Made by a program: the position numbers and the translations under genes | Shown: in pieces, positions 1-64,000 of the stretch | How the letters are laid out: each line of letters opens with the position of its first letter | How positions within the stretch are numbered: the stretch's first letter is position 1 | Origin: Zootoca vivipara | Lineage: Eukaryota | NCBI RefSeq assembly: GCF_963506605.1 | Contig: NC_083282.1 | Coordinates: forward strand, 23,498,001-23,562,000 | DNA length: 64,000 bases | Direction: 5' to 3' | The notes under the pieces: generated by a model | Database searches by the model: none | Told to the model about the DNA's origin: nothing | The model's input: only the letters and a program-made list of their open reading frames with translations

Positions 1-100
1 TAGCAATTCTGGATTTAGTGTAATAAATCCATTTAACTAGGAGAGTCTGAATAGTCCCACCTTGCTCGTTCAAGACACAGTTCATTTTTTTATAATAGAT

Positions 101-216
101 CAGGGCTTCCCAAACTTTGCTCTCTAGCTTTTTTCCTATCATCCTTGACCACTGGTTCTGCTAGCTAGGGATGATGGGAGTTGTAGTCCAAAAAAAGCCA
201 AGTTTGAGAAACCCTG
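101..216. mobile_element. hAT MITE (about 120-135 bp family), degenerate copy
   Basis: TIR-like ends CAGGGCTTCCCAAACTT / AAGTTTGAGAAACCCTG; near-perfect 8-bp TSD TAATAGAT (93-100) / TGATAGAT (217-224); similar to copies at 4893, 22864 and 55203. Confidence 0.8.
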
Positions 217-1127
217 TGATAGATTGCCAAGGTATCAGGCTAGGAGTGCTGAAATGGGGTTCTGTTAACCTGGGATAGCCAGGAGATCATGTGTGAAGTA
301 GTAACCAGGGGACTGCGCAACATCAGGTGCTAAGTAGACCAACTGACAAAGATCGGTATCAAGACAGTTCCCGCCTTCAGACTTGCAATCCAAAAGACAT
401 GGCACATGAGAGGAAAAGAAAGCCCAGGCAGGCATCACTTCTAGTTCTGTAATACCGGTAATAAAGTTATACAGCTTTGTCAAAAAAAAAAAAAATGCCT
501 GGGAGTTCTGTGGGAGATGTAACATTTCAATGTGCCCCGCTTGTGGAAAGCTAGCCTGTCAGGGATCTAAGTCTAGCCTGCCCTCTAGTCCCCCATGACA
601 GGTTAGTGCAAATAAGTTTTTCTGAGGTGAAATAGTCAATCATAACCTCCCTAGGCATTCTGAAACAGCACACTTTCAGGAGGGCCATACCGTAAGGTTC
701 CTCTAAACATGGGGCTTGGTCCTCAAAGCGTTGTCTACACATAACTCCTGCCTCCAGGTCTTGGAGCACTACACTCAGGAAATCCACAAAACCAGCACAG
801 GTTTTCAGCATTTGTGGGGCAGTACAGATAGTCAACGCAAAGGAGAATGCAACAAAATCCTATTCAAACCTGCTCCTTTCTTGATCTAATTCTGCACTTC
901 CAGTTGTGTTGTGCCTAAGGCACTAAATGACATGGTTCTCCTTTTGAGAACTATGGCCGCCTTGTTCTGTAGGGGCTTGGGATGAAAAGTGGTGTTCACA
1001 TTATTACTGATTTTAAAATTGTTTAAATAAAGGCCCTTATCTACATGACAGCCTCCAGTTGTCTGCAAGCTCTGGCTACATGATTTGTCAGAATGTTACA
1101 CACTCCTAAAGGAAAAGTTTATGGATT

Positions 1128-1527
1128 TAGGATGGACAAATCTGTCAATTTTCCAGTTCTCATTTTTGCAGTCTCAAGTTCGGGTCTCCAGCTATCTGCA
1201 CAAGTCTGCCTTTTGATAGAGATTTCATCAGCATTTAAAAACACATTTATCTCAATAGACACATTTTTATACAATTCTGCCTGATAAGACACAGGTTTTT
1301 TTTGCAAGCAATTTCCCCAAATAGAATGCATTGTATATAGCATTTTCATGAATATATGCATTTCAATACACAGTTTCCCCTATCATATATATACACTTTA
1401 TTGGGTTGGAAAACTGCATCAGAAAATTCAGTGCAGCTGTCAAAGAGTAGTTGTGTTTTGGCACATATAGTGTTTAGAAAAGTTTGAAATAGGTTTGCAT
1501 TAAAATCCTAACCACACCAAATCCCTA
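1128..1527. mobile_element. Old AT-rich non-autonomous DNA transposon-like repeat
   Basis: Ends TAGGATG...ATCCCTA; a diverged copy in the opposite orientation lies at about 8718-9168. Confidence 0.5.
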
Positions 1528-3132
1528 GTGTGGATTCAGGCCAACACTCCCCTTGTGCTCCCCCAATATTAAAGTCCATGATGTGAGACATTTTAAAAAT
1601 CTAATTCATGTGGTAACCTTTCAAAGCAATTTTGAAAGTCGCTTCTTTTGCCTCTTTTGTCAGTAGTTTACTGGATCATCTCTTTGCAATGCAGGTGAGT
1701 ACCTCTATGTTCATTGTTTATTAAAAGAATTTATGTATTGCCCTTTCGTGTGGAAATACCAAGTCAACAAAACAATGTTAAAACCTCAATCACAACAGAA
1801 CTACTTTGAAATATCAGGCGTAGTTAAGCAGGAGGAATGCCAGCAGTCGGTATTACTGCACCCCGACAGGCAAAAATAAGTCACACGCAAAACTGCTCTT
1901 TAAAAATAACCCTTTTGCCATGAAAAACGGTGCTGGGGGTGGGAAATATCGTAAGAATCTAAGCAGGTAGGAATCAGAACAAATTATTGAGGCTGTTACA
2001 GTGTGAAATTTGAAGATTGCAAATATCTTCCTTAATGTTATTACTTGGTTGCATTAAAAATGCATCGCCTATATTATGTGGCTCATTATTCATGAAGCAG
2101 GTTCCATACCTTTTGTCTGCCAGAGTAACTGAAGGAAAAGGTAAGAGGAGACAGCGGCTGTGCGCACACCTTTATGTCTCTCACTGAATTTTTTATGGCC
2201 CCTCCAGCTAGCCAGTTGGTGAAGCTCTGTGGCCGCACAAGAGTGGAAAAGCAGAGCTATCTCAGAAAGACTAACCCTTTCAGGAGCTAATTTGAGCTTG
2301 TGTTCATTCACGCCAGCGGTGATTAAATTACCTATCGAGTGCGCTGAGCTATCATGATTCAGGGCACGGGAGAACAAGGTGGATTTCACCTGATTGATTT
2401 GAAACGCGCGAGACGGGATGGGGAAGGGGAGGAACAGAAGAGCGGAGGGGAAGAACGGGCAACAAAGAAACCACCCCCTGTTTGCTGATGTTATTATTTG
2501 ATCCTGACAGAAAATGGAATGTTTTTTTAAAAAAATTATTTTGCTAGCGTTAAAATTTTCCATTTCCCACCCCACCCCCACACTTCCTTCAAGGAGCTCT
2601 GGATTAGTCCTGCCCCTTTCCCTTGCTTCCCCATCGGAATAACCCCGTGAGGTACCGTAGGTTAGGTCAGACTGACGCACACCCAACGAGCTTAATAGTT
2701 GAGCAGGATCTGAACACAGGTCTCCTGGCTCAGTGGTACAATTGGGGAACTTGTACACGTCACCTTCTCCTTTCTGCAGGCAGCAATTAAATATGCCATG
2801 ATTTGCCCCTGCTCCTGGCCACAGGCACATTTGGCAGCAGCAGCAGGATGTGGGAAGCCACCTGCCATTTTAATTTCCCCAAACGCCACAGCAGCAACAC
2901 TGTTGTCAGGTACTCAAGGGCACTGGGGGAATATTTAAACGATGAGTGGCTGCTTCAGGGTTCCAGGCTGCTTCAAGGGCCCCACTGGATCCCTCAACCA
3001 CTGGCCTTGGAAGCCGGGCAGAAAGTCAACAGAAGTTAAGTCGCTGCCCCACTCATGTCCCTGAGGGCATGCTTCTCCTCCCTTCTGTATAAGGGATAAC
3101 TAAAGTGATGGCTGAATGGCCAGAATTTGCCT

Positions 3133-3452
3133 TTACCTGAAAGGGCATCTCCACCCCCATCGTTCTGCCCGGACACTGAGGTCCAGCGCCGAGGGCCTTC
3201 TGGCGGTTCCCTCACTGCGAGAAGCCAAGTTACAGGGAACCAGGCAGAGGGCCTTCTCGGTAGTGGCACCTGCCCTGTGGAACGCCCTCCCACCAGATGT
3301 CAAAGAGAAAAACAACTACCAGACTTTTAGAAGACATCTGAAGGCAGCCCTGTTTAGGGAAGCTTTTAATGTTTAATAGATTATTGTATTTTAATGTGTT
3401 GGTAGCCGCCCAGAATGGCAGAGTGGCTGGGGAAACCCAGCCAGATGGGCGG

Positions 3453-3500
<48 letters not shown>

Positions 3501-3501
3501 T
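3133..3501 (+). mobile_element. L2-clade LINE 3' end with (AAT)n tail
   Basis: Translates to RAFSVVAPALWNALP...FRRHLKAALF, the typical L2 ORF2 C-terminus; 3' UTR stem-loop followed by (AAT)n at 3456-3501; homologous to copies at 45908 and 61621. Confidence 0.9.
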
Positions 3502-3613
3502 AATTCACTCTTGGTGCTGGGTTGCCCGGGTTATCCAAGACACCTGGATGCCAGTGATCAGCCTTCTAACAGTTGCATTTTTTATTATTATTACTGAAGC
3601 AGGGAGCTGTGAA

Positions 3614-4139
3614 CATGGGCGTACCCAGGGGGGGCAGCTGCCCCCCCGAAGCTAAAAAAAGAAAGAAAGACAGCTTGCGGCATACACTTTTGTCCTTCTC
3701 GGTTGGGTACACGATCTTGCCACAGCGGGCACAGCGTAAGACCCCAGCGGAAGGCAGCGGTGGGAGTTGCCCCCGGCTGCCTGGAAAAGGCTGGAAAGCT
3801 GCGTCTGTGGCAAGGCTCGTAACACTGCAGAAGCAAGCGGGAGGAGGAAGAGGGAGAGGGCGTGAGGGAAAGAGAGCGCTCACACCAGCACGCACACCAG
3901 CACACACCAGCCTACAATCGGCGCGCACTGTTTTTTTCCAGGGTAAAAAGAGCAGAGGCCGGCGGGGAGGAGTTGCGGAGAACCGCATGACCGCCCCCTC
4001 CCCTCTGGGGGGCGTGGACATTGACCACGCCTCCTGGGAGGATCCCGGTCACGTCATCGCCAGCCAGCCAATCGGGTGGCTGGGGGTGGGGTGTGTGGCT
4101 TGCCTGCCCCCCCTAGTTTTGATCCTGGGTACGCCCATG
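3614..4139. mobile_element. Non-autonomous hAT element with captured GC-rich host sequence (Pack-hAT candidate)
   Basis: Perfect 16-bp TIR CATGGGCGTACCCAGG / CCTGGGTACGCCCATG; perfect 8-bp TSD GCTGTGAA (3606-3613, 4140-4147); CpG-rich interior; no transposase. Confidence 0.92.
3695..3733 (-). pseudogene. LASP1: Captured fragment of LASP1 first coding exon (LIM domain start, [13 protein letters not shown]) inside hAT element
   Basis: 13 consecutive codons match the recalled LASP1 N-terminus [23 protein letters not shown] (NEBL/LASP2 has V instead of I); no ATG and no remainder of the LIM domain. Confidence 0.85.
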
Positions 4140-4776
4140 GCTGTGAAACTGGTAAGACCAGCAGCAGCATGGGAAGAGAGGGTGCACAACGCCCCCCCCG
4201 TCAAAGTTGGGCCCCCCCAGCTGGCTTCCCAACCCCAGGGGAAAGGCACATTCATTTCATTTTCCTTTTTTATTTTTGAAAATAAGCCTGCATCCCCTGG
4301 CATCTCATCTAATTTGGACTCCAGTTCATCTGATCAATCTTTATCACACCTGTTCGTTATACGCATATAAATGCCACGGAGAGCAAATATCAAGCTGGGG
4401 GTGGTTGTGGAAGCCTGAATCTATAAAAATGTAAGGCACACATCTAGCAGGGATATTTACTGCCCATTGCCTGATAAAGATTAACTTGGTGTCGGCCATA
4501 AAATCTTTCAGTAAAAAAAAAAAAAAAAATTAAGAAAGGGAGTACTTTCAGTGGGGAACTGGCCCAGCATTCTGATCATTAGTTTCTTCTGTGAATGAAC
4601 AGAAAAAACAAGGAGAGCACCTGGAAATTAAAAGGATCTGTTAAAGTTTGGGTTTTAATCTCCCTTTTTGCTCCCCGGGTAGCATGCACAAGATACAGAA
4701 CTTGAAATAAGACAGCAGGAAATATTCCCTTCATATATGGTTTGAAATTCACACAAAGCAGCTGAACAAATGACAG

Positions 4777-4778
<2 letters not shown>

Positions 4779-4820
<42 letters not shown>
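4779..4820. repeat. (CA)n microsatellite
   Basis: Direct reading. Confidence 0.98.
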
Positions 4821-4821
<1 letters not shown>

Positions 4822-4892
4822 GCCCAACACTTGTGTGGTTTTGGTGTTTGTTGGTCAGTGACCATTTTTCACCTTAACTGCTACTTCTATGC

Positions 4893-5028
4893 CAGGCACC
4901 CCCAAACTGCGGCCCTCCAGATTTTTCTGCCTACAACTCCCATGATCCCTAGCTAACAGGACCAGTGGTCAGGGATGATGGGAATTGTAGTCCAGAACAT
5001 CCAGAGGGCTGAAGTTTGGGGATGCCTG
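4893..5028. mobile_element. hAT MITE (136 bp)
   Basis: TIR CAGGCACCCCCAAACT / AGTTTGGGGATGCCTG; perfect TSD TTCTATGC (4885-4892, 5029-5036). Confidence 0.95.
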
Positions 5029-5204
5029 TTCTATGCCCTCATCCTGCTCTGCCTTTCATCCACACTCTTGTTACAGGGTTACAAACTTGAACAAAATATT
5101 GGAGGGCTGGGCAGGTAAGCCCTAACTCACATAATCAGTCACAAGATGCACCAATTGAATGGCAATGTCCACCAGCTTTTTTGCGGGGGCTGGCCCTCTC
5201 TCAA

Positions 5205-5262
<58 letters not shown>
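5205..5262. repeat. (AAT)n microsatellite
   Basis: Direct reading. Confidence 0.95.
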
Positions 5263-5288
5263 GGGTGAAGGGACCTCGGCCCCTAGGA

Positions 5289-5378
5289 CATAGCTGCCAA
5301 GTTTTCCCTTTTCTCACGAGGAAGCCTATTCAGCATAAGGGAATTTCCCTTAAAAAAGGGGAGAACTTGGCAGCTATG
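5289..5378. mobile_element. 90-bp hAT MITE
   Basis: TIR CATAGCTGCCAAGTT / AACTTGGCAGCTATG; perfect TSD CCCTAGGA; near-identical inverted copy at 56460-56550. Confidence 0.95.
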
Positions 5379-5571
5379 CCCTAGGAGTTGACTCCTATGT
5401 GTTGCTAAATCCAATTATCTAAGGTGACTGACAAGGTTTCCTTTACAGGTGCCCACTATGTCTTCATGTCAGATATAGGCCTGATTTCGCACATCACCTT
5501 AAACGAAACCGCGGTTTAGCGTGAACACATGAGCATGTGTTATCACGTTAGCTTGCCACAGCAGCAATGTT

Positions 5572-5608
5572 GGATAGCTCATTTGGTAGAGCATGGGACT
5601 TTTAACCT
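5572..5608 (+). pseudogene. tRNA-Lys-derived fragment (SINE head)
   Basis: GGATAGCTCATTTGGTAGAGCATGGGACTTTTAA resembles the 5' half of tRNA-Lys; no T-arm. Confidence 0.6.
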
Positions 5609-5734
5609 AGAGGGAGAAGGGGGGGAAGTTCCATTGTGCAAGTGGCAATCCTTTTAACTAGCTGATCTACTTACTGCAAAGGATAACATTGCCCAGAGTT
5701 TCCAAATCATTACAGACTTGTCAGCCTTCTCTTG

Positions 5735-6010
5735 ATAACTGTGGAAGAATGGAAGATGCTTATTATATATATATAAGCAATGTACACAGGTTAATACGTT
5801 AGCAGGGTTTTAAGATTACTTGTAATTTTATTATGAACGGATAAATAGGTGATTTAAATATGTTACAAATTTAACAATGGACATGCAGTATCTTGATAAA
5901 TAATAGAACCAAGGAAGGGATTAGAGGGAAGTCAATTTGTTTTGTTTTGTTTTTGTATTGTGGTTGTTTTTTATTTTTGTTATTAATGTTATATAAAAAT
6001 TTAATAAATT
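5735..6010 (+). mobile_element. L1-clade LINE extreme 3' end / 3' UTR
   Basis: EEWK-type ORF2 end, AT-rich UTR with T-rich tract and AATAAA; similar to the tails at 48290 and 55410. Confidence 0.55.
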
Positions 6011-6779
6011 CAAACTTAGTTGTGTTCCCAGCTGAGAGATGTCTGAAGGGTTACCATCAGGTATAGCACACCAGCTCACTGAATGAAATATTAAAAATGA
6101 TTGTGCAGTGTTCGTCCTTTGAATATTTATTCAGAAGAAACACCTTGAATTCAGTGGGACTTACCCTATCTTGCCGGCACATGCTTTCTAGTACCCAGTG
6201 CCTGCGCATGGTACAAACACCAAAACCAGTTGTGAAGTCCTGGTGTCGTCCCCCCCCCCCACTTTTACCTAGAACAGAGGATGTGCTGGTTTAGCACTTC
6301 CTGTCCTAGCGGTGCCAATTCTCAGGTCAGACCTGTGCTACACAACTAATGACTCACCTCGCTGAGTGCAAGTCATCAAGCTTCCTTTGAAAAGCTCCCT
6401 GTTTTTGTAGCTCTAGGCACGTGTCAAGAGGTGGACATTTATGGGGGCCTAGGTAAAAAACCCCAATACATGGCTAGTAGTGCCCATGGAAGCTGGTCCA
6501 TTACGGTGAAGGAGGCCCTGCCCCACCAACTTCAGTCTGCCCCCAGCCAGCCACACTTGCCTGCCTCCTTATTTACATCCAATTCCAGGAGTGGCAATGC
6601 CTCTCAGCGTTGCTTCTTGTAAAGGAGGATGGGGACAAATCTAGGATTTGTTGGCTCTGCCAGTCATTGGCTCTGGCTTCACTTTCTGTTGGCCTTTCTG
6701 CCTTCTTCCCCACCAGTCTCAGTGGGCAGCAGCCTCCACTGGCCGGTGAGCTGTGTTTGGCTTAGTGGCTGACAGGTTA

Positions 6780-7129
6780 AAGGTAAAGGGACCCCTGACC
6801 ATTAGGTCCAGTCGTGACCGACTCTGGGGTTGCGCGCTCATCTCGCATTATTGGCCAAGGGAGCCGGCGTACAGCTTCCAGGTCATGTGGCCAGCATGAC
6901 AAAGCCACTTCTGGCGAACCAGAGCAGCACACGGAAACGCCGTTTACCTTTCCGCTGTAACGGTTCCTATTTATCTACTTGCATTTTTATGTGCTTTCGA
7001 ACTGCTAGGTTGGCAGGAGCTGGGACCGAGCAACGGGAGCTCACCCTGTCACAGGGATTCGAACCGCTGACCTTCTGATCAGCAAGCCCTAGGCTCAGTG
7101 GTTTAACCCACAGCGCCACCTGGGTCCTC
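6780..7129 (-). mobile_element. Sauria SINE, full length
   Basis: tRNA-like head with B-box GGTTCGAATCC, conserved body and ACCTTT tail; 13-bp TSD GGCTGACAGGTTA (6767-6779, 7130-7142). Confidence 0.95.
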
Positions 7130-7160
7130 GGCTGACAGGTTATGCAGGCCTAATGTATAG

Positions 7161-7281
7161 AGTTTGAACATGAGTTTGACCAAATTGCGGGAGGCAGTGG
7201 AAGACAGGAGTGCCTGGCGTGCTATGGTCCATGGGGTCACGAAGAGTTGGACACGACTAAACGACTAAACAACTAAACAAC
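7161..7281 (+). mobile_element. RTE-BovB-like LINE, short 3' end
   Basis: Matches the 3' end of the copies at 10940 and 19912; AAC-rich tail; TSD AATGTATAG (7152-7160, 7282-7290). Confidence 0.92.
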
Positions 7282-7600
7282 AATGTATAGTGTTGAACCT
7301 GTGCTAATTGAACAGTCTGTGCAACGCCGAATTAAGGACGGGCTATGTCCTAGGAAAAGAGATCACAGGTTCCATGTGTGACTAGGTTATGGGGAGGATC
7401 AAAAATGGGATTTGTTTATCTTGTGAACTGTCCTGAGATCTTTTGACGAAGGGTGGTGTATAAATCTAATAATAAAATAAAATAAAATATTTGATCAACT
7501 AAAGATGGCCAGCACTGGAACCTTTCTGCAAACTAGTCCTTTAAAATTCTCTTCCTACTTCCATAGGTATTTACTTGAAGGACTTTCAATAGCATTTATA

Positions 7601-7955
7601 GGTAAGGTAAAGGACCTATGGATGGTTAAGTCCAGTCAAAGGCGACTATGGGCCCATCTTGCTTTCAGGCTGAGGGACCTGGTGTTTGTCCACAGACAGC
7701 TTTCTGGGTCATGTGGCCAGCATGACTAAACTGCTTCTGGTGCAACAAAACACTGTGACAGAAGCCAGAGCGCACGGAAACGCCATTTAGCTTCCCGCTG
7801 CAGTGGTACCTATTTATCTACTTGCACTGGTGTGCTTTCAAACTGCTAGGTTGGCAGGAGCAGGGACAGCGTAAGGGAGCTCACCCCCTCTCGCGTGGAT
7901 TCAAACCGCTGACCTTCTGATCGAGAAGCCCAAGAGGCTCAGTGGTTTAGACCAC
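7601..7955 (-). mobile_element. Sauria SINE (older subfamily)
   Basis: Colinear similarity to 6780-7129. Confidence 0.9.
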
Positions 7956-8717
7956 ATATAAACACAGACTTGGGGAATTGAGGATGTACACACTGATGAG
8001 TACATTGGGTCCCAATTCTCTTTGTAGCTGCTGAGTCATGTAGAAATACAAGTACTGACCTGCAACTGAGGATTTCGTATTTGTAAAGGAAATTTGCCTC
8101 ATTTCTTTTTCTCAGCCAGATGTCTACTTTTCTCCAATCCACACACTGTTTCATACCCTCCCCATCCAATAGTTAAGAGTGCAGATGTTTGCGAAAATTC
8201 AGAATGTGGCTTGGTTGGGCATTGAGGCCTCGGTCTAGCTAACAAATGTTATGTGTAATGGACAGTGAAAACAAAGGAGTGACTAACTTGGGCTCCATTC
8301 ATAGGATGCAATCAAGGCAGGTAGTGCTGGCTGACGGTGGACTCAAGTTTGTCATAATGGACCAGCCTCCATTGATTTACACTTAACCCAGTTCAGTAGT
8401 TCCGGCTTGAGCAGAAATAAGCAGCCTTTTAAAAAAGTGTCCTAGCTTATGTTATACTTGTAGATGACACTAAAAGAGTTTTAAGAAGACCTGTCATGAG
8501 GAATTGTCAGCCATATGGGGTAGACCACATTCTACGGAAGAGTTTCTCAAACCTGACACATCAAATTGAGACTCAGAATGGCAAAAGGGTAGAAGCCCAA
8601 ATGAAAACACACCACGCCATTCACAAAACAGAGAAATGCGCTAATACATATTTGGGTGGAATGTGGGTCAATAATAAAGCCAGCGGACAGAAGCTAAAGA
8701 AAAAGAGCAGTGAGGAG

Positions 8718-9168
8718 TAAGAATGGAGGAAAAATCTGATTCGGTTCACATTTGCAGGTGATGCTGCTAAATTCACTTTCTGAAACAATAAACAAACCAA
8801 TACACAGCCATTTCTGGAATTTGGCACTTCTCTGAACTTTGCAACGTTGTTCTACACTACAGTCAAGTAATATGTAGAAAAATGCATATACCGAAGAGCG
8901 AATTAGGTAGGGTAAACTGTACAAATGCATCTATTAGTGAAAATAATACGCACAAATGCACCATTCTAGAGAAAGTCGCTTTGCAAAAATGTGCATATTA
9001 GGCAAAACTGCAGAAGAAGGTTTATCGTTAGGATAAATTTACGGTAAAATGCAAATGGGAGCCGCTTTAAAAAACAACAACACTGTAACGTGATGTGGAG
9101 AACTGAGTTTAGGAATGGAAAATTTAGAACCTGTGAGAAACCAAAACGGACAGATTCAGTCACCCCTG
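8718..9168. mobile_element. Old AT-rich non-autonomous DNA transposon-like repeat
   Basis: Reverse-complement similarity to 1128-1527. Confidence 0.5.
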
Positions 9169-9813
9169 GAGAGAGGCAATGCACAGAATCCAGTGGGTTT
9201 AGAAGAAAAGGTGACGGCAGGGCAGCAAAACAGAAAGGCAACGGGCAACGGCTGCATCCTATCCTCTTTGAAGCATAGTGATGCAACTCAGATTGGGGAA
9301 GAAACCATGGAGGAAATACATGCTCTTAGAACATCTCACCGTTGGGCTGGAATCAAAGGAGAGGTGGCAAACGGACAACGAAGCAATCACGCTATCTTTA
9401 CCGGCCACAAAATCAATCTAGAGATTGCTAAACCTGTAAGGAAACACAGTGCTGAGGACACCTAAACTGTCTTGCCACCGCAGATTAGCTCACAACAGAG
9501 AGAAATTGCATGGGATGGAAAATCACACAGGAAATAAAGAAAGGTGTTGGTGAGGAAAGAAAACAGCCCAGTCTCTGCAGGCTGAGCTAACAGGGAATAT
9601 TCAGGCTAAGAAAAAAAGCATTTCCCCTCCCTCTTAAGGAATCGCAGGCAAAAATGATTAAATAATACCATTACTTCCAATGCTGATTAATGCAACTGTT
9701 AGGCTTGGAGAGCTCTTCTTTTGAATATTCCCCCCAGAATTAACAGAAACTTCAAAGTTTAGTGAATGTGCTACATGGGATGGCCCTTGGGTATAAAATA
9801 CTTGATCGCTAAA

Positions 9814-9843
9814 AAGAAGAAGAAGAAGAAGAAGAAGAAGAAG

Positions 9844-9873
<30 letters not shown>
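9814..9873. repeat. (AAG)n microsatellite
   Basis: Direct reading. Confidence 0.98.
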
Positions 9874-9874
<1 letters not shown>

Positions 9875-10939
9875 GATATTTCCATAAATAAAGCCTAAAA
9901 CGTTTGCAGACGGAGGACTGCAAATGGAAACCAACAATGCATTTAACATCCCCTCCGAAAGAAAGAAAGAAAGTACAGAGAGGTTGTTTGCTCCTGGTTT
10001 ACCTGCTTCTGGGTTTGTAGCACTTGTGCCTTACAGAAGGGACATTATTTAAAGTTTCTGTAGAACACGGATGAGGAACCTGTGGTATTTCAGATGTTAC
10101 TGGACTCCCAAATCCCATTGGATTCAGCGACTGTGTCCAATAGTCCCACAAAATCTGGAGGGCCAGAAAATCTGCTGTAGAGAAGAAAAGATTACAGCAG
10201 ATGTGCCAAGATTCAAATAAAGCTTCAAAGATAACATAGGGGTTTAATTCAAGATAAATTGGGGTGGGGGTGGGGGAAATAAGCAATGCATTTTAAGTCA
10301 GGGCATTTACTGTGGTTCCTTTCTTACGCCTCTTACCAACCAGATATGGGTGTTTCTGAAGAATAATCGCAGGTGATCTCACCTCTGGGGGGTTCTGCTT
10401 CCTGCCCTCCCTAAATGGCAACCCAGCCTGGAGCATATCCTGTCATTGTAGCAACGTGGCAGGGGGAAATGTTGGCTTTGTGGCTTTTTTTGTATCTGAT
10501 CTTACAACTCTGCTTCTATTTGCTGAAGAATGAACGACTCTAAAAAGCTTGCGTGTTTCGTTAGCGTGCCACGATTTTAAAAATCTGTTAACACAGCGAC
10601 AACACCAATTAATCAATTGGCCAGTCGGTCAATCAACACATGCACACATTGTAGGTTGTAAACGAATGTACATTTCAAAGCCAGCTTTGCCCGAACATTG
10701 CTCATTGGGGAGCACCGATCACTGTAAGCAATGGCAGTAGATTCCTCACTTCACTACCTCCATAGTCTTCTAAGTTCAGGGTTGTCCCTACCATTAGACA
10801 CAATGGACAACTGTCCCAGGTTGCAGCCTGTGGTGGTGATGGACAGCAGCAGCAGCTGCCCCTGGTTTTATCTCCGAGCCCCCTAGCCATTTTTCTCATT
10901 GCTACATGGCCTTCTCTGGGGTGGTGGAATTATCCATTT

Positions 10940-11300
10940 TGTTGTTGTTTAGTCGTTTAGTCGTGTCCAACTCTTTGTGACCCCATGGACCAGAGCACGC
11001 CGGGCACTCCTGTCTTCCACTGCCTCCCACAGTTTGGTCAGACTCATGTTGGTAGCTTCGAGAACACTATCCAACCATCTCGTCCTCTGTCGTCCTCTTC
11101 TCCTTGTGCCCTCAATCTTTCCCAGCATCAGGGTCTTTTCTAGGGAGTCTTCTCTTCTCATGAGGTGGCCAAAGTATTGGAGCCTCAGCTTCAGGATCTG
11201 TCCTTCCAGTGAGCCCTCAGGGCTAATTTCCTTCAGCATGGATTGGTTTGATCTTCTTGCAGTCCATGGGGCTCTCAAGAGTCTCCTCCAGCACCATAAT
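10940..11300 (-). mobile_element. RTE-BovB-like LINE 3' fragment
   Basis: Translation LWCWRRLLRAPWTARRSNQS...LQYFGHLMRREDSLEKTLMLGKIEG..RRRGRQRTRWLD is the classic BovB C-terminus; TSD ATCCATTT (10932-10939, 11299-11306). Confidence 0.95.
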
Positions 11301-11532
11301 CCATTTAGCAGTGTTGAATTATGGCTCCATCTATATAATACCACTTTATTTATTTATTTGATTTTTTTGAAAGCACAAGCTTGTTTTTCTTTTTCTTTTA
11401 AACAATTTATTTATTTATTTTATAATCACACAAAACAAAAACACACAAACACTACAATGCAAATAACATATCCAACAAAACAACATAAAAATACATATAT
11501 CACATTTTCAAATCTAATTTCCTAATTTCTGG

Positions 11533-11736
11533 TGAACCAGAGCAGCACACGGAAACGCCATTTACCTTCCTGCTTGGAAGCTATTTATCTACTTGCACTT
11601 TGATGTGCTTTTGAACTGCTAGGTTGGCAGGAGCTGGGACCGAGCAATGGGACCTCACCCCGTCTCAGGGATTCGAACCTCCGACCTTCTGATCAGCAAG
11701 CCCTAGGCTTTGTGGTTTAACCCACCGCGCCACCTG
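11533..11736 (-). mobile_element. Sauria SINE, 5' part
   Basis: Colinear with 6915-7121. Confidence 0.9.
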
Positions 11737-13085
11737 TTGTTAGGAGATCGTTATTTCCTTCAGAAATCTACCAGTACGTTTTCCAGTGTGGGTTGAACAG
11801 TCAATCCCTCTTCCTAAGAATTCTGGCAATTTTAGCTCTGTGAGAGGAATAGGGGTATCCTAACAACTCTTAGCACCCGTAACAAACTACACAGATTCTG
11901 ATTTTTCCCCTTGGAGGTTTTAATTTTTAAAAACGATATATCTTTCCACTGTGAGGATGTGTTGACTCTTAAAGTGCTGCAGATTAGATACCTGGCTTAG
12001 ATTTTTAATCGTTAAAATTCTCATGTCATCATCTCGTGATAGGAACATAACGCAAACAGCTCAGCAAAGTCAACATACCCACCCAACGTTTTATGTTCCC
12101 AAATCACTCCTTTAGCTAATGTTTCCAAGATGTACCACGCGACACATCTGGCGCAAACCAAACATTTTCAGTCCGTTGGATCGCAATGTCAATATTTGCC
12201 CATGAAATGTAGAGACATTTTATGAAGATCTCAAGCTACGAGGAAAGTCAAAGGGCTATTACCGGATTGTTCCCAGCTTTCAATCAAAGTTACATCTCAG
12301 CCAAGGCATGTGCTAAATAAATGTAATCTTGGAGTTCCTGGGACCAGGAAGTGAAAATCTGTTGCTGAGCTTTTTTATTGGGGGGCGGCGGCAAAGTTGT
12401 TGAGCTTCTTTTTGGCAAAATCGCACAAAAAATGCTGTCGTTTTGAGCTATTTTAATGGGAAATTGGCAGCAATGACACAGCTGCCACGGGCTGCCATAG
12501 ATCCTGATTTTCCCAGACATGCTGCCGGCTGAAGTATTCTGGATATGTCCGGGAAATTCAGGACATATGGCATCTCTCCCTGGGTAATGCTTAGCTCTTG
12601 GCTTGGGTCACTTAGGCCTGTGTCTCTCGTACCTTTTTGAACACAGAACCCCTTTCCATACTTACTCGGCTGGTGGGGGAAGAAAACACCCCTCTGCTAT
12701 AGGAGCTTATCTTTCTTGGATATTTGCATACTCCTTTCAAGTGTCATGTGCCAAGGAAGAGGTGCTCCCACAATTTGGAAAGCAGTGAGTTACACAGATG
12801 CCAGACATCACCAGTGGAAGAAGAATATCATTTAGAATAGAATAGAATAGAATAGAATAATAATTTATCGGCCAAGTACCAACATACTTGGAATTTTGTT
12901 TCGGCTTACATTGCAATGTAAACACAATTTAGATGGAACAATAGTATTAAAAGCTGATCTAAAGTCCACAAACAAAACTCGCACATAGCCCACAGGGAAT
13001 CCAGATGTTGCAGGATGTAGTGCAATGCCATGTTGACCGTACATCCTTTTCCCAGATCACCAGTGGAGTGATTTATGGTATTTTT

Positions 13086-13166
13086 CAGTGCTGTTTTTCT
13101 AGAGGTTGTTCTGAGAGGTGCCGGAACTGAGTTCCGGTGAGTTCCGGCTGGGAAAAAAAGCCCTTG
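13086..13166. mobile_element. Small hAT-like MITE
   Basis: Ends CAGTGCTGTTTTT / AAAAAAAGCCCTTG with internal CCGGAACT palindrome; related copy at 37161-37272. Confidence 0.65.
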
Positions 13167-15129
13167 TATTTCCCCCTCATAGATTGTGAATCTTCCTTAA
13201 TGTGAGTCAAGAAGAGGAACTGCAAATCTAGATCCATGAGTACACAATCTGAGACAAGATTCACCAAGGCTTTAGCTTTTTGTTGAGGCTTGTGGTCCTT
13301 TTAGTACAGATAAATGCCGTCAGTAAATATCTAATTTTGCAGCATTTGGATGCTAACGGCTTTCTGGCAGCATTTAATAGTTGCTGCATCGCCATCTTAT
13401 TGGCATGGGGATGTGAGCTAGGCCAAAGGATGAGAAAACGGGTAGCAAAATATAACTGTTGTGTAGTTTATCGAATGTATAAAACTTTGTCATGGATCCT
13501 TCCAAAGTTTTTGTAACTTCAGAGTACAGTCCTCTGCTCAGAAATAAGTTTTGTTGCGTATAGATTAAGTGGATATAGGGTTTAGCCTACATTAACTATT
13601 AGGACTGTCTCAGTGTTCTGCTGTCTCAGTTTGCTACAGGCATGTGTCCCCTTGTTCTCTCACAAAACAATGCTTTTAACCTCTTTTGAAATGTTGTCCT
13701 TTGAGTACTTGCTACCAAGTCAGCAGCTCATTGGTGTCAGAAGTGCTTGACTATCATAACCGCACCAAAATATAGATAGGCAAACAGCCAGTGCCACTGA
13801 AACAATTGGCACCCTTTATTTATGACCGGGGCAATTTTCACAGCCTCAGCTGTAATTTAGGCTATTCTGAATGGAAGTTTGTTTGTATAATATGGCTTCA
13901 AATGTCATATTGTAAAAAAGAAAATCTAGCATGCCACTTCATTCTTTATGTAACGATCTATTTGATTGCCTCCAGTTTTAAAAAGTGAAACGCACACAAA
14001 CATTGGTGACAGTGTCCTCGTGTAAGCATTTTATTTATACAACTTAAGTGGATTTAGCAACACTGGTAGTGTAAATGGAATGATAAAAGAATCAGGTATA
14101 TGGTGCTTCATTGTAACACATATGATATGCTGAGTTAACCTGAAAGAAAGTGAAGTTTTTGCCTGTTGCAGGCAGGATGATTGCTATATTCTCCTCTACT
14201 AACCACTTCAATTGGTTTATCAGTAACGGACAATCTTCTCAGTCATTTCTCCTTCCTAGTTTCTGTGCCATTGGGAACTGCTGCTCTTGATTTTCTCCTC
14301 CTCCTCTAAGATAAGAGTGGACCCAGCTGTAAGCATGACACACACACAAAGTCATTGTGGAGAAAGGATTTACGCTACTGTATCTTATTAGTTGGGTCAT
14401 TTCTTCACGCTTGAAACTCATTACGTTAATGTAGTGCTCTAAAAGACAGCAGCCACACAACAATGCCAGGAGGCTTAACCCCATAATCCACGGCAAAGGT
14501 CTGGCAAAGAATTATAGTCCTTTCACAGAGCCCAATCCCACAATGCAGCAATACCAAAGCAATTGGCTTTAAGCCAACTGAGTCTCACCGAAATTGATGG
14601 GGACCAAGTGGCTGGAATCCACGTTCTTTGGTTTAGCTAGGTTGCTGTAGGTGAGGTTGATGAATGGCAAGCAGTTCGAATAGAGCTTTGAGAAAGTTAC
14701 GCCATAGTCTGAGGATTCAGATCAATCTTCCTCCCAAGAGCTTTTTGCATTGCAACTTTCAGATTTGCAAGTGAAGTGATTTGCATTGTTATTAAAACAA
14801 AAACAATCAATGTGTGATTATCTCACAAAGGCTTGGATTTTGACACCAAGTTGACACACCCTGATGGGATGATGTTGATGCCACAGCTGATGTGATCAGA
14901 CAGGGTACGCACTACTGAACAGTTACCGTAATAGAGAAAGTTGATAGAGAGGAGTTTTCCTCCCTCTCTCATAATACTACAACTCAGGCCCATCCAGGGA
15001 AGCTGAATATGGGAAGATTCAGGGCAGACAAGAGAAGCAACCAATTTGCACTCTCATTAAAACAAAACAAACTACTGTATTGATCAGGCTATCGTTGCTG
15101 ATGACGACTTCCATTATGTTCTACCACCA

Positions 15130-15305
15130 ATGTCAGAGGCAGAATGCCTCTGTTTACCAATTGCTGGGGATCCTAAGGGGTGAAGAGCCCTGTGGCCCTT
15201 TGGTCATGCTTGTGGGGCTTCCCATAGGAATCTGACCACTGTGAAAACAGGATAATGGACCAGAATGCCTTTGGTCTGATCCTGTAGGCCCCTTCTTATG
15301 TCCTC
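15130..15305 (+). mobile_element. Old CR1 (L3-like) 3' end
   Basis: Terminal ...TGGTCTGATCC...CTTCTTATGT motif; related pieces at 17600 (-), 54195 and 61325. Confidence 0.65.
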
Positions 15306-15307
15306 AT

Positions 15308-15450
15308 ATGGATGGTTGGCATCTGCCTGTTTCGGGAGACAATGGAGAAGTGCGCCTTTGGGGACGGAAGTCAGACCTGCTGTGGCTGTGGAGACCAATA
15401 CGGGAGAGACATGTTTTGTTGCAGCTGGGGCAACCGTGGAGCCCTCCGGG
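15308..15450 (-). mobile_element. RTE-clade LINE 3' end (non-BovB lineage)
   Basis: Encodes CPSCNKTCLSRIGLHSHSR, the C-terminal zinc-finger motif of RTE ORFs; terminal CCATTGTCTC..ACAGGCAG.TGCCAA shared with 23421-23452. Confidence 0.75.
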
Positions 15451-16019
15451 TTGTTCCTGAATGTTATGTTGTGAATAAAGGAAGAGCGTAAATACAGCAG
15501 GGATGGGAAATCTGCAGGTGCAGTTATAACTCTGAGATGCTGCTCTTCTAGCTCTGACCATTTGGCCACACTGTCCAGGGCAGTTGGGAGATGAGTCCAG
15601 CAATCCCTGGAAAGACACAAGTTCTCCCTGCCATACAGCGTTCTTGCTTTTACTGGACTGCACGATGCCGCCCTTGCTTCTTTTGCCCTTTATGCTACTG
15701 TAAACTTCACCCAGGTTATTAGGATCAATGTCTTTCCTATTCAAGACCCCTACCCCCCACCCTCATGTCTGCATGGGTGTGAGCACACTCTCCCATGTAA
15801 AGGCTCCTTGCAGTTGGATGTGCCAAGTGCACAGTTGCCACTGCAATTCTGCTGAAATCAGGAGTGTTGCACCATAGATGGAGATGTCTCAATATCTTTC
15901 CTTCTGGGTGTTATGTGTGGAAGGTCACAACTTCCCTTGAAGCCTGTGGCTTTAAAAGAGAAAGAGAGCAAGAGAGAGATTCTCCTTTAAGAAGCACCAG
16001 TACTATGACACACCTGCCA

Positions 16020-16210
16020 GATTCATAGAGTTGGAAGATCCCTCAAAGGTCATCTAGCCCAACCGCCAGTCGTTGCAAGTAATGCACTTCTCCAGCCTCT
16101 GCTTAAGAACGTCTAACAAAATAAAATCCACCCCCTTCCAAAGTGGTCTGTTTCACTGAGGAACAGCTCGTACTATCAGGAAAGTCTTCTGAATGTTTAC
16201 TCAGAAATAC
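16020..16210 (-). mobile_element. Degenerate CR1 3' fragment
   Basis: Similar to the 3' end of the adjacent CR1. Confidence 0.7.
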
Positions 16211-16242
16211 CAATCCAAAGGACATGCTACAAAAGAAAAGAG

Positions 16243-17075
16243 GAATCATAGAATCATACAGCTGTAGAGTTGGAAGGGACCCCGAGGGTCATCTATTCCA
16301 ACCCCCTGCAATGCAGGAATCTCAGCTAAAGCATCCATGACAGATAGACACCCAACCTCTGCTTAAAAACTCCCAAGGAAGGAGAGTCTACCATCTCCCA
16401 AGCGAATCTGTTCCACTGCTGAGCAGCACTGACTGTTAGAAAGTTGTTCCTGATGTTTAGTCAGACTCAGAATCTCTTGTAACTTGAAGCCATTGGTTCA
16501 AGTCCTACCCTCAAGAGCAGGAGAAAACAAGCTTGTTCCCTCTTCCATGTGACAGCCCTTGATATATTTGAATATGGCTATCATATCTCCTCTCTCTCTC
16601 CTCTTTTCCAGGCTAAACATACCCAGCTCCTTCAAGCGCTCCCCATAAGGCTTAGCTTCCAGACCCTTGATCATCTTGGTTGCCCTCCTCTGCACACGTT
16701 CCAGCTTGTCAATATCCTTCTTAAATTGTGGTGCCCAGAATTGGACACAGTATTCCAGGTGTGGTCTGACCAAGGCAGAATAGAGTGGGACTATTACTTC
16801 CCTTGATCTGGACACTATACTTCTGTTAATGCAGCCTAGTATAGCATTAGTTTTTCTTTGCTGCTCATCACACTGTTGGTTCTTGTTAAGCTTATGGTCC
16901 ACTAAGACCCCTAGATCCTTTTGACATGTACTGCTAGTAAGCAAGGTGTCCCCCATTTTATATTTGTGCGTCTGGTTCTTCCAGCCTAAGTACAGAACTT
17001 TAACATTTGTCCTTGTTGAAATTCATTTTGGGCCCAGTTCTCCAATCTGTTAAGCTCATTTTGAACCCTGATTGT
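16243..17075 (-). mobile_element. CR1 LINE 3' fragment (ORF2 C-terminus)
   Basis: KDLGVLVD...[39 protein letters not shown]...[10 protein letters not shown]; ATTCTATG-type tail. Confidence 0.97.
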
Positions 17076-17089
17076 CTTTTGCGACATTA

Positions 17090-17364
17090 GTCCACAGACA
17101 GCTTTCCGGGTCATATGGCCAGCATGACTAAACCACTTCTGGCGCAATGGGACACTGTAACAGAAGCCAGAGCGCACGGAAATGCTGTTTACCTTCCCAC
17201 TGCAGTGGTACCTATTTATCTACTTGCACCGGTGTGCTTTCGAACTGCTAGGTTGGCAGGAGGTGGGACAGAGCTCACCCTGTCGCGGGGCTTCGAACCG
17301 CAGACCTTCTGATTGGCAAGCCCAAGAGGCTCAGTGGTTTAGACCCTAGCACCACCTGTGTCCC
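17090..17364 (-). mobile_element. Sauria SINE, 3'-truncated
   Basis: Colinear with the other Sauria copies. Confidence 0.9.
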
Positions 17365-17599
17365 TTGTCCTTAGTGCCCTAAGCCAGTGGACAGAGTATG
17401 CATCCCTTTGGATTTGGCAACCTAGGGGCAATTGGCAGTTTGAACAGGGTGTTTTCTCTTGCAGGGAAGTGGGGAATCAAGGCTGTCATGTGCAGCAGCG
17501 GATGAGCAACCCCGGCTACATGCACACAAATGATTTAGGGGCAGTAGCAAGTGATGAGAAATCTTTTGGAGAGTCCCTGGCAGAGTTGACCATACTGGG

Positions 17600-18780
17600 C
17601 TACATAAGAAGAGCCTACTGGATTGGACCCCAGCCTCATTTATTTCAGCATCCTGTTCTCACAGTGACTGACCCGATGCCTATGGTAACCCCGAACTCAG
17701 GACCTGAGCGCAACAACACTCTCCCTGTTTCTGTTTCCAAGCAGCTGGTATTCAGAGGCATGCACTGTGGATAGCCTTATCCCCCATGAGTTGGTCTAAT
17801 CCTCTTTTAATGCCACCTGAGTTCGTCACCACATCTTGTGGCAGTGAGTTCCATATCACATATCATAGAATTGTGAGTTGGAATGGACCCTGAGGTTCGC
17901 ATTTCCCACAAAATGCGGGAATAGTTTAGCAATCCTCTGTATGAAGAAGAAGTACTTCCAATTAAAAGAATTTAAGGAATTATCTGGGAAATTAACAACA
18001 TGGTCACAATATCACCATTTGAATGAAATATTTAAGAAAGATAGGATACAAGGGTTTGGGGAACAAATATCACAACTGGAGAGAGACCTGTTGGAATGTA
18101 ATGGAAAAGTGTTGTCTAAAATATTATTGGAATAGGAGACAAAGGATGGGCAAGTAATATCCTCAATTAAACACTGGGCAATGGATATCGGTCATAATAT
18201 AGATGTGGAAGCATGGGAACGATTATGGAATATAGATATAAAATTTACAGCATGTTATGGTTTAAGAGAAAATGATATGAAAATGATATATCGTTGGTAT
18301 CTAACGCCAAGTAAACTGGCAAAAATGTATAAATCAAAATCAAACAAGGGTTGAAAATGTAAAGAGAAAGAAGGTTCTTTGTATCATATGTGGTGGTCTT
18401 GTAGTAAGGTTAAAGCTTACTGGGAAATGGTATGAAGAAGGACTTCCTTGCCTACCCTGAACCTCCCAACACTCAGCTTCACTGAATATTCCAGAGTTCA
18501 AGCGTTACAGGAGAGGGAGATTTACTTTGTTCAAAACCGTAAAATTTTTTGTATACCTCTCTATTGTGTCTCCTCTCACTCGTCTTTTTTCTAAACTAAA
18601 AAACAAAACAAAACCCAACTGTTGTAACCTTTCCTCATCGCAGAGTTGCTCCATCCCCTCGATCATTTTGCTTGCTCTTTTCTGATCCTCTCCCCCCCCC
18701 CCTCCCCAGCTCCACAATATCGTTTTTGAGGTGAGGCAACCAGAACGGTACGTTGTATCCCCAATGCAGTCTCATCATCA
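17600..18780 (-). mobile_element. Old CR1 fragment interrupted by an L1 piece
   Basis: CR1 3' end at 17600; ORF2 remnant QKRASKMIEGMEQLCDEERLQQLG..FSLEKRRVRGD at 18560-18690. Confidence 0.75.
17960..18429 (+). mobile_element. L1-clade ORF2 internal fragment (Cys-rich C-terminal domain)
   Basis: Translation ...WERLW...KMIYRWYLTPSKLAKMY...KCKEKEGSLYHMWWSCSKVKAYW with in-frame stops; L1 CCHC-type motif. Confidence 0.9.
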
Positions 18781-19638
18781 AGATTTGTGTAATGGTTAGA
18801 CCGACAAATAAGGCAGCTTTCTGTGTTTCTTACTACGTAACAGCAGATGCAAAGGAAGTCCCCCAAACCTGAATAGTATTCACTGTTCATTGTCAGGAGA
18901 ATGATTTCTCTATATTCTATAAGATGTTTAAGACATGGTCTTGTGCACGTTTACTCAGGCACAAGTATCTATGAGTGTAGTGGGGCTTACTCTCCAGTAG
19001 GTGTGCGTCTCGAATAGTGTCCTTAGCGAAATTTATGGGAACAAGTTTCTCCCTCATATGCACGCTGCTTTTTAGGGAATTCCAGACTAGCATAAAGAAC
19101 CGATGAAGTGTTCTTTCCCATGGCTATTTTACTGGAGAGCTGGGCAACAAAGATCTCAGAATATGCATCTGTGTCAAAAAGGAATGTTTTCAAAGTCTCT
19201 GTGTGAAAAGGACTGATGCCCTCGCGCTGCTGACTTATTATTTATTGAAGCTTTCATAGGAAGCTAGAGGCTAAATCTTGCTGTGAATTTGATAGTTAAA
19301 TCTGAACCTTTGCTCAAACTTCCTGGAGCTCAGTCAGGCCTGACAAAGTGTCATTGATTCTAGAGTAAAGAGAATTGCATGCTTGTCCCGAAACAAGTAG
19401 GCAGTTTTGTCTCCATTTTGGGCTTGTTCTGCACAGACACCGTCTCATTTTATTAAATTAGCCCCACAATGTCTGTACACTTTCTATTTATTGTGGACAC
19501 TGAGACAAATCTTTGATCAGTCTAGTGCAGTGTTGTCTAGACCAGGTGTGAGAAACCCCCGGCCCACCAGGCTAGCCAATTTGGCTTGTGTAACCATTTT
19601 TTTACTAGCCACACTCACTTGTTACTGACCTGACATTA

Positions 19639-19740
19639 CAGTGGAACTTCGACTTACGTACGGCTCTACTTACGTACGATTCCAGTTACAACCTTCAGTA
19701 GGTGCTTCGACTTATGAACTTTCCTCTAGATACGAATGAT
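19639..19740. mobile_element. Tc1/mariner (pogo/Tigger-like) terminal fragment
   Basis: TA + CAGTGGAACTTCGACTTACG terminus with repeated ACTTACG subterminal motifs. Confidence 0.6.
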
Positions 19741-19911
19741 AACATAACATAATAACATAACAAAACATTATGCAGTGAAAAGCTTCCCTATACAGGTCTT
19801 ACAGGTCCCCACCCTCTTTCGATGACAATGTGTGTATTACTTTACTTCAAAATGGAGTAAGCCAGTGCTGTGCTAGCGAGACCCTGGAATTCTTGTTACT
19901 CATCTCCTTGA

Positions 19912-20270
19912 ATTATGGTGCTGGAGGAGACTCTTGAGAGTCCCATGGACTGCAAGAAGATCAAACCTATCCATTCTGAAGGAAATCAGCCCTGAGTGCT
20001 CACTGGAAGGACAGATCGTGAAGCTGAGGCTCCAATACTTTGGCCACCTCATGAGAAGAGAAGAATCCTTGGAAAAGACCTTGATGTTGGGAAAGATGGA
20101 GGGCACTAGGAGAAGGGGACGACAGAGGACGAGATGGTTGGACAGTGTCCTCGAAGCTACGAACATGAGTTTGACCAAACTGCGGGAGGCAGTGGAAGAC
20201 AGGAGTGCCTGGCGTGCTATGGTCCATGGGGTCACGAAGAGTCGGACACGACTAAACAACTAAACAACAA
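19912..20270 (+). mobile_element. RTE-BovB-like LINE 3' fragment
   Basis: Open BovB C-terminal frame (ORF 19934-20263); TSD CATCTCCTTGA (19901-19911, 20271-20281); inserted in an L2 fragment. Confidence 0.96.
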
Positions 20271-20445
20271 CATCTCCTTGACACATGGTGGGAGGAAGTT
20301 CTACAGGGTGGGTGCCACTACCGAGAAGGCCCCCTGCCTGGTTCCCTGCAGCTTTACTTCTCACAGTGACAGTGAGGGAAGCACCAGAAGACCTTGGGTG
20401 CTGGATCTCAGTATCCAGGCTGAACGATAGGGGTAGAGATGCTCG
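20271..20445 (-). mobile_element. L2 3' region fragment
   Basis: Reverse complement of the 3160-3305 region. Confidence 0.85.
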
Positions 20446-20966
20446 CCACCAGACATCGTTCAGTTTATTGAGGGAAGGTAGCTTCCTTAAAATGCTACCT
20501 GCATGACATGGCACTGGTATACGGATATGATCCAAGGATCGCTTTTCATGTAACTTTAAGAGGCAGTGGCTACACACACTCAAGTCACGCATGTCTGTTT
20601 CTAATGAAAGAGCTACACAGACATCAAGTCCCACTGGGTTCAAAAGAGCTTCCTTCCTGCTTAGCATGGTTAGGACCTTGCAGTCAATGCATATGTACTT
20701 GAAAGAAACTTCTATTACCTTCAAGGGACTTACTCCCAAGAAGTGTGCATAGGATTGCAGCATGTTCAGCAACTATGGAATGTTGATTGACAGAGTAAGT
20801 GGAATCCTGAATAGCAGAAGGCCACACTGGTTTGTTGCCGGTCCTGCTTATAACTATGCTATCTATGTAATCTTCTCTTGACAATGATGCACATAGGCAA
20901 TTCTCAGCTCTGGACTTAATGGCCTTACAGGTCCCCACCCTCTTTAGATGACAATGTGTGTATTAC

Positions 20967-21261
20967 AGGCAGGTGTGGGGGACTCCCTGGTCCTGAATGG
21001 GGTAACTGTGCCCCTGAAGGACCAGGTGCACAGCCTGGGAGTCATTTTGGACTCACAGCTGTCCATGGAGGCGCAGGTTAATTCTGTATCCAGGGCAGCT
21101 GTCTACCAGCTCCATCTGGTACGCAGGCTGAGACCCTACCTGCCCACAGACTGTCTTGCCAGAGTGGTGCATGCTCTGGTTATCTCCCGCTTGGACTACT
21201 GCAATGCGCTCTACGTGGGGCTACCTTTGAAGGTGACCCGGAAACTACAATTAATCCAGAA
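20967..21261 (+). mobile_element. L2 ORF2 internal fragment
   Basis: VHSLGVILDSQLSMEAQV...VVHALVISRLDYCNALYVGLP...LQLIQN, the L2 RT-distal motif. Confidence 0.93.
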
Positions 21262-22734
21262 TACAATTAATTCAAAATGCAGTAAGCCAGTGCTGTGCTG
21301 GGGAGACCCTGCTCATTCCACTGAGTGAGACCCAGGAATTCTGCCTCAAAACCCTGCCCTGATGTGGTGCCGCCGCTGTCCATTGGCGAGCTGGAGGAAT
21401 GCATCAAACTAGGAACTGCGGAGATGTTAATCTAGCGACTACTCCCATGAGATTCAAATGGGCTGTAAGTTAGAAACGACTGTCAAGTCGAATTAGCATG
21501 TCATGTTGCACTGTTATGAGTAAGTCCCTGGGAGCAAGTGAGCCTCGTGGAATTCGGTGGAGCTTACTCCTGAGCAAGCCTGTAAAGGAACAGGCTGCAC
21601 ATTTTGCGCCATGATTAGGAAGGATGCTTCCCAGCAGACTTTCCGTAGGAAAGCAGCTCGCAGGAAATGCATGCGTAAACCTGGAGATGCTCTCTGCAAT
21701 CCCACCAGCACACTGAGTGGGCAAAGCATGGCAAGTGGTTTTATTGGTTTTGCCTCGGGGGCTGTCTTTCTCATATTCAGAACAATCAATCTGGAACGAA
21801 GCATTAAAAACGCGCGCACACGTATCCAGCTTTCAAGTTTTTGACCACAGGCATCTTAAAATATGAATGGGATGACCCAGAATTCAGGAGGAGGAATCTA
21901 TATTGAGGAATGAAAAGATTTGAGTCCAAGGGTCAAATGAATCTTAAAGACATTGCAAGGAGAGCAGTGAGAGGTTACTGGGAAGCAGAAAGCTGGCCCT
22001 ACCTCAAATCTTGCCTCCCTACCATGGGCTCCGAAGGTGGCCTCTCTGTCTTTCCATCTGCAGCAGTAAAATGGGGAGAGAAATCATGACCTATCTTACA
22101 GGGGAAATACTGCTTAGAAATTCTAAAGCATGGTTTAAAAACACCCAAAGTTTTCTAGCTTCAGTTGTCTTATGAGAACTTACGGGTTATTTTGTTCCTT
22201 TGCAGCTGCAATCTTTTTGCCCAGTCACTCGGAGCTCAGGGATGGGTCCATGCTTTCTAGGCAATAGTAATACTTCTGGGATTGTGCTATGCTTGTCTGT
22301 TGAAGTATGGGAATCCTACTACAGTATGCCTTTTTTTGTCTTTGGGGTGCTGTCGCGCCTCATATGTCGGGAGAGAGAGAAAAGGAGAGACACACACACA
22401 GAGAGAGAATCATGTCACACTGGGGTCTCCCTGGTCTGGTGGGCATGAAGCAGTGGAAGCACTCAAGAATCGTTCATTCCTTCATTCCTTCATTCATTTA
22501 TAGCACTTAAGGAGGTATACAGGAATTAAAAATAACAGTACATACCCAAAATACCAATTAGAAACGAAACCAGAATCATTGTCAAAACAAAACCATTTTT
22601 TACAGCCTGTCTCTAGTTAGGCAAGGATGGGACCAACCTAGTCTCCCTAGGGAGGGAATTCCACAGCTGGGGCACGGCTACAGAAAACGATCTGGTTCCT
22701 TGCCTCTCTCGGTGGTGGAATATACAGCAAGGCC

Positions 22735-23455
22735 TCTGGCGAAGGTGGTACATTTCAGGAAAGCTGGAACAGAAGAGGGCTTGTTTACAGGAGAGGAGCA
22801 GGTAGGGCCTGTACAACCTGGGAGGGTAGCCCATCTTGGAGAAGGAAAACTATTATCATAAACCAGGCATCCCCAAACTGTGGCCCTCCAGGTGTTTTGG
22901 CCTACAACTCCCATGATCCCTAGCTGACCAGTGGCCGGGGGAGATGGGAATTGTAGTCCAAAACATCTGGAGGGCCGAAGTTTGGGGATGCCTGTCATAA
23001 ACCTCCGCTACCTTTTGGCTGTACTCATTTGTGAGAAAGGCTTTTGGGGTAAGCCCTGAGGAACAATCCATAACCTTCTGCCTTTTGGGACACCTCTGGG
23101 AAAAGGCTAAGGAATAAGCTCTATACAAATACGGGATGGAGTCCCTAAGGCGGTGGGATGGCGTGTTGTATGCCTCTTTCCGGCAACTCCTGCAGTGAAG
23201 GCGGTGCCAAATGTATTGCTCTGCTTTCCTTTGAACCACGTCAGCGAGGCCGAGAGGTGGGTATTGTCATCCGGGGCAGCCCTGGACCTCCATGCACACT
23301 GCCCAGGTTTGTGCCCCAGAGAGGTCACTTTGGTGCTGTCAATGCATCAAAAACAACAACGTGGGAAGCAGCAGGGGTTGTGATTCTGCAGCTTTTTAAC
23401 TTCACCCCCCCCCCAGGCGCACTCCATTGTCTCTTGAGACAGGCAGGTGCCAAAG
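22735..23455 (+). mobile_element. Putative non-autonomous RTE derivative (5' UTR-like region joined to RTE 3' end)
   Basis: 22780-23030 is homologous to 47905-48040 (-) and has the GGAGAAGGAAAACT motif recalled from RTE 5' UTRs; it ends in the same terminus as the RTE at 15308. Confidence 0.6.
22864..22994. mobile_element. hAT MITE nested in the RTE derivative
   Basis: TIR CAGGCATCCCCAAACT / AGTTTGGGGATGCCTG; perfect TSD TCATAAAC. Confidence 0.95.
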
Positions 23456-24644
23456 GTACTGGAGGAGATGGTCTTTTGGATATCCTCAATCTGCTTAGGT
23501 AAGAATCAACACCTTTAATCCACATAATTGGTGGTTTATCATTTCAAGGCATCATTCAGCCCCGCTAGCAGCACAGTAGCCAACTGTCATTGGGTAGCAG
23601 CCAAAGGGAAGCAGGGCCACTCCCAATGGCTCTTCCTGGAGACCAGCAACTTTGTCTCCCCCCCTTGAACTATTCCTGTGCCAGAAAGAACTGGAACTAT
23701 GTAACTAAAGACTGCTGATTACAGAATTGTAGAGTTGGAAGGGACCCTGAGGGTCATCTATGTCCAACCCCCAGCAATGTAGGAATTGAGTTTATTCATT
23801 TTTCCTCCAGGCCTCCCAATCCCTTTTTCTTTTTGAGATTGCATGGACTGTCATTTTAGGCACTCTGTTGGTCCTTTTTTAAGCTAAGGAATTGAGTTAA
23901 AATGCTTCAGTTAAATAAATGTAAGTGTTCCCTCGCATGCCGTGTTGCAGTCATCGGACCTAACACTGCAATATTTGTTTTCTCTTCAAGCTTTCTCTCT
24001 CCCCCTGCCAACTTTTTTTGTCAGGAAAGTGTTCACCCACACCACTGACTTCCTAGCTGTTATTTCAATGATTAATATTGCAGGTATGTGACATGCACCC
24101 CCCCATTTCACATATTATCTCATTTGGCCTTGAAGCTGTTAAAATATGCACCTTACGTATGCACCTTGCGTGTCCCCAGGACACTGGCTAAGGATGTCAT
24201 TGATGCACTCAAATGGCAGGTGGATTTTATCTGTTTATTTATTTGACATTTATATACCACTGGATTGTAAAAGGAAAAAGAAAAAGAAAAACCTAACAAA
24301 AAGATTAAAGCAATTACATGATCAATAAAAAACCGTTCTGTGCCATTGCAGTTTGGGATCAGGAAACACTGGCATTTCCAAGCAGGCTCTGTCCTCTGAA
24401 CTTTGGGAAGTGGCTTTCCTTGCACTAGTGGGCCCACAAGGGCTCACAGAGAAAAAGGACACGTGTCGTGGCTCAGGATGACTCATTGGACTGAGCTTTG
24501 TGTTTTCACCAGAAATCGTTCTTACTGGAGTTACAGATTCATATCTTTTGCTTTGCCCCGCTGAGAGGAAGTTGAGCTCCATCCTGTGTAAACAGTAAAT
24601 AGTAACTGGGGAAGGGGGCAAGGGGCTTAGAGCACATAACTCTG

Positions 24645-24757
24645 GAATGACTCAGTTGGTAGAGTGTGGGACTCTTAATCTCAGGGTTGTGGGTTCAAGG
24701 GGTTGGTCTAGATGACCCCTGTGGTCTTTTCCAACTCGAGAAGTCTATGATTCTATG
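24645..24757 (+). mobile_element. tRNA-Lys(CTT)-headed SINE with CR1-type tail
   Basis: CTCAGTTGGTAGAG..GGGACTCTTAATCTCAGGGTTGTGGGTTCAA then the CR1 3' end with ATTCTATG. Confidence 0.8.
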
Positions 24758-24862
24758 CTTTGCATGCAGAAGGTCCCAGAGTCAGTCACTGGCATCTAGG
24801 TAAAAGGCAGTCAGGTTGGGCTGCCTGAGGCCCTTGAGTAAAATAGGCAGCGTAACATAGAC

Positions 24863-25005
24863 CAGGGGTGGGGAAACAGTGGCCTTCCAGATGTTGTTGG
24901 ACTGCAGCTCCCATCAGCCCCAACCAGCATGGGCTCCTAACAGTCAATGGTCAGGGATAATGGGAACTGGAATCCAAACATCTGGAGGCCCACAGAGACT
25001 CCACA
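24863..25005. mobile_element. Old hAT MITE (MER3/Charlie-like)
   Basis: CAGGGGTGGGGAA terminus and CCAGATGTT...ACATCTGG internal palindrome; relatives near 10068, 38985 and 57396. Confidence 0.6.
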
Positions 25006-25412
25006 TAGTCGATTTAAACAAACTCCAGGCCAACTTAGATGTGGAGTCAGCTGCAAATTTCAGTTAGTGTGCACAGTGCATGGTTTTTATTTTGTGATGC
25101 AAGTAGCAGCCTCGCAGAAGCCTGAGCAATCTCAGGACCATGTGGGTTGGAGAGGGAGAATTTAATTCTTTCTCTCCTTGCCATGGCCCAACAAAAAGTG
25201 CCTTTTTGAAAGCTTCCATTAGCATTTCCAGGGAAGGCAGCGGAGACTTCTCCTGAAATGCAAATAGCAGCTGTGGAGAGGGGGACCACCCGGGATTCTC
25301 AGCAGCTGCTATTTACATACAATTAAAAACCATCCATGGAAATTGATAGCATTCATACAGTTAATGTCGCATGTACTGTGTGGCCCTCAGTAAGAGGGAG
25401 TTTTGGACGTGA

Positions 25413-25585
25413 AGAACATAGGAAGCTGCCTTATACCATTGGTCCAACTAGTTCAGTGTTGTCTCCATCAAAGGTCAACAGCTCTTCAGGGTTTCAGACA
25501 GGGATGTAAATTGGAGGTGTCAGGGACTGTGCCTGGGATCTTTTGCATGCAAACATGGGCTCTGCTGCAAATCTATGGTCCTTCT
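25413..25585 (-). mobile_element. tRNA-derived squamate SINE (Squam3-like)
   Basis: GAACATAGGAAGCTGCCTTATAC tail and TGCATGCAAA head; relatives at 24758, 32285, 55826 and 61200. Confidence 0.65.
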
Positions 25586-25736
25586 CCGAGGTAAAAGGTC
25601 TACCCTGTTCATCCAGATTGCCTTTTGGGAAAGGTGGCCCACAAGCTTAACATGAGTCAACAGTGTGATGCAGCCACAAAAAAACTAACACTATTCTAGG
25701 CTGCATCAACATACATAACAGATCAAGGGAAGTAAT

Positions 25737-25844
25737 AGAATCATAGAATCATAGAATCATAGAATCATAGAGTTGGAAGAGACCACAAGGGCCATCCAGT
25801 CCAACCCCCTGCCAAGCAGGAAACACCATCAAAGCATTCCTGAC
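25737..25844 (-). mobile_element. Young CR1 3' end nested antisense in older CR1
   Basis: (ATCATAGA)n tail; identical to the 3' end of the CR1 at 54357. Confidence 0.92.
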
Positions 25845-26311
25845 CACTCTATTCTGCCTTGGTCAGACTATACCTGGAATACTGTGTCCAATTCTGGGCC
25901 CCACAATTTAGGAAGAATATTGACAAGCTGGAATGTGCACAGAGGAGGGCAATCAAGATGATCAAGGGTCTGGAAACCAAGCCTTATGAGGAGCGGTTGA
26001 AGGGGCTAGGTATGTTTAGCCTGGAAAAGGGGAGACTGGGAGGAGATATCATAGGTAGCTTCAAATATCTTAAGGGCTGTCACATAGAGGAGGGAGCATG
26101 CTTGTTTTCTCCTGTTCTGGAGGGTAGGACTTGAACCAATGGCTTCAGGGAAAGGAGATTCTGACTAAACTTTCTGACAGTAAGAGCTGTTCAACAGTGG
26201 GACGATCTCCAATGGGAGGTTGTGGACTCTTCTTCCTTGGGAGGTTTTAAAGCAGAGGTTGGATGACCATCTGTCATGGGTGCTTTAGCTGAGACTCCTA
26301 CATTGTAGGGG

Positions 26312-26598
26312 TAAAATAAAAAAATTCCTTCAGTAGCACCTTAAAGACCAACTAAGTTTTTATTTTGGTATGAGCTTTCGTGTGCATGCACACTTCTTCA
26401 GATGAGGTTGATGGACTTCCATTTCATGCGGCTCAATGTGGTGCCTTCCATAGTTCTGGTTACAGGTAGGTAGCCGTGTTGGTCTGGAAATGCACACGAA
26501 AGCTCATACCAAAATAAAAACTTAGTTGGTCTTTAAGGTGCTACTGAAGGAATTTTTTATTTTACTTCGATCCAGACCAACACGGCTACCTACCTGTA
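26312..26598. mobile_element. Penelope-like element, inverted pseudo-LTR fragments
   Basis: Two nested inverted repeats of pLTR-type sequence (GAAAGCTCATACC...GTTGGTCTTTAAGGTGCTAC...CAGACCAACACGGCTAC); 12-bp TSD ACATTGTAGGGG (26300-26311, 26599-26610). Confidence 0.85.
26367..26403 (-). ncRNA. Minimal type-I hammerhead ribozyme motif of Penelope pLTR (stem I truncated)
   Basis: Minus strand reads AU-CUGAAGA-A-GUGUG-CAUG-CACAC-GAAA-GCUC-AUACC: catalytic core, stem II and palindromic AGCU mini-stem III. Confidence 0.7.
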
Positions 26599-28134
26599 AC
26601 ATTGTAGGGGGTTGGTCTAGATGACCCTTAGGTCCCTTCCAGCTCTACGGTTCTAAGATTCTATGAAGGTGTTCATCATTTCCTTTAATTTTCAAATCAA
26701 TGTGTTCCCCCCCTCCAGTGCTGCTTTGATTGTAGGTTTGATGTACTGCACAAGTGAGTACTGTTTTCAGATTGAATTTGTTTTCCGTTCAAGAGGATGC
26801 ATGTGTGGTTAAGAAACACACATACACCAAGAGTCTACAAAGGTGAGCTGTGTAAAAAAATCAAAGCTTTAGAGGGGTTGGGTTTTTTTAAAAAAGAGTG
26901 TATCAAGACTTTATTAGTTTGATTCATTTCTGCCTGTGCATGTGGTTTTGCTTTTGCTTGTTTCATGCACATGTTTTGTTGAGCTTGATCTGTCCCTGGT
27001 TCTCTGAGAATATCTGGTGTGGCACTTTCTGTTCCCTTGCTCTTGTGAAACTGGTGATCTAGCCAGGGATTGAGCCTGAGACCTTCTGCATGAACTGTTC
27101 ATGGGAGACTAGGAATTAGTGCTTAGTTTCTAAAATGCAAGGAAATAATGTCCATAAACACTCATCTCTGTATTACTGGGGCTGCCAACTGATTACCGGT
27201 CTCCTGCCTTCTAAGCAATTAATTGATTTAGTTTATATATATTTGCATTTTACAAATATCTCAGTCTAGATGCCATGTTTATTTTTTGTTGCATAATTTA
27301 AATCAGGCCCATAAGCCCCAGATGGCCTCAAAAAGTAAAGCATGCTCTGAACATGCCACTCTACCAATTGAAATTGGGCCCCAACCAGTTAATCAACTGA
27401 AAGCTCAGTTGATTCACTCATTGCTTCATTATTACTGTACTTTGCATGTTCCAGGGATGGAATGCAGCCCTGGAGAAAAAGGCTCTGGAGTGAATCACTG
27501 GCGTGAATCTTGAGTGGACTCTGACTGGTGTGACTCATCCAAGCAGTCATGCAAATGCTCTTTTTCAAGTGTGGCTGGAGTGCCAAATAATTCAATTAGA
27601 GCAGCTATCTGCTTGGCAGTGACACTTGACCCCACGCTAAACTCTGTACATCTTGTCTATCAATGCTTTCTTTTGAATGCGGGCCAGGTTTATTGGCCTG
27701 AAATCTTTATAGGAAATCCTGCTCAGTAGCAAATCCTGATTAGGAAGCTGTTATCGTTTTCTTTGCATGAAGGGTGAGCTTGCGACAGGCTCAGCATCTG
27801 GCTGCCATAAAAAAAAAGGCGCCTGATGAGTCAGGCTGTAGCTACCAACTGTGAGCAACCAGCTTGCTTGAACACCACTGATAACTCAGTTCTTATCATT
27901 CTTTATTGAAGTTTCCCCCCCCCAACACAAATTAAACCAACCAATGCTCTGTTGCTGTATACAGAGAAAATAAGAATCCCCTGGCACCTTAAGGATTAAC
28001 AGATTGATTGGGGCAAAAACTCTCCTGAACTACTTCATCGGGTGGATAAAGTTTTATCCTAGTTGGCAGCCAGATAGGCAGGCGCAGGAAGAGAGAGAGA
28101 GAGAATGGTAAACACGGGAGGCAAAAGGTAAATA

Positions 28135-28375
28135 CAGTGGTACCTTGCTTCTCGAACATAATCCGTTCCAGAAGTCTGTTTGACTTCTGAAACGTTGGGA
28201 AACGAAGGCGCGGCTTCTGATTGGCACAGGCGCTCTGGAAACAATAATCGACAGCCGCATTGGACATTCGGCTTCCAAAAAACATTTGAAAACCAGAACA
28301 CTTACTTCCGGGTTTTTGCCGTTTGGGAACTGAAATGTTCGAGTACCAAGGCGTTCAAGAACCAAGGTTCCACTA
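28135..28375. mobile_element. Tc1/mariner (Tigger-like) MITE
   Basis: TA TSD; TIR CAGTGGTACCTTG.TTCTCGAAC / GTTCAAGAACCAAGGTTCCACTA; relatives at 36578 and 37409. Confidence 0.88.
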
Positions 28376-28777
28376 TACATGTACAATGCATAGAAGAGAA
28401 CCCTCACCAATACTCATTGCTCAGCCCCGCCCATTAACCACAGCAACCCTTATTTTTCTCTGTAGCAGCAGCAGCTAGTGTCTAAATCCGGGATTCAAAC
28501 AGTTCTGTGACAATCTGGTTATTGGTTAAACTACTGAGGTTTCGGCTTCGTTAACGAAAGGTAGCTGCGGCACTTTTGCAAGCTCCACTCCAAAGGTATA
28601 GTTCATTCCATGATGGAATTAGCCAACGAAGGATGTCTAGACAAGGCAGTTAAAATGGCATGAGGTAATACCCGCCGGCCTCCCCACAATTTGGTGGAAG
28701 TTACACCACATGTAAGACAAGAGGTCAGAAAAAATTTCCGTGTGGGAAATATTGGCAAATATCCGACTGCCGTTTAC

Positions 28778-28808
28778 TCAGGTATCGTGGAAACGTCCAT
28801 TAGGTGGC
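28778..28808 (-). CDS. Candidate terminal coding exon of an unidentified gene ((W)PPNGRFHDT-stop)
   Basis: Very strong T-rich acceptor ending TTTTACAG at 28809-28830; phase-compatible with exon 40808-40957; AATAAA on the minus strand at 27902-27907. Confidence 0.4.
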
Positions 28809-31547
28809 CTGTAAAAAAAACACAAAAAAACCGCAACCTTCTCTGAATGTCATTTTGCATCTCCTTATTACAACAGAGATAGAGAGAGAAGGCGAAATAA
28901 CTCGGTTGTAAAACACACGATTTAAGCAATGGGTGCCGTTGTGTCTAATTTGCACAATTTAGTTCTAGCTGCAGAATCTGGGTTTCTGAGCATTGAATCC
29001 AAGCTTTTGAAACATGGAGGGCCCAGCCACCTCCCCACAGCCGTAATTGCGTCAGCTGGAGCAAGGAGCCAGTTTAGATGGGGAGGAAGCAGTAGCTGGA
29101 TTGGAGGGGAAGAGGGCACTCAAGGGGTTAAAGCAGTAGAGCCTGGCCTACTAAGGTCAATGGGGCACTGCTCCACCCACCATGGTCTGCCCTCAATGTG
29201 TCACCACCTACCTTCCTGCAACCAGTTGAGGGGATGGAAATGTAGAGCAGCTGTTTTCCTTCTTAGTTTCAGTGTTGGCCCTTTTGGAACTCGGGGAAGA
29301 AACTAAGATGAGTTGGTTCTGCCCGTCATTGGTTCTGGTTCCACCTACTGTTGACCTCCTTGTGTTACGCCCTACTAGTCCCAATGGGACCCAAGCACTA
29401 CTGGGCCAAAGAGATGGGACAGAGAGACAGCTTTGCAATTCGTGCAACATCATGTGGAAGGAGCTGTGATAGAGGTTGTGAACAGGAATACAAAGAAAAG
29501 TTGGGAGGAGGGTTGTATATGGATGGCAGTTTAGAGAGGATCGTGTTGAGTTGGAGACAGGGACCACACAGAATTCCCACCTTTGGTGAAAGGATCTTGG
29601 ACACCTTGGCTGGGGAAAACATTTGCCTCAGGCCTTCCTCAGAAATACAGCTGGGTGGTTTTTGACTATAGACTTCAACTTACAAAGGGGGTCTTCAGAT
29701 GGTAATGGATATTGGCTTCACTTCAAAATGTGGCAAAACAGTCCTGCCACATTGTGGGAATGGGGGCTCCTGCTTATCCTGCTGAGGGGGACCTGGACTT
29801 CTGCCCCAAAGTCTTGCCCTCTCTATTGAAGGCAACAACCAACAGTGGTGGTGAGGAAGACGCAGAGCCACTGAAGAACGGGCCCTTGCCTGAGAGCACC
29901 CCGAAAAAACTGGAGCTGGGGTTGAAACCCACAGGTGTAGGCTCAGTGGAAGAGATCCTTCAACCTCATCTCAAAGGTATTTCATTCCAAACTCTTGGTC
30001 ACGCTTCTCCCTCCATTTATTTATTGGTTGCGGTTGGAGCTTCCAGTAATCTTTCGCCAAAGGACAGACGACGAGGGCCAACACACCATTTTATCAACGG
30101 CTGCAGCCAGGCCAGTAACTCTGTGTGTGCTCCTTCCCTCTTTGAGTTTTCTCCAAGATTTGTCTGTCTGTGTCCTCGTTTTGCAACACCGGAAGCAGCC
30201 CACGCCAGCTCTTGCCCTCTGTCTGCCCTACAGTAGCCTCCAGACCAACTCTAACCCGGTTGGCGGCTCTTCTGAAGTATTTGGGTGTTATGTGGCAACA
30301 CTTGTCCTCGTTTCCATTGCACCGAACTGCATGGTTTTAAGCTGGTGGCAAAGGTTGTGCGGAAAGGTCATACGCTGAGCAAGAAAAAAGAGCTTTCTTG
30401 AATGTGTGCCGAGACAAGACAGGACCTGAAGATTCCACCTCTTGCTACTGGCATCAGGAAGTGAGATATCGAAACATATAAAGGTCCCGGACCTCTCTAT
30501 GTGGCCCCTCGAACCTTCCCCTGGCCACACCCTCACTAACCCTACTTTGAACCCAGAGTGTGTTTGCCTGGCTTGCAGGCGCCCTTAGACTCTAATAACA
30601 TCTCTTCCTTGTAGGGGTTGTTGCATGTGTGTTTGTAGAAACTAGCCTACAGTACAAAGATAAAAAATTGATATAGTTGTCCAAGACCACTTTTGCATGG
30701 GGCTCCACCCACCATCATCACGTAGTGTTTCCAGCCCGGTGCTTGTGGCTCCTTCTATTGCTATTGTTGCCTTCCAGATTGGAAAGGAGACACCGCATAC
30801 AGCAGAAAGGCATGTGATTTTCAGGATATATCCTCAGAATCTAATCAGTGAAGGTAGAAAAAAAGGTAGCTGTCAGGTGGCAGAGGGACGAGGGCAGGAA
30901 TAAAAGAGTTTTATAGGCAGCCTGGTCCCGCCTTGCATACCAGCTGCTGGATACAGAAACCTAAGACTTGCTCCTACAAGCTGGTTGCGTGTTTTCAATA
31001 TTTAATGTCAACCTGAAATGGCATTATAGGGCTCGGGGCTGCACCAGGGTGGTTTGTGATATACAGAGTCTTACTTACAGGTATGGCTAGAACAGTTTTC
31101 TCATAAACAACATGATAATTCAGAAGCCTAATACAGTATGAAGAAAAAACAAGGCTGGGTGCGATTAGCTCAGGGTGACGGAGCTGCCACTATGAGCCAT
31201 TTCACAGCACTAAACCTGGCGTAGCCTGCCACTCACAAACTACTCGCACTCTATGGCATTTAAAAGGACAAATTTAAGGCAGCCACAGGAACTGAGATTT
31301 TGATAAAAGCAGCCTCGGTGTGGCGGGAGTATTTAACCCTTTCCTATGCCATTTCCCAATCTACCTTCCCCCACACCCAGTGCAAAGCTGCTACTCAGTC
31401 CACACCGGGGTGCTATTAGTCCCACCCAAATGTGGGGCTAATAGCAGTTGTGGCAGATTTAAGTGTGAAGGAAAAGGTTTAAAATCCTCTCCTCTTAGCA
31501 CCGCTGCTACAATCAAAATCAAAACCCCCAGTGACTGCTTTAATAGT

Positions 31548-31588
<41 letters not shown>

Positions 31589-31589
31589 C
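31548..31589. repeat. (AAC)n microsatellite
   Basis: Direct reading. Confidence 0.97.
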
Positions 31590-32284
31590 CAGAGCTCTGA
31601 TGATAGATTTCCCATGCCATGTTTGATTTGGGCCCGAGTGTACACTCAACAGGTAGTGTACACACCTGTTAAATCCTGGCTCGCCGATGGGTGTACCTCT
31701 CCAACCCACATTTTCAAACGCCTGGTTTGTCACAGTCACACTTTGTATTTTTAGGGGAGGGGGACCTTAGAAATGTGCAAAGAGGCCCTCATGCAGGGTT
31801 CTTCGGGAGCATACTAATAGCGCAGAGACCTTGAATTCTTCCCCAGTTCCTTCCTGTGTACTTTAATTAATTCCAACAGGGACAGAAAATACTACAAATT
31901 AGGGGCAGTCTCTGAAGTACTGCGGTGTAAAGTACCACCCATCCAGCAAATCCTTAGGTGCGCAGGCGCACTAATGTCCATATGGAACTAGTGCACATAA
32001 TCCCCTCTACACCTGAAAATCCGATGCATTAATTTGAAAGCGCTTTGGAGCATACACGTGTTCAGGCGAAGCTTTCTTTGCGACGATTTGTACCTCCGAA
32101 TGCGTACCTTAAGATCTTTGTGATTGTTGTGGGAAAAGTGGAGAGATGTTTTTCTCCCTCTCATAATATGAGAACCAACGCCCATTCGGCAAAGTCGAAT
32201 GTCGAAAGACTCAGGACAGATGAGAGAGTGCTTCTTCACACGCTGCACAAACTACGAGATTTGCTCCCACATCACCAGAACCCA

Positions 32285-32462
32285 GGAAACTGCATTATAC
32301 AGAGTCAGACCATTGCTCCATCTAGCTTGGTACCACCTATTCTTGATTGGCAGCTGTCCTCCAGGGTTTCAGGCAGAACTCCTTCCCAGCCTACCTGGAG
32401 GCTGAACCCAGGACCTTCTGCACACAGAGCAGATAACTGTACCAACTGAGCTACAGCCCTTC
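32285..32462 (-). mobile_element. tRNA-derived squamate SINE (Squam3-like)
   Basis: Minus-strand head GGGCTGTAGCTCAGTTGGTA...GGTTCA with A/B boxes, same body as 25413. Confidence 0.75.
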
Positions 32463-34620
32463 TGCCACACCCTGATTAATTTGGGGACGTGACAATTTGA
32501 TGTCTGTATCAACGATGCTAAAAAAAACACTGTATCCCTCCTGCCGTACAGGTATCGTAAAGCTGGCAGCAAGGGGCAGCTGAGGATATGAGAATGTTAT
32601 GATGGGAGCAGTCAATGCAATGGACATATCAGGAAGCTTAAAAAAAAAACCATACCAGAATATTTACTCGCAGAAAAGGCTGATGCCATGTTACATTATC
32701 TAGGAGTACATTAGGAGCTGGGTTTGAGCAATGCATGGAAAGTCGTCTTTTATTGCTGAGACAGATGATAAATTAAGAGCTTTGCGCGAACTGCTTTAAA
32801 ACCCAGCAACTTTAAAACTGCTTTTAAACCCCTGGCGGCAAATATTGTTCAAAATGACTTTTGTTATTCAGAGGGCAGCAAACAAAACGAAGCACTTTTC
32901 CCTCCAACCCCAACCCACATCCTTTGCTTCTCTGCTGGCTTTGATGCCAAAAAAGGTATTGCAGCAGGTGTGTGGTTTCTAAAGCAATCACCTCTCTCTG
33001 CTTTTTTTTCACATGGTGAGGGGCTTTCAGAAAGGGGAGGGTGGTGATTTAATTCTTAGCGTACTGTATATAAAAAGTCCGAATAGTCGACGGGAATCAG
33101 AGCTGCAGACCATAGGCTGAACTTAAATGATTTTTAAACAAATCTGATCTGCTTCTGCTTTGAAATGGATTTTACAGTCTACAGCCCAAATGTAGATAAC
33201 AATTACCGGTAGCTTCATAATGTTTAATTTCCAGGGCTCGCCGGTTTTCAGCAGCAGAGCTTAAGACACAGGGCAGGTGAATTTATAACAGTGCATCTGA
33301 ACACGTGCAGAGTGCCTTTCCATTGCCACAAATAACACCTGCATATTGGAGATGAAGCTTTCTAGAGACAGAAGCTTTCAGATAGTAATCGGAATTAAGA
33401 TGCAACCTCTTGCCTTAGATGTTTTTAAGCGGATAATTTAAGTACGCACACATGAACGTGAAATGTGAGAATAACACTTCATGAACCCGGGACAGAGCCA
33501 AAACCTAAACCCTAGATCCTTGTTGTATCGGCAGCATACCCTAGATTCAGAAATCTTAACATGGACAATCAAATCTCACAACACTTCCGCTTGAAATTGT
33601 GCACATGATCCCTTCGCAGGCCAGCCTTTAGGAGCAAACAGAGGTCGCGAGGGTGCAGCTCTATGTTCATGGAAAGAGGTTGAGGGGCTTAGCAGCAGCA
33701 AATTCCGGCACGCATGGAGGGAAGAATGGAGAAGATGCAAAGGGGCTGTGCACAACTCTCAATTCTTAGTATCAGTGTTTTCTTACAACTGAAACAGACA
33801 TGAATGAGAGCAATTCACAGGCGATGAATTGCAGAAATCAGCTAAATATGTGAGTTGCAAGTTTCATTCGTCAGTCGCTTGGGAGAGCAAATGTCGGGCA
33901 CAACCCAGCACTTTCAGATTTCTCAGATTTTAACAGGAGACATTTCGGCACATGCTTGGGAAATTTATGTTGAATGAAATGTGAATTAAAAAGTGCTTCA
34001 CTTTGGCAGGATGGCACACAAAGTAGGGCTTGGTTTTGATCCCAAGTTAGTTATTGCTGCCCCACTGGTGTGAAATTTGAAAAGGTGTGTCACACAGCCG
34101 TATTACTCATAGGGCACCATATAAGGTTTGTAATGACCAAGCACTGCTGAGAAAAATCGAATAGAACTTGCTGCTCAAGCCTGTCTCAGAAGGAGAGTTC
34201 ACACATTACATTGAACAAGTGCACAATTTGTGCACAATTTGTGTTGAGCTGTACACTCACAGTAACCCACACGTAATGCTCAGTGTACAGACTGTGTACA
34301 CAGTTGGAACTGTATAAATCAACAAGTGTACATTCTCACTGGCAGTGTTTGGTAGAATGTGTGAAGAATCCGAGAGATTTCAATGAGTCTTGTGTGCTAG
34401 TGCAAGCAATAGGATTACATCTCCTAAAAGCTGATCAAATGGGACCCTGTATTCCTGCCATACACGATCCCCACACAGCTCTAGAATGTATCCCCGCATG
34501 AGACTTCTGGTTGCATTACGCTGGTGTAAAATGTTGTACCCCAGAGAGTCCTGATTTCAAAGAGTGCTAGTAGGTGCAACTGACTTCTGGTTGGAGTTTG
34601 CCCATTTTGACTTCCATTTA

Positions 34621-35371
34621 CAGGTGAAACTCGGAAAATTAGAATATCGTCGAAAAGTGCATTTATTTCAGTAATGCAACTTATTATTTTTTATTTTTCT
34701 TTTAATTTTGACAAATGCTTTCTTTTGGAAATTCCACAGTAATAAAACAAATAGTTAGGTAAAGGTAAAGGGACCCCTGACCATTAGGTCCAGTCGTGAC
34801 CAACTCTGGGGCTGTGCGCTCATCTCGCATTATTGGCCGAGGGAGCCGGCGTATAGCTTCCAGGTCATGTGGCCAGCATGACAAAGCCGCTTCTGGCAAA
34901 CCAGAGCAGCACATGGAAACGGCGTTTACCTTCCCGCTGTAGCGGTTCCTATTTATCTACTTGCATTTTGACGTGCTTTCAAACTGCTAGGTTGGCAGGA
35001 GCTGGGACCAAGCAACGGGAGCTCACCCCGTCACAGGGATTCGAACCGCCGACCTTCTGATCGGCAAGCCCTAGGCTCAGTGGTTTAACCACAGCGCCAC
35101 CTGTGGTTTCTTTTGGAAATTCCACAGTAATAAAACAAATAGTTACAATAATACAAAATTAAACAAAAATAAATATCGCTATTACATTTCATTAATTACA
35201 TTCCATTTATAATTGACCCGCCTAACGACAAATAATTACGACAAATAAAGGCTTGACATATCTTGCTTTGCATGCCATGCATCTGTCTCATATATTGGTT
35301 TCACCTTTTAAGTTGCATTACTGAAATCAATGCACTTTTCGACGATATTCTAATTTTCCGAGTTTCACCTG
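34621..35371. mobile_element. Non-autonomous Tc1-family element
   Basis: TA TSD; about 62-bp near-perfect TIR CAGGTGAAACTCGGAAAATTAGAATATCGTCGAAAAGTGCATT.ATTTCAGTAATGCAACTT. Confidence 0.93.
34758..35106 (-). mobile_element. Sauria SINE nested in the Tc1 element
   Basis: Nearly identical to 6780-7129; flanked by a 39-bp direct repeat (34719-34757, 35107-35145). Confidence 0.96.
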
Positions 35372-35869
35372 TATATTCACACCCAAGCGATTAAATATAC
35401 AAAAAACCCATGGGACTGTATCACATATGAGAGGAGGCATCTGCATAGACCATAAGATCTTCATTGGAGGACATTATCCAGATTCTGCTGCCTAATGAGG
35501 TGGGGCGGGTGGTTACTCAGGAAAAGCCCGTCTTGGAAGAGGTATATCAGTTACTCTCCCCAGAGAAGTTCCCCTGGCCACCCATATTATAAGTTTTTCA
35601 GCACCAGATGAATACGTTTATCGTTTCCCAAGTTATTAAATATCCAAAGCTTTCCATTTTTCAAACTATTTTTTGCCTTCCCTTGCTCGTTTTGAACTGC
35701 TCCCTGCCCATTTCATGCTGCCGTGTGGTTCCAAGCTAGCTTTTATTTTGTGCCGTTGGTGCCTTCATGTGCTGACGGCTTCTAGGGGCCGTTGATTGAA
35801 TTTGCACTTTGTCCATTTTAAATGGTGAGCACCTAGAAGATTTGGGCTGTACAGAAGTGTATCAAAACA

Positions 35870-36108
35870 GGGCTGAATCCATCCAGTCCTCGTTTGCTAA
35901 AATGATTTCTGCTCACACAAGGGAACTTTCTCCTCCTTCCCTCCAGCACCCCCGGAAGGAGGAGGACACCCCCCCTCCCGGAGCAGATCTGGTGTGGGTG
36001 TGTGCATGCAAGGGACACGTGGGCTGGTGGGAGGAAAGGGAGGGGACATTCTGTTGCAAGAGTGAAAGTTGTTCCGCTCACGCAGCGGCTCAGTTGGATT
36101 CCAGCCCA
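35870..36108. mobile_element. Degenerate palindromic MITE-like repeat
   Basis: Ends GGGCTGAATCCA / TGGATTCCAGCCC; similar structure at 40523-40756. Confidence 0.5.
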
Positions 36109-36427
36109 GCTCATCTGCATGCATGCTAGCGTGTGTCTGTCTGTGAGCGATGCATCGCCACATCGGAAATGTGCAAAATTCTCCCCAGCTGCTTCATTCA
36201 AGAGGCTACTACCACGGCTATCTAGAGAGGTGCATTTTGGGAGAGAGGTTTAGTGAAGTTCTCCCCGCGACTATTTTGAGCGAATCAGTGCAGCTTTTAG
36301 TGTTGTCAGCAGGAGGGTTGGGTTGGAAAGCTCTGCTTCATCTTGGTTCATGGAAAGGTCAGAGCACAGCCGCAGCTGAAGGAACACGGAGGAACACTTT
36401 TTAAGACCGAGGGGAACCACAAATCTC

Positions 36428-36428
<1 letters not shown>

Positions 36429-36480
<52 letters not shown>
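36429..36480. repeat. (ATT)n microsatellite
   Basis: Direct reading. Confidence 0.97.
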
Positions 36481-36481
<1 letters not shown>

Positions 36482-36577
36482 AATTATAGAAACGATAAAT
36501 TCTAAAACTAACAAAACATAAAAGTTACAACTAAAATAAAGTCCACCAATTATACATATATGCATAAATCTGCAATA

Positions 36578-36816
36578 CAGAAGTACCTTGGTTCTCAAAC
36601 GCCTTGGTACTTGTACATTTTGGCTCCTGAAAGCCGAAAACCCAGAAGTGAGGTTTTCGAATGTTCTTTGGAAGCCGAACATCCAATGCGGCTTCCAAAG
36701 CTTCCGATTGAGTGCAGGAAGCTCCTGCAGCCAATCGGAAGCTGCGCCTTGGTTTCCAAACGGTTCTGGGAGTTGACTCCGGGAGCGGATTAAGTTTGAC
36801 AACCAAGGTACTATCG
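36578..36816. mobile_element. Tc1/mariner (Tigger-like) MITE
   Basis: TA TSD, degenerate TIR, inverted homologue of 28135-28375. Confidence 0.88.
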
Positions 36817-37408
36817 TACTTGCTTAGGTTTATTCTAGCTTTTCTGAGTGGCTTCCAAGCGCTTCACCCAGGAGGACCCGGCCTCCGCCATTTCTGCTGA
36901 CTTTATCTGAACAGTCACATTGGAAGGAAACCCCGTCCCCAATTAACTCCCCCTTTTCTTTACACAACTCTTGTACGTCTCTTTGCACCTATAAACTGCC
37001 CCCCCCATTTGTTGATTCTCACCCTTTTTTCTGTTACCATCCAATTTCTTCTTCGAGCCTACCTTCTTTACAAAAGACGTGAAAAACTGAGATGGGAACT
37101 AGGGAAAGAAAAGTGGGCGGAATCAGAGAACATTTTTTTTTGGGGGGGGGGTCTTGTGCCCAGTGCTATTTTTTTCTAGAAAAATAGGTGTTCTCTTATA
37201 GTGGCAATGGCGCCCACCTGAGAGGTGCTGGAACTGGGTTCCGGTGAATTCTGACTGAAAAAAAAAGCCCATAGTACCTTAATCGAAGGAAAAAGTCAAG
37301 ATAGCATTACTTTCCCCTCTGTTAACAGAGCTGAAAATGACAAAAAATAGCATTGGAATGGCGTTGTGTGTCTGCAAACCTTTTTGAAGTTAAAAAGCAG
37401 TCCTTGTA

Positions 37409-37600
37409 CAGTTGTATCTTGGTTTCTGAACAGGTTTGTTCTCAAACCTTTTGGCTCCCGAACGCCGCAAACCTGGAACTGACTGTTCTGGTTTGTGAAC
37501 TATTTTTGGAAGCATTAGAAGCCACGCTTTGGTTTCCGAATGTTTTGGAAGTCAAAAAGACTTCTGGAATGGATTCCGTTTTACTTCCAAGGTACGACTA
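37409..37600. mobile_element. Tc1/mariner (Tigger-like) MITE, internally deleted
   Basis: TA at both ends, homologous to 36578-36816. Confidence 0.8.
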
Positions 37601-40600
37601 TACTCATAAAGCTTGGGAGCCCCTGACCCTATATGGAGGTCCTGGGATCTCTAACAAAGTTTAGCACTTTCATCAAACTGTGATTACCTGAATTCCTGGG
37701 AGGAGGCAAGGGAGCCAGGAAAAGTTGGTAAAAAAAAAGTTATAAAATTAGAGAGCTGATTCTCCCGAAGATCTATACTTTAAGCATGAGGATTCTCCAT
37801 GTTCTGCCTATACCCAATGGCAGCACTTCCTACTTAGAAATAAGATCACCTATGCTAGACAATCTCATCTTTATAGTAAATGGGACTTTGTCCCCCAAAG
37901 TGCATCTCTCACCTGGCTCAATTTGCCTTCTGAATAATAGGACTGTAAAGGAAAATAGCACCTCGACCGACTCCACCTTATGAGGGAAAACAAAGCCCGT
38001 ATCCCTGTCTCCCACCTAAAAAACTCCCCAAACCTATTGGAGATTGAAAAGGGCAGTCAAGTTAAGAGTTCCAGCAATTAACAAGTTGAAATTTGATGTG
38101 TGTGTGTTAAATGGGTTTATTATTCAGATACAAATACATCCTCTTAAAAGATTACAAGACTAACACTTTTTTTAAAAAAGTAAGCTCAAATGGTTGTAGA
38201 AGACTAAGCACTGAGCCTAAAATAAACTTGTAAAAATCATGCTGCTAAGCTGACAGGAAATGTAAAAATAAAGACCTGGTGAAAAGGAAGGGCTTGGGAG
38301 TTGACAAAAACAACAATACAGTATTATTTTGCTCTTCTATAGATCCTGCCCAGCACACTCAGGCTCAGACACCCTTCTGTGGCTGCCCCTCAAAACACAT
38401 TTGGAAGGAGCAGGATTGTGCTAGCAAAGTAGACTGCCAAGCAGCTGACCTAACTGCAGATATTGTGAAGGCAATACGCTACGTGGAACATAACTGTGGA
38501 AAGGAACGGGCGCTCTCTGGTTTCTGAAGATGCAATCAGGGATTTTGTAATGCAATCTTAAAAGCTGAGGATGGAAACCTCCACAGTACAATACCACCGT
38601 ACAGCAAAACTGATAGGCTGCTTGGTGTTAAAGTACTCCAATAAATAAAATGAGAGAAGAAGAGCCATGGATCTTCTCTGGAACTCCTTGAAAGGAAGGT
38701 GGGATAGAAATCAAACAAGTAAATAAGCAAAATAAACACTTTATTAAGAAGTTCCATATCATAATAACCATAGGATTTTATATTATTTTGTGACTACTGC
38801 AATGACAATTCAGATTATGTTTCTTTGATATACTTTACTAAGGCACTTCTTTCCGGAAAAAAATGTATCAAAGAACTGCACCTTAGATTTGCTTTAGCTT
38901 TTCAGAAACGCTGAATGACACAATTTCCTTAGGAAGGTAATGGCACACGGACACACACAAAATGTTGGTGTTCCATTATAGAGATGAAGGACCTTTTGCC
39001 CTCCAAATGTTGGTGGACTACAACTCCCATAATGCCTGAACAAAGGGCATGATGACTGTGGCTAATGGAAGCTGAAGTCCCATAGGATGTGGACAGCCAC
39101 CCCTCCATTAGGGCAACTTGATGAAAATAGTGAAAGACCTGGAAAGATGATCTGTCTCAGTGTCCAAATCTTAGCGTTGGCCACTTATCTGAAGAAATGA
39201 GAAAGATGAAAAATATTCATCATAAGAGAACTTCAGTTTGGCTTGATGTATTCAACAGTTGTGTTAAATTCAATGGTGAATTACAGATCAGCCTTCGTTC
39301 ATATCACTGTTTCATACAAACTCGACCAATGAGGTTTTATTTTTGTTGTTTTCCCCATTTGGTGTACTTGATTTAATTTGTTTGGCGCTGCCACTTCACA
39401 TCTTGATCCAATTTCAGCATAGAAAAAGAAGCGCACGGCGGTCAACTTATTCTGCAGATAAAAGACACAAGGAAAAGTTCCATCGGTATCATGAAAGCAT
39501 CATTATCAAACCTACTGTATTACAGTTTCATTTTCAGTGATATGCTTAATCCGGTGAATGCCGTCTGATTCGGTGGCATTTGATATGAACTCTAAAATAT
39601 AAAATTCCCTCTTAATCTGTAACGTCCCAAATGTATCAAGCCCTTACTGTGTGAAAAAGTTCATCTATACATGGAAACAGAAAACAGTAAATAAATACTG
39701 AATTATGTTAAATGATGACAGTCTCCAAAGGCGGAGAAAGACGTCTTCTGAGAGGGAGATCTGAACCAGCAAGCCTGTTCCTGGATGCTGAACAAAAGTT
39801 AACAGCTGGTGCTCCTGTGAAGATGGAGCTGTAATGCTGGAGGGGCCAAAAATAGGCCATACTGGGGCAGGGCAGGAGAGGAACATCAAAGGCCTCCCTT
39901 TCCTCCATCATGCCTCTGGAATGAGGGAGAAGTTATACAAATCGTTTGTTTCCCTTCAATTGGAATCTATCAGAGGGAAACTTGTAAACACATATAGGCT
40001 TGTGGTGCTAACCTACTTCCCTCAATGACAGTGGAAAGAGCCGTTTGCAAAAATAAATAAGTGTGTGTGCGCGCACACACAATTTGGGTTTTTTTTGCAA
40101 TCTTGGCTTCCTGTCAAATCAGCTTCTTGTGGCCTGAATATGTACATACTTGGGCCCTATCAATCTTGCTTCATGCATCTTCTGTTTTAAAACCTTTTAT
40201 CACCTCACTCCTGTCCTCTCAATCTCCTCTGGCTTCTCCACATCCTTCCTACAATGTGGTAACATGTAACTGAAAGGAATGCTTTGGCTGGGGCCGAACA
40301 AGCACTGACCAGAGTGATGCTCTGCCTTAAATTCAAGGCTTTTGCTAACTCATTCCAAAGCGGTGTTTATTAAATGTTTTTAGTGATCACACAAGGTTAA
40401 AGAGACAAATGGAACCATCTTGATAAGCAATAATCTTATCTTTCGGTCCCAGTCATTTCGGCGTCAATGCCTCCTCTCCCACCCCTCCAATGCAAGCGGC
40501 ATGCTTATATTTTTAATGACACTGGGTGGAATCCAACAGAGATCTTTGTGGAAGGGTTTTGGATCCAGCAAATGCTTACAGAAGAGCATGGGGAGGGGGT

Positions 40601-40807
40601 GGTTTTTTTTTGTGCCAATTTGCTCTTCCTACTACAAGCCTGCATACAACCTTTTACCCTGTTCTGGATGTTTCCTCAACTCCATGGAGCAAAAATCACC
40701 TCCATCCCTCCATTATCCCCTTCTGTCATCCCATGGAACCAGCTGGATTCCACTCATAGACAAGATGAAGTTGTGGCAGATGGGGCACGATTGAAAGAAG
40801 AGCTTAC

Positions 40808-40957
40808 CAGTATGGAAGACTATCGCTTCTGAATATTCTTGTTAAACTTTCAAAATCTTCATTTTTGAAGTGTAATTCTTCAAGCAAAGTAGCCAGGAAC
40901 TGCGAATATCCTTGGCTGTGCTGGGAACTTGCAAAGATGGGAATATTTTGCGACAAC
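40808..40957 (-). CDS. Candidate internal coding exon of an unidentified host gene
   Basis: Acceptor TTGTGTTTCAG, donor TG|GTAAGC, 150 nt, phase 2-2, only one frame open: [49 protein letters not shown](W); no repeat similarity seen. Confidence 0.6.
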
Positions 40958-41052
40958 CTGAAACACAATGTTGAATGTTTAAAAATATACATATTTACAG
41001 TTCCGGATAGGGTGAGAGAGAGGGGGGGGAGAAAACAGTCCCTTTCATATAA

Positions 41053-41193
41053 AACCAGAGCAGTGCACAGAAATGCCATTTACCTTCCCACTGGAGCGGT
41101 GCCTATTTATCTATTTATCTATGGGAGCTCACCCCGTTGCGGGGATTTGAACCGCTGACCTTCTGATCGGCAAGCCCAAGAGGCTCAGTGGTT
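41053..41193 (-). mobile_element. Sauria SINE fragment with internal deletion
   Basis: Colinear with the other copies. Confidence 0.85.
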
Positions 41194-42104
41194 TTTTGAT
41201 ATGATATTTGACACCAAGGTCCCAATACAAAAGAGTCATGCAACCTTATGCGCTTAGGAAGTCATGGGCAATAATTGTGCACAGTGGACCCAGATAACAC
41301 ATAAGGATATGCATCTTTGCATCTGTCTTCACCGCAGAAGACATAGGGCTGATACTTGTGCCTGAACTGATTCTTCCAGGAAGGGAGCCTGATGAATGGC
41401 AAATATTTGTGGCAAGTTTGAGGTCTTATTGACCGGCAAGGGTCTAGATAGTATCTGTTGAAGAGTTCTTAGAACTCAAATGTGAAATTGCTGAAGTTCC
41501 ATCAAAAATATACAACTTGTCACTAAAATCGGCCTCTGTATCACAGGATTTGAAAGTGGTAACTGTAACAAAGAAGGGATTGGGTGGTGGTCAGAAATTA
41601 TAGGCCAAGTTTGTTTAATACCTAATCCAGGTAAATTGGTGGGAAGCATGAGTAAAGATAAGATGATCAAGCATAGAGGAGAACAAGTGCCTCTGAAGAC
41701 TTCCCAGCATGGCTTCTGCAAAGAAATCATGTCTCAGTAATGTTATTCTTAGGAGTTCTTTGAGAGTTCTACAAGCATGTGGATAATACAATAGCAGCCC
41801 ATTGGGCTGCAGTGCTCACCTGACCTCTGGCTGCACACATTACTGTGGCTTACCAAGAGGGGGATGAAGCAGGGAGAGCGCGATGTGCTGTAAACACCAC
41901 AGCAGGGTCAATCCAGCGCTCCCAGCAGACCACTTGCACCATTCAGCCATTCCCCTACCCTTCCCTTCCCTGTCTACCTCCTGGTCAGCAGCTGCAACCT
42001 TGGTAATGCTGAGTGCCCTCACCACATCAACTCACTTCTGCTCCTATCCATATGCTTTTCCAGTTCTCAAAGAACTCCTAATAATTGAGATTCTCCCTTA
42101 TAAC

Positions 42105-42502
42105 AGAGGGTTGAAGGAGCTGGGTATGTTTAGTCTGAAAAAGAGGAGACTGTGGGGAGATATGATAACCATCTTCAAATACCTAAAGGACTCTCACATG
42201 GAAGTTGGAGCAAGCTTGTTTTCTCCTGCACCAGAAGGCAGGACCCAAACCAATGGCTTCATGTTACAAGAAAGGAGATTCCGACTCAATATCAGGATGA
42301 ACTTTCTGATGATAAGAGCTGTTTGACAGTGGAATGGACACCCTTGGAAGGTGATGGACTCTCCTTCATGGGGGGTTTTAAAGCAGAGGTTGGATGGCCA
42401 TCTGTCATGGATGCTTTAGTTGAGATTCCTGCATAACAGGGTTGAACTAGATGAAGCTCATGATCCCTTCCAACTCTTCAATTCTATGATTCTGTGATTC
42501 TA
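42105..42502 (+). mobile_element. CR1 LINE 3' fragment
   Basis: LKELGMFSLKKRRLWGDMITIFKYLK...; ATTCTATG/ATTCTGTG tail. Confidence 0.95.
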
Positions 42503-43399
42503 TAAGCTGTGTATGTGTTTGTTTTTTTGATAAATATACTAAACTTGCTTTGTTATGTTTCATGATTTCTATAAAACGCCAGGAAACTTCCCCACAGAGG
42601 ACTTTCAGATGCTTATTTAATTTAACTTCACTGCCCGCGGGCACATAAAATATGGATAAAATAACTCTCGGAAATGGCAGATCAATGGGGAGAGAGCGAG
42701 AGGCAATCAGAGCAGTGCATTTTCTTAGCTGTGCCTCCGTTCCTTGAAGCACCCCAAATCAGGCTTTGAAAGAGCCTTAGCAAGAAGCAACGGTCAGACC
42801 AACAGATAAGCAGCTCCAGATGAAGCTAAGAATGACGAGAAGAAAATCTTGTTACTATTTTAAAAGACCCACCACTGATTTCCTCCCTTAACAGCACTGT
42901 ACGTGTGTGTGGCTTTTTTTTTTTTTTAAAGGTGTTGAACTCAGGAGGTGAAATGTCAGTCCGTATGAAGAAAAACCTGTCTGTCACATGTGAACCAAGA
43001 ACGGTAAAGCTGCCAGCAGGTTAAGGGTTTTCATCATCACATATGCACCTCAATTCTAAAGTTAAAAAAATCCCAACACAACAGCAATTGGAATAACAGC
43101 AACCCGAATGATCAGAGGCATCTGCAATGCTTTGTCCCATGAAGCCACTTTCGCAGACCCTGAAGTTTCAGAGCAGCCCTCCAAAACTTTCCCCCCTCCC
43201 TGACCAGTAGCTTTTTGATTCAGGCACCTCCCTTTCAGCAGCAAGTTTTGCCCATGTTGGCAGAGACCACGACACCAAAGGGAAGTGGTTTTCAAACTGT
43301 GTTTCAGGGAACTTGGGGGGTTCTTCAGAAGCTTGTCAGGAATTTCTCAACTGGGAGATCAGCAATGGATAAGCTTACATGGAAGAACCAGGCTGGCGT

Positions 43400-43580
43400 G
43401 GAGCTTAAGAATGTTGGACTGAGTGGGTGGGACCCAAGTTGAAATCCACAAAGCTTACTGGGTGACCTTGGTCCACTCAAAAGCAGCCACACCTACCTCA
43501 CAAGGTGGTTGTGAGGATAATATGGGGGTGGGAAGAAAACCATGTACAATGGCTTAAGCTCCTTGAATGAAAGGTAGGAA
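43400..43580 (+). mobile_element. MIR/CORE-like SINE, degenerate
   Basis: CTTACTGGGTGACCTTGG...CCTACCTCACAAGGTGGTTGTGAGGATAA core; similar pieces at 57300-57400 and 57630-57700. Confidence 0.65.
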
Positions 43581-44560
43581 ATCAGGGAACCTTTTTTCAG
43601 ACTGAGGGCCACATTCCTTACTGGTTAACCTTCTGGGGGCCACGTGAAAGTGACAGGCAGGGCCAGAGGCAAAAGCAGATGGTGCAGTGGGTGTAAATGT
43701 TACCTTTGCCTGCTAGGCTACTTTCTAGACACACTAGTGCACCTCTCTCTATCTGTCATGGACTGGCTGGATGCAGAGGAGTGGTGGGAGGCACCAGCTG
43801 GGGAACCCCCCAGGGGACCCCCAAGGGGAGAAGACTCAGAGCCAGGGGATTGCTGGCGGGACGACGATGAGTGGTCAGAAGTAGAAGAGGGAGCAGACTG
43901 GGAGGAGGATGGGGTGTCGGAAGCTGAAGAGGCAACAGGGTTTAGTGAGCAGGAAGAGGCTGTGGCAGAGAGCAGTCCAGAATCAGTGGCAGAGGCGGAG
44001 AAAAGGGGGGCCAAGAGGTAGCAATGAATCAGGCTGGTGAGGAAGCCAGCCTCCTGCTGCGATAAGCTCTCCTTCCCCTGGTCCCCCAGAACCTGAAGAG
44101 GTATGAAGAGGGCAAAGACAGGCAAGACAGAAGAGCCTCAGATTGCTTGGGAAGGAACCAGCGGGGGGAGGAGCCTTAGGGAGCTGTGGGAAGCCTTTAG
44201 TCCTCGCAACTGCCTCATGGGGCAAGTCGTACTGGGAAGAGTTGCTGTGCTCCCTAGACCTGGCCTCCTGAGCTGCCTGGTTTCTTTGAATAAAGAGTTC
44301 CCTAAAGCTGTGTGAGTTATTGCTGATCTGCTCTGGACACCTGCCCTGACACTGTTCTCCATCCAGGCAAGTAAGAAGCCATGTAAAAATTCAAGGACAC
44401 ATTCCGGCAAAAAAATTGGGGTGTGAAGTTGAGTCAGTGAGGAATGTGGCCTGGCCAGAACGGTTGTGGCCGAGGAGGCGGGGTGGACCAGGGAAAGTCC
44501 TGAGAACTATACAGAGAGGCCAGCTTTGGCCCCTGGACCTGAGGCGGCCCCCTCTACTGA
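43581..44560. mobile_element. Old non-autonomous hAT (Charlie-like) element split by a solo LTR
   Basis: GGGAACCTTTTT...GAGGGCCACATT left end, TTTGGCCCC right end; related inverted piece at about 30480-30720. Confidence 0.5.
43754..44351 (+). mobile_element. Solo LTR (probably Gypsy-type)
   Basis: Termini TGTCATGG...CCCTGACA, AATAAA at 44289-44294, degenerate 5-bp TSD CTATC/CTGTT, no internal domain. Confidence 0.8.
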
Positions 44561-45749
44561 ATCCCCACTGTAATGTGCAGTCACAGAGGATTCATGGGAA
44601 CGTCCTAGGGCACACTTTCCGTTCACGTGAGGCCAAGGGGCAGCTCATAATCAAGAACTGAGTGGGCATCCTAAATGGCTCTCTAGAATCCTCACAACAT
44701 GCCAATGCTACAGTTTTTCCCCTGGCGCTGCCATAGGGCAGTGGGGCAGAAACCTAACTGAGCTAGCATTTTGCAACCTTGGCTTTAAGAAATGTCTCTC
44801 CCTGTCCCTTTGCAATCATCTAACTCCCCCACCCCACCCCACTCCACAATTACTTCCAAGTAGTAAGGCAATAATTCAAGGTTTGCCTATAGGCGGCCAC
44901 CTATGCAGAGAAACCAAGTGCTGGGTTTGCACTAAAGAACAAAGAATGTACCATGCATCAGATCACAGACGAGAAAGCAGTGCAGCCTTGATACCCTTCC
45001 ATCCAGCATATGGCAAACAGGCCTTGGCAAAGCTAAGAAAAAGCTAGAGTGTCAAGAGTACATCCGAACGACAGACCCCTATTAAGCTGCCTACTCCACA
45101 GATGCTACACAAGAAAAAGCTGAGTGAAATCTCATGTTAAGACAAGCAGCAGCACCGGGCTACTATTAAGCAAGCTATTAAGCGACAGCTGGTTAACATG
45201 AACAGCATTTGCAATTCTCCCTCTTCCCTAACAAAACGAAGAAATGATAAATCCCTAGCTTTTTATAAAATACTTTCCCTGTAAGCAGAATCTGCCAGTG
45301 CGGTAATAATATGCACTCAAGTACTCTAGTATTAGAATATTTTAATTCTCTCCCCCCCCCCTTTTAAAAAAACCCTGAAAGTAAATCTTGTAGACCTTTT
45401 GCAGCGAAGGCTATTTTCACTAACACTGATGTACCGGACTACATCCGTGCAGAACACATTGCTCAGTCCAACCCACAGATTATATTGCAATACTGGATTT
45501 GTCCTGATTTAGTAAATGCAACTAATATGGGTACAGTGAAGTGTGCCCCGTTGATCAGCAAAGGACGTCCCAGGTAAATGTGTATAGGACTGTAGCCTTC
45601 CCCAAGACAGGACTAGAGTGACAGTAGCATAGGATAAAAATCACAACACATTGCCCCTTGTCCACTCTCGCAGTGCTGCCAGAAGCCAAGCCACAGTTCA
45701 ACTTAATGTTACACTAAGTGAGAGTTCAGTAGGACCTACTCCTAGGTAA

Positions 45750-45894
45750 GATAGCTCAGATGGTTAGAGCATGGCGCTGGTAATGCCAAGGTTGCAGGTT
45801 TGATCCTCATATGGGACAGCTGCATATTCCTGCATTGCAGGCGGTTGGACTAGATGTCTGTAGGGTCCCTTACAACTCTACAATTCTATTATTC
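45750..45894 (+). mobile_element. tRNA-derived SINE with CR1 tail (Squam2-like)
   Basis: TAGCTCAGATGGTTAGAGC A-box, GGTTTGATCC B-box, then the CR1 3' end. Confidence 0.85.
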
Positions 45895-45907
45895 AAAGTA
45901 CGAGAAA

Positions 45908-46400
45908 GATCCAGAATGCGGCAGCTAGACTTGTGAGTGCGAGTGGCCGCCGGGTCCATATAACACCGGCCATAAAGGATTTTCATTGGCTCCCAGGATG
46001 TTTCTGAGCACAATTCAAAGTGCTGGTGTTGACCTTGAAAGCCCTAAACAGTCTCGGCCCAGTATACCTGAAGGAACATCTCCACCCCCATCACTCAGCC
46101 CAAACACTGAGGTCCAGCACCGAGGGCCTTCTGGTGGTTCCCTCACTGTGAGAAGTGAAGTTGCAGGGAACCAGGCAGAGGGCCTTCTGGGTAGTAGTGC
46201 CCTCCCTGTGGAACACCCTCCCATCAGATGTCAAGGAGATAAAGAACAACACAATTTTTAGAAGATATCTGAAGGCAGCTCTGTATTGGGAAGTTTTTGA
46301 CGTTTGATGTTTGATGATGTTTTTATATTCTGCTGGGAGCCACCCAGAGTGGCTGGGGAAGCCTAGCCAGATGGGCGGGGTACTACTACTACTACTACTA
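45908..46400 (+). mobile_element. L2 LINE 3' fragment with (ACT)n tail
   Basis: Homologous to 3133-3501 and 61621-62363. Confidence 0.93.
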
Positions 46401-47904
46401 ATATCATCATCACTGCTGCCATGTAGCACAATCTTATATCAGTTTATTCAGGTGCAAGTCCAAGTAAGTTCAAGAAGATACAGGTGCAGGTATTAACTGC
46501 AAGCAGGAGTGTCTTGTCCAGCGGGGTGGAAATGCTAGGTGAACTTCCTGGCAAGTGGGTCACTGTTCCTCGGAGGTGGCAGGGAGGCCCTTGCAGTGCA
46601 AATGCGCCAGCCAAGTCTATCCTGCGCAACGTACTGACCTTCCCACCTGCCTCGCCAGCTCCCTCCCAGTAAACCACCTGCTGGGAAGCTAGTGTACAGC
46701 TTTGCCCCATCCAATGAGTTGTTGCAGACAGCTCTAGCAGCCCTACAATGCCAAGCTAGTTAGAAAATATCATGACTTTGTTTTTTCAAAGCTAAATATT
46801 TAATGGAATGTGATTATACAGAAAACATCTCCCCGAGCACAAGCCACGTATCAGTGCGCACTTACAATAAAATAATTCAGTGCAGCCCTTAACAGATACA
46901 CAGACAAAAACAACAGCCCAACAGTCCATGTTCTGCTGCCTCGAGAGCTTCAATAAATCATTTGCCCAACAACAGTTAAGCAATATGATGGGGGAAGATT
47001 TCTTAAGAACTGCTTACTTAAAATGCACATTCTGCATCTGAAATCTGACATCGTGACATTCATTAGAAGCGTCCCAAGGAGCAGAGTGAAACATAATCCC
47101 CAAATGACCCATTGCGCCTTGACTTAATCATGTTAAAAGGTTGTCATGAAAAAGATCCTGTGTCTTGTTTAATGTTTAAAAGTTCTGCTTTTTCCATGGC
47201 ACCCCTGAGCCATAGGTGGAGGAAAGGCTGGATGTTCAGATAAAAGTCATCTAGGCTGCTCCCAGCACCATTCCTGAGATCTTCCATGAGTGACAGTCTC
47301 AGAATGCCACTACTGTATTATATCAATGATATAGACCTGCTTGGAATAGTGTGTACTGCTTTGGGGGCAATAACCCCTGGAAAAAGGATATTTTACAGAA
47401 CCAGGAAAATGGCAACTAAAATGACTGAGGGGTTGAAATGCTTTCACAATACGGAATGGCAGAAGTGCTTGGGCTTTTGGAGCCAAAATTGAGTGTGATT
47501 CTAACCAAGTCCACTCTAAAGTAAGTCTTACTGATTTCAAGGCGGTATACTCCCAAGTAAGTGGGATTAGAAGTGAAGCCTAAATCTGAAATCTGGTAGC
47601 TTTTATCCAAAGTAGCACCAAGACTCTTGTTCAGTTAACCAAAGATTTACCCTTGCGCAGCTGAACTTAGCAGAGTGATGGGAATAAGCAGAGATAGAGT
47701 CCAGAGAGAGAGAAGAAACTAAGAATACTTTTCAGAGGTAGAAGAGATCAGAAATGCATTTGTGGAGGAGGGGAAATAAAACAGAGAGGTTCTTCCTCCA
47801 AAATAATCTTTGAAAAGTGTGGTGGTGCGAGGCTCACCCACTCTTAACAAGGCTTTTGGCAGCATTCTCGGACTTCTACAGTGCAGGTAAGTTGATGCTC
47901 CAAC

Positions 47905-48125
47905 CATCCGGATCTGTGTAGGGTTTTCTCCCGAAGATATCCCACAAGGCAGTGGAAGTTTGGGATCAGAGTTTTCTTTCTCCCAAATGGGCTCCCTTCC
48001 CATGTTGACAGGCCCCACCTGCCCCTCACTTCCCCCTACAGCACGTGCAGAAAACGCCTTCTTGACCATTGGACTTTTGGTCTCATCTGCTCAATCTGCC
48101 GGAGCCTGTCTTTGCATGTGGGGAA
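47905..48125 (-). mobile_element. RTE 5' UTR-like fragment
   Basis: Homologous to 22780-23030. Confidence 0.55.
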
Positions 48126-48289
48126 AGGTTTGAGACCCATTGGTTAAAGACATCACTTGTATGGAAGAGACATCATCCCCCCCCACCCCACATTTATAAA
48201 GTGCCCTCCATTTAGGGAATACCCAAGCAGTGTTCCGAAATAGAATATAAAACCTAATACAGATAAAAAGTCAGCATTAAAACTTGAAA

Positions 48290-48750
48290 ATAACCTTTAT
48301 TAAAAATCCCCAAAGTTTTTAAATTGGGAATTGTAAGTACTGATATCCCAAAAGAGCAGAAAATACTTTTTATGTATGCGACAACAGCCGCACGGATGCT
48401 ACTAGCCCAGAGATGAAAAGAAGACAAAGTCCCTACCAGAGAAGAATGGCAAACCAAGCTGTTGGAAGATGCCGAAATGGCAAAACTGACCAGAAAGCTC
48501 AGGAACCGAGAAGACCAACATTTCAATAAAGAATGGGGGGGGGGGTTATAATTTATCTAGGAGACCATTGTAAGCAGATGAAAACATTAGCAGGATTCTA
48601 ATAACACTTGCAATGTAGCAAATATCATGGACAATATGGAGAGGACCCATGGAGGGGGGGGGGGAGTCTGGAGATTCAGAGAAATCTCTAAATATGCATT
48701 TTGTATTGTTATAATTCTACACTTGTAAAATCAAATGATTTCAAAAACAA
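48290..48750 (+). mobile_element. L1-clade 3' end
   Basis: ...LFMYATTAARMLLAQR*KEDKVPTREEWQTKL...NKEW, typical lizard L1 ORF2 end, then UTR and A-rich tail. Confidence 0.85.
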
Positions 48751-48984
48751 AAAACCAAACCAACTTGAAAGCCAGCAAGTGTTTAAAACCACAGAAACAA
48801 AATTGACTGATTCGAGAAAGCGTGGGAGAAAAGAAAGGTCTTCAACAAACGTCAAAAATAGCAGAATGCCGGACGTTGCTTCACTTTTGAGGCAAGAGAA
48901 TTCCAGAGAACTGGTGCTAAAACACTTAAAAGACTCTCACCGCAGAGACATGTGGCAGCATTAGCAGGTCTTCATCCACACACA

Positions 48985-49215
48985 CCTCTGAGTGTCCAGG
49001 GTGGGACATAAGGGGAGAAGCAGCTTCTCAGGTCCTGTCCAGATGCATATAGGGCTTTATAATCCAGTAGGAAAACCATGAATCTAGCTCGGTAGCAAAT
49101 TGGCAACCAGCGTAGCACTTTCAACGAAGGTGTTGCATGTTGTTGATAGACTGCCCCGTAGGTTGCCCCAGTGAGAATTTGTCCCAGAGGCTGGCACTGG
49201 CAATCCGAATACACG
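48985..49215 (-). mobile_element. Old L2 fragment
   Basis: HATPSLKVLRWLPICYRARFMVFLLDYKALY motif. Confidence 0.75.
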
Positions 49216-51266
49216 GTGCACAACCAGCTAACACCAACTGTGTCAGCCGTAGAATTTTTATTGGAAACATTCTGCCTAATTCTGCTCTGCTTTCTCATTT
49301 CTCCGCACAAAGTTCAGCTACTTTTTCTTTGTCCTTTCACTTGCTGACCATGTGCAGGTCGAACGCATCGCAAAATGTTTTTTGTTTTGTGCAGCTTGAG
49401 CCTCATTCTGAGAAACTGTTCGGTTTTCAAAAAGCTCGCTCGGAACGGAATAGGAACCTGTTAGGTTAATAGATTTCTCTTTGGTCTCTATAGCTATGTA
49501 TGGAAGCTTTGAACTCCTTACTTGTTGCACAGATCTTCTGATGATTTCAGCTTCTGGATTTCCCTTTTGTTTTTGCCTGATTCTGTGCAGAGCTATGCGT
49601 GCCCATTGAAATAAACGGGTTTGTGTAACTAACTTTGCACAGGAATGAATCCTCCTGTCTCCCTTTGGCTGATTAACATTATATGTCATGTTAAATGTGT
49701 GCGGTGAGTGTGCGTGTGTGTGTTTATTGGTTTGCTTTTGTTTCATTATGTATTTTGTGTTCTCATTTTGTACTTTTATGTTGTGAACGGCCCTGTGATC
49801 TTTGGATGAAGGGTGGTATGCAATAATAAAAGAAAAGAAGAAAAGAAAAATGTGTAAAGCGTGTCGAATGGACTTCCCTTAATGCTGGGTATCTGTTTGA
49901 CTTAAATTGTTAATTAGCTCTGAATATTCTGATTTTGAGAATATTGTGGTGTGAGGATCCTAACCCATTTTTGGCTAACCTTCACAGCCCTGTGGATGAT
50001 ATTCTAAAGAAATCTGCAATCAGAAGTCCTATAACATTTATATCTTAGGTCTCAAAAAGGACTGAGGGTGTCTTCAGCCTATGATGAATACTGTACAATG
50101 AAGGCACCGGATGTGCCTCTGTGAGGAGGGAACTCCATAGCTTGGGGGCAAGGTAAAGCCATTTCCAAAACTCCAGAATGTGGTTATAGATTTATTTTAT
50201 GCCCTTTATTCCCCCCTCCCTTTCCCAGCCTCTTATATACTTAGTGTACATGTGCCACACATTTTCACACACATTCCAGCACATTAACATCCATGACTTT
50301 TGCTAAACCAGCCCTGGTGTTCTGAGTGTTTCAGCATCAGAGCAAAGAAGGGGTTTCTTTTGCTGGATAGGCTACTATGAAATCGGGCTCTAATCTGTAT
50401 TTTGGGGGTATTCATGATCTCTAGAACTTGCACAGTCCTTGGAAACCGCTAGTAAAGTAAATCATGAGATGTTAAAAATATTTCATCATGTAATTGGTTT
50501 ATCTGGTTGATCAGTCACAGATAACTGCATGAATGACATTATTTATTTCAGCACAGTCTCTTGTGATTTACATTAATCTACACAATCTGGCGCCTTGAAA
50601 GCGATGAAAGGGCCTATTGTAATGTTATTCTGACCTCCTTGTCTACCATCATAGCCTTCTTTCCTGAATGAAGTTTTCTGATTCAAATACCCATAGCTCG
50701 TTAATTTCCCCTTTATCTAATTGTATTTGAAGCGATGTGCTATGCAGAATCCTACTGTGGCAGCTACTGACCACGGTAATCTGTGCATTCACTCAGAATG
50801 GATCCACATGATCATATTATGACCTGACTTAACCATTCGCTGCTCGGTGAGCCTGAGCGAAGGGCAGCTTTCTCTACCCCAGTGCAAGGTCAATGCAACC
50901 CAAGGTACGGACATTTTGCAAGCACTTTGTTCCCCTTTATGAAATTTTAAAGTTCTGTTCCTTTGTTCTCCCCTCCAGGAGATGTCCAGAAGGTGGCCAC
51001 AGGAGAACAGACATTTTTGTGTGCTGGGCTCCCCGTTTGTGGAATGTCCTCCCCAAGGAGGCTCGCCTGGTGCCTTCATTACGTACCTTTAGGTGCCAGC
51101 CCAAAACACCGTTTAATTAGCCAAAGGCCTGGAAGAAGAGCTATCTGTGGCCTTTTGAACTGCTTGTGGTGGTTAATATATGAAATAGAAGAATGTACAA
51201 TAGATGAAATGTGTGATGTAATAAGAGGAATATGTATTCGGTGAAAAGTGTGCTATTATGAAGTAT

Positions 51267-51267
<1 letters not shown>

Positions 51268-51306
<39 letters not shown>

Positions 51307-51528
51307 GTGTGGATCACTCCATGAGGAAACTGATCTTCAACAACAACAACAACAGTGTGGATCACTCCAACAACAACAGTGTGGATCACTCCATGGGGAA
51401 ACTGATCTTCCGAGTGGACACGGTTTAAAATTGCGCTGTAAGAAAGAACAAAAGAATCTCTCTCTCTCTCGTTCTCTCACACACAATGCTCCAGTAAATC
51501 AGTTTCCCCATGGAATGATCCACACTGC
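51268..51528. repeat. (AAC)n tracts interleaved with short duplications and an inverted repeat
   Basis: Unit AGTGTGGATCACTCCA(TG.GGAAACTGATCTTC) at about 51306, 51354 (partial) and 51378; inverted copy at 51499-51528. Confidence 0.85.
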
Positions 51529-54356
51529 TGGAGAACATGTGTGAATATTGCAACCACATTAATAGAACTACCATCCTGCCAGTTCAGAGCTCTTTACTAC
51601 TTTGTTAGTGAGTACATCAAAGCGGTGAAAGCTTAACTCATTCACATGATTCTGTGTACGGATCAGGAGAAATGGGACTCAAACCTGCGGCGAATCTGCC
51701 CAATGCCATATCTCAGATTTGCAGCTGAGCTTTCACACATCAGAAGGGTGCCATCATGACTTGTATTAGAAAATTTCAAAAAGAGGACCATATAAAATAC
51801 CAAATAAAATTATGATTAAAACTTACGAGTTTTTCTAATATGCGACCTCCTTGATCCAGAATCTCATATTTATACAAGGAAAAGAAGATGTAACAAAACT
51901 GTTAATTCCCAGGATTCTTCGGGGGAAGGCTGTGCAAAGTGTTTTAATACTGCTTTAAATGTATAGTGTAGAAGTAGCATCGGTAAAGATATTCCACTGA
52001 TATAGTTTATTTAAATATGAACCAAGTCTAGATAATCAGTTACTTAAGATTAATTAATTCTGTTTGAGGAAGGAAATAACCTTTCCTAGATTCCACTTAA
52101 TGCCTCCTACAGTCCGTGAAGTCAGATTAACAAAAAATATCATACAACATAAACTTCTGCCACTGTGGTTTCATTGAGGGGAAAAATCTCCCTCATTATC
52201 TGTTTAATTATTTTCTGACATAAGGCACTGGAAGGAAATACGTTATTTATTTTTTAAATAAAATATAATTTAAATAAAATTTAAATAAAATAAAATAAAA
52301 TATTTTTAAATAAAAAAAATCACATTAAGATACTGGATAAGTCTGTTTTTTCAGTTATCTCAATTTTATTTTTGTACATTATATGAAGGCAAACAGTTAC
52401 CAACAAAACTACATCTTGAAACTGGCTTGATGGAAATTAAAATCTAGCTAAACAGCAGGCTCAACTGGATTTGAGAATCATGTCATTTGACGGGTTTTCA
52501 TTGATTTATGCTTTATTCTGTTCTCACCACGTTTATTGTATTATGTCATAAACGCACCCCCCCCCCCACCAAAATCCAATGCTTCTGTTGCGTTGCTTAA
52601 AATCTTCACATTTGGACCGACCGATTGCCAATTATTATACTGCCTCCTTCGGACATTTCTGTTATCGGGAGTTAAGTTTTAAAAGTCTTCCCTTGTAACT
52701 TGCATTTAAGTTTTAAATGCAAGCTCGACAAAACACACATTGTGGCGGGGAGAATCGTGTTAAAAGCAAAAAACCCGGGTGCCTCTAGAGTGAAGATTTT
52801 CCATTAGAATGCATGAATATTTGATGGCTGGTCTTGAATGGGAGCATCTAGCTTACCAACATCCACATGCAGCATGTTTAAGGGCTGACCCAGCGCAAGG
52901 TTTTCACGCCATTTGAAATTCCCGATCAAGCCAATTTTATCGGAACAAAAGTAATCCAAGGCTGCAATCCTAAACCCTCAATGTTGATAGCTGGTGTGCT
53001 TGAGGGTACTCAGTAGGCTCCTCTCTGCTAGCTTGTTAAGCTACAAGCAGGTAGCTCTTCGCTGGTAGCCAGCAAAAATAGGGTGTTTGGGGGGGCAGGG
53101 TATTTGTGGACTTAGATCCAAGGGATCTAAATCCACAGGCCTCCTAGCTGTGTTGCACACATTGCAAATATATATATATATATAAAACCCCACCCTTTCA
53201 GGTGCAATGTTCGCTCTGTTTCTCTCTGGCCCCATTTAAGATTGCTCTGTAAAACTTTTATTTTTAATAGTAAATACTTACACTAGATGTTTTAATACTG
53301 GTCTATGAATAGCAATGGGGGGGGGGAGCCTGTGCAGATTTTCACCCCAAAACCCACATTTTACCAACAGGGCAGGCTTGCATTTACTTAGATGAATGAT
53401 AAGAACAGATTGGCCTACATTTCGATTTTCATATTTGACATCTGCTTTAACAGATACTGAATCCTCTTAAAGAACAAAGGCTACTTGGAGTCCAGTTTTA
53501 AGTGCCACCCAAAGCTCCTTTACTTACAGCGAAGGTGAATTTTGCAGATCGAGTGCTGCCTATGTTTTATTTAAAATTTCATTCGGGCATGCTGATGGGT
53601 TCACAGCCCTGGGTTGACACAAGTTCTTTTATTCTTTGATGGGAAACGAAACTAAATGATTCATTCATATATGTGTGCTTTATGTGTGTGTGTGTTTTGT
53701 ACACTTACAGGCAATACACTTAAATCAATGCTGCAAAAAAAACACACCACCACCATCAACGCACAAGACGTTTTCAACCCATCATCGTGCAAGTACTAAA
53801 GTTCAATCAAATGTTAACTTAGCTGACTGCTCCCACTGCTGGCAGGCTCACCTCATGCAGCCCAGCCGAGCCCTGATTTAATCACAATAATGGTTGGCTA
53901 TTTTCAGAAAAGCATGAAAGCAAAAGGGCAAGGGGAGGGGGAGAGAGATGGTTTCACTTTTCACTTCTGATATGCAAGCCTGGTATTGATATTGCTCACA
54001 GCTGAAGGGACGAAAAACTGTTCCCTTGCATTTAACAGGGCAACTGCGTCTCTCTAACTCGATAGAGCTGTTTATATGGTTTGGTCCTTTCTAGTTTGAT
54101 TCTTGTAGGCTTTCCACAGGCAGAATCTATGCCTGCATTGCAGGGGGTTGGACTAGATGACCCACAGGGTGCCTTCCAACTCTACAATTCTATGATTTAG
54201 CTTCCCATTGTGAGAACATGATGTTGGAGTACGTGGGTCTTTAGCCTAATCCAACAGGTCTCTTCTTACGTTAAGGCCAGCTTTCTCTCACTTGCCAACG
54301 GCTTCTCGCGTGTAGAGATCCCCCTCATTAATCCAGACAGGAAGGAAGTAGCACTT

Positions 54357-54963
54357 AGAATCATAGAATCATAGAATCATAGAATCATAGAATCATAGAG
54401 TTGGAAGAGACCACAAGGGCCATCCAGTCCAACCCCCTGCCAAGCAGGAAACACCATCAAAGCATTCCTGACAGATGGCTGTCATGCCTCTGCTTAAAGA
54501 CCTCCAAAGAAGGAGACTCCACCACACTCCTTGGCAGCAAATTCCACTGCCGAACAGCTCTTACTGTCAGGAAGTTCTTCCTAATGTTTAGGTGGAATTT
54601 TCTTTCTTGTAGTTTGAATCCATTGCTCCGTGTCCGCTTCTCTGGAGCAGCAGAAAACAACCTTTCTCCCTCCTTTATATGACATCCTTTTATATATTTG
54701 AACATGGTTATCATATCACCCCTTAACCTTCTCTTCTCCAGGCTAAACATACCCAGCTCCCTAAGCCGTTCCTCATAAGGCATCGTTTCCAGGCCTTTGA
54801 CCATTTTGGTTGCCCTCTTCTGGACACGTTCCAGCTTATCAGTATCCTTCTTGAACTGTGGTGCCCAGAACTGGACACAATACTCCAGGTGAGGTCTGAC
54901 CAGAGCAGAATACAGTGGTACTATTACTTCCCTTGATCTAGATGCTATACTCCTATTGATGCA
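54357..54963 (-). mobile_element. Young CR1 LINE 3' fragment
   Basis: Uninterrupted ORF2 C-terminus (ORF 54457-54804) and (ATCATAGA)n tail. Confidence 0.97.
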
Positions 54964-55202
54964 TCTAGATCAGTAGGACGCCGATGCAGCAACAGGGTTA
55001 TTTATATATGCCACTACAGCGGCCCGTGTTTTGTTAGAACTCTCCTCCCATCCAGAGGGGAGGGTTTGTGGGCGGAGCCCGTTCCCTGCGTCTGCAGGGG
55101 GGCATGTTCGGCCCCCTGCAGTAGTCCCTCCTCACTGCCGCGTCATACTCCTCAGCTGGCCAATAGGGCTTGCTGGGGGGCGGAGTCTGGCTCCGTTTAA
55201 AC

Positions 55203-55338
55203 CAGGCACCCCCAAACTGCGGCCCTCCAGATGTTTTGGCCCACAACTCCCATGATCCCTAGCTAAGAGGACCAGTGGTCGGGGAAGATGGGAATTGTAG
55301 TCCAAAACATCTGGAGGGCCAAAGTTTGGGGGTGCCTG
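55203..55338. mobile_element. hAT MITE (136 bp)
   Basis: TIR CAGGCACCCCCAAACT / AGTTTGGGGGTGCCTG; perfect TSD GTTTAAAC. Confidence 0.96.
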
Positions 55339-55409
55339 GTTTAAACGGCTGCTGCGGCGGGGATCTTTCTCTTTGCTTCCTGCCCGTTTACTGACTAAAT
55401 GGGGGGAAA

Positions 55410-55660
55410 TTGTGTACACTTGGAAACGTTGGCAGCATGAAGATAAATTCAACAGTGTAAATAAGTTTTGATGGAGTGATAATTGGGGGGGGGGAGGAAA
55501 ACTGGATAGTTTAGTTTATATAAAATATGCAGGGATTTATGCTATGCAAAATGAACCATGGAAAGTGAAGAAGGGAAGTCACTGATATTTTAAGGTTGCT
55601 TAAATGAATTTTCTGAATTGTAAAACAGAAAATTTAATAAAAATTATATATACCATAAAA
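55410..55660 (+). mobile_element. L1-like 3' UTR/tail
   Basis: AT-rich, GGGAAGTC motif as at 5927, AATAAA and A-rich end. Confidence 0.55.
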
Positions 55661-55847
55661 AAGACTGGACTTTAGCTGCTATAAAACAGAGCAGCTAAAG
55701 TTTTGCCCAGAGCCAGTGTTTGAAATCTGCAAATGAGCTCCACTGGCTGTCGCTCCATTTCCAGGCTCAATTTAAAGTGCTAGTCATTACCTATAAACAC
55801 ACCTCTACAGTTCAGGACTCAGGATCGTAGGAAGATACCTTCTACTG

Positions 55848-56408
55848 CAGTGTTTCTCAACCTTTTTTGGGCCACGGCACACTTTTCTATGAAAAAAAAT
55901 CCCGCGGCACACCAACTCTGTGCCGCCCTATATTTAGTTTAGTTTGGAGGGGAGACGTACCGGTAAAGCATGCCGCTGAAGAACTGCTGCGCGGTAGCCA
56001 GGCGGACCCACCAGGCGCAGAGCCTGCGGAGCGAGCGGGGACAGACCCCAGGCGGGCAGACACGGGCGCGCAGCTGCCGCCGCCTCCCTCCCAGCCGCCC
56101 CAGGCAGCCGCCGCCGCTCTGGCCCGGCGAAGGGAAGCCCTGCGCAGCCTTCCCCGCCTGCCTCCTCCTCCCCAGGAGGGCGATTTGCATTGTCACGTGC
56201 CTGGCGGCCGCCAATAAACAGCGCTGACCCGCCAGAAAGGAAGCCGGTCGGGTCACGACGCGGGCACTCGCCTCGCGTCATGACCCGGCCGGCTTCCTTT
56301 CCGGCGGGTCAGCGACGTGACAGTGCAAATCGCCCTTCTCGTCGCGGCACACCAGCCAGTGTTTCGCGGCACAGTAGTGTGCCGCGGAACACCGGTTGAG
56401 AAACGCTG
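55848..56408. mobile_element. Non-autonomous hAT (Charlie/Buster-type) element with captured CpG-rich sequence (Pack-hAT candidate)
   Basis: TIR CAGTGTTTCTCAACC / GGTTGAGAAACGCTG; perfect TSD TTCTACTG (55840-55847, 56409-56416); subterminal CGCGGCACAC repeats; CpG-island-like interior. Confidence 0.93.
55961..56023 (-). other. Exon-like cargo with both splice sites inside hAT element
   Basis: Acceptor TCTGTCCCCGCTCGCTCCGCAG, 63 nt, donor CG|GTACGT; frame LCAWWVRLATAQQFFSGMLY(R) has G/C at 18 of 20 third positions. Confidence 0.6.
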
Positions 56409-56459
56409 TTCTACTGAGTCAGATCGTTGGCCACCTCATTCCTGACTGTCTACGCTGAC

Positions 56460-56550
56460 CATAGCTGCCAAGTTCTCCCTTTTTTTAAAGGGAAATTCCC
56501 TTATGCTGAATAGGCTTCCTCGCGAGAAAAGGGAAAACTTGGCAGCTATG
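56460..56550. mobile_element. 91-bp hAT MITE
   Basis: TIR CATAGCTGCCAAGTT; perfect TSD ACGCTGAC; inverted near-copy of 5289-5378. Confidence 0.95.
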
Positions 56551-58039
56551 ACGCTGACTGAAAGCAGCTCTGCAGTATTTTAGACAGCAAGTCTTTTCCA
56601 GACTCACCTGGAGATGCCAGGGATCGAACCTGCAGCCTTCTGCAGACAAAGAAACGGAATTAAAGGTCTATCTCCTCCCACACTGTCCAAGCTACACCTG
56701 GCCATTTCTCCTGCAAGGGAAAGGCAACCCTTTTGTGTCTGTCAGCTGCTAGCTATCACAGATAACAAATGCAAAGAGCTTACTTCAAAGATGTCGTATC
56801 AATGGAGCAATATAATAAAATCCTTTCATCAATAGACAGCCAGGGGGGTGGGGGTGGTATATTTATACAGAAGAACTTCCTTATAGTGTTAAGGGTATGG
56901 AGAATCAGCACAGCGAGGTAACAATCTGCACAAGGCACATAAAGAACTAGGGGTGGAGGAGAAATTTGGATCGGTCTGTATTTTAACGCAATTTGCCCTT
57001 CCCAAAACAACACATGAACCAAACTGCAGCTATCTTTTGCAACGCACACTTCTCCAGCTTGTGTGATCCAACCAAACAATGTCCATATTAGCAAAAACAA
57101 GCACACAAAATTCATTATATTAGGAGAAATTGTTTGCTAACCTGCTCACAAGCTAGGAATTGCCAACATGAGAAGTTATGAGTGTTTATTAGAAATACGA
57201 TTATATTACTCACGTTTTGAAGAGAAGGCAATCTTTCTATTAAGTGAATGTGGTGGCAGGTATAAATCATTACCTGTGCAGGTAACAACTGAAACTGAAC
57301 GGCGTCAAATGTGGGGCAGAGGACAGTGTCTCAGATCGGACAGTCCCAAATTCAAAACCTTGTTCAGCCACTGAAGCTCACTGGTGACCTTAAGCAGCCT
57401 TCCCCAACCTGGTGCCCCCCCCCCAGAAGTTTTGGGACATCACTCCCATCAGTCCCACCCAGTTTTGCCACTGGTCAATGATGGTGGGAGTTTCACATTG
57501 CCACCTGCAAGACGCCAAAGCCAGGGAAATCTAAGTTATTCATTGTGGCAGAAGCAATATGTTATGGGATGTGTTGGAGCCAGGAAACCACCTTGGGTAC
57601 TCAAAGGCGGGATATATATTTAAATAAGAAAAGAAAGTTCAACCTAGGCTACTTTGCAGGGCTTTTGTGAAGACACAAAAGGGAGGGATGGGAACAGAGA
57701 AAAACCTGTTTCTTGGGTCTTAGGAACCATGGTGCAAAATTAATTTTGAACAAGTTTCCAAAATATATAGCAGATATGAAAGACAGCAGATTTTTTTTTA
57801 AAAAAACACAGACTCATAAATCTCTAGAATGCATAAAAAATAAAAATGCAATGTAGTCTTCACGGTTTCATCACAAAGAAGCCATGCACCACTTTATAGT
57901 ACAGTACTTTATAAAATGCTTATGGAAAAACTTAGGGAAATACGGATTCAGATGCAAAGGGAGCAGCAGATGGAAGAATGCCAGAATAATCCACTTAGGT
58001 AAACATATCATCAATACAAGACTCTATGAATTTACTCAC

Positions 58040-58101
58040 CTGCACCAAGTTACTATGGAAACTACAACCATAAAACTGATCATACCTTCGTTTTAAACTT
58101 T
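58040..58101 (-). CDS. Candidate exon of the unidentified minus-strand gene (SLKRRYDQFYGCSFHSNLVQ)
   Basis: Acceptor TTATTGTTTTAG, consensus donor CAG|GTGAGT, 62 nt, open frame phase 1-0; could be non-coding. Confidence 0.4.
58049..58062. promoter_or_regulatory. RFX X-box-like motif GTTACTATGGAAAC
   Basis: Close match to the GTTNCCATGGNAAC palindromic consensus. Confidence 0.35.
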
Positions 58102-59320
58102 CTAAAACAATAATCTGCTTATCTTCATTTCAAGCCAACAAGCAAAGCCAAACACCTGGAATGAGGCAGCTGAATAAAGAGATGACTTTGGGGGCTGCGG
58201 GAAGGGGGGAACCTTGCAGCCTCCTTGCGCAAGCATTTAAGAACATCCAAAGTGAAAATACTTTGCAAAAGTTAAGTACGTGTATGGTTCGCCGCTTAAT
58301 ACTTCACTCCGATTACTTGCCCTGCACTCCTGTCATATTGAGCAGCATACGAAACACAACTTCCAGCACTTTCAGCGGGGCTTGCACTGAACAATGTAAA
58401 CTCGGAATATTTGTATACTGTCTTTTTTATGATTAGCTGATTTGCAGGCCTTCATTGGGAGGCTCTCAAAATCGGGTGCAAATATCCTTATAAATAGATA
58501 CCTGCATCAATCCAAAATTGGAAAGGGCCATGGAGGTCATTCATTCCAGTGTCAGAGACAGGACCAAGTCTCTGACTGGGAAGGACACTTGCACAGAATT
58601 AAATGGGGGAAGAAATCCTGAAGGAAATGAAGAATCTTCTCCATACACACTTAAGACAAAGACCAGGGATAATTTAGAGGTTTGCATTTGTTTGTTTGAT
58701 TGATTGATTTGTCTACCACTTAATAATTAACTTTCTCTGAGTGACTAACAATAACACTGAAAACCATAAAGATTTAGAGAAATGAAGCGAACAACTGCAA
58801 CGGCCCTCCCCTTTGCACACCGAATACCAAGCCATGGTTTGCTTTTAATCATCGTTTGTTCTACAAACCACAAATTCTCTGGCAGACAAGAAAACAAGCT
58901 GCGGCTTGTTCCTCTAAAGTTTGTTTTGTTTTTCATCTGCTCTGTCTTGTGGCGTTGTAACCTGGGAAGTGTCTTGGATGGGGTAGCCAAACAAGCCCAT
59001 GGCTTAAGCAAGACATAATGCCAATCAACAGTTCAGAGCAAGCCATGATTTACGGGCCAACAACAAGCCATGGTTTCACACGGTGGCTGCTTGGTAGAAA
59101 TAAACCATGCTCAGTCTGCTTGGTTTGCATATTCAAATGAACCATGGTTTAGTGTTGTGTGAACCAGGCCAGAGCAAATTAGAATAAATAATACCACTAG
59201 CAGGAAAACATTAATACAGCCAAGCTAAATGCACTTTTAAAAGATCTTAATGTTAAAGTACCCAAGAAAATAAAAGTGTATTCACATTTTTCTGTTTGTG
59301 GAATGGAACAAGATTTAGAT

Positions 59321-59545
59321 CCATGGTTCCCAACATGGGGCGTGTGCCCCACAAGGGGGCAATTTGATTTTTAAGGGGGGGGCAATTAAAGAATGAGTTA
59401 TTAACAGTGAATGGCTTTTAAGGCTTCCTCCATGTGACTGGGAGTTCACTTTTTGAATAATAAGAATTATATGTCACGGGGGCGGGGCATCTGGATTTTA
59501 GAGATGCTTAGGTGGGGCATGGCCAAAAAAGATTGGGAACCACAA
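59321..59545. mobile_element. hAT (Charlie-like) MITE
   Basis: Ends TGGTTCCCAA / TTGGGAACCAC. Confidence 0.7.
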
Positions 59546-60708
59546 GAGGATTTTTGCAATTTCCCCTTTCCTTTGCGTCACTAAGGGCCACATCCCACCC
59601 TTTTTTGGAGGGTCTCTTGATCCTCTGCAGCAGTTTTTCAAGGGGCACAAGTGGTTGTAGGAGAAATCAGCAAACATTACTCCCCCCCCTTCCTCCAAGG
59701 GAGTGTCCCATGGCCAGATTCAACACGTGGTCAGCCTAGATTTCAGCCAATTGATTTGGGAAGATTTTTGAATGATTGCCATTGGTATAGGTACAATTGG
59801 TATAAACACACACCCCTTCCAACTTTGCATATCAGTGCAAAATTATTGGGACTAACATTGTTGTCGTATTCTTAGGAAGGTAGGCAATAAAAATGCTTTG
59901 AACCAAAAGGATCCAGCCAGCCAGCATGTTTTCATTTTAACAGATGGAGAGTGCTTCAAGGTTGCAAATGTTTGTATTGAATATATTAAAGTTAGGTATT
60001 AATAGGAAGCGGATGCGTTTTCAAGAGCTGCTTCCAATCACAGATACACAGGCATTTATCCTGAGATAATGCCTCAAACAGGTTTGTCCAATGGGTGAAC
60101 CCAAAGTCATTTCGGTGCCAAGCTTTTATGCCTAAATCCTGTTGGTGACAGTCCAGTGGAAGTGCAATAACTTCAGGTTGTCTTTTCTTCAGAACTATTC
60201 TGATTACAGCATAGCGTATCTTTGCATAAGGTGGAGAATGGACTTTTGGAATTACACGGAGCAGCGTTTCTTGATTTGCTTTGGGCCATGCAGCATGCCC
60301 ATCTTGGAACAGGAAAACAACATAAGAGGCAGGGGAGAAAATTGCCTTTCAACGAAACTGAGTTGCTTGCGCACACTCACCTTCCTTCTGCGCTTTCCAG
60401 GCGTGGTCCGTGCTTTAAAGCTCTGTTTGTTGCACTTCAGTTTTAAAGAGCGGGTTTTCGTGGGGAAGCTCAGGGTGGGGTGGGGGGGACACAGAGCTTC
60501 AAAGCACTGGAAAGAGCAGGGCAAAAAAAGTGTGGATAAGCCCTCAACCATGAAACTACAGAAGAGAAAGGGTTGGATCCAGTGCGTAAGGCCACCAGCA
60601 CAAGGGATCTTGCAGTAGCAGAGATCTCTAAGTCCCACTGATTTCAGCGGTCCTACTAGAAGTACTTGCTGATATTTTATGAATACTGTGAACCACCCTG
60701 AGAAGGGG

Positions 60709-60733
60709 AGAAGAAGAAGAAGAAGAAGAAGAA
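60709..60733. repeat. (AAG)n microsatellite
   Basis: Direct reading. Confidence 0.9.
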
Positions 60734-61103
60734 ATCCTCTGAACTATATGTTTAAAGCAGCATTATGCCACTTTTAGCAGCTATGGCTTCCCTCAAAGAT
60801 TCTTGGAAGCTGTACTTTGTTAAGGGTGCAGGGAGACCCCCTATCCTCCTCCCAGAGTGGTTTGACAATCATTCCCTCTTCTCAAGGAACTGGGAATTCA
60901 AGATTTTGGTTCTCCTTTCCCACCAGTGTGAGGAGATCACAAAGGTCCTCTTGTTAGCTCTTCGCCTGTTTTGCACAGGAGACAAATATACCTAGCTCTG
61001 CAACGCTAACATCCAGGCTGGGTGTAACCAGCAAAGAGAAGCAAGGTGACTTGCATACGAATTTGATCAGATAGTGGCAGTGAGACGTCCTGTCGGTAAC
61101 ATC

Positions 61104-61174
61104 TGGCTGATGGTTCAGTGGTGGAATTCTCGCCTGCCACATGGGAGACGCGGGGTTGAGTCCTGGCCAATGCA
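61104..61174 (+). pseudogene. tRNA-Gly(GCC) pseudogene
   Basis: Colinear with vertebrate tRNA-Gly-GCC (TGGTTCAGTGGT.GAATTCTCGCCTGCCAC...GGCCAATGCA) but the 5' acceptor strand, anticodon stem and T-loop (GTTGAGT) are mutated. Confidence 0.85.
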
Positions 61175-61199
61175 ACAGCGTGATGCATTCGAAAGGGCT

Positions 61200-61322
61200 C
61201 GCCTGCTTTGCATGCAAAAAATGCCAGGTTCAATCCGTGGCAGGTAGGACTAGGAAGGAATCCTACCTAAAACCCCGGAAAGTCCCTGCCAGTAAGTGTC
61301 GATAACATTGAGCAAGATGGTC
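61200..61322 (+). mobile_element. Squam3-like SINE fragment
   Basis: TGCTTTGCATGCA...GGTTCAATCC head and conserved body. Confidence 0.7.
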
Positions 61323-61620
61323 TGGCTATGCTCTGCCTCCATGGCAATATGGTTCTGAGTACCAGTTGCTGGAAACTGCAAGAGGGGAGAGTGCTCTCGT
61401 GCTCAGGTCCATGCATGTGGTTAGCCACTGTGAGAAGAGGATGCTGGACTAACTGCGGTGTTGGCCTGATCCTGCAGGCACTCCATATGTTCCAAATCTG
61501 ATGACCCGCACACTGGTCATTTATAAAAGGAAAAGCATCAGCTCAAGGCTAAGCCATGCAACCAACATCAGGTGTAGCTCAGTTTTATGGAGTCATCTCC
61601 AGTCCTTTGCCTATTTAAAA

Positions 61621-62211
61621 GGTTAATTCTGTGTCCAGGGCAGCTGTCTAGCAGCTCCATCTGGTATGCAGGCTGAGACCCTACCTGCCCATGGACTCTC
61701 TCACCAGAGTGGTGCATGCTCTAGTTATCTCCAGCTTGGACTACTGCAATGCACTCTACATGGGGCTACCTTTGAAGGTGACCCGGAAACTGCAACTAAT
61801 CCAGAATGTGGCAGCTAGACTGGTGACTGGGGGTGGCCACCCAGAACGTATAACACCAGTCCTGAAAGACCTACATTGGCTCCCAGTACGTTTCCAAGCA
61901 CAATTCAAAGTGTTGGTACGGACCTTTAAAGCCCTAAACAGCCTCGGCCCTGTATACCTGAAGGAGCATCTCCACCCCCCATTGTTCAGCCCGGGCACTG
62001 AGGTCCAGCTCCAAGGGCCTTCTGGCAGTTCCCTCTCTACAATAAGTGAAGCTATTGGGAACCAGGCAGAAGGCCTTCTCGGTAGTGGCGCCAGCCCTGT
62101 GGAATGCTCTCCCATCAGATGTCAATGAAATAAACAACTACCTGACTTTTAGAAGACATCTGAAGGCAGCCCCGTTTAGGAAAGTTTTTAATGTTTGATG
62201 TTTTATTGCTG

Positions 62212-62254
<43 letters not shown>

Positions 62255-62316
62255 GGGAGCTGCCCAGAGTGGCTGGGGAAACCCAGCCAGATGGACAGGG
62301 TATAAATAAATAATAA

Positions 62317-62363
<47 letters not shown>
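61621..62363 (+). mobile_element. L2 LINE 3' fragment with (ATT)n tracts
   Basis: VVHALVISSLDYCNALYMGLP...ITPVLKDLHWLPVRFQAQFKVL; 3' UTR and tail. Confidence 0.96.
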
Positions 62364-62364
<1 letters not shown>

Positions 62365-63509
62365 GTAAGCATTCTGAATAAACTTGCTTGCAACAGCTTG
62401 ATCACGTTGACTACTGTAAGGGTTCAGAGGACTTTCAGGCAACGATTGCGTTTTACGTTGCACTATGTACAAAGCCCTCGTATGCAGATCTTTCTGTCTC
62501 TGTGTCGCTACGTCTCGGTAAAGCAAACCTCTGGAGCCTCTCTCTCCGCATGACACATTCTCCTAAAGTGTGCATTTTAAAGCGATGGCTTTTCCATAGC
62601 CATCGTGGCCGTTTTGAGTCCGTTTGACTTTCGGAGTCCCAACGCTTTGCCACGCTACTCCCAGAACATTTGGAAAGTCTCTAAAGCTTTTAAGGGATGG
62701 GGAAGGAAGGGGGTGGGAAACTGTTGCATGGGCTTTGTAGATGCAACTGACCACAGTTCACTGGAATCAGCCCGATCAGATAAATAAAATGAAAGCGGAC
62801 ATTTCTGGAGATTATCTTGAAAGCTTTCCATTAGACTGTACCAGGGGTATTCGCTAACAACAGCCAAGCGTCCTGGCTGAGGTATAGAGCAACCCTTTGC
62901 CAATCCTAGCATGCATCTTCTAGATATCTTATTTGTATCTGTTTACCTAATTCAGTTGATATCCAGTAAAGATATTGGGAGTGGGGTGGGGGGGAGTAGT
63001 AGGAGTTGTATTTGCCAGAAGTATTATTTTATTACAATACGAAGACATCAATATTTTGACAGAAAGTGCAGCAGTGAAATATTCAGATTGGAACAAAGAA
63101 CATGCATTAGGGAGAATAGTTGATCCTTAGGAATGAAAGCCCAACAAGGCATTCAGACATTGATAAGAAACACATTGGAAAACAAAAATAAACTATTCCT
63201 AGCAGGACTTGATTTATAACACAGAACACAACTACTTTATAATATGATCATGGGACATGCAGGAAGTACAAAGCAATGCTGCTACATAGGAACATGAATC
63301 CCTCCCGAAACATAATTATAAACGAGCCCCTTGCATATGTACAGTATCTCAAGCACACATCCAAAATCAATGACTGTTTCTCTCTCTTGCAGAAACACAC
63401 CAAGTCAAAAGCGGAGTGTGCGTGTTTCACACAAGGACTTGGAACAATGTATGGCCACCTCTGTTAGGAATGCAGCCTTTTGTGACTATGCATTACAAAT
63501 CAAAGCAAA

Positions 63510-63710
63510 ATAAAAAGGAATCCTTCCAGTAGCACCTTAGAGACCAACTGAGTTTGTCATTAGTATGAGCTTTCGTGTGCATGCACACTTCTTAAGTGTG
63601 CATGTACATGAAAGCTCATACCAATGACAAACTTAGCTGGTCTCTACTGGAAGGATTTTTTTAATTTTGTTTCGCCTATGGCAGACCAACATGGCTACCT
63701 AACTGCAACT
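63510..63710. mobile_element. Penelope-like pLTR fold-back insertion
   Basis: Palindrome centred near 63592; homologous to 26312-26598; 13-bp TSD AAATCAAAGCAAA (63497-63509, 63711-63723). Confidence 0.85.
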
Positions 63711-63869
63711 AAATCAAAGCAAATGTTTCAGCTAATTTTTGAGGCTACATTGTTTCTGTTAAGAAGCCTGACCAACTCTGAACCTTAAGGTTCACTGAGA
63801 TATATTCCATAAAAAGGATGAAGGTTGCATTCAAAATTCCAAACCGTGTGTTATGGGTTTGGCATCGGC

Positions 63870-63870
<1 letters not shown>

Positions 63871-63904
<34 letters not shown>

Positions 63905-64000
63905 TTATTGTTTATACTCTGCCCATCTGGCTGGGTTTCCCAAGCCACGCTGGGTGGCTTCCAGCAAAACATAAAAAATAATAAAATGCCAGACATTAAA
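63871..64000 (-). mobile_element. L2 3' tail (continues beyond window)
   Basis: Reverse complement of the L2 3' UTR at 62250-62363. Confidence 0.85.

What the first reader, a model, noticed from the sequence alone, without database searches (positions are those of the whole stretch)
3614..4139. hAT element carrying a piece of LASP1 exon 1 (Pack-hAT)
Seen: a 526-bp element with a perfect 16-bp TIR and 8-bp TSD whose minus strand encodes [13 protein letters not shown] (3695-3733) followed by DK. Known: LASP1 begins [23 protein letters not shown], and 8-bp TSDs mark the hAT superfamily. Inference: a host first-exon fragment (possibly with VNCL deleted) was captured by a non-autonomous DNA transposon and moved here. 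Such capture is well known for plant Pack-MULEs but sparsely documented in vertebrates.
Basis: partly seen in the sequence, partly recalled or inferred. Interest (0 to 1): 0.9.

Follow-up and report, generated by a model that had tools for sequence, protein, structure and literature searches.

The report
Lizard transposon carrying a tiny LASP1 scrap
A 526-base cut-and-paste transposon, present in tens of copies in this lizard species, carries CpG-rich filler DNA that includes a dead 41-base scrap of the LASP1 gene's first coding exon: a real but small example of a known kind of gene-fragment capture.

Summary
There is a perfect 16-bp TIR (3614-3629 / 4124-4139), an 8-bp TSD (GCTGTGAA), and [13 protein letters not shown] on the minus strand at 3733-3695. 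Such TIR+TSD pairs occur five times in the window and never in 30 shuffles.

The element is a real, mobile, non-autonomous transposon.
- Its flanks are single-copy.
- Its interior lies at roughly 20-60 copy-equivalents in the source species (at least 18 distinct contigs over the LASP1 piece).
- Its right terminus lies at thousands of copies.
- The central filler is essentially absent in two related species.
- The ~45-nt terminus recurs in two unrelated AT-rich eukaryotic metagenome contigs.

The LASP1 reading is only partly right. PDB's best hit is LASP-1 (13/13 identical), but identity stops on both sides: no ATG/MNPN upstream and no VN(CL) downstream. In the relatives, the contigs that match the piece align only over 3693-3736. 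So about 41 nt (codons 5-17) come from LASP1, about a tenth of the cargo, not a promoter plus first exon.

The rest is CpG-island-like filler of unknown source. The hAT assignment is provisional: the TSD and TIR length fit, but CATGG breaks the YARNG motif and no transposase partner was found.

It is a new member of a known kind (Pack-TIR, or Ds-like filler capture). This scan has already noted many similar elements elsewhere in this genome.

The parts
3606..3613 (.). Left copy of the 8-bp target-site duplication, GCTGTGAA
   Evidence: (D8)
3614..3629 (+). Left terminal inverted repeat, CATGGGCGTACCCAGG
   Evidence: (I2); the same 16-mer begins the termini in metagenome contigs L001 and L002
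3628..3647 (.). Perfect 20-nt G/C palindrome next to the left TIR. It is absent from the right arm and from L001 and L002.
   Evidence: (self-hit 15-34 against 3647-3628)
3651..3693 (-). A-rich filler (T-rich on the minus strand) between the left terminus and the LASP1 piece; origin unknown
3694..3734 (-). LASP1-derived patch: codons 5-17 ([13 protein letters not shown]) plus one flanking base on each side. No start codon; a dead passenger.
   Evidence: translation; 1zfo LASP-1, E 1e-4, 13/13; table 3 (relatives' contigs align only over 3693-3736; most contigs in the source species carry 3704C and 3722G, both synonymous CpG sites)
3735..3904 (.). GC-rich filler of unknown origin (GC 0.63, CpG o/e 0.62). 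About 23-34 copy-equivalents in the source species, under 1x in the two relatives.
   Evidence: table 2; no Pfam or PDB match
3905..4095 (.). Internal region shared with a larger subfamily (about 45 rising to about 400 copy-equivalents in the source species, about 6-13 in the relatives). On the minus strand it holds CCAAT-, CRE- and GC-box-like motifs.
   Evidence: table 2; motifs read directly from the sequence and not tested for function
4096..4139 (-). Right terminal ~44 nt, including the right TIR (4124-4139). This is the high-copy family backbone.
   Evidence: bin 4079-4165: about 123,000 against a baseline of about 22; 88.6% identical over 44 nt to L001 and 94.6% over 37 nt to L002
4140..4147 (.). 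Right copy of the 8-bp target-site duplication, GCTGTGAA
   Evidence: (D8)

Best explanation
This is a non-autonomous cut-and-paste DNA transposon with an 8-bp TSD and a 16-bp TIR, most likely of the hAT superfamily. It belongs to a young subfamily restricted to this lizard lineage.

Only about 35-45 bp at each end are transposon backbone. The interior is CpG-island-like 'filler' DNA, most plausibly patched in by template switching during repair or replication of an ancestral element. One patch is a 41-bp in-frame scrap of LASP1 exon 1 (codons 5-17).

After the filler was acquired, the composite element was moved in trans by a transposase encoded elsewhere and reached tens of copies. This copy is one of them. 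The LASP1 scrap has no start codon and is a dead passenger.

Shown: the termini, the TSD, multicopy status, the 13/13 match to LASP-1 and where it stops, and conservation of the terminus elsewhere. Inferred: the superfamily, LASP1 as the DNA donor, and the template-switch mechanism.
For: - TIR and TSD are exact and far beyond chance.
- Flanks lie at single-copy word depth (about 21-37 beyond 4166). The interior lies at 500-1370, the bin 3992-4078 at 8,900 and the bin 4079-4165 at 123,000 in the source-species run X1. At least 18 distinct contigs cover the LASP1 patch and 7 cover 3818-3824.
- The middle (3731-3904) is under 1x in the related species X13 and X14, so the amplification is lineage-specific.
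- The terminal ~45 nt recur at a sharp boundary in two unrelated AT-rich eukaryotic metagenome contigs.
- LASP-1 is the best PDB hit, 13/13 identical, with mismatches directly on both sides. The relatives' matching contigs align only over 3693-3736, one of them at single-copy depth.
- There is no transposase or any Pfam domain in the element.
- The cargo has GC 0.62 and CpG o/e 0.61, against 0.44 and 0.36 for the window.
Against: - The LASP1 gene of this species could not be fetched, so DNA-level parentage and breakpoints are inferred from a peptide match and from alignment ends in a summary table.
- Word depth is not a true copy number.
- No second copy with a different TSD and no empty site was actually seen; the read tables were swamped by the neighbouring SINEs.
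- The terminal CATGG departs from the hAT YARNG motif, and no autonomous partner is known.
- In X14 the two contigs that match the patch sum to depth 313, more than a single-copy gene should give. This is unexplained.
Confidence: 0.7

Rival explanations
1. One reading: the element captured the LASP1 promoter, 5'UTR and start of exon 1 as one contiguous block. The region around the ATG and the VNCL codons was later lost or scrambled.
For: The layout on the minus strand looks like a gene start: CCAAT-, CRE- and GC-box-like motifs at 4000-4090, then about 260 nt of GC-rich sequence, then the coding piece. Other notes of this scan describe whole first-exon captures in this genome (unchecked).
Against: The 12 nt upstream of the Cys codon match ATGAACCCCAAC (the human sequence, from memory) at only 3 of 12 positions. 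The relatives' contigs stop at 3736 and 3693, with the same ends in two species, and nothing in either relative aligns to 3737-3817. The motif-bearing stretch 3992-4095 is at about 400 copy-equivalents and also present in the relatives, so it belongs to a wider transposon subfamily rather than to a LASP1-specific cargo.
Confidence: 0.15
2. The LASP1-like scrap did not come directly from LASP1. It arrived second-hand, from another transposon, a pseudogene or a duplicated fragment that already carried it.
For: In X14 the two contigs matching the patch sum to depth 313, against a baseline of about 30-50. This suggests the patch may be multicopy in another species in a different context.
Against: In X13 the single matching contig has single-copy depth (7.4, against a baseline of 8-14). 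The ultimate source would still be LASP1.
Confidence: 0.08
3. The 13-residue identity is chance, and the cargo has nothing to do with LASP1.
For: The match is short. phmmer gives only 25 bits (E 1e-4 against PDB alone), and a library-wide search did not list LASP1 at E of 0.001 or less.
Against: An exact 13-mer of this composition is expected about 1e-5 times by chance. The two sites where this copy differs from most family contigs (3704, 3722) are both synonymous third positions at CpG sites. Related species hold a contig matching just this stretch.
Confidence: 0.04
4. The window is the LASP1 locus itself, and the TIR and TSD are coincidental.
For: None beyond the peptide.
Against: There is no ATG/MNPN, no other LASP1 motif in six frames of the window, and the interior is multicopy between single-copy flanks. 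TIR plus TSD never arose in shuffles. The terminus is shared with unrelated contigs.
Confidence: 0.01

Closest known systems
Pack-TIRs of animals (Tan et al. 2021, Nat Commun, PMC8277862)
   Same: A TIR DNA transposon, usually hAT, whose interior is host-derived DNA. Multicopy cases are spread by transposition with distinct TSDs. The proposed origin is template switching or gap filling.
   Different: Their definition needs one unambiguous parent covering 80-120% of an internal sequence longer than 100 bp at 90% identity or more. Here the identifiable parent (LASP1) accounts for about 41 of about 430 nt. They found only 4 multicopy cases among 370, with 3 loci in the frog example, and none in lizard or snake because no hAT was annotated there. 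This family appears to have tens of copies.
Maize Ds2 and Ds-like (Ds-l4) elements with filler DNA (Du et al. 2011, BMC Genomics, PMC3260210)
   Same: hAT non-autonomous elements that share little more than the TIR with the autonomous element. They carry variable filler DNA that only occasionally matches gene fragments, and they form clusters of related filler.
   Different: That case is a plant. The autonomous partner (Ac) is known there, and those Ds-l elements did not respond to Ac. Here the partner is unknown, and recent mobility is inferred from the perfect TIR and TSD and from lineage-specific amplification.
Orphan non-autonomous hAT families and hobo_AC derivatives of Anolis carolinensis (Novick et al. 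2011, PMC3014272)
   Same: Lizard hAT families with 8-bp TSDs that share only their TIRs with any autonomous element and have taken in extraneous genomic DNA. They are young and have tens to thousands of copies.
   Different: None of the listed Anolis TIRs contains CATGG. All of those families fit YARNG and this one does not. The extraneous DNA reported there was mostly other repeats, not gene pieces.
Rice Pack-MULEs
   Same: Amplified TIR elements carrying GC-rich fragments from the 5' ends of genes, often mosaics from several loci (established knowledge, not tested here).
   Different: They belong to the Mutator superfamily, with 9-11-bp TSDs and long TIRs. They are plant elements with thousands of copies.

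Membership tests
hAT superfamily | 8-bp target-site duplication | tested here: met
   GCTGTGAA on both sides. P, Merlin and a few other superfamilies also make 8-bp TSDs, so this alone is not sufficient.
hAT superfamily | Short TIR (about 10-25 bp) with the terminal motif YARNG | tested here: not met
   The length of 16 bp fits. The terminus reads CATGG, with T at position 3 where R is expected. Novick et al. state that all Anolis hAT families fit YARNG.
hAT superfamily | Mobilised by a transposase with the hAT dimerisation domain (an autonomous partner with the same TIR) | not testable with these tools
   There is no transposase in the element. The hAT transposase on L001 (Dimer_Tnp_hAT) lies outside the element that starts at L001:2351, and a different TIR-like sequence lies upstream of it.
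hAT superfamily | Target preference nTnnnnAn (Ac type) or nnnTAnnn (Buster type) | tested here: inconclusive
   GCTGTGAA fits only position 7 of the Ac pattern. One TSD cannot settle this.
Pack-TIR sensu Tan et al. 2021 | Internal sequence of 100-5000 bp between two termini of the same TIR element | tested here: met
   About 430 bp lie between termini that share the 16-bp TIR.
Pack-TIR sensu Tan et al. 2021 | A unique parental locus matching the internal sequence at 90% or more over 80-120% of its length | tested here: inconclusive
   The source genome could not be searched. The indirect evidence says LASP1 covers only about 41 nt, which would fail this criterion. The parent of the rest is unknown.
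Non-autonomous multicopy TIR element | No transposase; several dispersed copies | tested here: met
   No Pfam hit. At least 18 distinct contigs and about 20-60x baseline depth over the interior in X1, with single-copy flanks. Individual copies and their TSDs were not seen.
LASP1 gene (true exon 1) | Start codon and MNPN before CARCGK, VNCLDK after TEK, and further LIM or nebulin exons nearby | tested here: not met
   The translation reads ...[21 protein letters not shown].... The LASP-1 chain has N before and VN after. No other LASP1 motif occurs in six frames.

The most novel reading that the evidence does not exclude
Squamate hAT-like transposons of several unrelated TIR families may habitually take up CpG-island DNA from the 5' ends of genes and then amplify it to tens of copies. 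That would be an animal counterpart of rice Pack-MULEs, missed by the one systematic animal survey because lizard hATs were not annotated.

In this window, the only two clear CpG-island-like stretches in 64 kb both sit inside 8-bp-TSD TIR elements of different families: this one, and 55848-56408 with a SPIN-like TIR. The scan's notes list dozens of similar cases in this genome.
Probability: 0.3. Interest if true: 0.65.

Novelty: new member of a known kind. Interest (0 to 1): 0.33.

Why it matters
On its own, this element is a dead 41-bp gene scrap inside transposon filler, with no expected function.

Its value is as one data point. In this lizard, non-autonomous hAT-like elements with CpG-island-like cargo are mobile and multicopy. 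The published animal survey found multicopy Pack-TIRs in only 4 of 370 cases and none in squamates.

If the pattern holds genome-wide, it offers a vertebrate system for two questions: how DNA transposons acquire and spread the 5' ends of genes, and whether they scatter promoter-like sequence.

Tried and rejected
1. **Fetching a lizard LASP1.** I wanted to align exon 1 at the DNA level. The search for homologous proteins with the 160-aa open frame found no candidate. The search of protein representatives listed only six unrelated proteins that match in several repeated stretches at 41-44% identity, and no LASP1.

2. **Empty site or insertion polymorphism.** No joint across 3614-4139 was listed. 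The tables were swamped by the SINE-type repeats at 3122-3469 and 4862-5035, and the relatives' contigs barely cover the immediate flanks. No verdict.

3. **RNA evidence.** The raw RNA run X21 laid almost nothing on the cargo (depth of 1 or less over 3644-3991). This gives no support for expression and no view of LASP1 mRNA. It is not evidence of silence.

4. **Other coding or RNA content.** Pfam, PDB searches of the other frames and Rfam found nothing.

5. **Scans elsewhere.** The viral contigs held none. The three bacterial-genome hits cover only 20-24 nt, at about the number expected by chance for a 19-mer; L003 appears to read as coding sequence across the match (MGVPRI..., my reading).

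6. **Findings search by sequence.** Blank.

7. **'VNCL deletion' and 'splice donor after DK'.** Rejected, because the match to LASP-1 already ends at TEK.

Full report
**Observation.**
- CATGGGCGTACCCAGG at 3614-3629 is mirrored perfectly at 4124-4139 (pair I2).
- GCTGTGAA flanks both ends, at 3606-3613 and 4140-4147.
- The minus strand 3733-3695 reads [13 protein letters not shown], then DK.
- A scan I wrote for perfect TIRs of at least 11 bp bounded by a perfect 8-bp direct repeat finds five such elements in the window and none in 30 shuffles.
- The TIR and the element occur only once in the window.

**Is it the LASP1 locus?** No.
- The frame is open for 160 codons (4048-3569), but it has no Met near the Cys: the sequence reads ...[10 protein letters not shown]....
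- The flanks are single-copy while the interior is multicopy.

**How much is LASP1?** About 41 nt, codons 5-17.
- Against all PDB chains, the 37-residue translation hits LASP-1 (1zfo) best, at E 1e-4, with [13 protein letters not shown] identical 13/13.
- The printed alignment shows N before the Cys and VN after the Lys in LASP-1, where the element has R and DK. Identity therefore stops at both edges.
- The read laying agrees. In the related species X13 and X14, the contigs that cover this spot carry 3704C and 3722G. Their from_end values (11 and 14 in both runs) place the ends of the aligned pieces at 3693 and 3736.
- I checked on record 17 of table 8 that from_end counts to the end of the aligned piece.
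- In X13 that contig has single-copy depth (7.4, against a baseline of 8-14), as a LASP1 exon would.
- Nothing in either relative aligns to 3737-3817 (bin depths 0.42 and 9.5).
- The donor piece is thus 3694-3734, with no ATG, no 5'UTR and no VNCLDK. The 'VNCL deletion' is not needed.
- In the source species, 18 contigs carry C at 3704 and G at 3722. Both are synonymous third positions in CpG context, so this copy shows ordinary CpG decay relative to its family.

**Family and copy number.**
- In run X1 (the same species; it may be the assembly's own sample), the flanks beyond 4166 sit at word depth of about 21-37.
- The element's bins sit at 1318 and 1373 (3557-3730), 743 and 502 (3731-3904), 981 (3905-3991), 8,906 (3992-4078) and 123,305 (4079-4165).
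- The tool warns that summed word depth is not a copy number. However, at least 18 distinct contigs cover the LASP1 piece and 7 cover 3818-3824, so many loci are involved.
- My rough reading is tens of copies of this cargo, a few hundred of the 3992-4095 stretch, and thousands of the right terminus.
- In the two relatives the termini are also repeated (X14: 114,304 in the last bin) but the middle is under 1x. The filler-bearing subfamily therefore expanded in this lineage only.
- I saw no individual second copy with its own TSD and no empty site. The output tables were filled by the flanking SINE-type repeats.

**Termini elsewhere.**
- A 22-mer of the right end occurs in two JGI metagenome contigs.
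- Both are AT-rich and look eukaryotic. Both share about 37-45 nt, starting sharply at CATGGG and diverging afterwards.
- L001 also carries a 602-aa hAT transposase ORF (Dimer_Tnp_hAT above the Pfam cutoff). That ORF lies outside the element that starts at L001:2351, and a different TIR-like sequence sits upstream at about 101. I read this as a nested insertion, not as the autonomous partner.
- These contigs confirm that the ends are a real transposon terminus with a wide, possibly horizontally spread, distribution.
- The three hits in bacterial genomes are chance 20-24-mers. The viral contigs held none.

**The cargo.**
- The element has GC 0.62 and CpG o/e 0.61, against 0.44 and 0.36 for the window.
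- Apart from the LASP1 patch, nothing matches Pfam, PDB or Rfam.
- The minus strand of 4000-4090 holds CCAAT-, CRE- and GC-box-like motifs. This stretch belongs to the larger subfamily of about 400 copy-equivalents and is also present in the relatives, so it is not LASP1-specific cargo.
- The single strand folds better than shuffles (z -4.5). That is expected from the TIR and the 20-nt palindrome at 3628-3647.

**Mechanism (inferred).** The layout is a backbone of about 35-45 bp at each end, a mosaic interior, and a very short gene patch with sharp edges. This is what abortive gap repair or replication template switching leaves in hAT elements.
- Maize Ds2 and Ds-l4 carry 'filler DNA' that only occasionally matches genes (PMC3260210).
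- Tan et al. propose gap filling, or fork stalling plus template switching followed by transposition, for animal Pack-TIRs (PMC8277862).
- Once formed, the composite kept its termini and was moved in trans. The perfect TIR and TSD and the lineage-specific expansion argue for recent mobility.
- The LASP1 scrap is a passenger with no coding potential.

**Comparison and novelty.** The kind is known.
- Tan et al. found 370 Pack-TIRs in 100 animal genomes, 208 of them hAT, but only 4 multicopy.
- Their table gives the lizard (anoCar2) 0 Pack-TIRs, with 0 annotated hAT among 77 consensus DNA elements, and the garter snake 0 of 3. Squamates were effectively unsurveyed.
- By their own criteria, this element would probably fail with LASP1 as parent, because LASP1 covers only about a tenth of the interior.
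- Novick et al. describe Anolis hAT families that share only TIRs with autonomous elements and incorporate extraneous DNA. None of their TIRs contains CATGG, and all of theirs fit YARNG, which this terminus does not.
- I therefore call the element hAT-like, not a proven hAT.

**Context from this scan.** The scan's earlier notes, which are unchecked AI notes and used only as leads, list many hAT elements with first-exon or exon pieces in this same genome, several judged multicopy. So this kind of thing has been found before on other DNA of this genome.
- One noted case lies in my window. I verified that 55848-56408 has a SPIN-like TIR (CAGTGTTTCTCAACC, one mismatch), the TSD TTCTACTG and CpG o/e 0.98.
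- A 400-bp sliding scan found CpG-island-like stretches at only three places in the window: these two elements, and a borderline stretch at 6780-7130 that looks like a tRNA-derived SINE (my reading of the sequence).

**Limits.**
- The species' LASP1 DNA could not be obtained.

**Verdict.** This is an ordinary new member of a known class, and its only notable aspect is the genome-wide pattern it belongs to.

Noticed in passing
window 55848-56408: A second TIR element of a different family: SPIN-like TIR CAGTGTTTCTCAACC (one mismatch between the arms) and TSD TTCTACTG. Its interior is a strong CpG island (GC 0.65, CpG o/e 0.98).
   Followed up: partly
window, whole: A 400-bp sliding scan (GC at least 0.55, CpG o/e at least 0.6) flags only three places in 64 kb. 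Two are the interiors of 8-bp-TSD TIR transposons (3601-4100 and 55701-56600). The third (6780-7130) is borderline and looks like a tRNA-derived SINE.
   Followed up: partly
window 5289-5378 and 56460-56550; 22864-22994 and 55203-55338: Two further MITE families with perfect TIRs and 8-bp TSDs. One is 90 bp with TIR CATAGCTGCCAAGTT (TSDs CCCTAGGA and ACGCTGAC). The other is about 130 bp with TIR CAGGCAYCCCCAAACT (TSDs TCATAAAC and GTTTAAAC, which fit nnnTAnnn).
   Followed up: no
window 3122-3469 and 4862-5035: Extremely abundant repeats (summed word depth in the millions in all three species, and transcribed in the RNA run). The first ends in a (TAA)15 microsatellite at 3455-3500. The second includes a hairpin at 4919-5002 with a weak, sub-threshold match to the mir-5408 family (32 bits against a gathering score of 90).
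   Followed up: no
L001 (metagenome contig Ga0126373_10117308) 569-2377 and 2351-2391: An AT-rich eukaryotic contig with an intact-looking 602-aa hAT transposase ORF (DUF4371, hAT dimerisation domain, Spin-doc zinc finger). The CATGGGCGTACCCAGG-type terminus starts inside its last eight codons, which looks like a nested insertion. The near-identical terminus in a lizard and in an AT-rich organism hints at horizontal spread.
   Followed up: partly
L002 (metagenome contig Ga0079224_100549421) 1-190 and 1472-1658: An AT-rich contig whose ends repeat at 94-98% identity with a period of about 1.47 kb, suggesting a tandem repeat. It holds one copy of the same transposon terminus at 409-445 and a 53-nt inverted repeat at 904-1017.
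   Followed up: no
window 3628-3647: A perfect 20-nt G/C palindrome (G7-CAGCTG-C7) directly inside the left TIR. It is absent from the right arm and from the metagenome relatives. It could be a hairpin-forming site relevant to fork stalling.
   Followed up: no
window 3693-3736, as seen in run X14: In related species D, two contigs that match just the LASP1 patch sum to word depth 313, against a baseline of about 30-50. This is more than a single-copy exon should give and remains unexplained.
   Followed up: no

What the first reader, a model, noticed from the sequence alone, without database searches (positions are those of the whole stretch)
3614..56408. Candidate system: CpG-island/exon shuttling by multiple lizard hAT MITE families
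Two unrelated hAT elements of about 530-560 bp in one 64-kb window both have intact ends, undecayed CpGs and gene-5'-end-like cargo, while their small relatives (90 and 136 bp) are empty. Inference: capture of open-chromatin gene-start DNA, for example by template switching during gap repair, may be systematic and recent in this lineage. That would be a vertebrate analogue of Pack-MULEs.
Basis: inference. Interest (0 to 1): 0.85.

Follow-up and report, generated by a model that had tools for sequence, protein, structure and literature searches.

The report
Two cargo-carrying lizard hAT transposons
Two short cut-and-paste transposons in this stretch of lizard DNA carry foreign GC-rich DNA (one holds 13 codons of the LASP1 gene; the other holds an insert that has multiplied about 130-230-fold), which is a known kind of gene-fragment capture, and two cases cannot show that it is systematic.

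Summary
Both elements exist as described. E1 (3614-4139) has perfect 16-bp inverted ends and a perfect 8-bp target duplication. E2 (55848-56408) has 14/15 matching ends and a perfect 8-bp duplication. They are the two largest CpG-island-like stretches in the window.

E1 carries, on the minus strand, 13 codons identical to residues 5-17 of LASP-1. There is no start codon before this patch and no splice donor after it. The rest of its interior is unidentified, and I could not measure its copy number.

E2 is a palindromic MITE of about 320 bp belonging to a family at thousands-fold depth in this species. A sister species about 3.4% diverged almost lacks that family. A 240-bp insert (GC 0.73) sits in E2's left half at about 130-230-fold depth. 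So about half of E2's "CpG-island cargo" is the family's own core. The insert's source is unknown.

The 90- and 136-bp MITEs have different ends and are not shown to be relatives.

This is Pack-TIR-type capture, known in animals (Tan 2021), although multicopy cases are rare. Two elements cannot establish systematic capture of gene 5' ends. The scan has already noted many "Pack-hAT" elements elsewhere in this genome.

The parts
3606..3613 (.). E1 left target-site duplication GCTGTGAA
3614..4139 (.). E1: 526-bp non-autonomous TIR element. It has 16-bp perfect TIRs at 3614-3629 and 4124-4139, and a subterminal GGGGGCAGCTG motif at both ends.
3695..3733 (-). 39-nt patch encoding [13 protein letters not shown], which equals LASP-1 residues 5-17. 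There is no ATG before it and no GT donor after it.
3647..4106 (.). E1 interior (about 460 bp, GC about 0.63). It is unrelated to the AT-rich interiors of distant relatives that share E1's ends. Apart from the LASP1 patch its origin is unknown. The right part has CCAAT, CRE-like and GC-box-like motifs (descriptive only).
4140..4147 (.). E1 right target-site duplication GCTGTGAA
55840..55847 (.). E2 left target-site duplication TTCTACTG
55848..56408 (.). E2: 561-bp non-autonomous hAT-type element. Its TIR starts CAGTG, and it has repeated subterminal GCGGCACAC motifs.
55848..55935 (.). E2 left end of the base MITE. The end bin (55821-55881) is at thousands-fold depth in organism A.
55936..56173 (.). 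E2 insert ('cargo'): about 240 bp, GC 0.73, CpG o/e 0.77. The left boundary may lie at about 55927. Depth is about 130-230 times single copy in organism A and 0-4 in organism B. RNA reads are strand-biased and imply minus-strand RNA.
55961..56023 (-). It is only a pattern. RNA reads cross the 'donor' unspliced; 8 of 12 of them lack 6 nt at 55957.
56174..56339 (.). E2 palindromic core: arms 56174-56262 and 56274-56339, with ATTTGCAT, CACGTG and GGAAG motifs in the arms. It is family-own, with depth close to that of the ends.
56340..56408 (.). E2 right end, containing its own short hairpin.
56409..56416 (.). E2 right target-site duplication TTCTACTG
5289..5378 (.). 90-bp MITE with TIR CATAGCTGCCAAG and TSD CCCTAGGA.
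56460..56550 (.). 91-bp MITE of the same family, TSD ACGCTGAC. Depth is about 1.3x10^5 times single copy in organism A and about 1.1x10^4 in organism B.
55203..55338 (.). 136-bp hAT MITE with TIR CAGGCACCCCCAAAC and TSD GTTTAAAC. Depth is about 2x10^5 times single copy in both species. It shares 8/15 terminal bases with E2 and is not the same family.
22864..22994 (.). 131-bp copy of the same MITE family as 55203-55338, TSD TCATAAAC.

Best explanation
E1 and E2 are two unrelated non-autonomous cut-and-paste transposons of hAT type (8-bp target duplications). Each holds DNA that does not belong to its own ends, which makes them Pack-TIR-type elements.

E1's interior is a GC-rich mosaic. It includes a 39-nt copy of the LASP1 first coding exon (codons 5-17), joined to unrelated sequence on both sides. 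A short patch of this kind is what repair synthesis with template switching after excision or a break would give. That mechanism is inferred.

E2 is a roughly 320-bp palindromic MITE that is CpG-rich in itself. Its family multiplied to thousands-fold depth in this species after it split from a relative about 3.4% diverged. A 240-bp GC-rich insert of unknown source was acquired in E2's left half, and insert-bearing copies then transposed to about 130-230 copy-equivalents. E2's CpGs are intact mainly because the copies are young.

Shown: the element anatomy, the LASP1 identity, the depth profile, and the family's absence from the sister species.

Inferred: the capture mechanism, host origin of everything except the LASP1 patch, and E2's absence from this site in another individual.
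For: Element boundaries: TIRs and TSDs are given.

LASP1: E1's minus-strand ORF matches PDB 1ZFO (LASP-1 N-terminal peptide) at 13/13 residues, E 0.003. No other LASP1 motif occurs in the window.

E1's ends: the 16-nt TIR plus the subterminal GGGGGCAGCTG motif recur in four eukaryotic metagenome contigs whose interiors are unrelated and AT-rich. So E1's GC-rich interior is not the family's conserved core.

E2 depth (single-copy flank is about 25 in X1, about 5 in X4 and about 13 in X13):
- End bins: 193,000-210,000 (X1), 54,000-57,000 (X4).
- Palindrome arms: 147,000-156,000 (X1).
- Insert bins: 3,281-5,443 (X1), 673-1,162 (X4).
- Organism B: 0-4 over the insert and core, although its contigs cover the flanks.

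E2 structure: removing 55936-56173 makes the left half collinear with the reverse complement of the right half.

Other copies: a contig variant joins 56061 to 56177 with the filler GATA at depth 123. The insert is therefore linked to this MITE in copies other than the reference locus (table 5c).

Probable empty site: a 296-nt X4 contig aligns to 55623-55839 and stops exactly at the TSD. Its remaining 79 nt equal the distance from 56409 to 28 nt inside the next MITE, as an empty site would give (table 8).

Precedent: hAT is the commonest Pack-TIR carrier in animals (PMC8277862). Maize Ds elements carry filler DNA that is sometimes genic (PMC3260210).
Against: - No parental locus was seen for either cargo.
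- Only 39 nt of E1 are tied to a gene, and that tie is to the mammalian protein sequence, not to the lizard's own LASP1 DNA.
- E1's copy number and mobility were not tested, because the single read-laying run went to E2.
- E2's insert has no counterpart in the sister species' contigs. That is unexpected for a conserved host gene start, although GC-rich DNA often drops out of short-read contigs.
- Summed contig depth is not a true copy number.
- The empty-site reading rests on contig geometry. The joint row itself was not listed.
- No matching transposase was found.
Confidence: 0.6

Rival explanations
1. The interiors are family-own. E1 and E2 would be internal-deletion derivatives of autonomous hAT elements, or ordinary MITE cores, and not carriers of captured host gene starts. 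The LASP1 patch would be a small piece of old filler of no special meaning.
For: E2's palindromic core (56174-56339) is about as abundant as its ends, so it is family-own. Organism B has no counterpart of E2's insert. GC-rich, promoter-like motifs also occur in an unrelated high-copy repeat next to the 136-bp MITE (about 54960-55700), so such motifs do not prove host origin. Another follow-up in this genome leaned the same way for a CpG-rich hAT core (s1-849355; an unchecked note).
Against: E2's insert is 30-60 times less abundant than the core and interrupts an otherwise collinear palindrome. No ORF of either element hits a transposase or any other Pfam family. The insert's sense direction, read from the RNA strand bias, runs outward towards the nearest end, unlike the 5' end of a transposase gene. 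LASP1 codons cannot come from a transposon.
Confidence: 0.2
2. Capture happened through insertion preference and not through repair. hAT elements tend to land near gene starts. Two nearby insertions, or one end plus a cryptic end, then moved the intervening promoter/first-exon DNA as a composite transposon. This would explain a 5'-end bias without template switching.
For: The cargo of both elements looks like promoter-proximal DNA. The scan holds a note of a composite of two hAT MITEs plus cargo in this genome (unchecked). hAT preference for gene 5' regions is established knowledge for Ac/Ds and Tol2 (from memory, not tested here).
Against: In E1 the LASP1 homology is only 39 nt, with no start codon before it and no intron-like GT after it. 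That fits short template-switch patches better than a contiguous genomic block. E2's insert sits inside one half of a palindromic MITE, not between two complete ends.
Confidence: 0.1
3. E2's insert is another repeat nested in the MITE, and its depth reflects that repeat's own copies, not a cargo-bearing subfamily.
For: Depth alone cannot tell the two apart. Nested insertions are common in this window, for example a SINE inside a Tc1/mariner element at 34616-35376.
Against: The insert has no TSD, no TIR and no poly-A at its borders. A variant contig links part of the insert directly to the MITE arm at a different junction (table 5c). Organism B, which shares the old repeats, has none of it.
Confidence: 0.08

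Closest known systems
Pack-TIRs of animals (Tan et al. 2021, Nat Commun, PMC8277862)
   Same: These are TIR transposons, mostly hAT (208 of 370), that hold duplicated host sequence between their ends. Template switching during gap filling or replication is the proposed mechanism, and some are transcribed. The multicopy frog case carries a gene's 5' UTR inside a hAT non-autonomous element.
   Different: Only 4 of 370 were multicopy, whereas E2's insert is at about 130-230-fold depth. That survey found none in the lizard, where it scored 0 hAT elements. Here no parental copy was identified in the genome, which is a defining criterion of that study.
Pack-MULEs of rice and other plants
   Same: They are non-autonomous DNA transposons that carry gene fragments, often GC-rich gene 5' ends (from memory: Jiang et al. 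2011), and they can amplify.
   Different: Pack-MULEs belong to the Mutator superfamily, with long TIRs and 9-11-bp TSDs. E1 and E2 have short TIRs and 8-bp TSDs, so they are analogues and not members.
Maize Ds2 / Ds-like elements with filler DNA (PMC3260210)
   Same: These are hAT non-autonomous elements whose interior is replaced by unrelated filler. The filler is occasionally genic and clusters into multicopy groups, and its source is often untraceable.
   Different: They are plant elements. No bias to gene 5' ends or CpG islands has been reported, and most do not respond to transposase.
SPIN / Charlie-type hAT MITEs of tetrapods (from memory: Pace et al. 2008)
   Same: E2's terminus CAGTGTTTCTCAACC resembles the SPIN terminus CAGTGGTTCTCAACC as I recall it. 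Both are lineage-specific bursts of short non-autonomous copies.
   Different: The consensus was not available to any tool here, so this is not tested. A full-text search for that string returned one unrelated paper.
Tip100-group hAT (TIR CAGGGGCGGAG, 8-bp TSD; PMC12511174)
   Same: E1's first 11 bases, CATGGGCGTAC, match at 8 of 11, and the TSD length is the same.
   Different: The third base is T, not G. P-superfamily elements also give 8-bp TSDs and start with CATG, so E1's superfamily is not settled.

Membership tests
hAT superfamily (E2) | 8-bp target-site duplication | tested here: met
   TTCTACTG at 55840-55847 and 56409-56416
hAT superfamily (E2) | Short TIR starting CAG/TAG (YARNG) | tested here: met
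   CAGTG... / CAGCG..., 14/15 complementary
hAT superfamily (E2) | Autonomous partner encoding a hAT transposase with the same ends | tested here: not met
   None in the window. The long ORFs have no Pfam hit. The rest of the genome could not be searched.
hAT superfamily (E1) | 8-bp target-site duplication | tested here: met
   GCTGTGAA on both sides
hAT superfamily (E1) | TIR of YARNG type | tested here: inconclusive
   The terminus is CATGG. It matches the Tip100 TIR at 8/11, but a CATG start with an 8-bp TSD also fits P-type elements (from memory).
Pack-TIR (criteria of PMC8277862) | Recognisable TIR-TE ends with a non-TE sequence between them | tested here: met
   E1: its ends are shared with distant relatives but its interior is not. 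E2: the insert interrupts a collinear palindrome and is 30-60 times rarer than the ends.
Pack-TIR (criteria of PMC8277862) | Parental copy of the captured sequence identified elsewhere in the genome | not testable with these tools
   No tool searches the lizard assembly. For E1 the source gene is named only through protein identity to LASP-1. For E2 no source is known, and the sister species shows none.
Pack-TIR, multicopy class | The same cargo between the same ends at several loci with different TSDs | tested here: inconclusive
   E2's insert is at about 130-230 times single-copy depth in two individuals, and one variant junction was seen. Individual loci and their TSDs were not seen. E1 was not tested.
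Pack-MULE | Mutator-type long TIRs and 9-11-bp TSD | tested here: not met
   TIRs are 15-16 bp and TSDs are 8 bp.
CpG island (Gardiner-Garden criteria) | At least 200 bp, GC above 0.5, CpG o/e above 0.6 | tested here: met
   E1: GC 0.62, o/e 0.61 (borderline). E2: GC 0.65, o/e 0.98. Methylation state was not tested.

The most novel reading that the evidence does not exclude
This lizard lineage has an ongoing, genome-wide process in which several hAT families pick up promoter-proximal and first-exon DNA, then amplify the loaded elements to tens or hundreds of copies. That would scatter CpG-island-like modules, start codons and splice donors through introns and intergenic DNA. Such a scale is not reported for any vertebrate: only 4 of 370 animal Pack-TIRs were multicopy. 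In this window the only sizeable CpG islands are transposon-borne.
Probability: 0.3. Interest if true: 0.7.

Novelty: new member of a known kind. Interest (0 to 1): 0.45.

Why it matters
If loaded hAT elements are common and mobile in this lizard, three things follow.
- Many predicted CpG islands, promoters and first exons in squamate genomes would be transposon cargo and would mislead annotation.
- The species would be a rare vertebrate in which capture and amplification of gene fragments by DNA transposons can be studied while still active. That includes whether capture prefers gene starts.
- Dispersed promoter and donor cassettes could seed chimeric transcripts.

On the evidence from this window alone, this is two more examples of a known phenomenon. 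One of them is notable for being multicopy and lineage-specific.

Tried and rejected
- The search for homologous proteins with E1's 151-aa minus ORF found nothing even at E<=10. This says nothing about copy number.
- The search of earlier findings by sequence was blank for both elements.
- Pfam gave no family for any ORF of E1 or E2, or for ten long window ORFs.
- Rfam gave no family at gathering score anywhere in the window. So E2's octamer-bearing palindrome is not a known snRNA or other RNA gene.
- Viral contigs: the six hits to E1's 16-mer lack the subterminal motif and are chance matches. There was no E2-type end. One call failed on pattern syntax.
- Full-text search for the terminal sequences gave only the Tip100 TIR.
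- No paper in the held library describes Pack-type hAT capture in squamates.
- The idea that the 90- and 136-bp MITEs are empty relatives of E1 and E2 was rejected, because their termini differ.
- The idea that E2's 63-nt AG...GT segment is a working exon is not supported. RNA reads cross its donor.
Only one read-laying run of at most 6,000 letters was allowed, and E1 lies 52 kb from E2.
Full report
**What is there**

The window is lizard DNA with no Pfam-recognisable gene in its long ORFs. It is full of small transposons.

The finding rests on two elements.
- E1 is 3614-4139 (526 bp). It has a perfect 16-bp terminal inverted repeat, CATGGGCGTACCCAGG. That pattern matches only those two places in the window at up to 3 mismatches, against 0.24 expected by chance. 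It is flanked by a perfect 8-bp direct repeat, GCTGTGAA.
- E2 is 55848-56408 (561 bp). Its ends are CAGTGTTTCTCAACC and CAGCGTTTCTCAACC, and it is flanked by TTCTACTG on both sides.

Neither interior recurs in the window. E1 has GC 0.62 and CpG o/e 0.61. E2 has GC 0.65 and CpG o/e 0.98. The window as a whole has CpG o/e 0.36. In a sliding scan, E1 and E2 are the two largest CpG-island-like stretches of the 64 kb. The physical observation therefore holds.

**The "small relatives"**

A census of perfect 10-bp inverted ends with 8-bp duplications finds two families of small MITEs.
- CATAGCTGCC...: 5289-5378 (90 bp) and 56460-56550 (91 bp).
- CAGGCAyCCCC...: 22864-22994 (131 bp) and 55203-55338 (136 bp).

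Their CpG o/e is 0.18-0.46. Their ends are not those of E1 or E2. The 136-bp MITE shares 8 of 15 terminal bases with E2. The 90-bp MITE shares little beyond CAT-G with E1. They are other families with the same TSD length, not empty versions of E1 and E2.

**E1**

On the minus strand, 3733-3695 encodes [13 protein letters not shown]. A search of all PDB chains with the 151-aa ORF gives the N-terminal LASP-1 peptide (1ZFO) as best hit. It matches 13/13 identical over LASP-1 residues 5-17, E 0.003. Other LIM proteins score far worse.

The codons before the patch are not MNPN, there is no ATG, and GAC, not a GT donor, follows the last codon. The demonstrable gene piece is therefore about 39 nt, joined to other sequence on both sides. 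No other LASP1 motif is in the window, so the source gene lies elsewhere.

The rest of the interior is GC-rich with CCAAT, CRE-like and GC-box-like motifs. Similar motifs also occur in an unrelated high-copy repeat at about 54960-55700, so they do not prove a host promoter.

E1's ends belong to a wider family. The exact 16-mer plus a subterminal GGGGGCAG(CTG) motif occurs in four eukaryotic contigs from two JGI metagenomes. One of these is a 179-bp AT-rich element (L002 2074-2252). Another has this end next to a LINE reverse transcriptase (L003). Only the ends are shared, so E1's GC-rich interior is not the conserved core of that family.

E1's first 11 bases match the Tip100 hAT TIR CAGGGGCGGAG at 8/11. 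I call E1 hAT-like, but a P-type element is not excluded.

E1's copy number, age and presence in other individuals were not tested.

**E2: structure**

Besides the ends, E2 has repeated GCGGCACAC subterminal motifs and a strong palindrome at 56174-56339. Folded as DNA, 56174-56408 gives -102.7 kcal/mol, z = -14.4.

If 55936-56173 is removed, the left half becomes collinear with the reverse complement of the right half. The order is TIR, then the GCGGCACAC hairpin, then the ATTTGCAT-CACGT block, then the GGAAG block. E2 is therefore a roughly 320-bp palindromic MITE with an insert of about 240 bp (GC 0.73, CpG o/e 0.77) in its left half. The base MITE itself has CpG o/e 1.2-1.3 in the arms and right end.

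**E2: reads**

I laid contigs of two individuals of the species (X1, X4), contigs of a second species (X13) and raw RNA reads (X21) on 55150-56950 at 85% likeness. The unique right flank gives the single-copy summed word depth: about 25 in X1, about 5 in X4 and about 13 in X13.

| Region | X1 | X4 | X13 (organism B) | Approx. ratio to single copy in organism A |
|---|---|---|---|---|
| E2 end bins | 193,000-210,000 | 54,000-57,000 | 37-87 | thousands |
| Palindrome arms | 147,000-156,000 | about 41,000 | 0-5 | thousands |
| Insert bins (55943-56125) | 3,281-5,443 | 673-1,162 | 0-4 | about 130-230 |

The tool warns that summed depth is not a copy number, so these ratios are rough.

Organism B shows almost none of E2, although its contigs cover the flanks. 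It holds the 136-bp MITE at the same level as organism A. B differs from the reference by about 3.4% in unique flank (11 differences and 1 gap in 338 nt, record 16).

I conclude three things.
- The palindromic, CpG-rich core is the family's own, not cargo.
- The family expanded in this lineage after the split from B, or entered it then.
- The insert marks a subfamily that has itself multiplied.

A variant contig joins 56061 to 56177 through GATA at depth 123. This shows that the insert is attached to this MITE in other copies too (table 5c).

**E2: age at this site**

A 296-nt contig of individual X4 aligns to 55623-55839 and stops exactly where the left TSD begins (record 23). Its remaining 79 nt equal 8 (TSD) + 43 (56417-56459) + 28 nt into the next high-copy MITE. 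That is where a k-mer contig across an empty site would break. If E2 were present, the contig should instead run on about 30 nt into E2's end.

I read this as probable absence of E2 from this site in that individual. Its haplotype differs from the reference by about 1.4% in flank. The corresponding joint row was not among those listed, so this is an inference.

Recent insertion is enough to explain the intact CpGs. Hypomethylation or "open chromatin" is not needed and was not tested.

**E2: is the insert a gene start?**

On the minus strand the insert reads as GC-rich leader, then GGC ATG CTT TAC CG, then GTACGT, then 34 nt, then the transposon end.

RNA reads over 55882-56064 are strongly strand-biased: first mate on + is 27/12.5/4, against 7.6/0.3/0.2 on -. 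In the usual stranded protocol this means minus-strand RNA, which agrees with that orientation. But the reads run on across the putative donor into the transposon end, and 8 of 12 carry a 6-nt deletion at 55957 that spans it. So there is no sign of splicing.

No protein, Pfam or Rfam match names a source. The sister species has no counterpart, with the caveat that GC-rich DNA often drops out of contigs.

"Gene-5'-end-like" is therefore a resemblance, not a finding. It parallels what other notes of this scan report for other elements.

**Mechanism**

The best-supported reading is Pack-TIR-type capture. After excision or a break inside a non-autonomous hAT element, repair synthesis switches template and copies short stretches of ectopic DNA into the element. 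Elements that keep both ends remain mobile and can amplify.

E1's 39-nt exon patch embedded in unrelated sequence fits this. E2's insert within one arm of a palindrome fits a break inside the element. Both points are inference, because no junction microhomology could be examined without the sources.

The rivals are:
- family-own interiors, which is true for E2's core and possible for its insert;
- composite mobilisation after two insertions near a gene start;
- a nested independent repeat.

**Comparison with what is known**

Tan et al. 2021 (PMC8277862) found 370 Pack-TIRs in 100 animal genomes. Of these, 208 were hAT and only 4 were multicopy; one was a frog hAT-N element carrying a 5' UTR. 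They proposed gap filling and fork-stalling/template-switching mechanisms. Their lizard entry (anoCar2) had only 77 TIR elements scored, no hAT and no Pack-TIR, so squamates were effectively unsurveyed.

Maize Ds elements carry filler that is sometimes genic (PMC3260210). Pack-MULEs are the plant analogue, but E1 and E2 fail their defining features (long Mutator TIRs, 9-11-bp TSDs).

No squamate paper on this was found in the held library.

**The system claim**

Two elements in one window cannot show that capture is systematic or biased to gene starts.

The scan's own notes list 48 "Pack-hAT" entries in this genome. Several follow-ups report hAT elements with first exons of OSBPL10, BRI3BP, UTP20, MCAT and others, some at tens to about a hundred copies. 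One follow-up leaned to a family-own CpG-rich core. These are unchecked AI notes and not independent evidence. They do make the genome-wide test worth running.

**Verdict**

This is a new member of a known kind, of moderate interest. The interest lies mainly in E2's multicopy, lineage-specific, probably still polymorphic loaded subfamily, and in the fact that the window's only sizeable CpG islands are transposon-borne.

- No tool could search the lizard assembly.

Noticed in passing
L001-L004 (JGI metagenome contigs Ga0181449_100878, Ga0058703_1011366, _1018847, _1044611): E1's exact 16-nt TIR plus the subterminal GGGGGCAG(CTG) motif occurs in AT-rich eukaryotic contigs from two metagenomes, and only the ends are shared with E1. 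L003 has a LINE reverse transcriptase (RVT_1, E 1.9e-30) right inside that end. L001 694-763 also has an E2-type hAT end, with GCGGCACAC subterminal repeats and the terminus CAGTGTCTCGCAAAC. Both end types therefore exist in other, unidentified eukaryotes, which means either a wide distribution or horizontal transfer.
   Followed up: partly
window 56460-56550 and 5289-5378: The 90/91-bp MITE (TIR CATAGCTGCCAAG, 8-bp TSD) is at about 1.3x10^5 times single-copy depth in organism A but only about 1.1x10^4 in organism B. That is a roughly tenfold lineage-specific expansion.
   Followed up: no
window 55203-55338 and 22864-22994: The 131/136-bp hAT MITE (CAGGCAyCCCCAAAC...) is at about 2x10^5 times single-copy depth in both species. 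It is abundant in RNA reads on both strands.
   Followed up: no
window 34616-35376: A Tc1/mariner-type element with 68-nt TIRs (97% complementary) and a TA duplication. A CpG-rich tRNA-SINE-like repeat (about 34751-35100) is nested inside it.
   Followed up: no
window about 54960-55700: A GC-rich stretch with CCAAT and GGGGCGGAG motifs surrounds the 136-bp MITE. Where reads were laid (55333-55698) it is a repeat itself, at about 230-5,400 times single-copy depth in both species. This warns that promoter-like motifs in this genome's repeats are not evidence of captured host promoters.
   Followed up: partly
window 55957-55962: 8 of 12 RNA reads over E2's insert lack 6 nt (CGGTAC, one unit of a TACCGGTAC repeat). 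No DNA contig of X1 or X4 shows this deletion (table 4). The expressed copy or copies therefore differ from the bulk of the genomic copies, or the RNA comes from another individual's variant or from the unseen source locus.
   Followed up: no
window 26314-26600: Another palindromic element: 74-nt arms at 97% (26314-26387 / 26490-26563), plus a perfect 30-nt inverted pair at 26459-26488 / 26571-26600. It was not examined.
   Followed up: no

What the first reader, a model, noticed from the sequence alone, without database searches (positions are those of the whole stretch)
55848..56408. Second hAT family carrying an intact 63-nt exon with both splice sites
Seen: a different TIR family (CAGTGTTTCTCAACC) with a perfect TSD contains, on the minus strand, a polypyrimidine acceptor, 63 nt with no stop in any frame, and donor CG|GTACGT. 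One frame (LCAWWVRLATAQQFFSGMLYR) has strongly coding-like third-position GC. Inference: DNA-level capture of a host exon with its intron flanks, giving a frame-preserving portable cassette. It lies on the same strand as, and between, the candidate host exons at 58040 and 40957, so exonisation is possible. The donor gene was not recognised.
Basis: partly seen in the sequence, partly recalled or inferred. Interest (0 to 1): 0.85.

Follow-up and report, generated by a model that had tools for sequence, protein, structure and literature searches.

The report
Lizard hAT transposon with exon-like cargo
A 561-base cut-and-paste (hAT, SPIN-like) transposon in a lizard RPAP2 gene carries about 240 bases of CpG-rich DNA that most likely is the end of some gene's first exon plus its splice donor, not a complete portable internal exon, and this kind of gene-fragment capture is already known and was found many times in this same genome.

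Summary
The sequence features are real. There is a 561-bp non-autonomous hAT at 55848-56408 with 14/15 TIRs and a perfect 8-bp TSD (TTCTACTG). On the minus strand it holds a stop-free 63-nt stretch between ...ctccgcag| and |GTACGT.

The reading as an intact internal exon with both splice sites is not supported.
- Acceptor-like sites are common in this 73-81% GC core: 3.2 per shuffle.
- 29% of 63-mers of this composition have no stop in any frame.
- In one RNA run, reads of a single orientation cover the core without a break across the proposed acceptor (56154 to about 55965). They fall off at the donor.
- No junction was listed at 56023 or 55961.

My best reading is a SPIN-like Pack-hAT. It carries the 3' part of a first exon (mostly 5'UTR; the only ATG lies 11 nt before the donor), the donor, and about 25 nt of intron. 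Beside the cargo lies an inverted duplication of the element's own right arm.

Summed contig depth suggests about 10^4 copies of the termini and 10^2-10^3 copy-equivalents of the core.

The donor gene was not found. No exonisation into RPAP2 was seen. The proposed host exon at 58040 is unsupported.

The scan has already reported the same kind of element many times on other DNA of this genome.

The parts
55840..55847 (.). Left target-site duplication TTCTACTG
   Evidence: Read directly. Identical to 56409-56416.
55848..55862 (+). Left terminal inverted repeat CAGTGTTTCTCAACC (the 16-mer CAGTGTTTCTCAACCT fits the SPIN_NA1_AC consensus CAGTGKTTCTCAACCT)
   Evidence: (pair I5). Consensus taken from PMC3014272.
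55848..55935 (+). Left arm of the element: TIR plus subterminal region, with GCGGCACA motifs at 55904 and 55919 forming a small hairpin
   Evidence: Highest summed depth, 94k-593k in X5 against about 55 for single-copy DNA. All 5 GCGGCACA sites in the 64-kb window lie in the two arms; 0.8 are expected by chance.
55936..56173 (-). CpG-rich core (73% GC, CpG o/e 0.77), the probable cargo. Read on the minus strand it is GC-rich 5'UTR-like sequence, then ATG, then the donor, then about 25 nt of intron-like AT-richer DNA.
   Evidence: Composition step. Summed depth only 6.5k-54k against 500k-780k for the termini. RNA of one orientation in X22. No other copy in the window.
55961..56023 (-). I read it as the last 63 nt of a longer first exon.
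   Evidence: X22 coverage is continuous across 56023 and ends near 55961-55969.
55955..55960 (-). Splice-donor-like GTACGT after ...TTTACCG (7 of 9 matches to MAG|GTRAGT)
   Evidence: X22 depth falls from 2.35 to 0.46 in the bin holding this site. Some other copies carry 2-nt or 6-nt deletions here (table 4).
55971..55973 (-). The only ATG in the minus-strand core, 11 nt before the donor (ATG CTT TAC CG|gt). A possible start codon.
   Evidence: Read directly. That it is a start codon is inference only.
56174..56262 (+). P1: an inverted copy of the inner part of the right arm. It contains ATTTGCAT, CACGTG and CCAAT motifs.
   Evidence: Inverted repeats I1 (41 nt, 93%) and I2 (30 nt, 87%). DNA fold z = -11.3. 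Summed depth 563k, so this is family sequence and not cargo.
56274..56339 (+). P2: the inner part of the right arm and the partner of P1 in a ~166-nt hairpin
   Evidence: Depth 210k-285k. The opposite-strand joint 56177/56340 shows that reads from canonical copies fit P1 better than P2.
56340..56408 (+). Right arm: subterminal GCGGCACA motifs (56344, 56366, 56378) and the right TIR at 56394-56408
   Evidence: Depth 514k-777k.
56409..56416 (.). Right target-site duplication TTCTACTG
40808..40957 (-). Host exon: the C-terminal coding exon of RPAP2, on the same strand as the cargo's donor
   Evidence: phmmer against PDB: RPAP2 residues 566-611 of 612, E = 6e-9. Splice sites read.

Best explanation
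This is a young, non-autonomous SPIN-like hAT transposon of the Pack-TIR / Pack-hAT kind.

Its own parts are a left arm (55848-55935) and a right arm (56267-56408). The cargo lies between them, next to an inverted duplication of the right arm's inner part (P1, 56174-56262).

The cargo (55936-56173) is CpG-rich DNA. On the minus strand it reads as the 3' part of a gene's first exon. That exon is at least 210 nt of 5'UTR-like sequence, with its only ATG 11 nt before the end. It is followed by the gene's splice donor and about 25 nt of intron 1.

The 63-nt 'exon' is the tail of that first exon. The 'acceptor' at 56023 is a chance YAG in C-rich DNA.

Shown:
- the hAT hallmarks;
- the multicopy status of both arms;
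- the much lower abundance of the core;
- the host gene, RPAP2;
- single-orientation RNA coverage that crosses 56023 and stops at the donor in one run.

Inferred:
- The core was copied from a host gene during repair of an excision gap or by replicative template switching. The neighbouring fold-back duplication fits this.
- The loaded element then transposed repeatedly.
- The X22 reads come from the parent gene or from sister copies.

At this locus the element is most likely an inert intronic passenger.
For: - TIR and TSD.
- The terminal motif CAGTG fits the hAT YARNG rule. The 16-mer fits SPIN_NA1_AC CAGTGKTTCTCAACCT from PMC3014272.
- Subterminal GCGGCACA repeats occur only in the two arms.
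- Depth in X5 (single-copy about 55): arms 5-8 x 10^5; core 6.5 x 10^3 (56044-56154) to 5 x 10^4 (55933-55969).
- A contig of another run spans the core/P1 junction with only 3 differences (55976-56205). So the loaded element exists in more than one copy (table 8).
- Composition jumps from 47% GC in the left arm to 73-81% in the core.
- CpG o/e is 0.77-1.3 inside the element against 0.36-0.41 in the flanks, so the insertion is young.
- X22 depth by bin from 56154 down to 55970 is 3.0, 4.7, 4.2, 3.2, 2.4, all with the first mate on +. It is 0.46 in the bin that holds the donor, and 0 on unique flanks.
- Donor-like sites are rare by chance, 0.33 per shuffle over both strands.
- Pack-TIRs in animals are mostly hAT and are enriched for exonic sources (PMC8277862).
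- Leads only, not evidence: the scan's notes report many other hAT elements in this genome carrying first exons plus donors.
Against: - No parent locus or donor gene was found, so capture from a host gene is not demonstrated.
- The right arm and the P1/P2 hairpin are themselves GC- and CpG-rich. High GC is therefore not foreign to this family.
- Core depth falls in steps away from the left arm (54k, 21-28k, 6.5k). Nested deletion derivatives of a longer element's own sequence could give the same pattern.
- Summed contig depth is a poor copy-number measure.
- The RNA evidence is only about 5 reads in one run. Its strand convention was not calibrated, and the exact read ends were not listed.
- A consistent 3-base GC periodicity runs along the whole core (p about 0.014). 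A pure 5'UTR does not explain it, although GGC/GCC-type triplets could.
Confidence: 0.55

Rival explanations
1. The core is not host-derived. It is either the family's own internal sequence, left over from a longer and perhaps autonomous SPIN-like element, or a patchwork of CpG-rich filler laid down during repair. On this view the donor, the acceptor and the ATG are all chance motifs.
For: - The arms, P1 and P2 are also 64-65% GC with CpG o/e of 1.2-1.3.
- Core depth declines stepwise away from the left arm.
- No protein, Pfam, PDB, Atlas or Rfam match exists for any frame tested.
- 10.5% of shuffles give some acceptor-donor cassette.
Against: - There is a sharp composition step at about 55936.
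- Single-orientation RNA coverage is confined to the core and stops at the donor in X22, while unique flanks have none.
- In RNA the core is 2-11 times over-represented against the termini, compared with the DNA run (ratios computed).
- Donor-like sites of this quality are uncommon by chance.
Confidence: 0.3
2. One reading: a complete internal 63-nt coding exon with both native splice sites was captured, giving a frame-preserving cassette that can be exonised into RPAP2 and into other host genes.
For: - The segment is 63 nt (3 x 21) and open in all frames. GC3 is 0.90 in one frame, with the canonical order GC3 > GC1 > GC2.
- There is a pyrimidine-rich tract plus CAG at 56024-56045 and a good donor.
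- Only 1.3% of shuffles give a cassette that is a multiple of 3 and open in all frames.
- It has the same orientation as RPAP2. In the phase that the 40957 exon requires, the cassette would read LCAWW...MLYR without a stop.
Against: - RNA coverage in X22 crosses 56023 at undiminished depth.
- The same GC periodicity continues about 150-180 nt upstream of 56023. The supposed exon is therefore not set apart from its supposed intron.
- The upstream 'intron' is 79% GC and open in all three minus-strand frames.
- No junctions were listed at either site in the two RNA runs.
- No protein homologue was found.
- The 58040 exon is unsupported and phase-incompatible.
Confidence: 0.07
3. The captured fragment is coding on the plus strand. 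It starts at ATG 55970 and reads MPLKNCCAVARR..., a frame with GC3 of 0.86. The minus-strand splice signals are then irrelevant.
For: - An 85-aa ATG-initiated ORF at 55970-56227 shares the GC-rich third position.
- X22 coverage begins at about 55965-55970, next to that ATG.
Against: - GC2 exceeds GC1 in this frame in the 63-nt stretch, which is not the canonical order.
- The ORF runs on into P1, which is transposon sequence, before it stops.
- The exact ORF is not in the protein collection. This frame was not searched for homologues.
- The peptide is arginine-rich, as out-of-frame GC-rich DNA tends to be.
Confidence: 0.05

Closest known systems
Pack-TIR / Pack-hAT elements of animals (Tan et al. 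2021, Nat Commun, PMC8277862)
   Same: A non-autonomous TIR transposon with a TSD whose interior is a short (median 224 bp) piece of foreign, often exonic or 5'UTR, DNA. hAT is the commonest carrier (208 of 370). One multicopy frog example carries a 291-bp 5'UTR fragment.
   Different: No parental locus was identified here, so the defining parent-copy pair is missing. The apparent copy number (10^2-10^3 copy-equivalents by summed contig depth) is far above what that survey found: only 4 multicopy cases in 100 genomes. The cargo sits beside an inverted duplication of the element's own arm.
SPIN / SPIN_NA hAT (Charlie-like) elements of the lizard Anolis carolinensis (Novick et al. 2011, PMC3014272)
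   Same: Terminal 16-mer CAGTGTTTCTCAACCT fits the SPIN_NA1_AC consensus CAGTGKTTCTCAACCT. It has an 8-bp TSD and is a high-copy non-autonomous derivative (SPIN_NA11_AC has 12,138 copies in Anolis).
   Different: Only the terminal 16 nt were compared, since no SPIN consensus was available. The TSD TTCTACTG fits NYYTARRN at 6 of 8 positions. The host is a different lizard lineage (lacertid, according to the scan's notes).
Pack-MULEs of plants
   Same: Cut-and-paste elements that pick up GC-rich 5' gene fragments, amplify them, and can be transcribed as chimeras.
   Different: A different superfamily (Mutator, 9-bp TSD) in plants. Pack-MULE parents are usually identifiable.
Other Pack-hAT elements reported by this scan in the same genome (for example s1-854796 OSBPL10, s1-853917 BRI3BP, s1-856573 PAPPA2, s1-856571 LASP1 in this window)
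   Same: The same architecture: a short hAT with CpG-rich cargo that ends in a first-exon piece plus a splice donor, often in tens to hundreds of copies.
   Different: Those cargoes were assigned to genes through protein similarity. Here the coding part, if any, is at most 4 codons, and no gene could be assigned. Those reports are unchecked AI notes. I inspected only the LASP1 element's ends.

Membership tests
hAT superfamily (non-autonomous member) | 8-bp target-site duplication | tested here: met
   TTCTACTG at 55840-55847 and at 56409-56416, identical.
hAT superfamily (non-autonomous member) | Short TIRs beginning with the YARNG motif | tested here: met
   CAGTG on the left and CAGCG on the right. 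15-nt TIRs, 14/15 complementary. The YARNG rule is quoted from PMC3014272.
hAT superfamily (non-autonomous member) | Multicopy, mobile family (independent insertions elsewhere) | tested here: met
   Summed depth of both arms is 5-8 x 10^5 against about 55 for single-copy DNA in X5. Hundreds of contigs run on into unlike flanks. Individual insertions with their own TSDs were not retrieved.
hAT superfamily (non-autonomous member) | Related autonomous element with a hAT transposase | not testable with these tools
   No lizard genome collection could be searched. The element itself encodes no Pfam-recognisable protein.
SPIN group of hAT-Charlie | Terminal consensus CAGYGGTTCTCAACCT / CAGTGKTTCTCAACCT | tested here: met
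   The left end CAGTGTTTCTCAACCT matches with K = T. The right end is CAGCGTTTCTCAACCG.
SPIN group of hAT-Charlie | Similarity beyond the TIR to a SPIN consensus or transposase | not tested
Pack-TIR (gene-fragment-carrying TIR transposon) | Internal sequence unrelated to the TE family consensus | tested here: inconclusive
   The core is 10-100 times less abundant than the arms and differs in composition. No family consensus was available, and core depth falls in steps.
Pack-TIR (gene-fragment-carrying TIR transposon) | An identifiable parental (TIR-less) locus in the host genome | not testable with these tools
   No eukaryote DNA collection was available. Protein routes gave nothing.
Cassette (internal) exon | The 3' splice site (acceptor) is used | tested here: not met
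   No joint was listed at 56023. X22 reads cross it at undiminished depth. This is a weak test: about 6% of each of two runs was read, and only the best-supported rows are shown.
Cassette (internal) exon | The 5' splice site (donor) is used | tested here: inconclusive
   X22 coverage ends within 55961-55969 (depth table). No joint or loose end at 55961 is among the rows shown. Reads in X21 from a diverged copy run through the site.
Cassette (internal) exon | Homology to an annotated exon or protein | tested here: not met
   The frame -1 peptide has no true hit among 1.84 x 10^9 representatives or in the word-indexed search. A 21-aa match alone would have been near the detection limit.

The most novel reading that the evidence does not exclude
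The element may act as a mobile 'promoter plus first exon' module. The family's own hairpin region (P1/P2) carries octamer, E-box, CCAAT and ETS-like motifs and is present in about 10^4 copies. It would drive minus-sense transcription through the captured exon. The captured donor would then splice to downstream host exons wherever a loaded copy lands in sense orientation in an intron. Here that would be the terminal RPAP2 exon. Hundreds of copies could then seed alternative 5' ends across the genome.
Probability: 0.08. Interest if true: 0.65.

Novelty: new member of a known kind. Interest (0 to 1): 0.3.

Why it matters
On its own this is one more probable gene-fragment-carrying hAT element, and its source gene is unknown.

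Its value is as part of a pattern. A survey of 100 animal genomes found only four multicopy Pack-TIRs (PMC8277862). This lizard genome appears to hold many different hAT elements loaded with first-exon and donor fragments, at tens to hundreds of copies. If that pattern holds, it would be a vertebrate counterpart of plant Pack-MULE activity. It would also be a natural system for asking why 5' CpG-island fragments are captured preferentially, and whether mobile splice donors rewire host transcripts.

The specific claim of a portable, frame-preserving cassette exon would have been more striking, but the evidence is against it.

Tried and rejected
**Donor gene by protein search**
- The frame -1 core peptide (70 aa) against 1.84 x 10^9 representatives gave only a spurious hit to a tandem-repeat protein.
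- The search for homologous proteins gave nothing with the 105-aa frame -1 ORF or with the 115-aa frame -0 ORF. That tool sees only proteins of 0.55-1.75 times the query length, so longer parents were invisible.
- Exact look-up of four ORFs: none is in the collection.
- PDB phmmer of frames -0 and +0 gave noise or nothing.
- Pfam gave nothing. The ESM Atlas gave no usable hit, and its recognition score was low.
- The third homology search was not spent on frame +1 because the odds were low.

**Other copies**
- There are none in the window.
- No eukaryote genome collection was available.
- Logan contigs of this multicopy element are only 84-230 nt long.

**Known RNA family**
- Only sub-threshold miRNA-hairpin matches, all on the P1/P2 palindrome.
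- No tandem repeats.

**Host exon at 58040**
- No RPAP2 similarity.
- Stops in two frames, and a phase mismatch with the 40957 exon.
- A motif search for the RPAP2 exon upstream of the 40957 one found nothing. It used short motifs recalled from memory, so it is weak.

**Empty-site allele**
- No joint 55847/56417 was listed in DNA run X5.

**Scan notes**
- Nothing was on record for this place, this peptide or this TIR.

**Literature**
- No paper in the library describes Pack-hATs in lacertid lizards.

**Relatives' runs**

Full report
**Observation**

- The left end at 55848-55862 reads CAGTGTTTCTCAACC. The right end at 56394-56408 is its complement with one mismatch (CAGCG for CAGTG).
- Both ends are flanked by the identical octamer TTCTACTG, at 55840-55847 and 56409-56416.
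- The 15-mer is found nowhere else in the 64-kb window apart from one 2-mismatch site. Chance expects 0.18 matches.
- On the minus strand the text reads ...gtctgtccccgctcgctccgcag | GCTCTGCG...GGCATGCTTTACCG | gtacgtctcccc.
- The 63 nt between the two bars have no stop in any frame.

**Anatomy**

The element has five blocks.
1. Left arm, 55848-55935. It is 47% GC and carries GCGGCACA motifs that form a small hairpin.
2. Core, 55936-56173. It is 73% GC overall and up to 81% locally.
3. P1, 56174-56262.
4. P2, 56274-56339, after an 11-nt loop. P2 is the reverse complement of P1: 41 nt at 93% and 30 nt at 87%. The DNA fold has z = -11.3.
5. Right arm, 56340-56408. It has three more GCGGCACA motifs and the TIR.

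All five GCGGCACA sites of the window lie in the two arms, where 0.8 would be expected by chance. This is typical of hAT subterminal binding repeats.

CpG o/e is 0.77-1.3 throughout the element against 0.36-0.41 in the flanks. The insertion is therefore young or unmethylated.

**Family**

CAGTG fits the hAT YARNG rule, and the TSD is 8 bp. The terminal 16-mer CAGTGTTTCTCAACCT fits the consensus printed for Anolis SPIN_NA1_AC (CAGTGKTTCTCAACCT). It is close to SPIN_AC (CAGYGGTTCTCAACCT) in PMC3014272. I therefore call it SPIN-like. I compared only the termini.

**What reads say**

*DNA contig run X5.* Single-copy contigs have depth of about 55. One example is the 2815-nt contig over 56529-56700 with no differences.

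| Region | Coordinates | Summed depth |
|---|---|---|
| Left arm, outer | 55859-55895 | 593k |
| Left arm, inner | 55896-55932 | 94k |
| Core | 55933-55969 | 54k |
| Core | 55970-56043 | 21-28k |
| Core | 56044-56154 | 6.5-7k |
| P1 | 56192-56228 | 563k |
| P2 | 56266-56339 | 210-285k |
| Right arm | 56340-56413 | 514-777k |
| Unique flanks | – | 11-420 |

- Summed contig depth is a crude measure. Even so, the arms and the P region belong to a family of the order of 10^4 copies.
- The core is 10-100 times rarer, yet it is clearly not single-copy.
- A 230-nt contig of another run (X13) spans 55976-56205 with three differences, crossing the core/P1 junction. At least one sister copy of the loaded element therefore exists.
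- The opposite-strand joint 56177/56340 shows that in canonical copies the P sequence abuts the right arm. P1 is therefore an inverted duplication of the element's own right arm, placed next to the core. It is not part of the cargo or of a host promoter.

*RNA run X22* (raw reads, about 6% of the run read).
- The core is covered only by pairs whose first mate lies on +.
- Depths in the bins from 56154 down to 55970 are 3.0, 4.7, 4.2, 3.2 and 2.4.
- Depth is 0.46 in the bin 55933-55969. That is what about 2 reads ending at 55961 would give.
- Unique flanks have depth 0.
- At the three sites where the X13 copy differs, these reads carry the window's letters.
- The transcript behind them runs through the proposed acceptor (56023) and stops at the donor.

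*RNA run X21.* The reads over 55896-56043 come from a diverged copy. They have at least 7 differences, and 8 of 12 carry a 6-nt deletion at 55957. They run through the donor region. No joint at 56023 or 55961 is listed in either RNA run.

Limits of this evidence: only the best-supported rows are shown, the read count is small, and the strand convention of the library was not calibrated.

**Chance**

Tests used dinucleotide shuffles of the core.
- Acceptor-like sites (YAG after at least 10/15 pyrimidines): 3.2 per sequence.
- Donor-like sites (at least 7/9 matches to MAG|GTRAGT): 0.33 per sequence.
- Some acceptor-donor cassette appears in 10.5% of shuffles.
- A cassette that is a multiple of 3 and open in all frames appears in 1.3%.
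- 29% of 63-mers have no stop in any frame.

The real core has a second acceptor-like site, near 56118, and a second donor-like site, near 56011. The donor is therefore the informative signal. The acceptor and the open frames are not.

**Coding potential**

One codon phase has 85-90% GC all along 55961-56203, not only in the 63 nt. In 5000 shuffles, 70 reached the observed contrast. In frame -1 the order is the canonical GC3 > GC1 > GC2.

No search supported frame -1 as a real protein.
- No true homologue among 1.84 x 10^9 representatives.
- None among proteins of 58-184 aa in the 90% clusters.
- No Pfam or Atlas signal.
- Frame -0 likewise gave nothing.

The minus-strand core holds one ATG, 11 nt before the donor. 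A first exon made of 5'UTR plus ATG CTT TAC CG is therefore the simplest genic reading. The periodicity remains unexplained; GGC/GCC-type triplets may contribute.

**Host context**

- The exon at 40957-40808 (minus) translates to [49 protein letters not shown]. It matches human RPAP2 residues 566-611 of 612 with E = 6e-9.
- The element lies 15 kb upstream on the same strand. The first ~565 residues of RPAP2 must be encoded further upstream still, so the element is presumably intronic. This is an inference, because I did not find the upstream exons.
- That exon ends in phase 0, whereas the 40957 exon needs two bases from its upstream partner. The pair cannot be neighbouring coding exons, and a 63-nt insert would not repair the frame.

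**Mechanism (inferred)**

A SPIN-like MITE acquired foreign CpG-island DNA. This happened either during repair of an excision gap or by replicative template switching, the models discussed for animal Pack-TIRs in PMC8277862. The fold-back duplication of the right arm directly beside the core is what a strand-switching repair event would leave. The loaded element kept both arms and was then mobilised in trans many times. Later internal deletions would explain why the part near the left arm is commoner than the rest of the core. At this locus I see no sign of function.

**Comparison and novelty**

This is a probable Pack-hAT. It is a known kind, but I cannot complete the membership test because the parental locus is missing. 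The scan's own notes are AI notes, and I treat them as leads. They list many hAT elements in this same genome with first-exon-plus-donor cargo, including OSBPL10, BRI3BP, PAPPA2, EPB41L4B, UNC13B, MCAT and DNAH10. One more lies in this window at 3614-4139 (LASP1). I read the ends of the LASP1 element and confirm that it belongs to a different TIR family. The present case adds another cargo and another example of multicopy status. It does not add a new principle.

**Verdict**

Transposon: yes. Cargo with a donor: probably. An intact internal exon with both splice sites and exonisation into RPAP2: not supported.
- Interest is low to moderate.

Noticed in passing
window 56460-56550 (TSDs at 56452-56459 and 56551-56558): A 91-bp near-perfect palindromic MITE with TIR CATAGCTGCCAAGTT... 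and an 8-bp TSD ACGCTGAC, so it is hAT-like. It lies only 43 bp from the SPIN-like element. Its summed depth in DNA run X5 reaches 8 x 10^6 against about 55 for single-copy DNA, which suggests of the order of 10^5 copies. It is heavily represented in both RNA runs on both strands.
   Followed up: partly
window 56174-56339: The family's own P region, present in about 10^4 copies, forms a ~166-nt hairpin here. It is dense in promoter-type motifs (ATTTGCAT octamer, CACGTG E-box, CCAAT, GGAAG/CCGGAAG-like). It may be the family's internal promoter or a source of hairpin small RNAs. Rfam gives only sub-threshold miRNA-precursor matches.
   Followed up: partly
window 3614-4139: A second, unrelated hAT element (TIR CATGGGCGTACCCAGG, TSD GCTGTGAA) with a CpG-rich interior. 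An earlier scan report, s1-856571, says it carries a LASP1 exon-1 scrap. I only read its ends.
   Followed up: partly
window 55700-55847 and 56417-56640: Both hAT insertions sit inside what looks like an older, CpG-depleted interspersed repeat. Related motifs occur on both sides, for example TTTCCAGGCTCA at 55758 and TTTCCAGACTCA at 56595. One single-copy-depth X5 contig joins 55779 to 56460, skipping 680 bases. The cause was not resolved; it could be a paralogous copy or an allele.
   Followed up: no
window 55600-55673: An AT-rich repeat with high summed depth (39k-127k in X5) and strand-biased RNA coverage in X22 (61 against 14). It was not identified.
   Followed up: no
window 55961-56203, minus strand: A consistent three-base periodicity in GC content, with one phase at 85-90%, extends over the whole core and about 30 nt into P1 (p about 0.014). 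No protein homologue exists in any frame tested. This is unexplained.
   Followed up: partly
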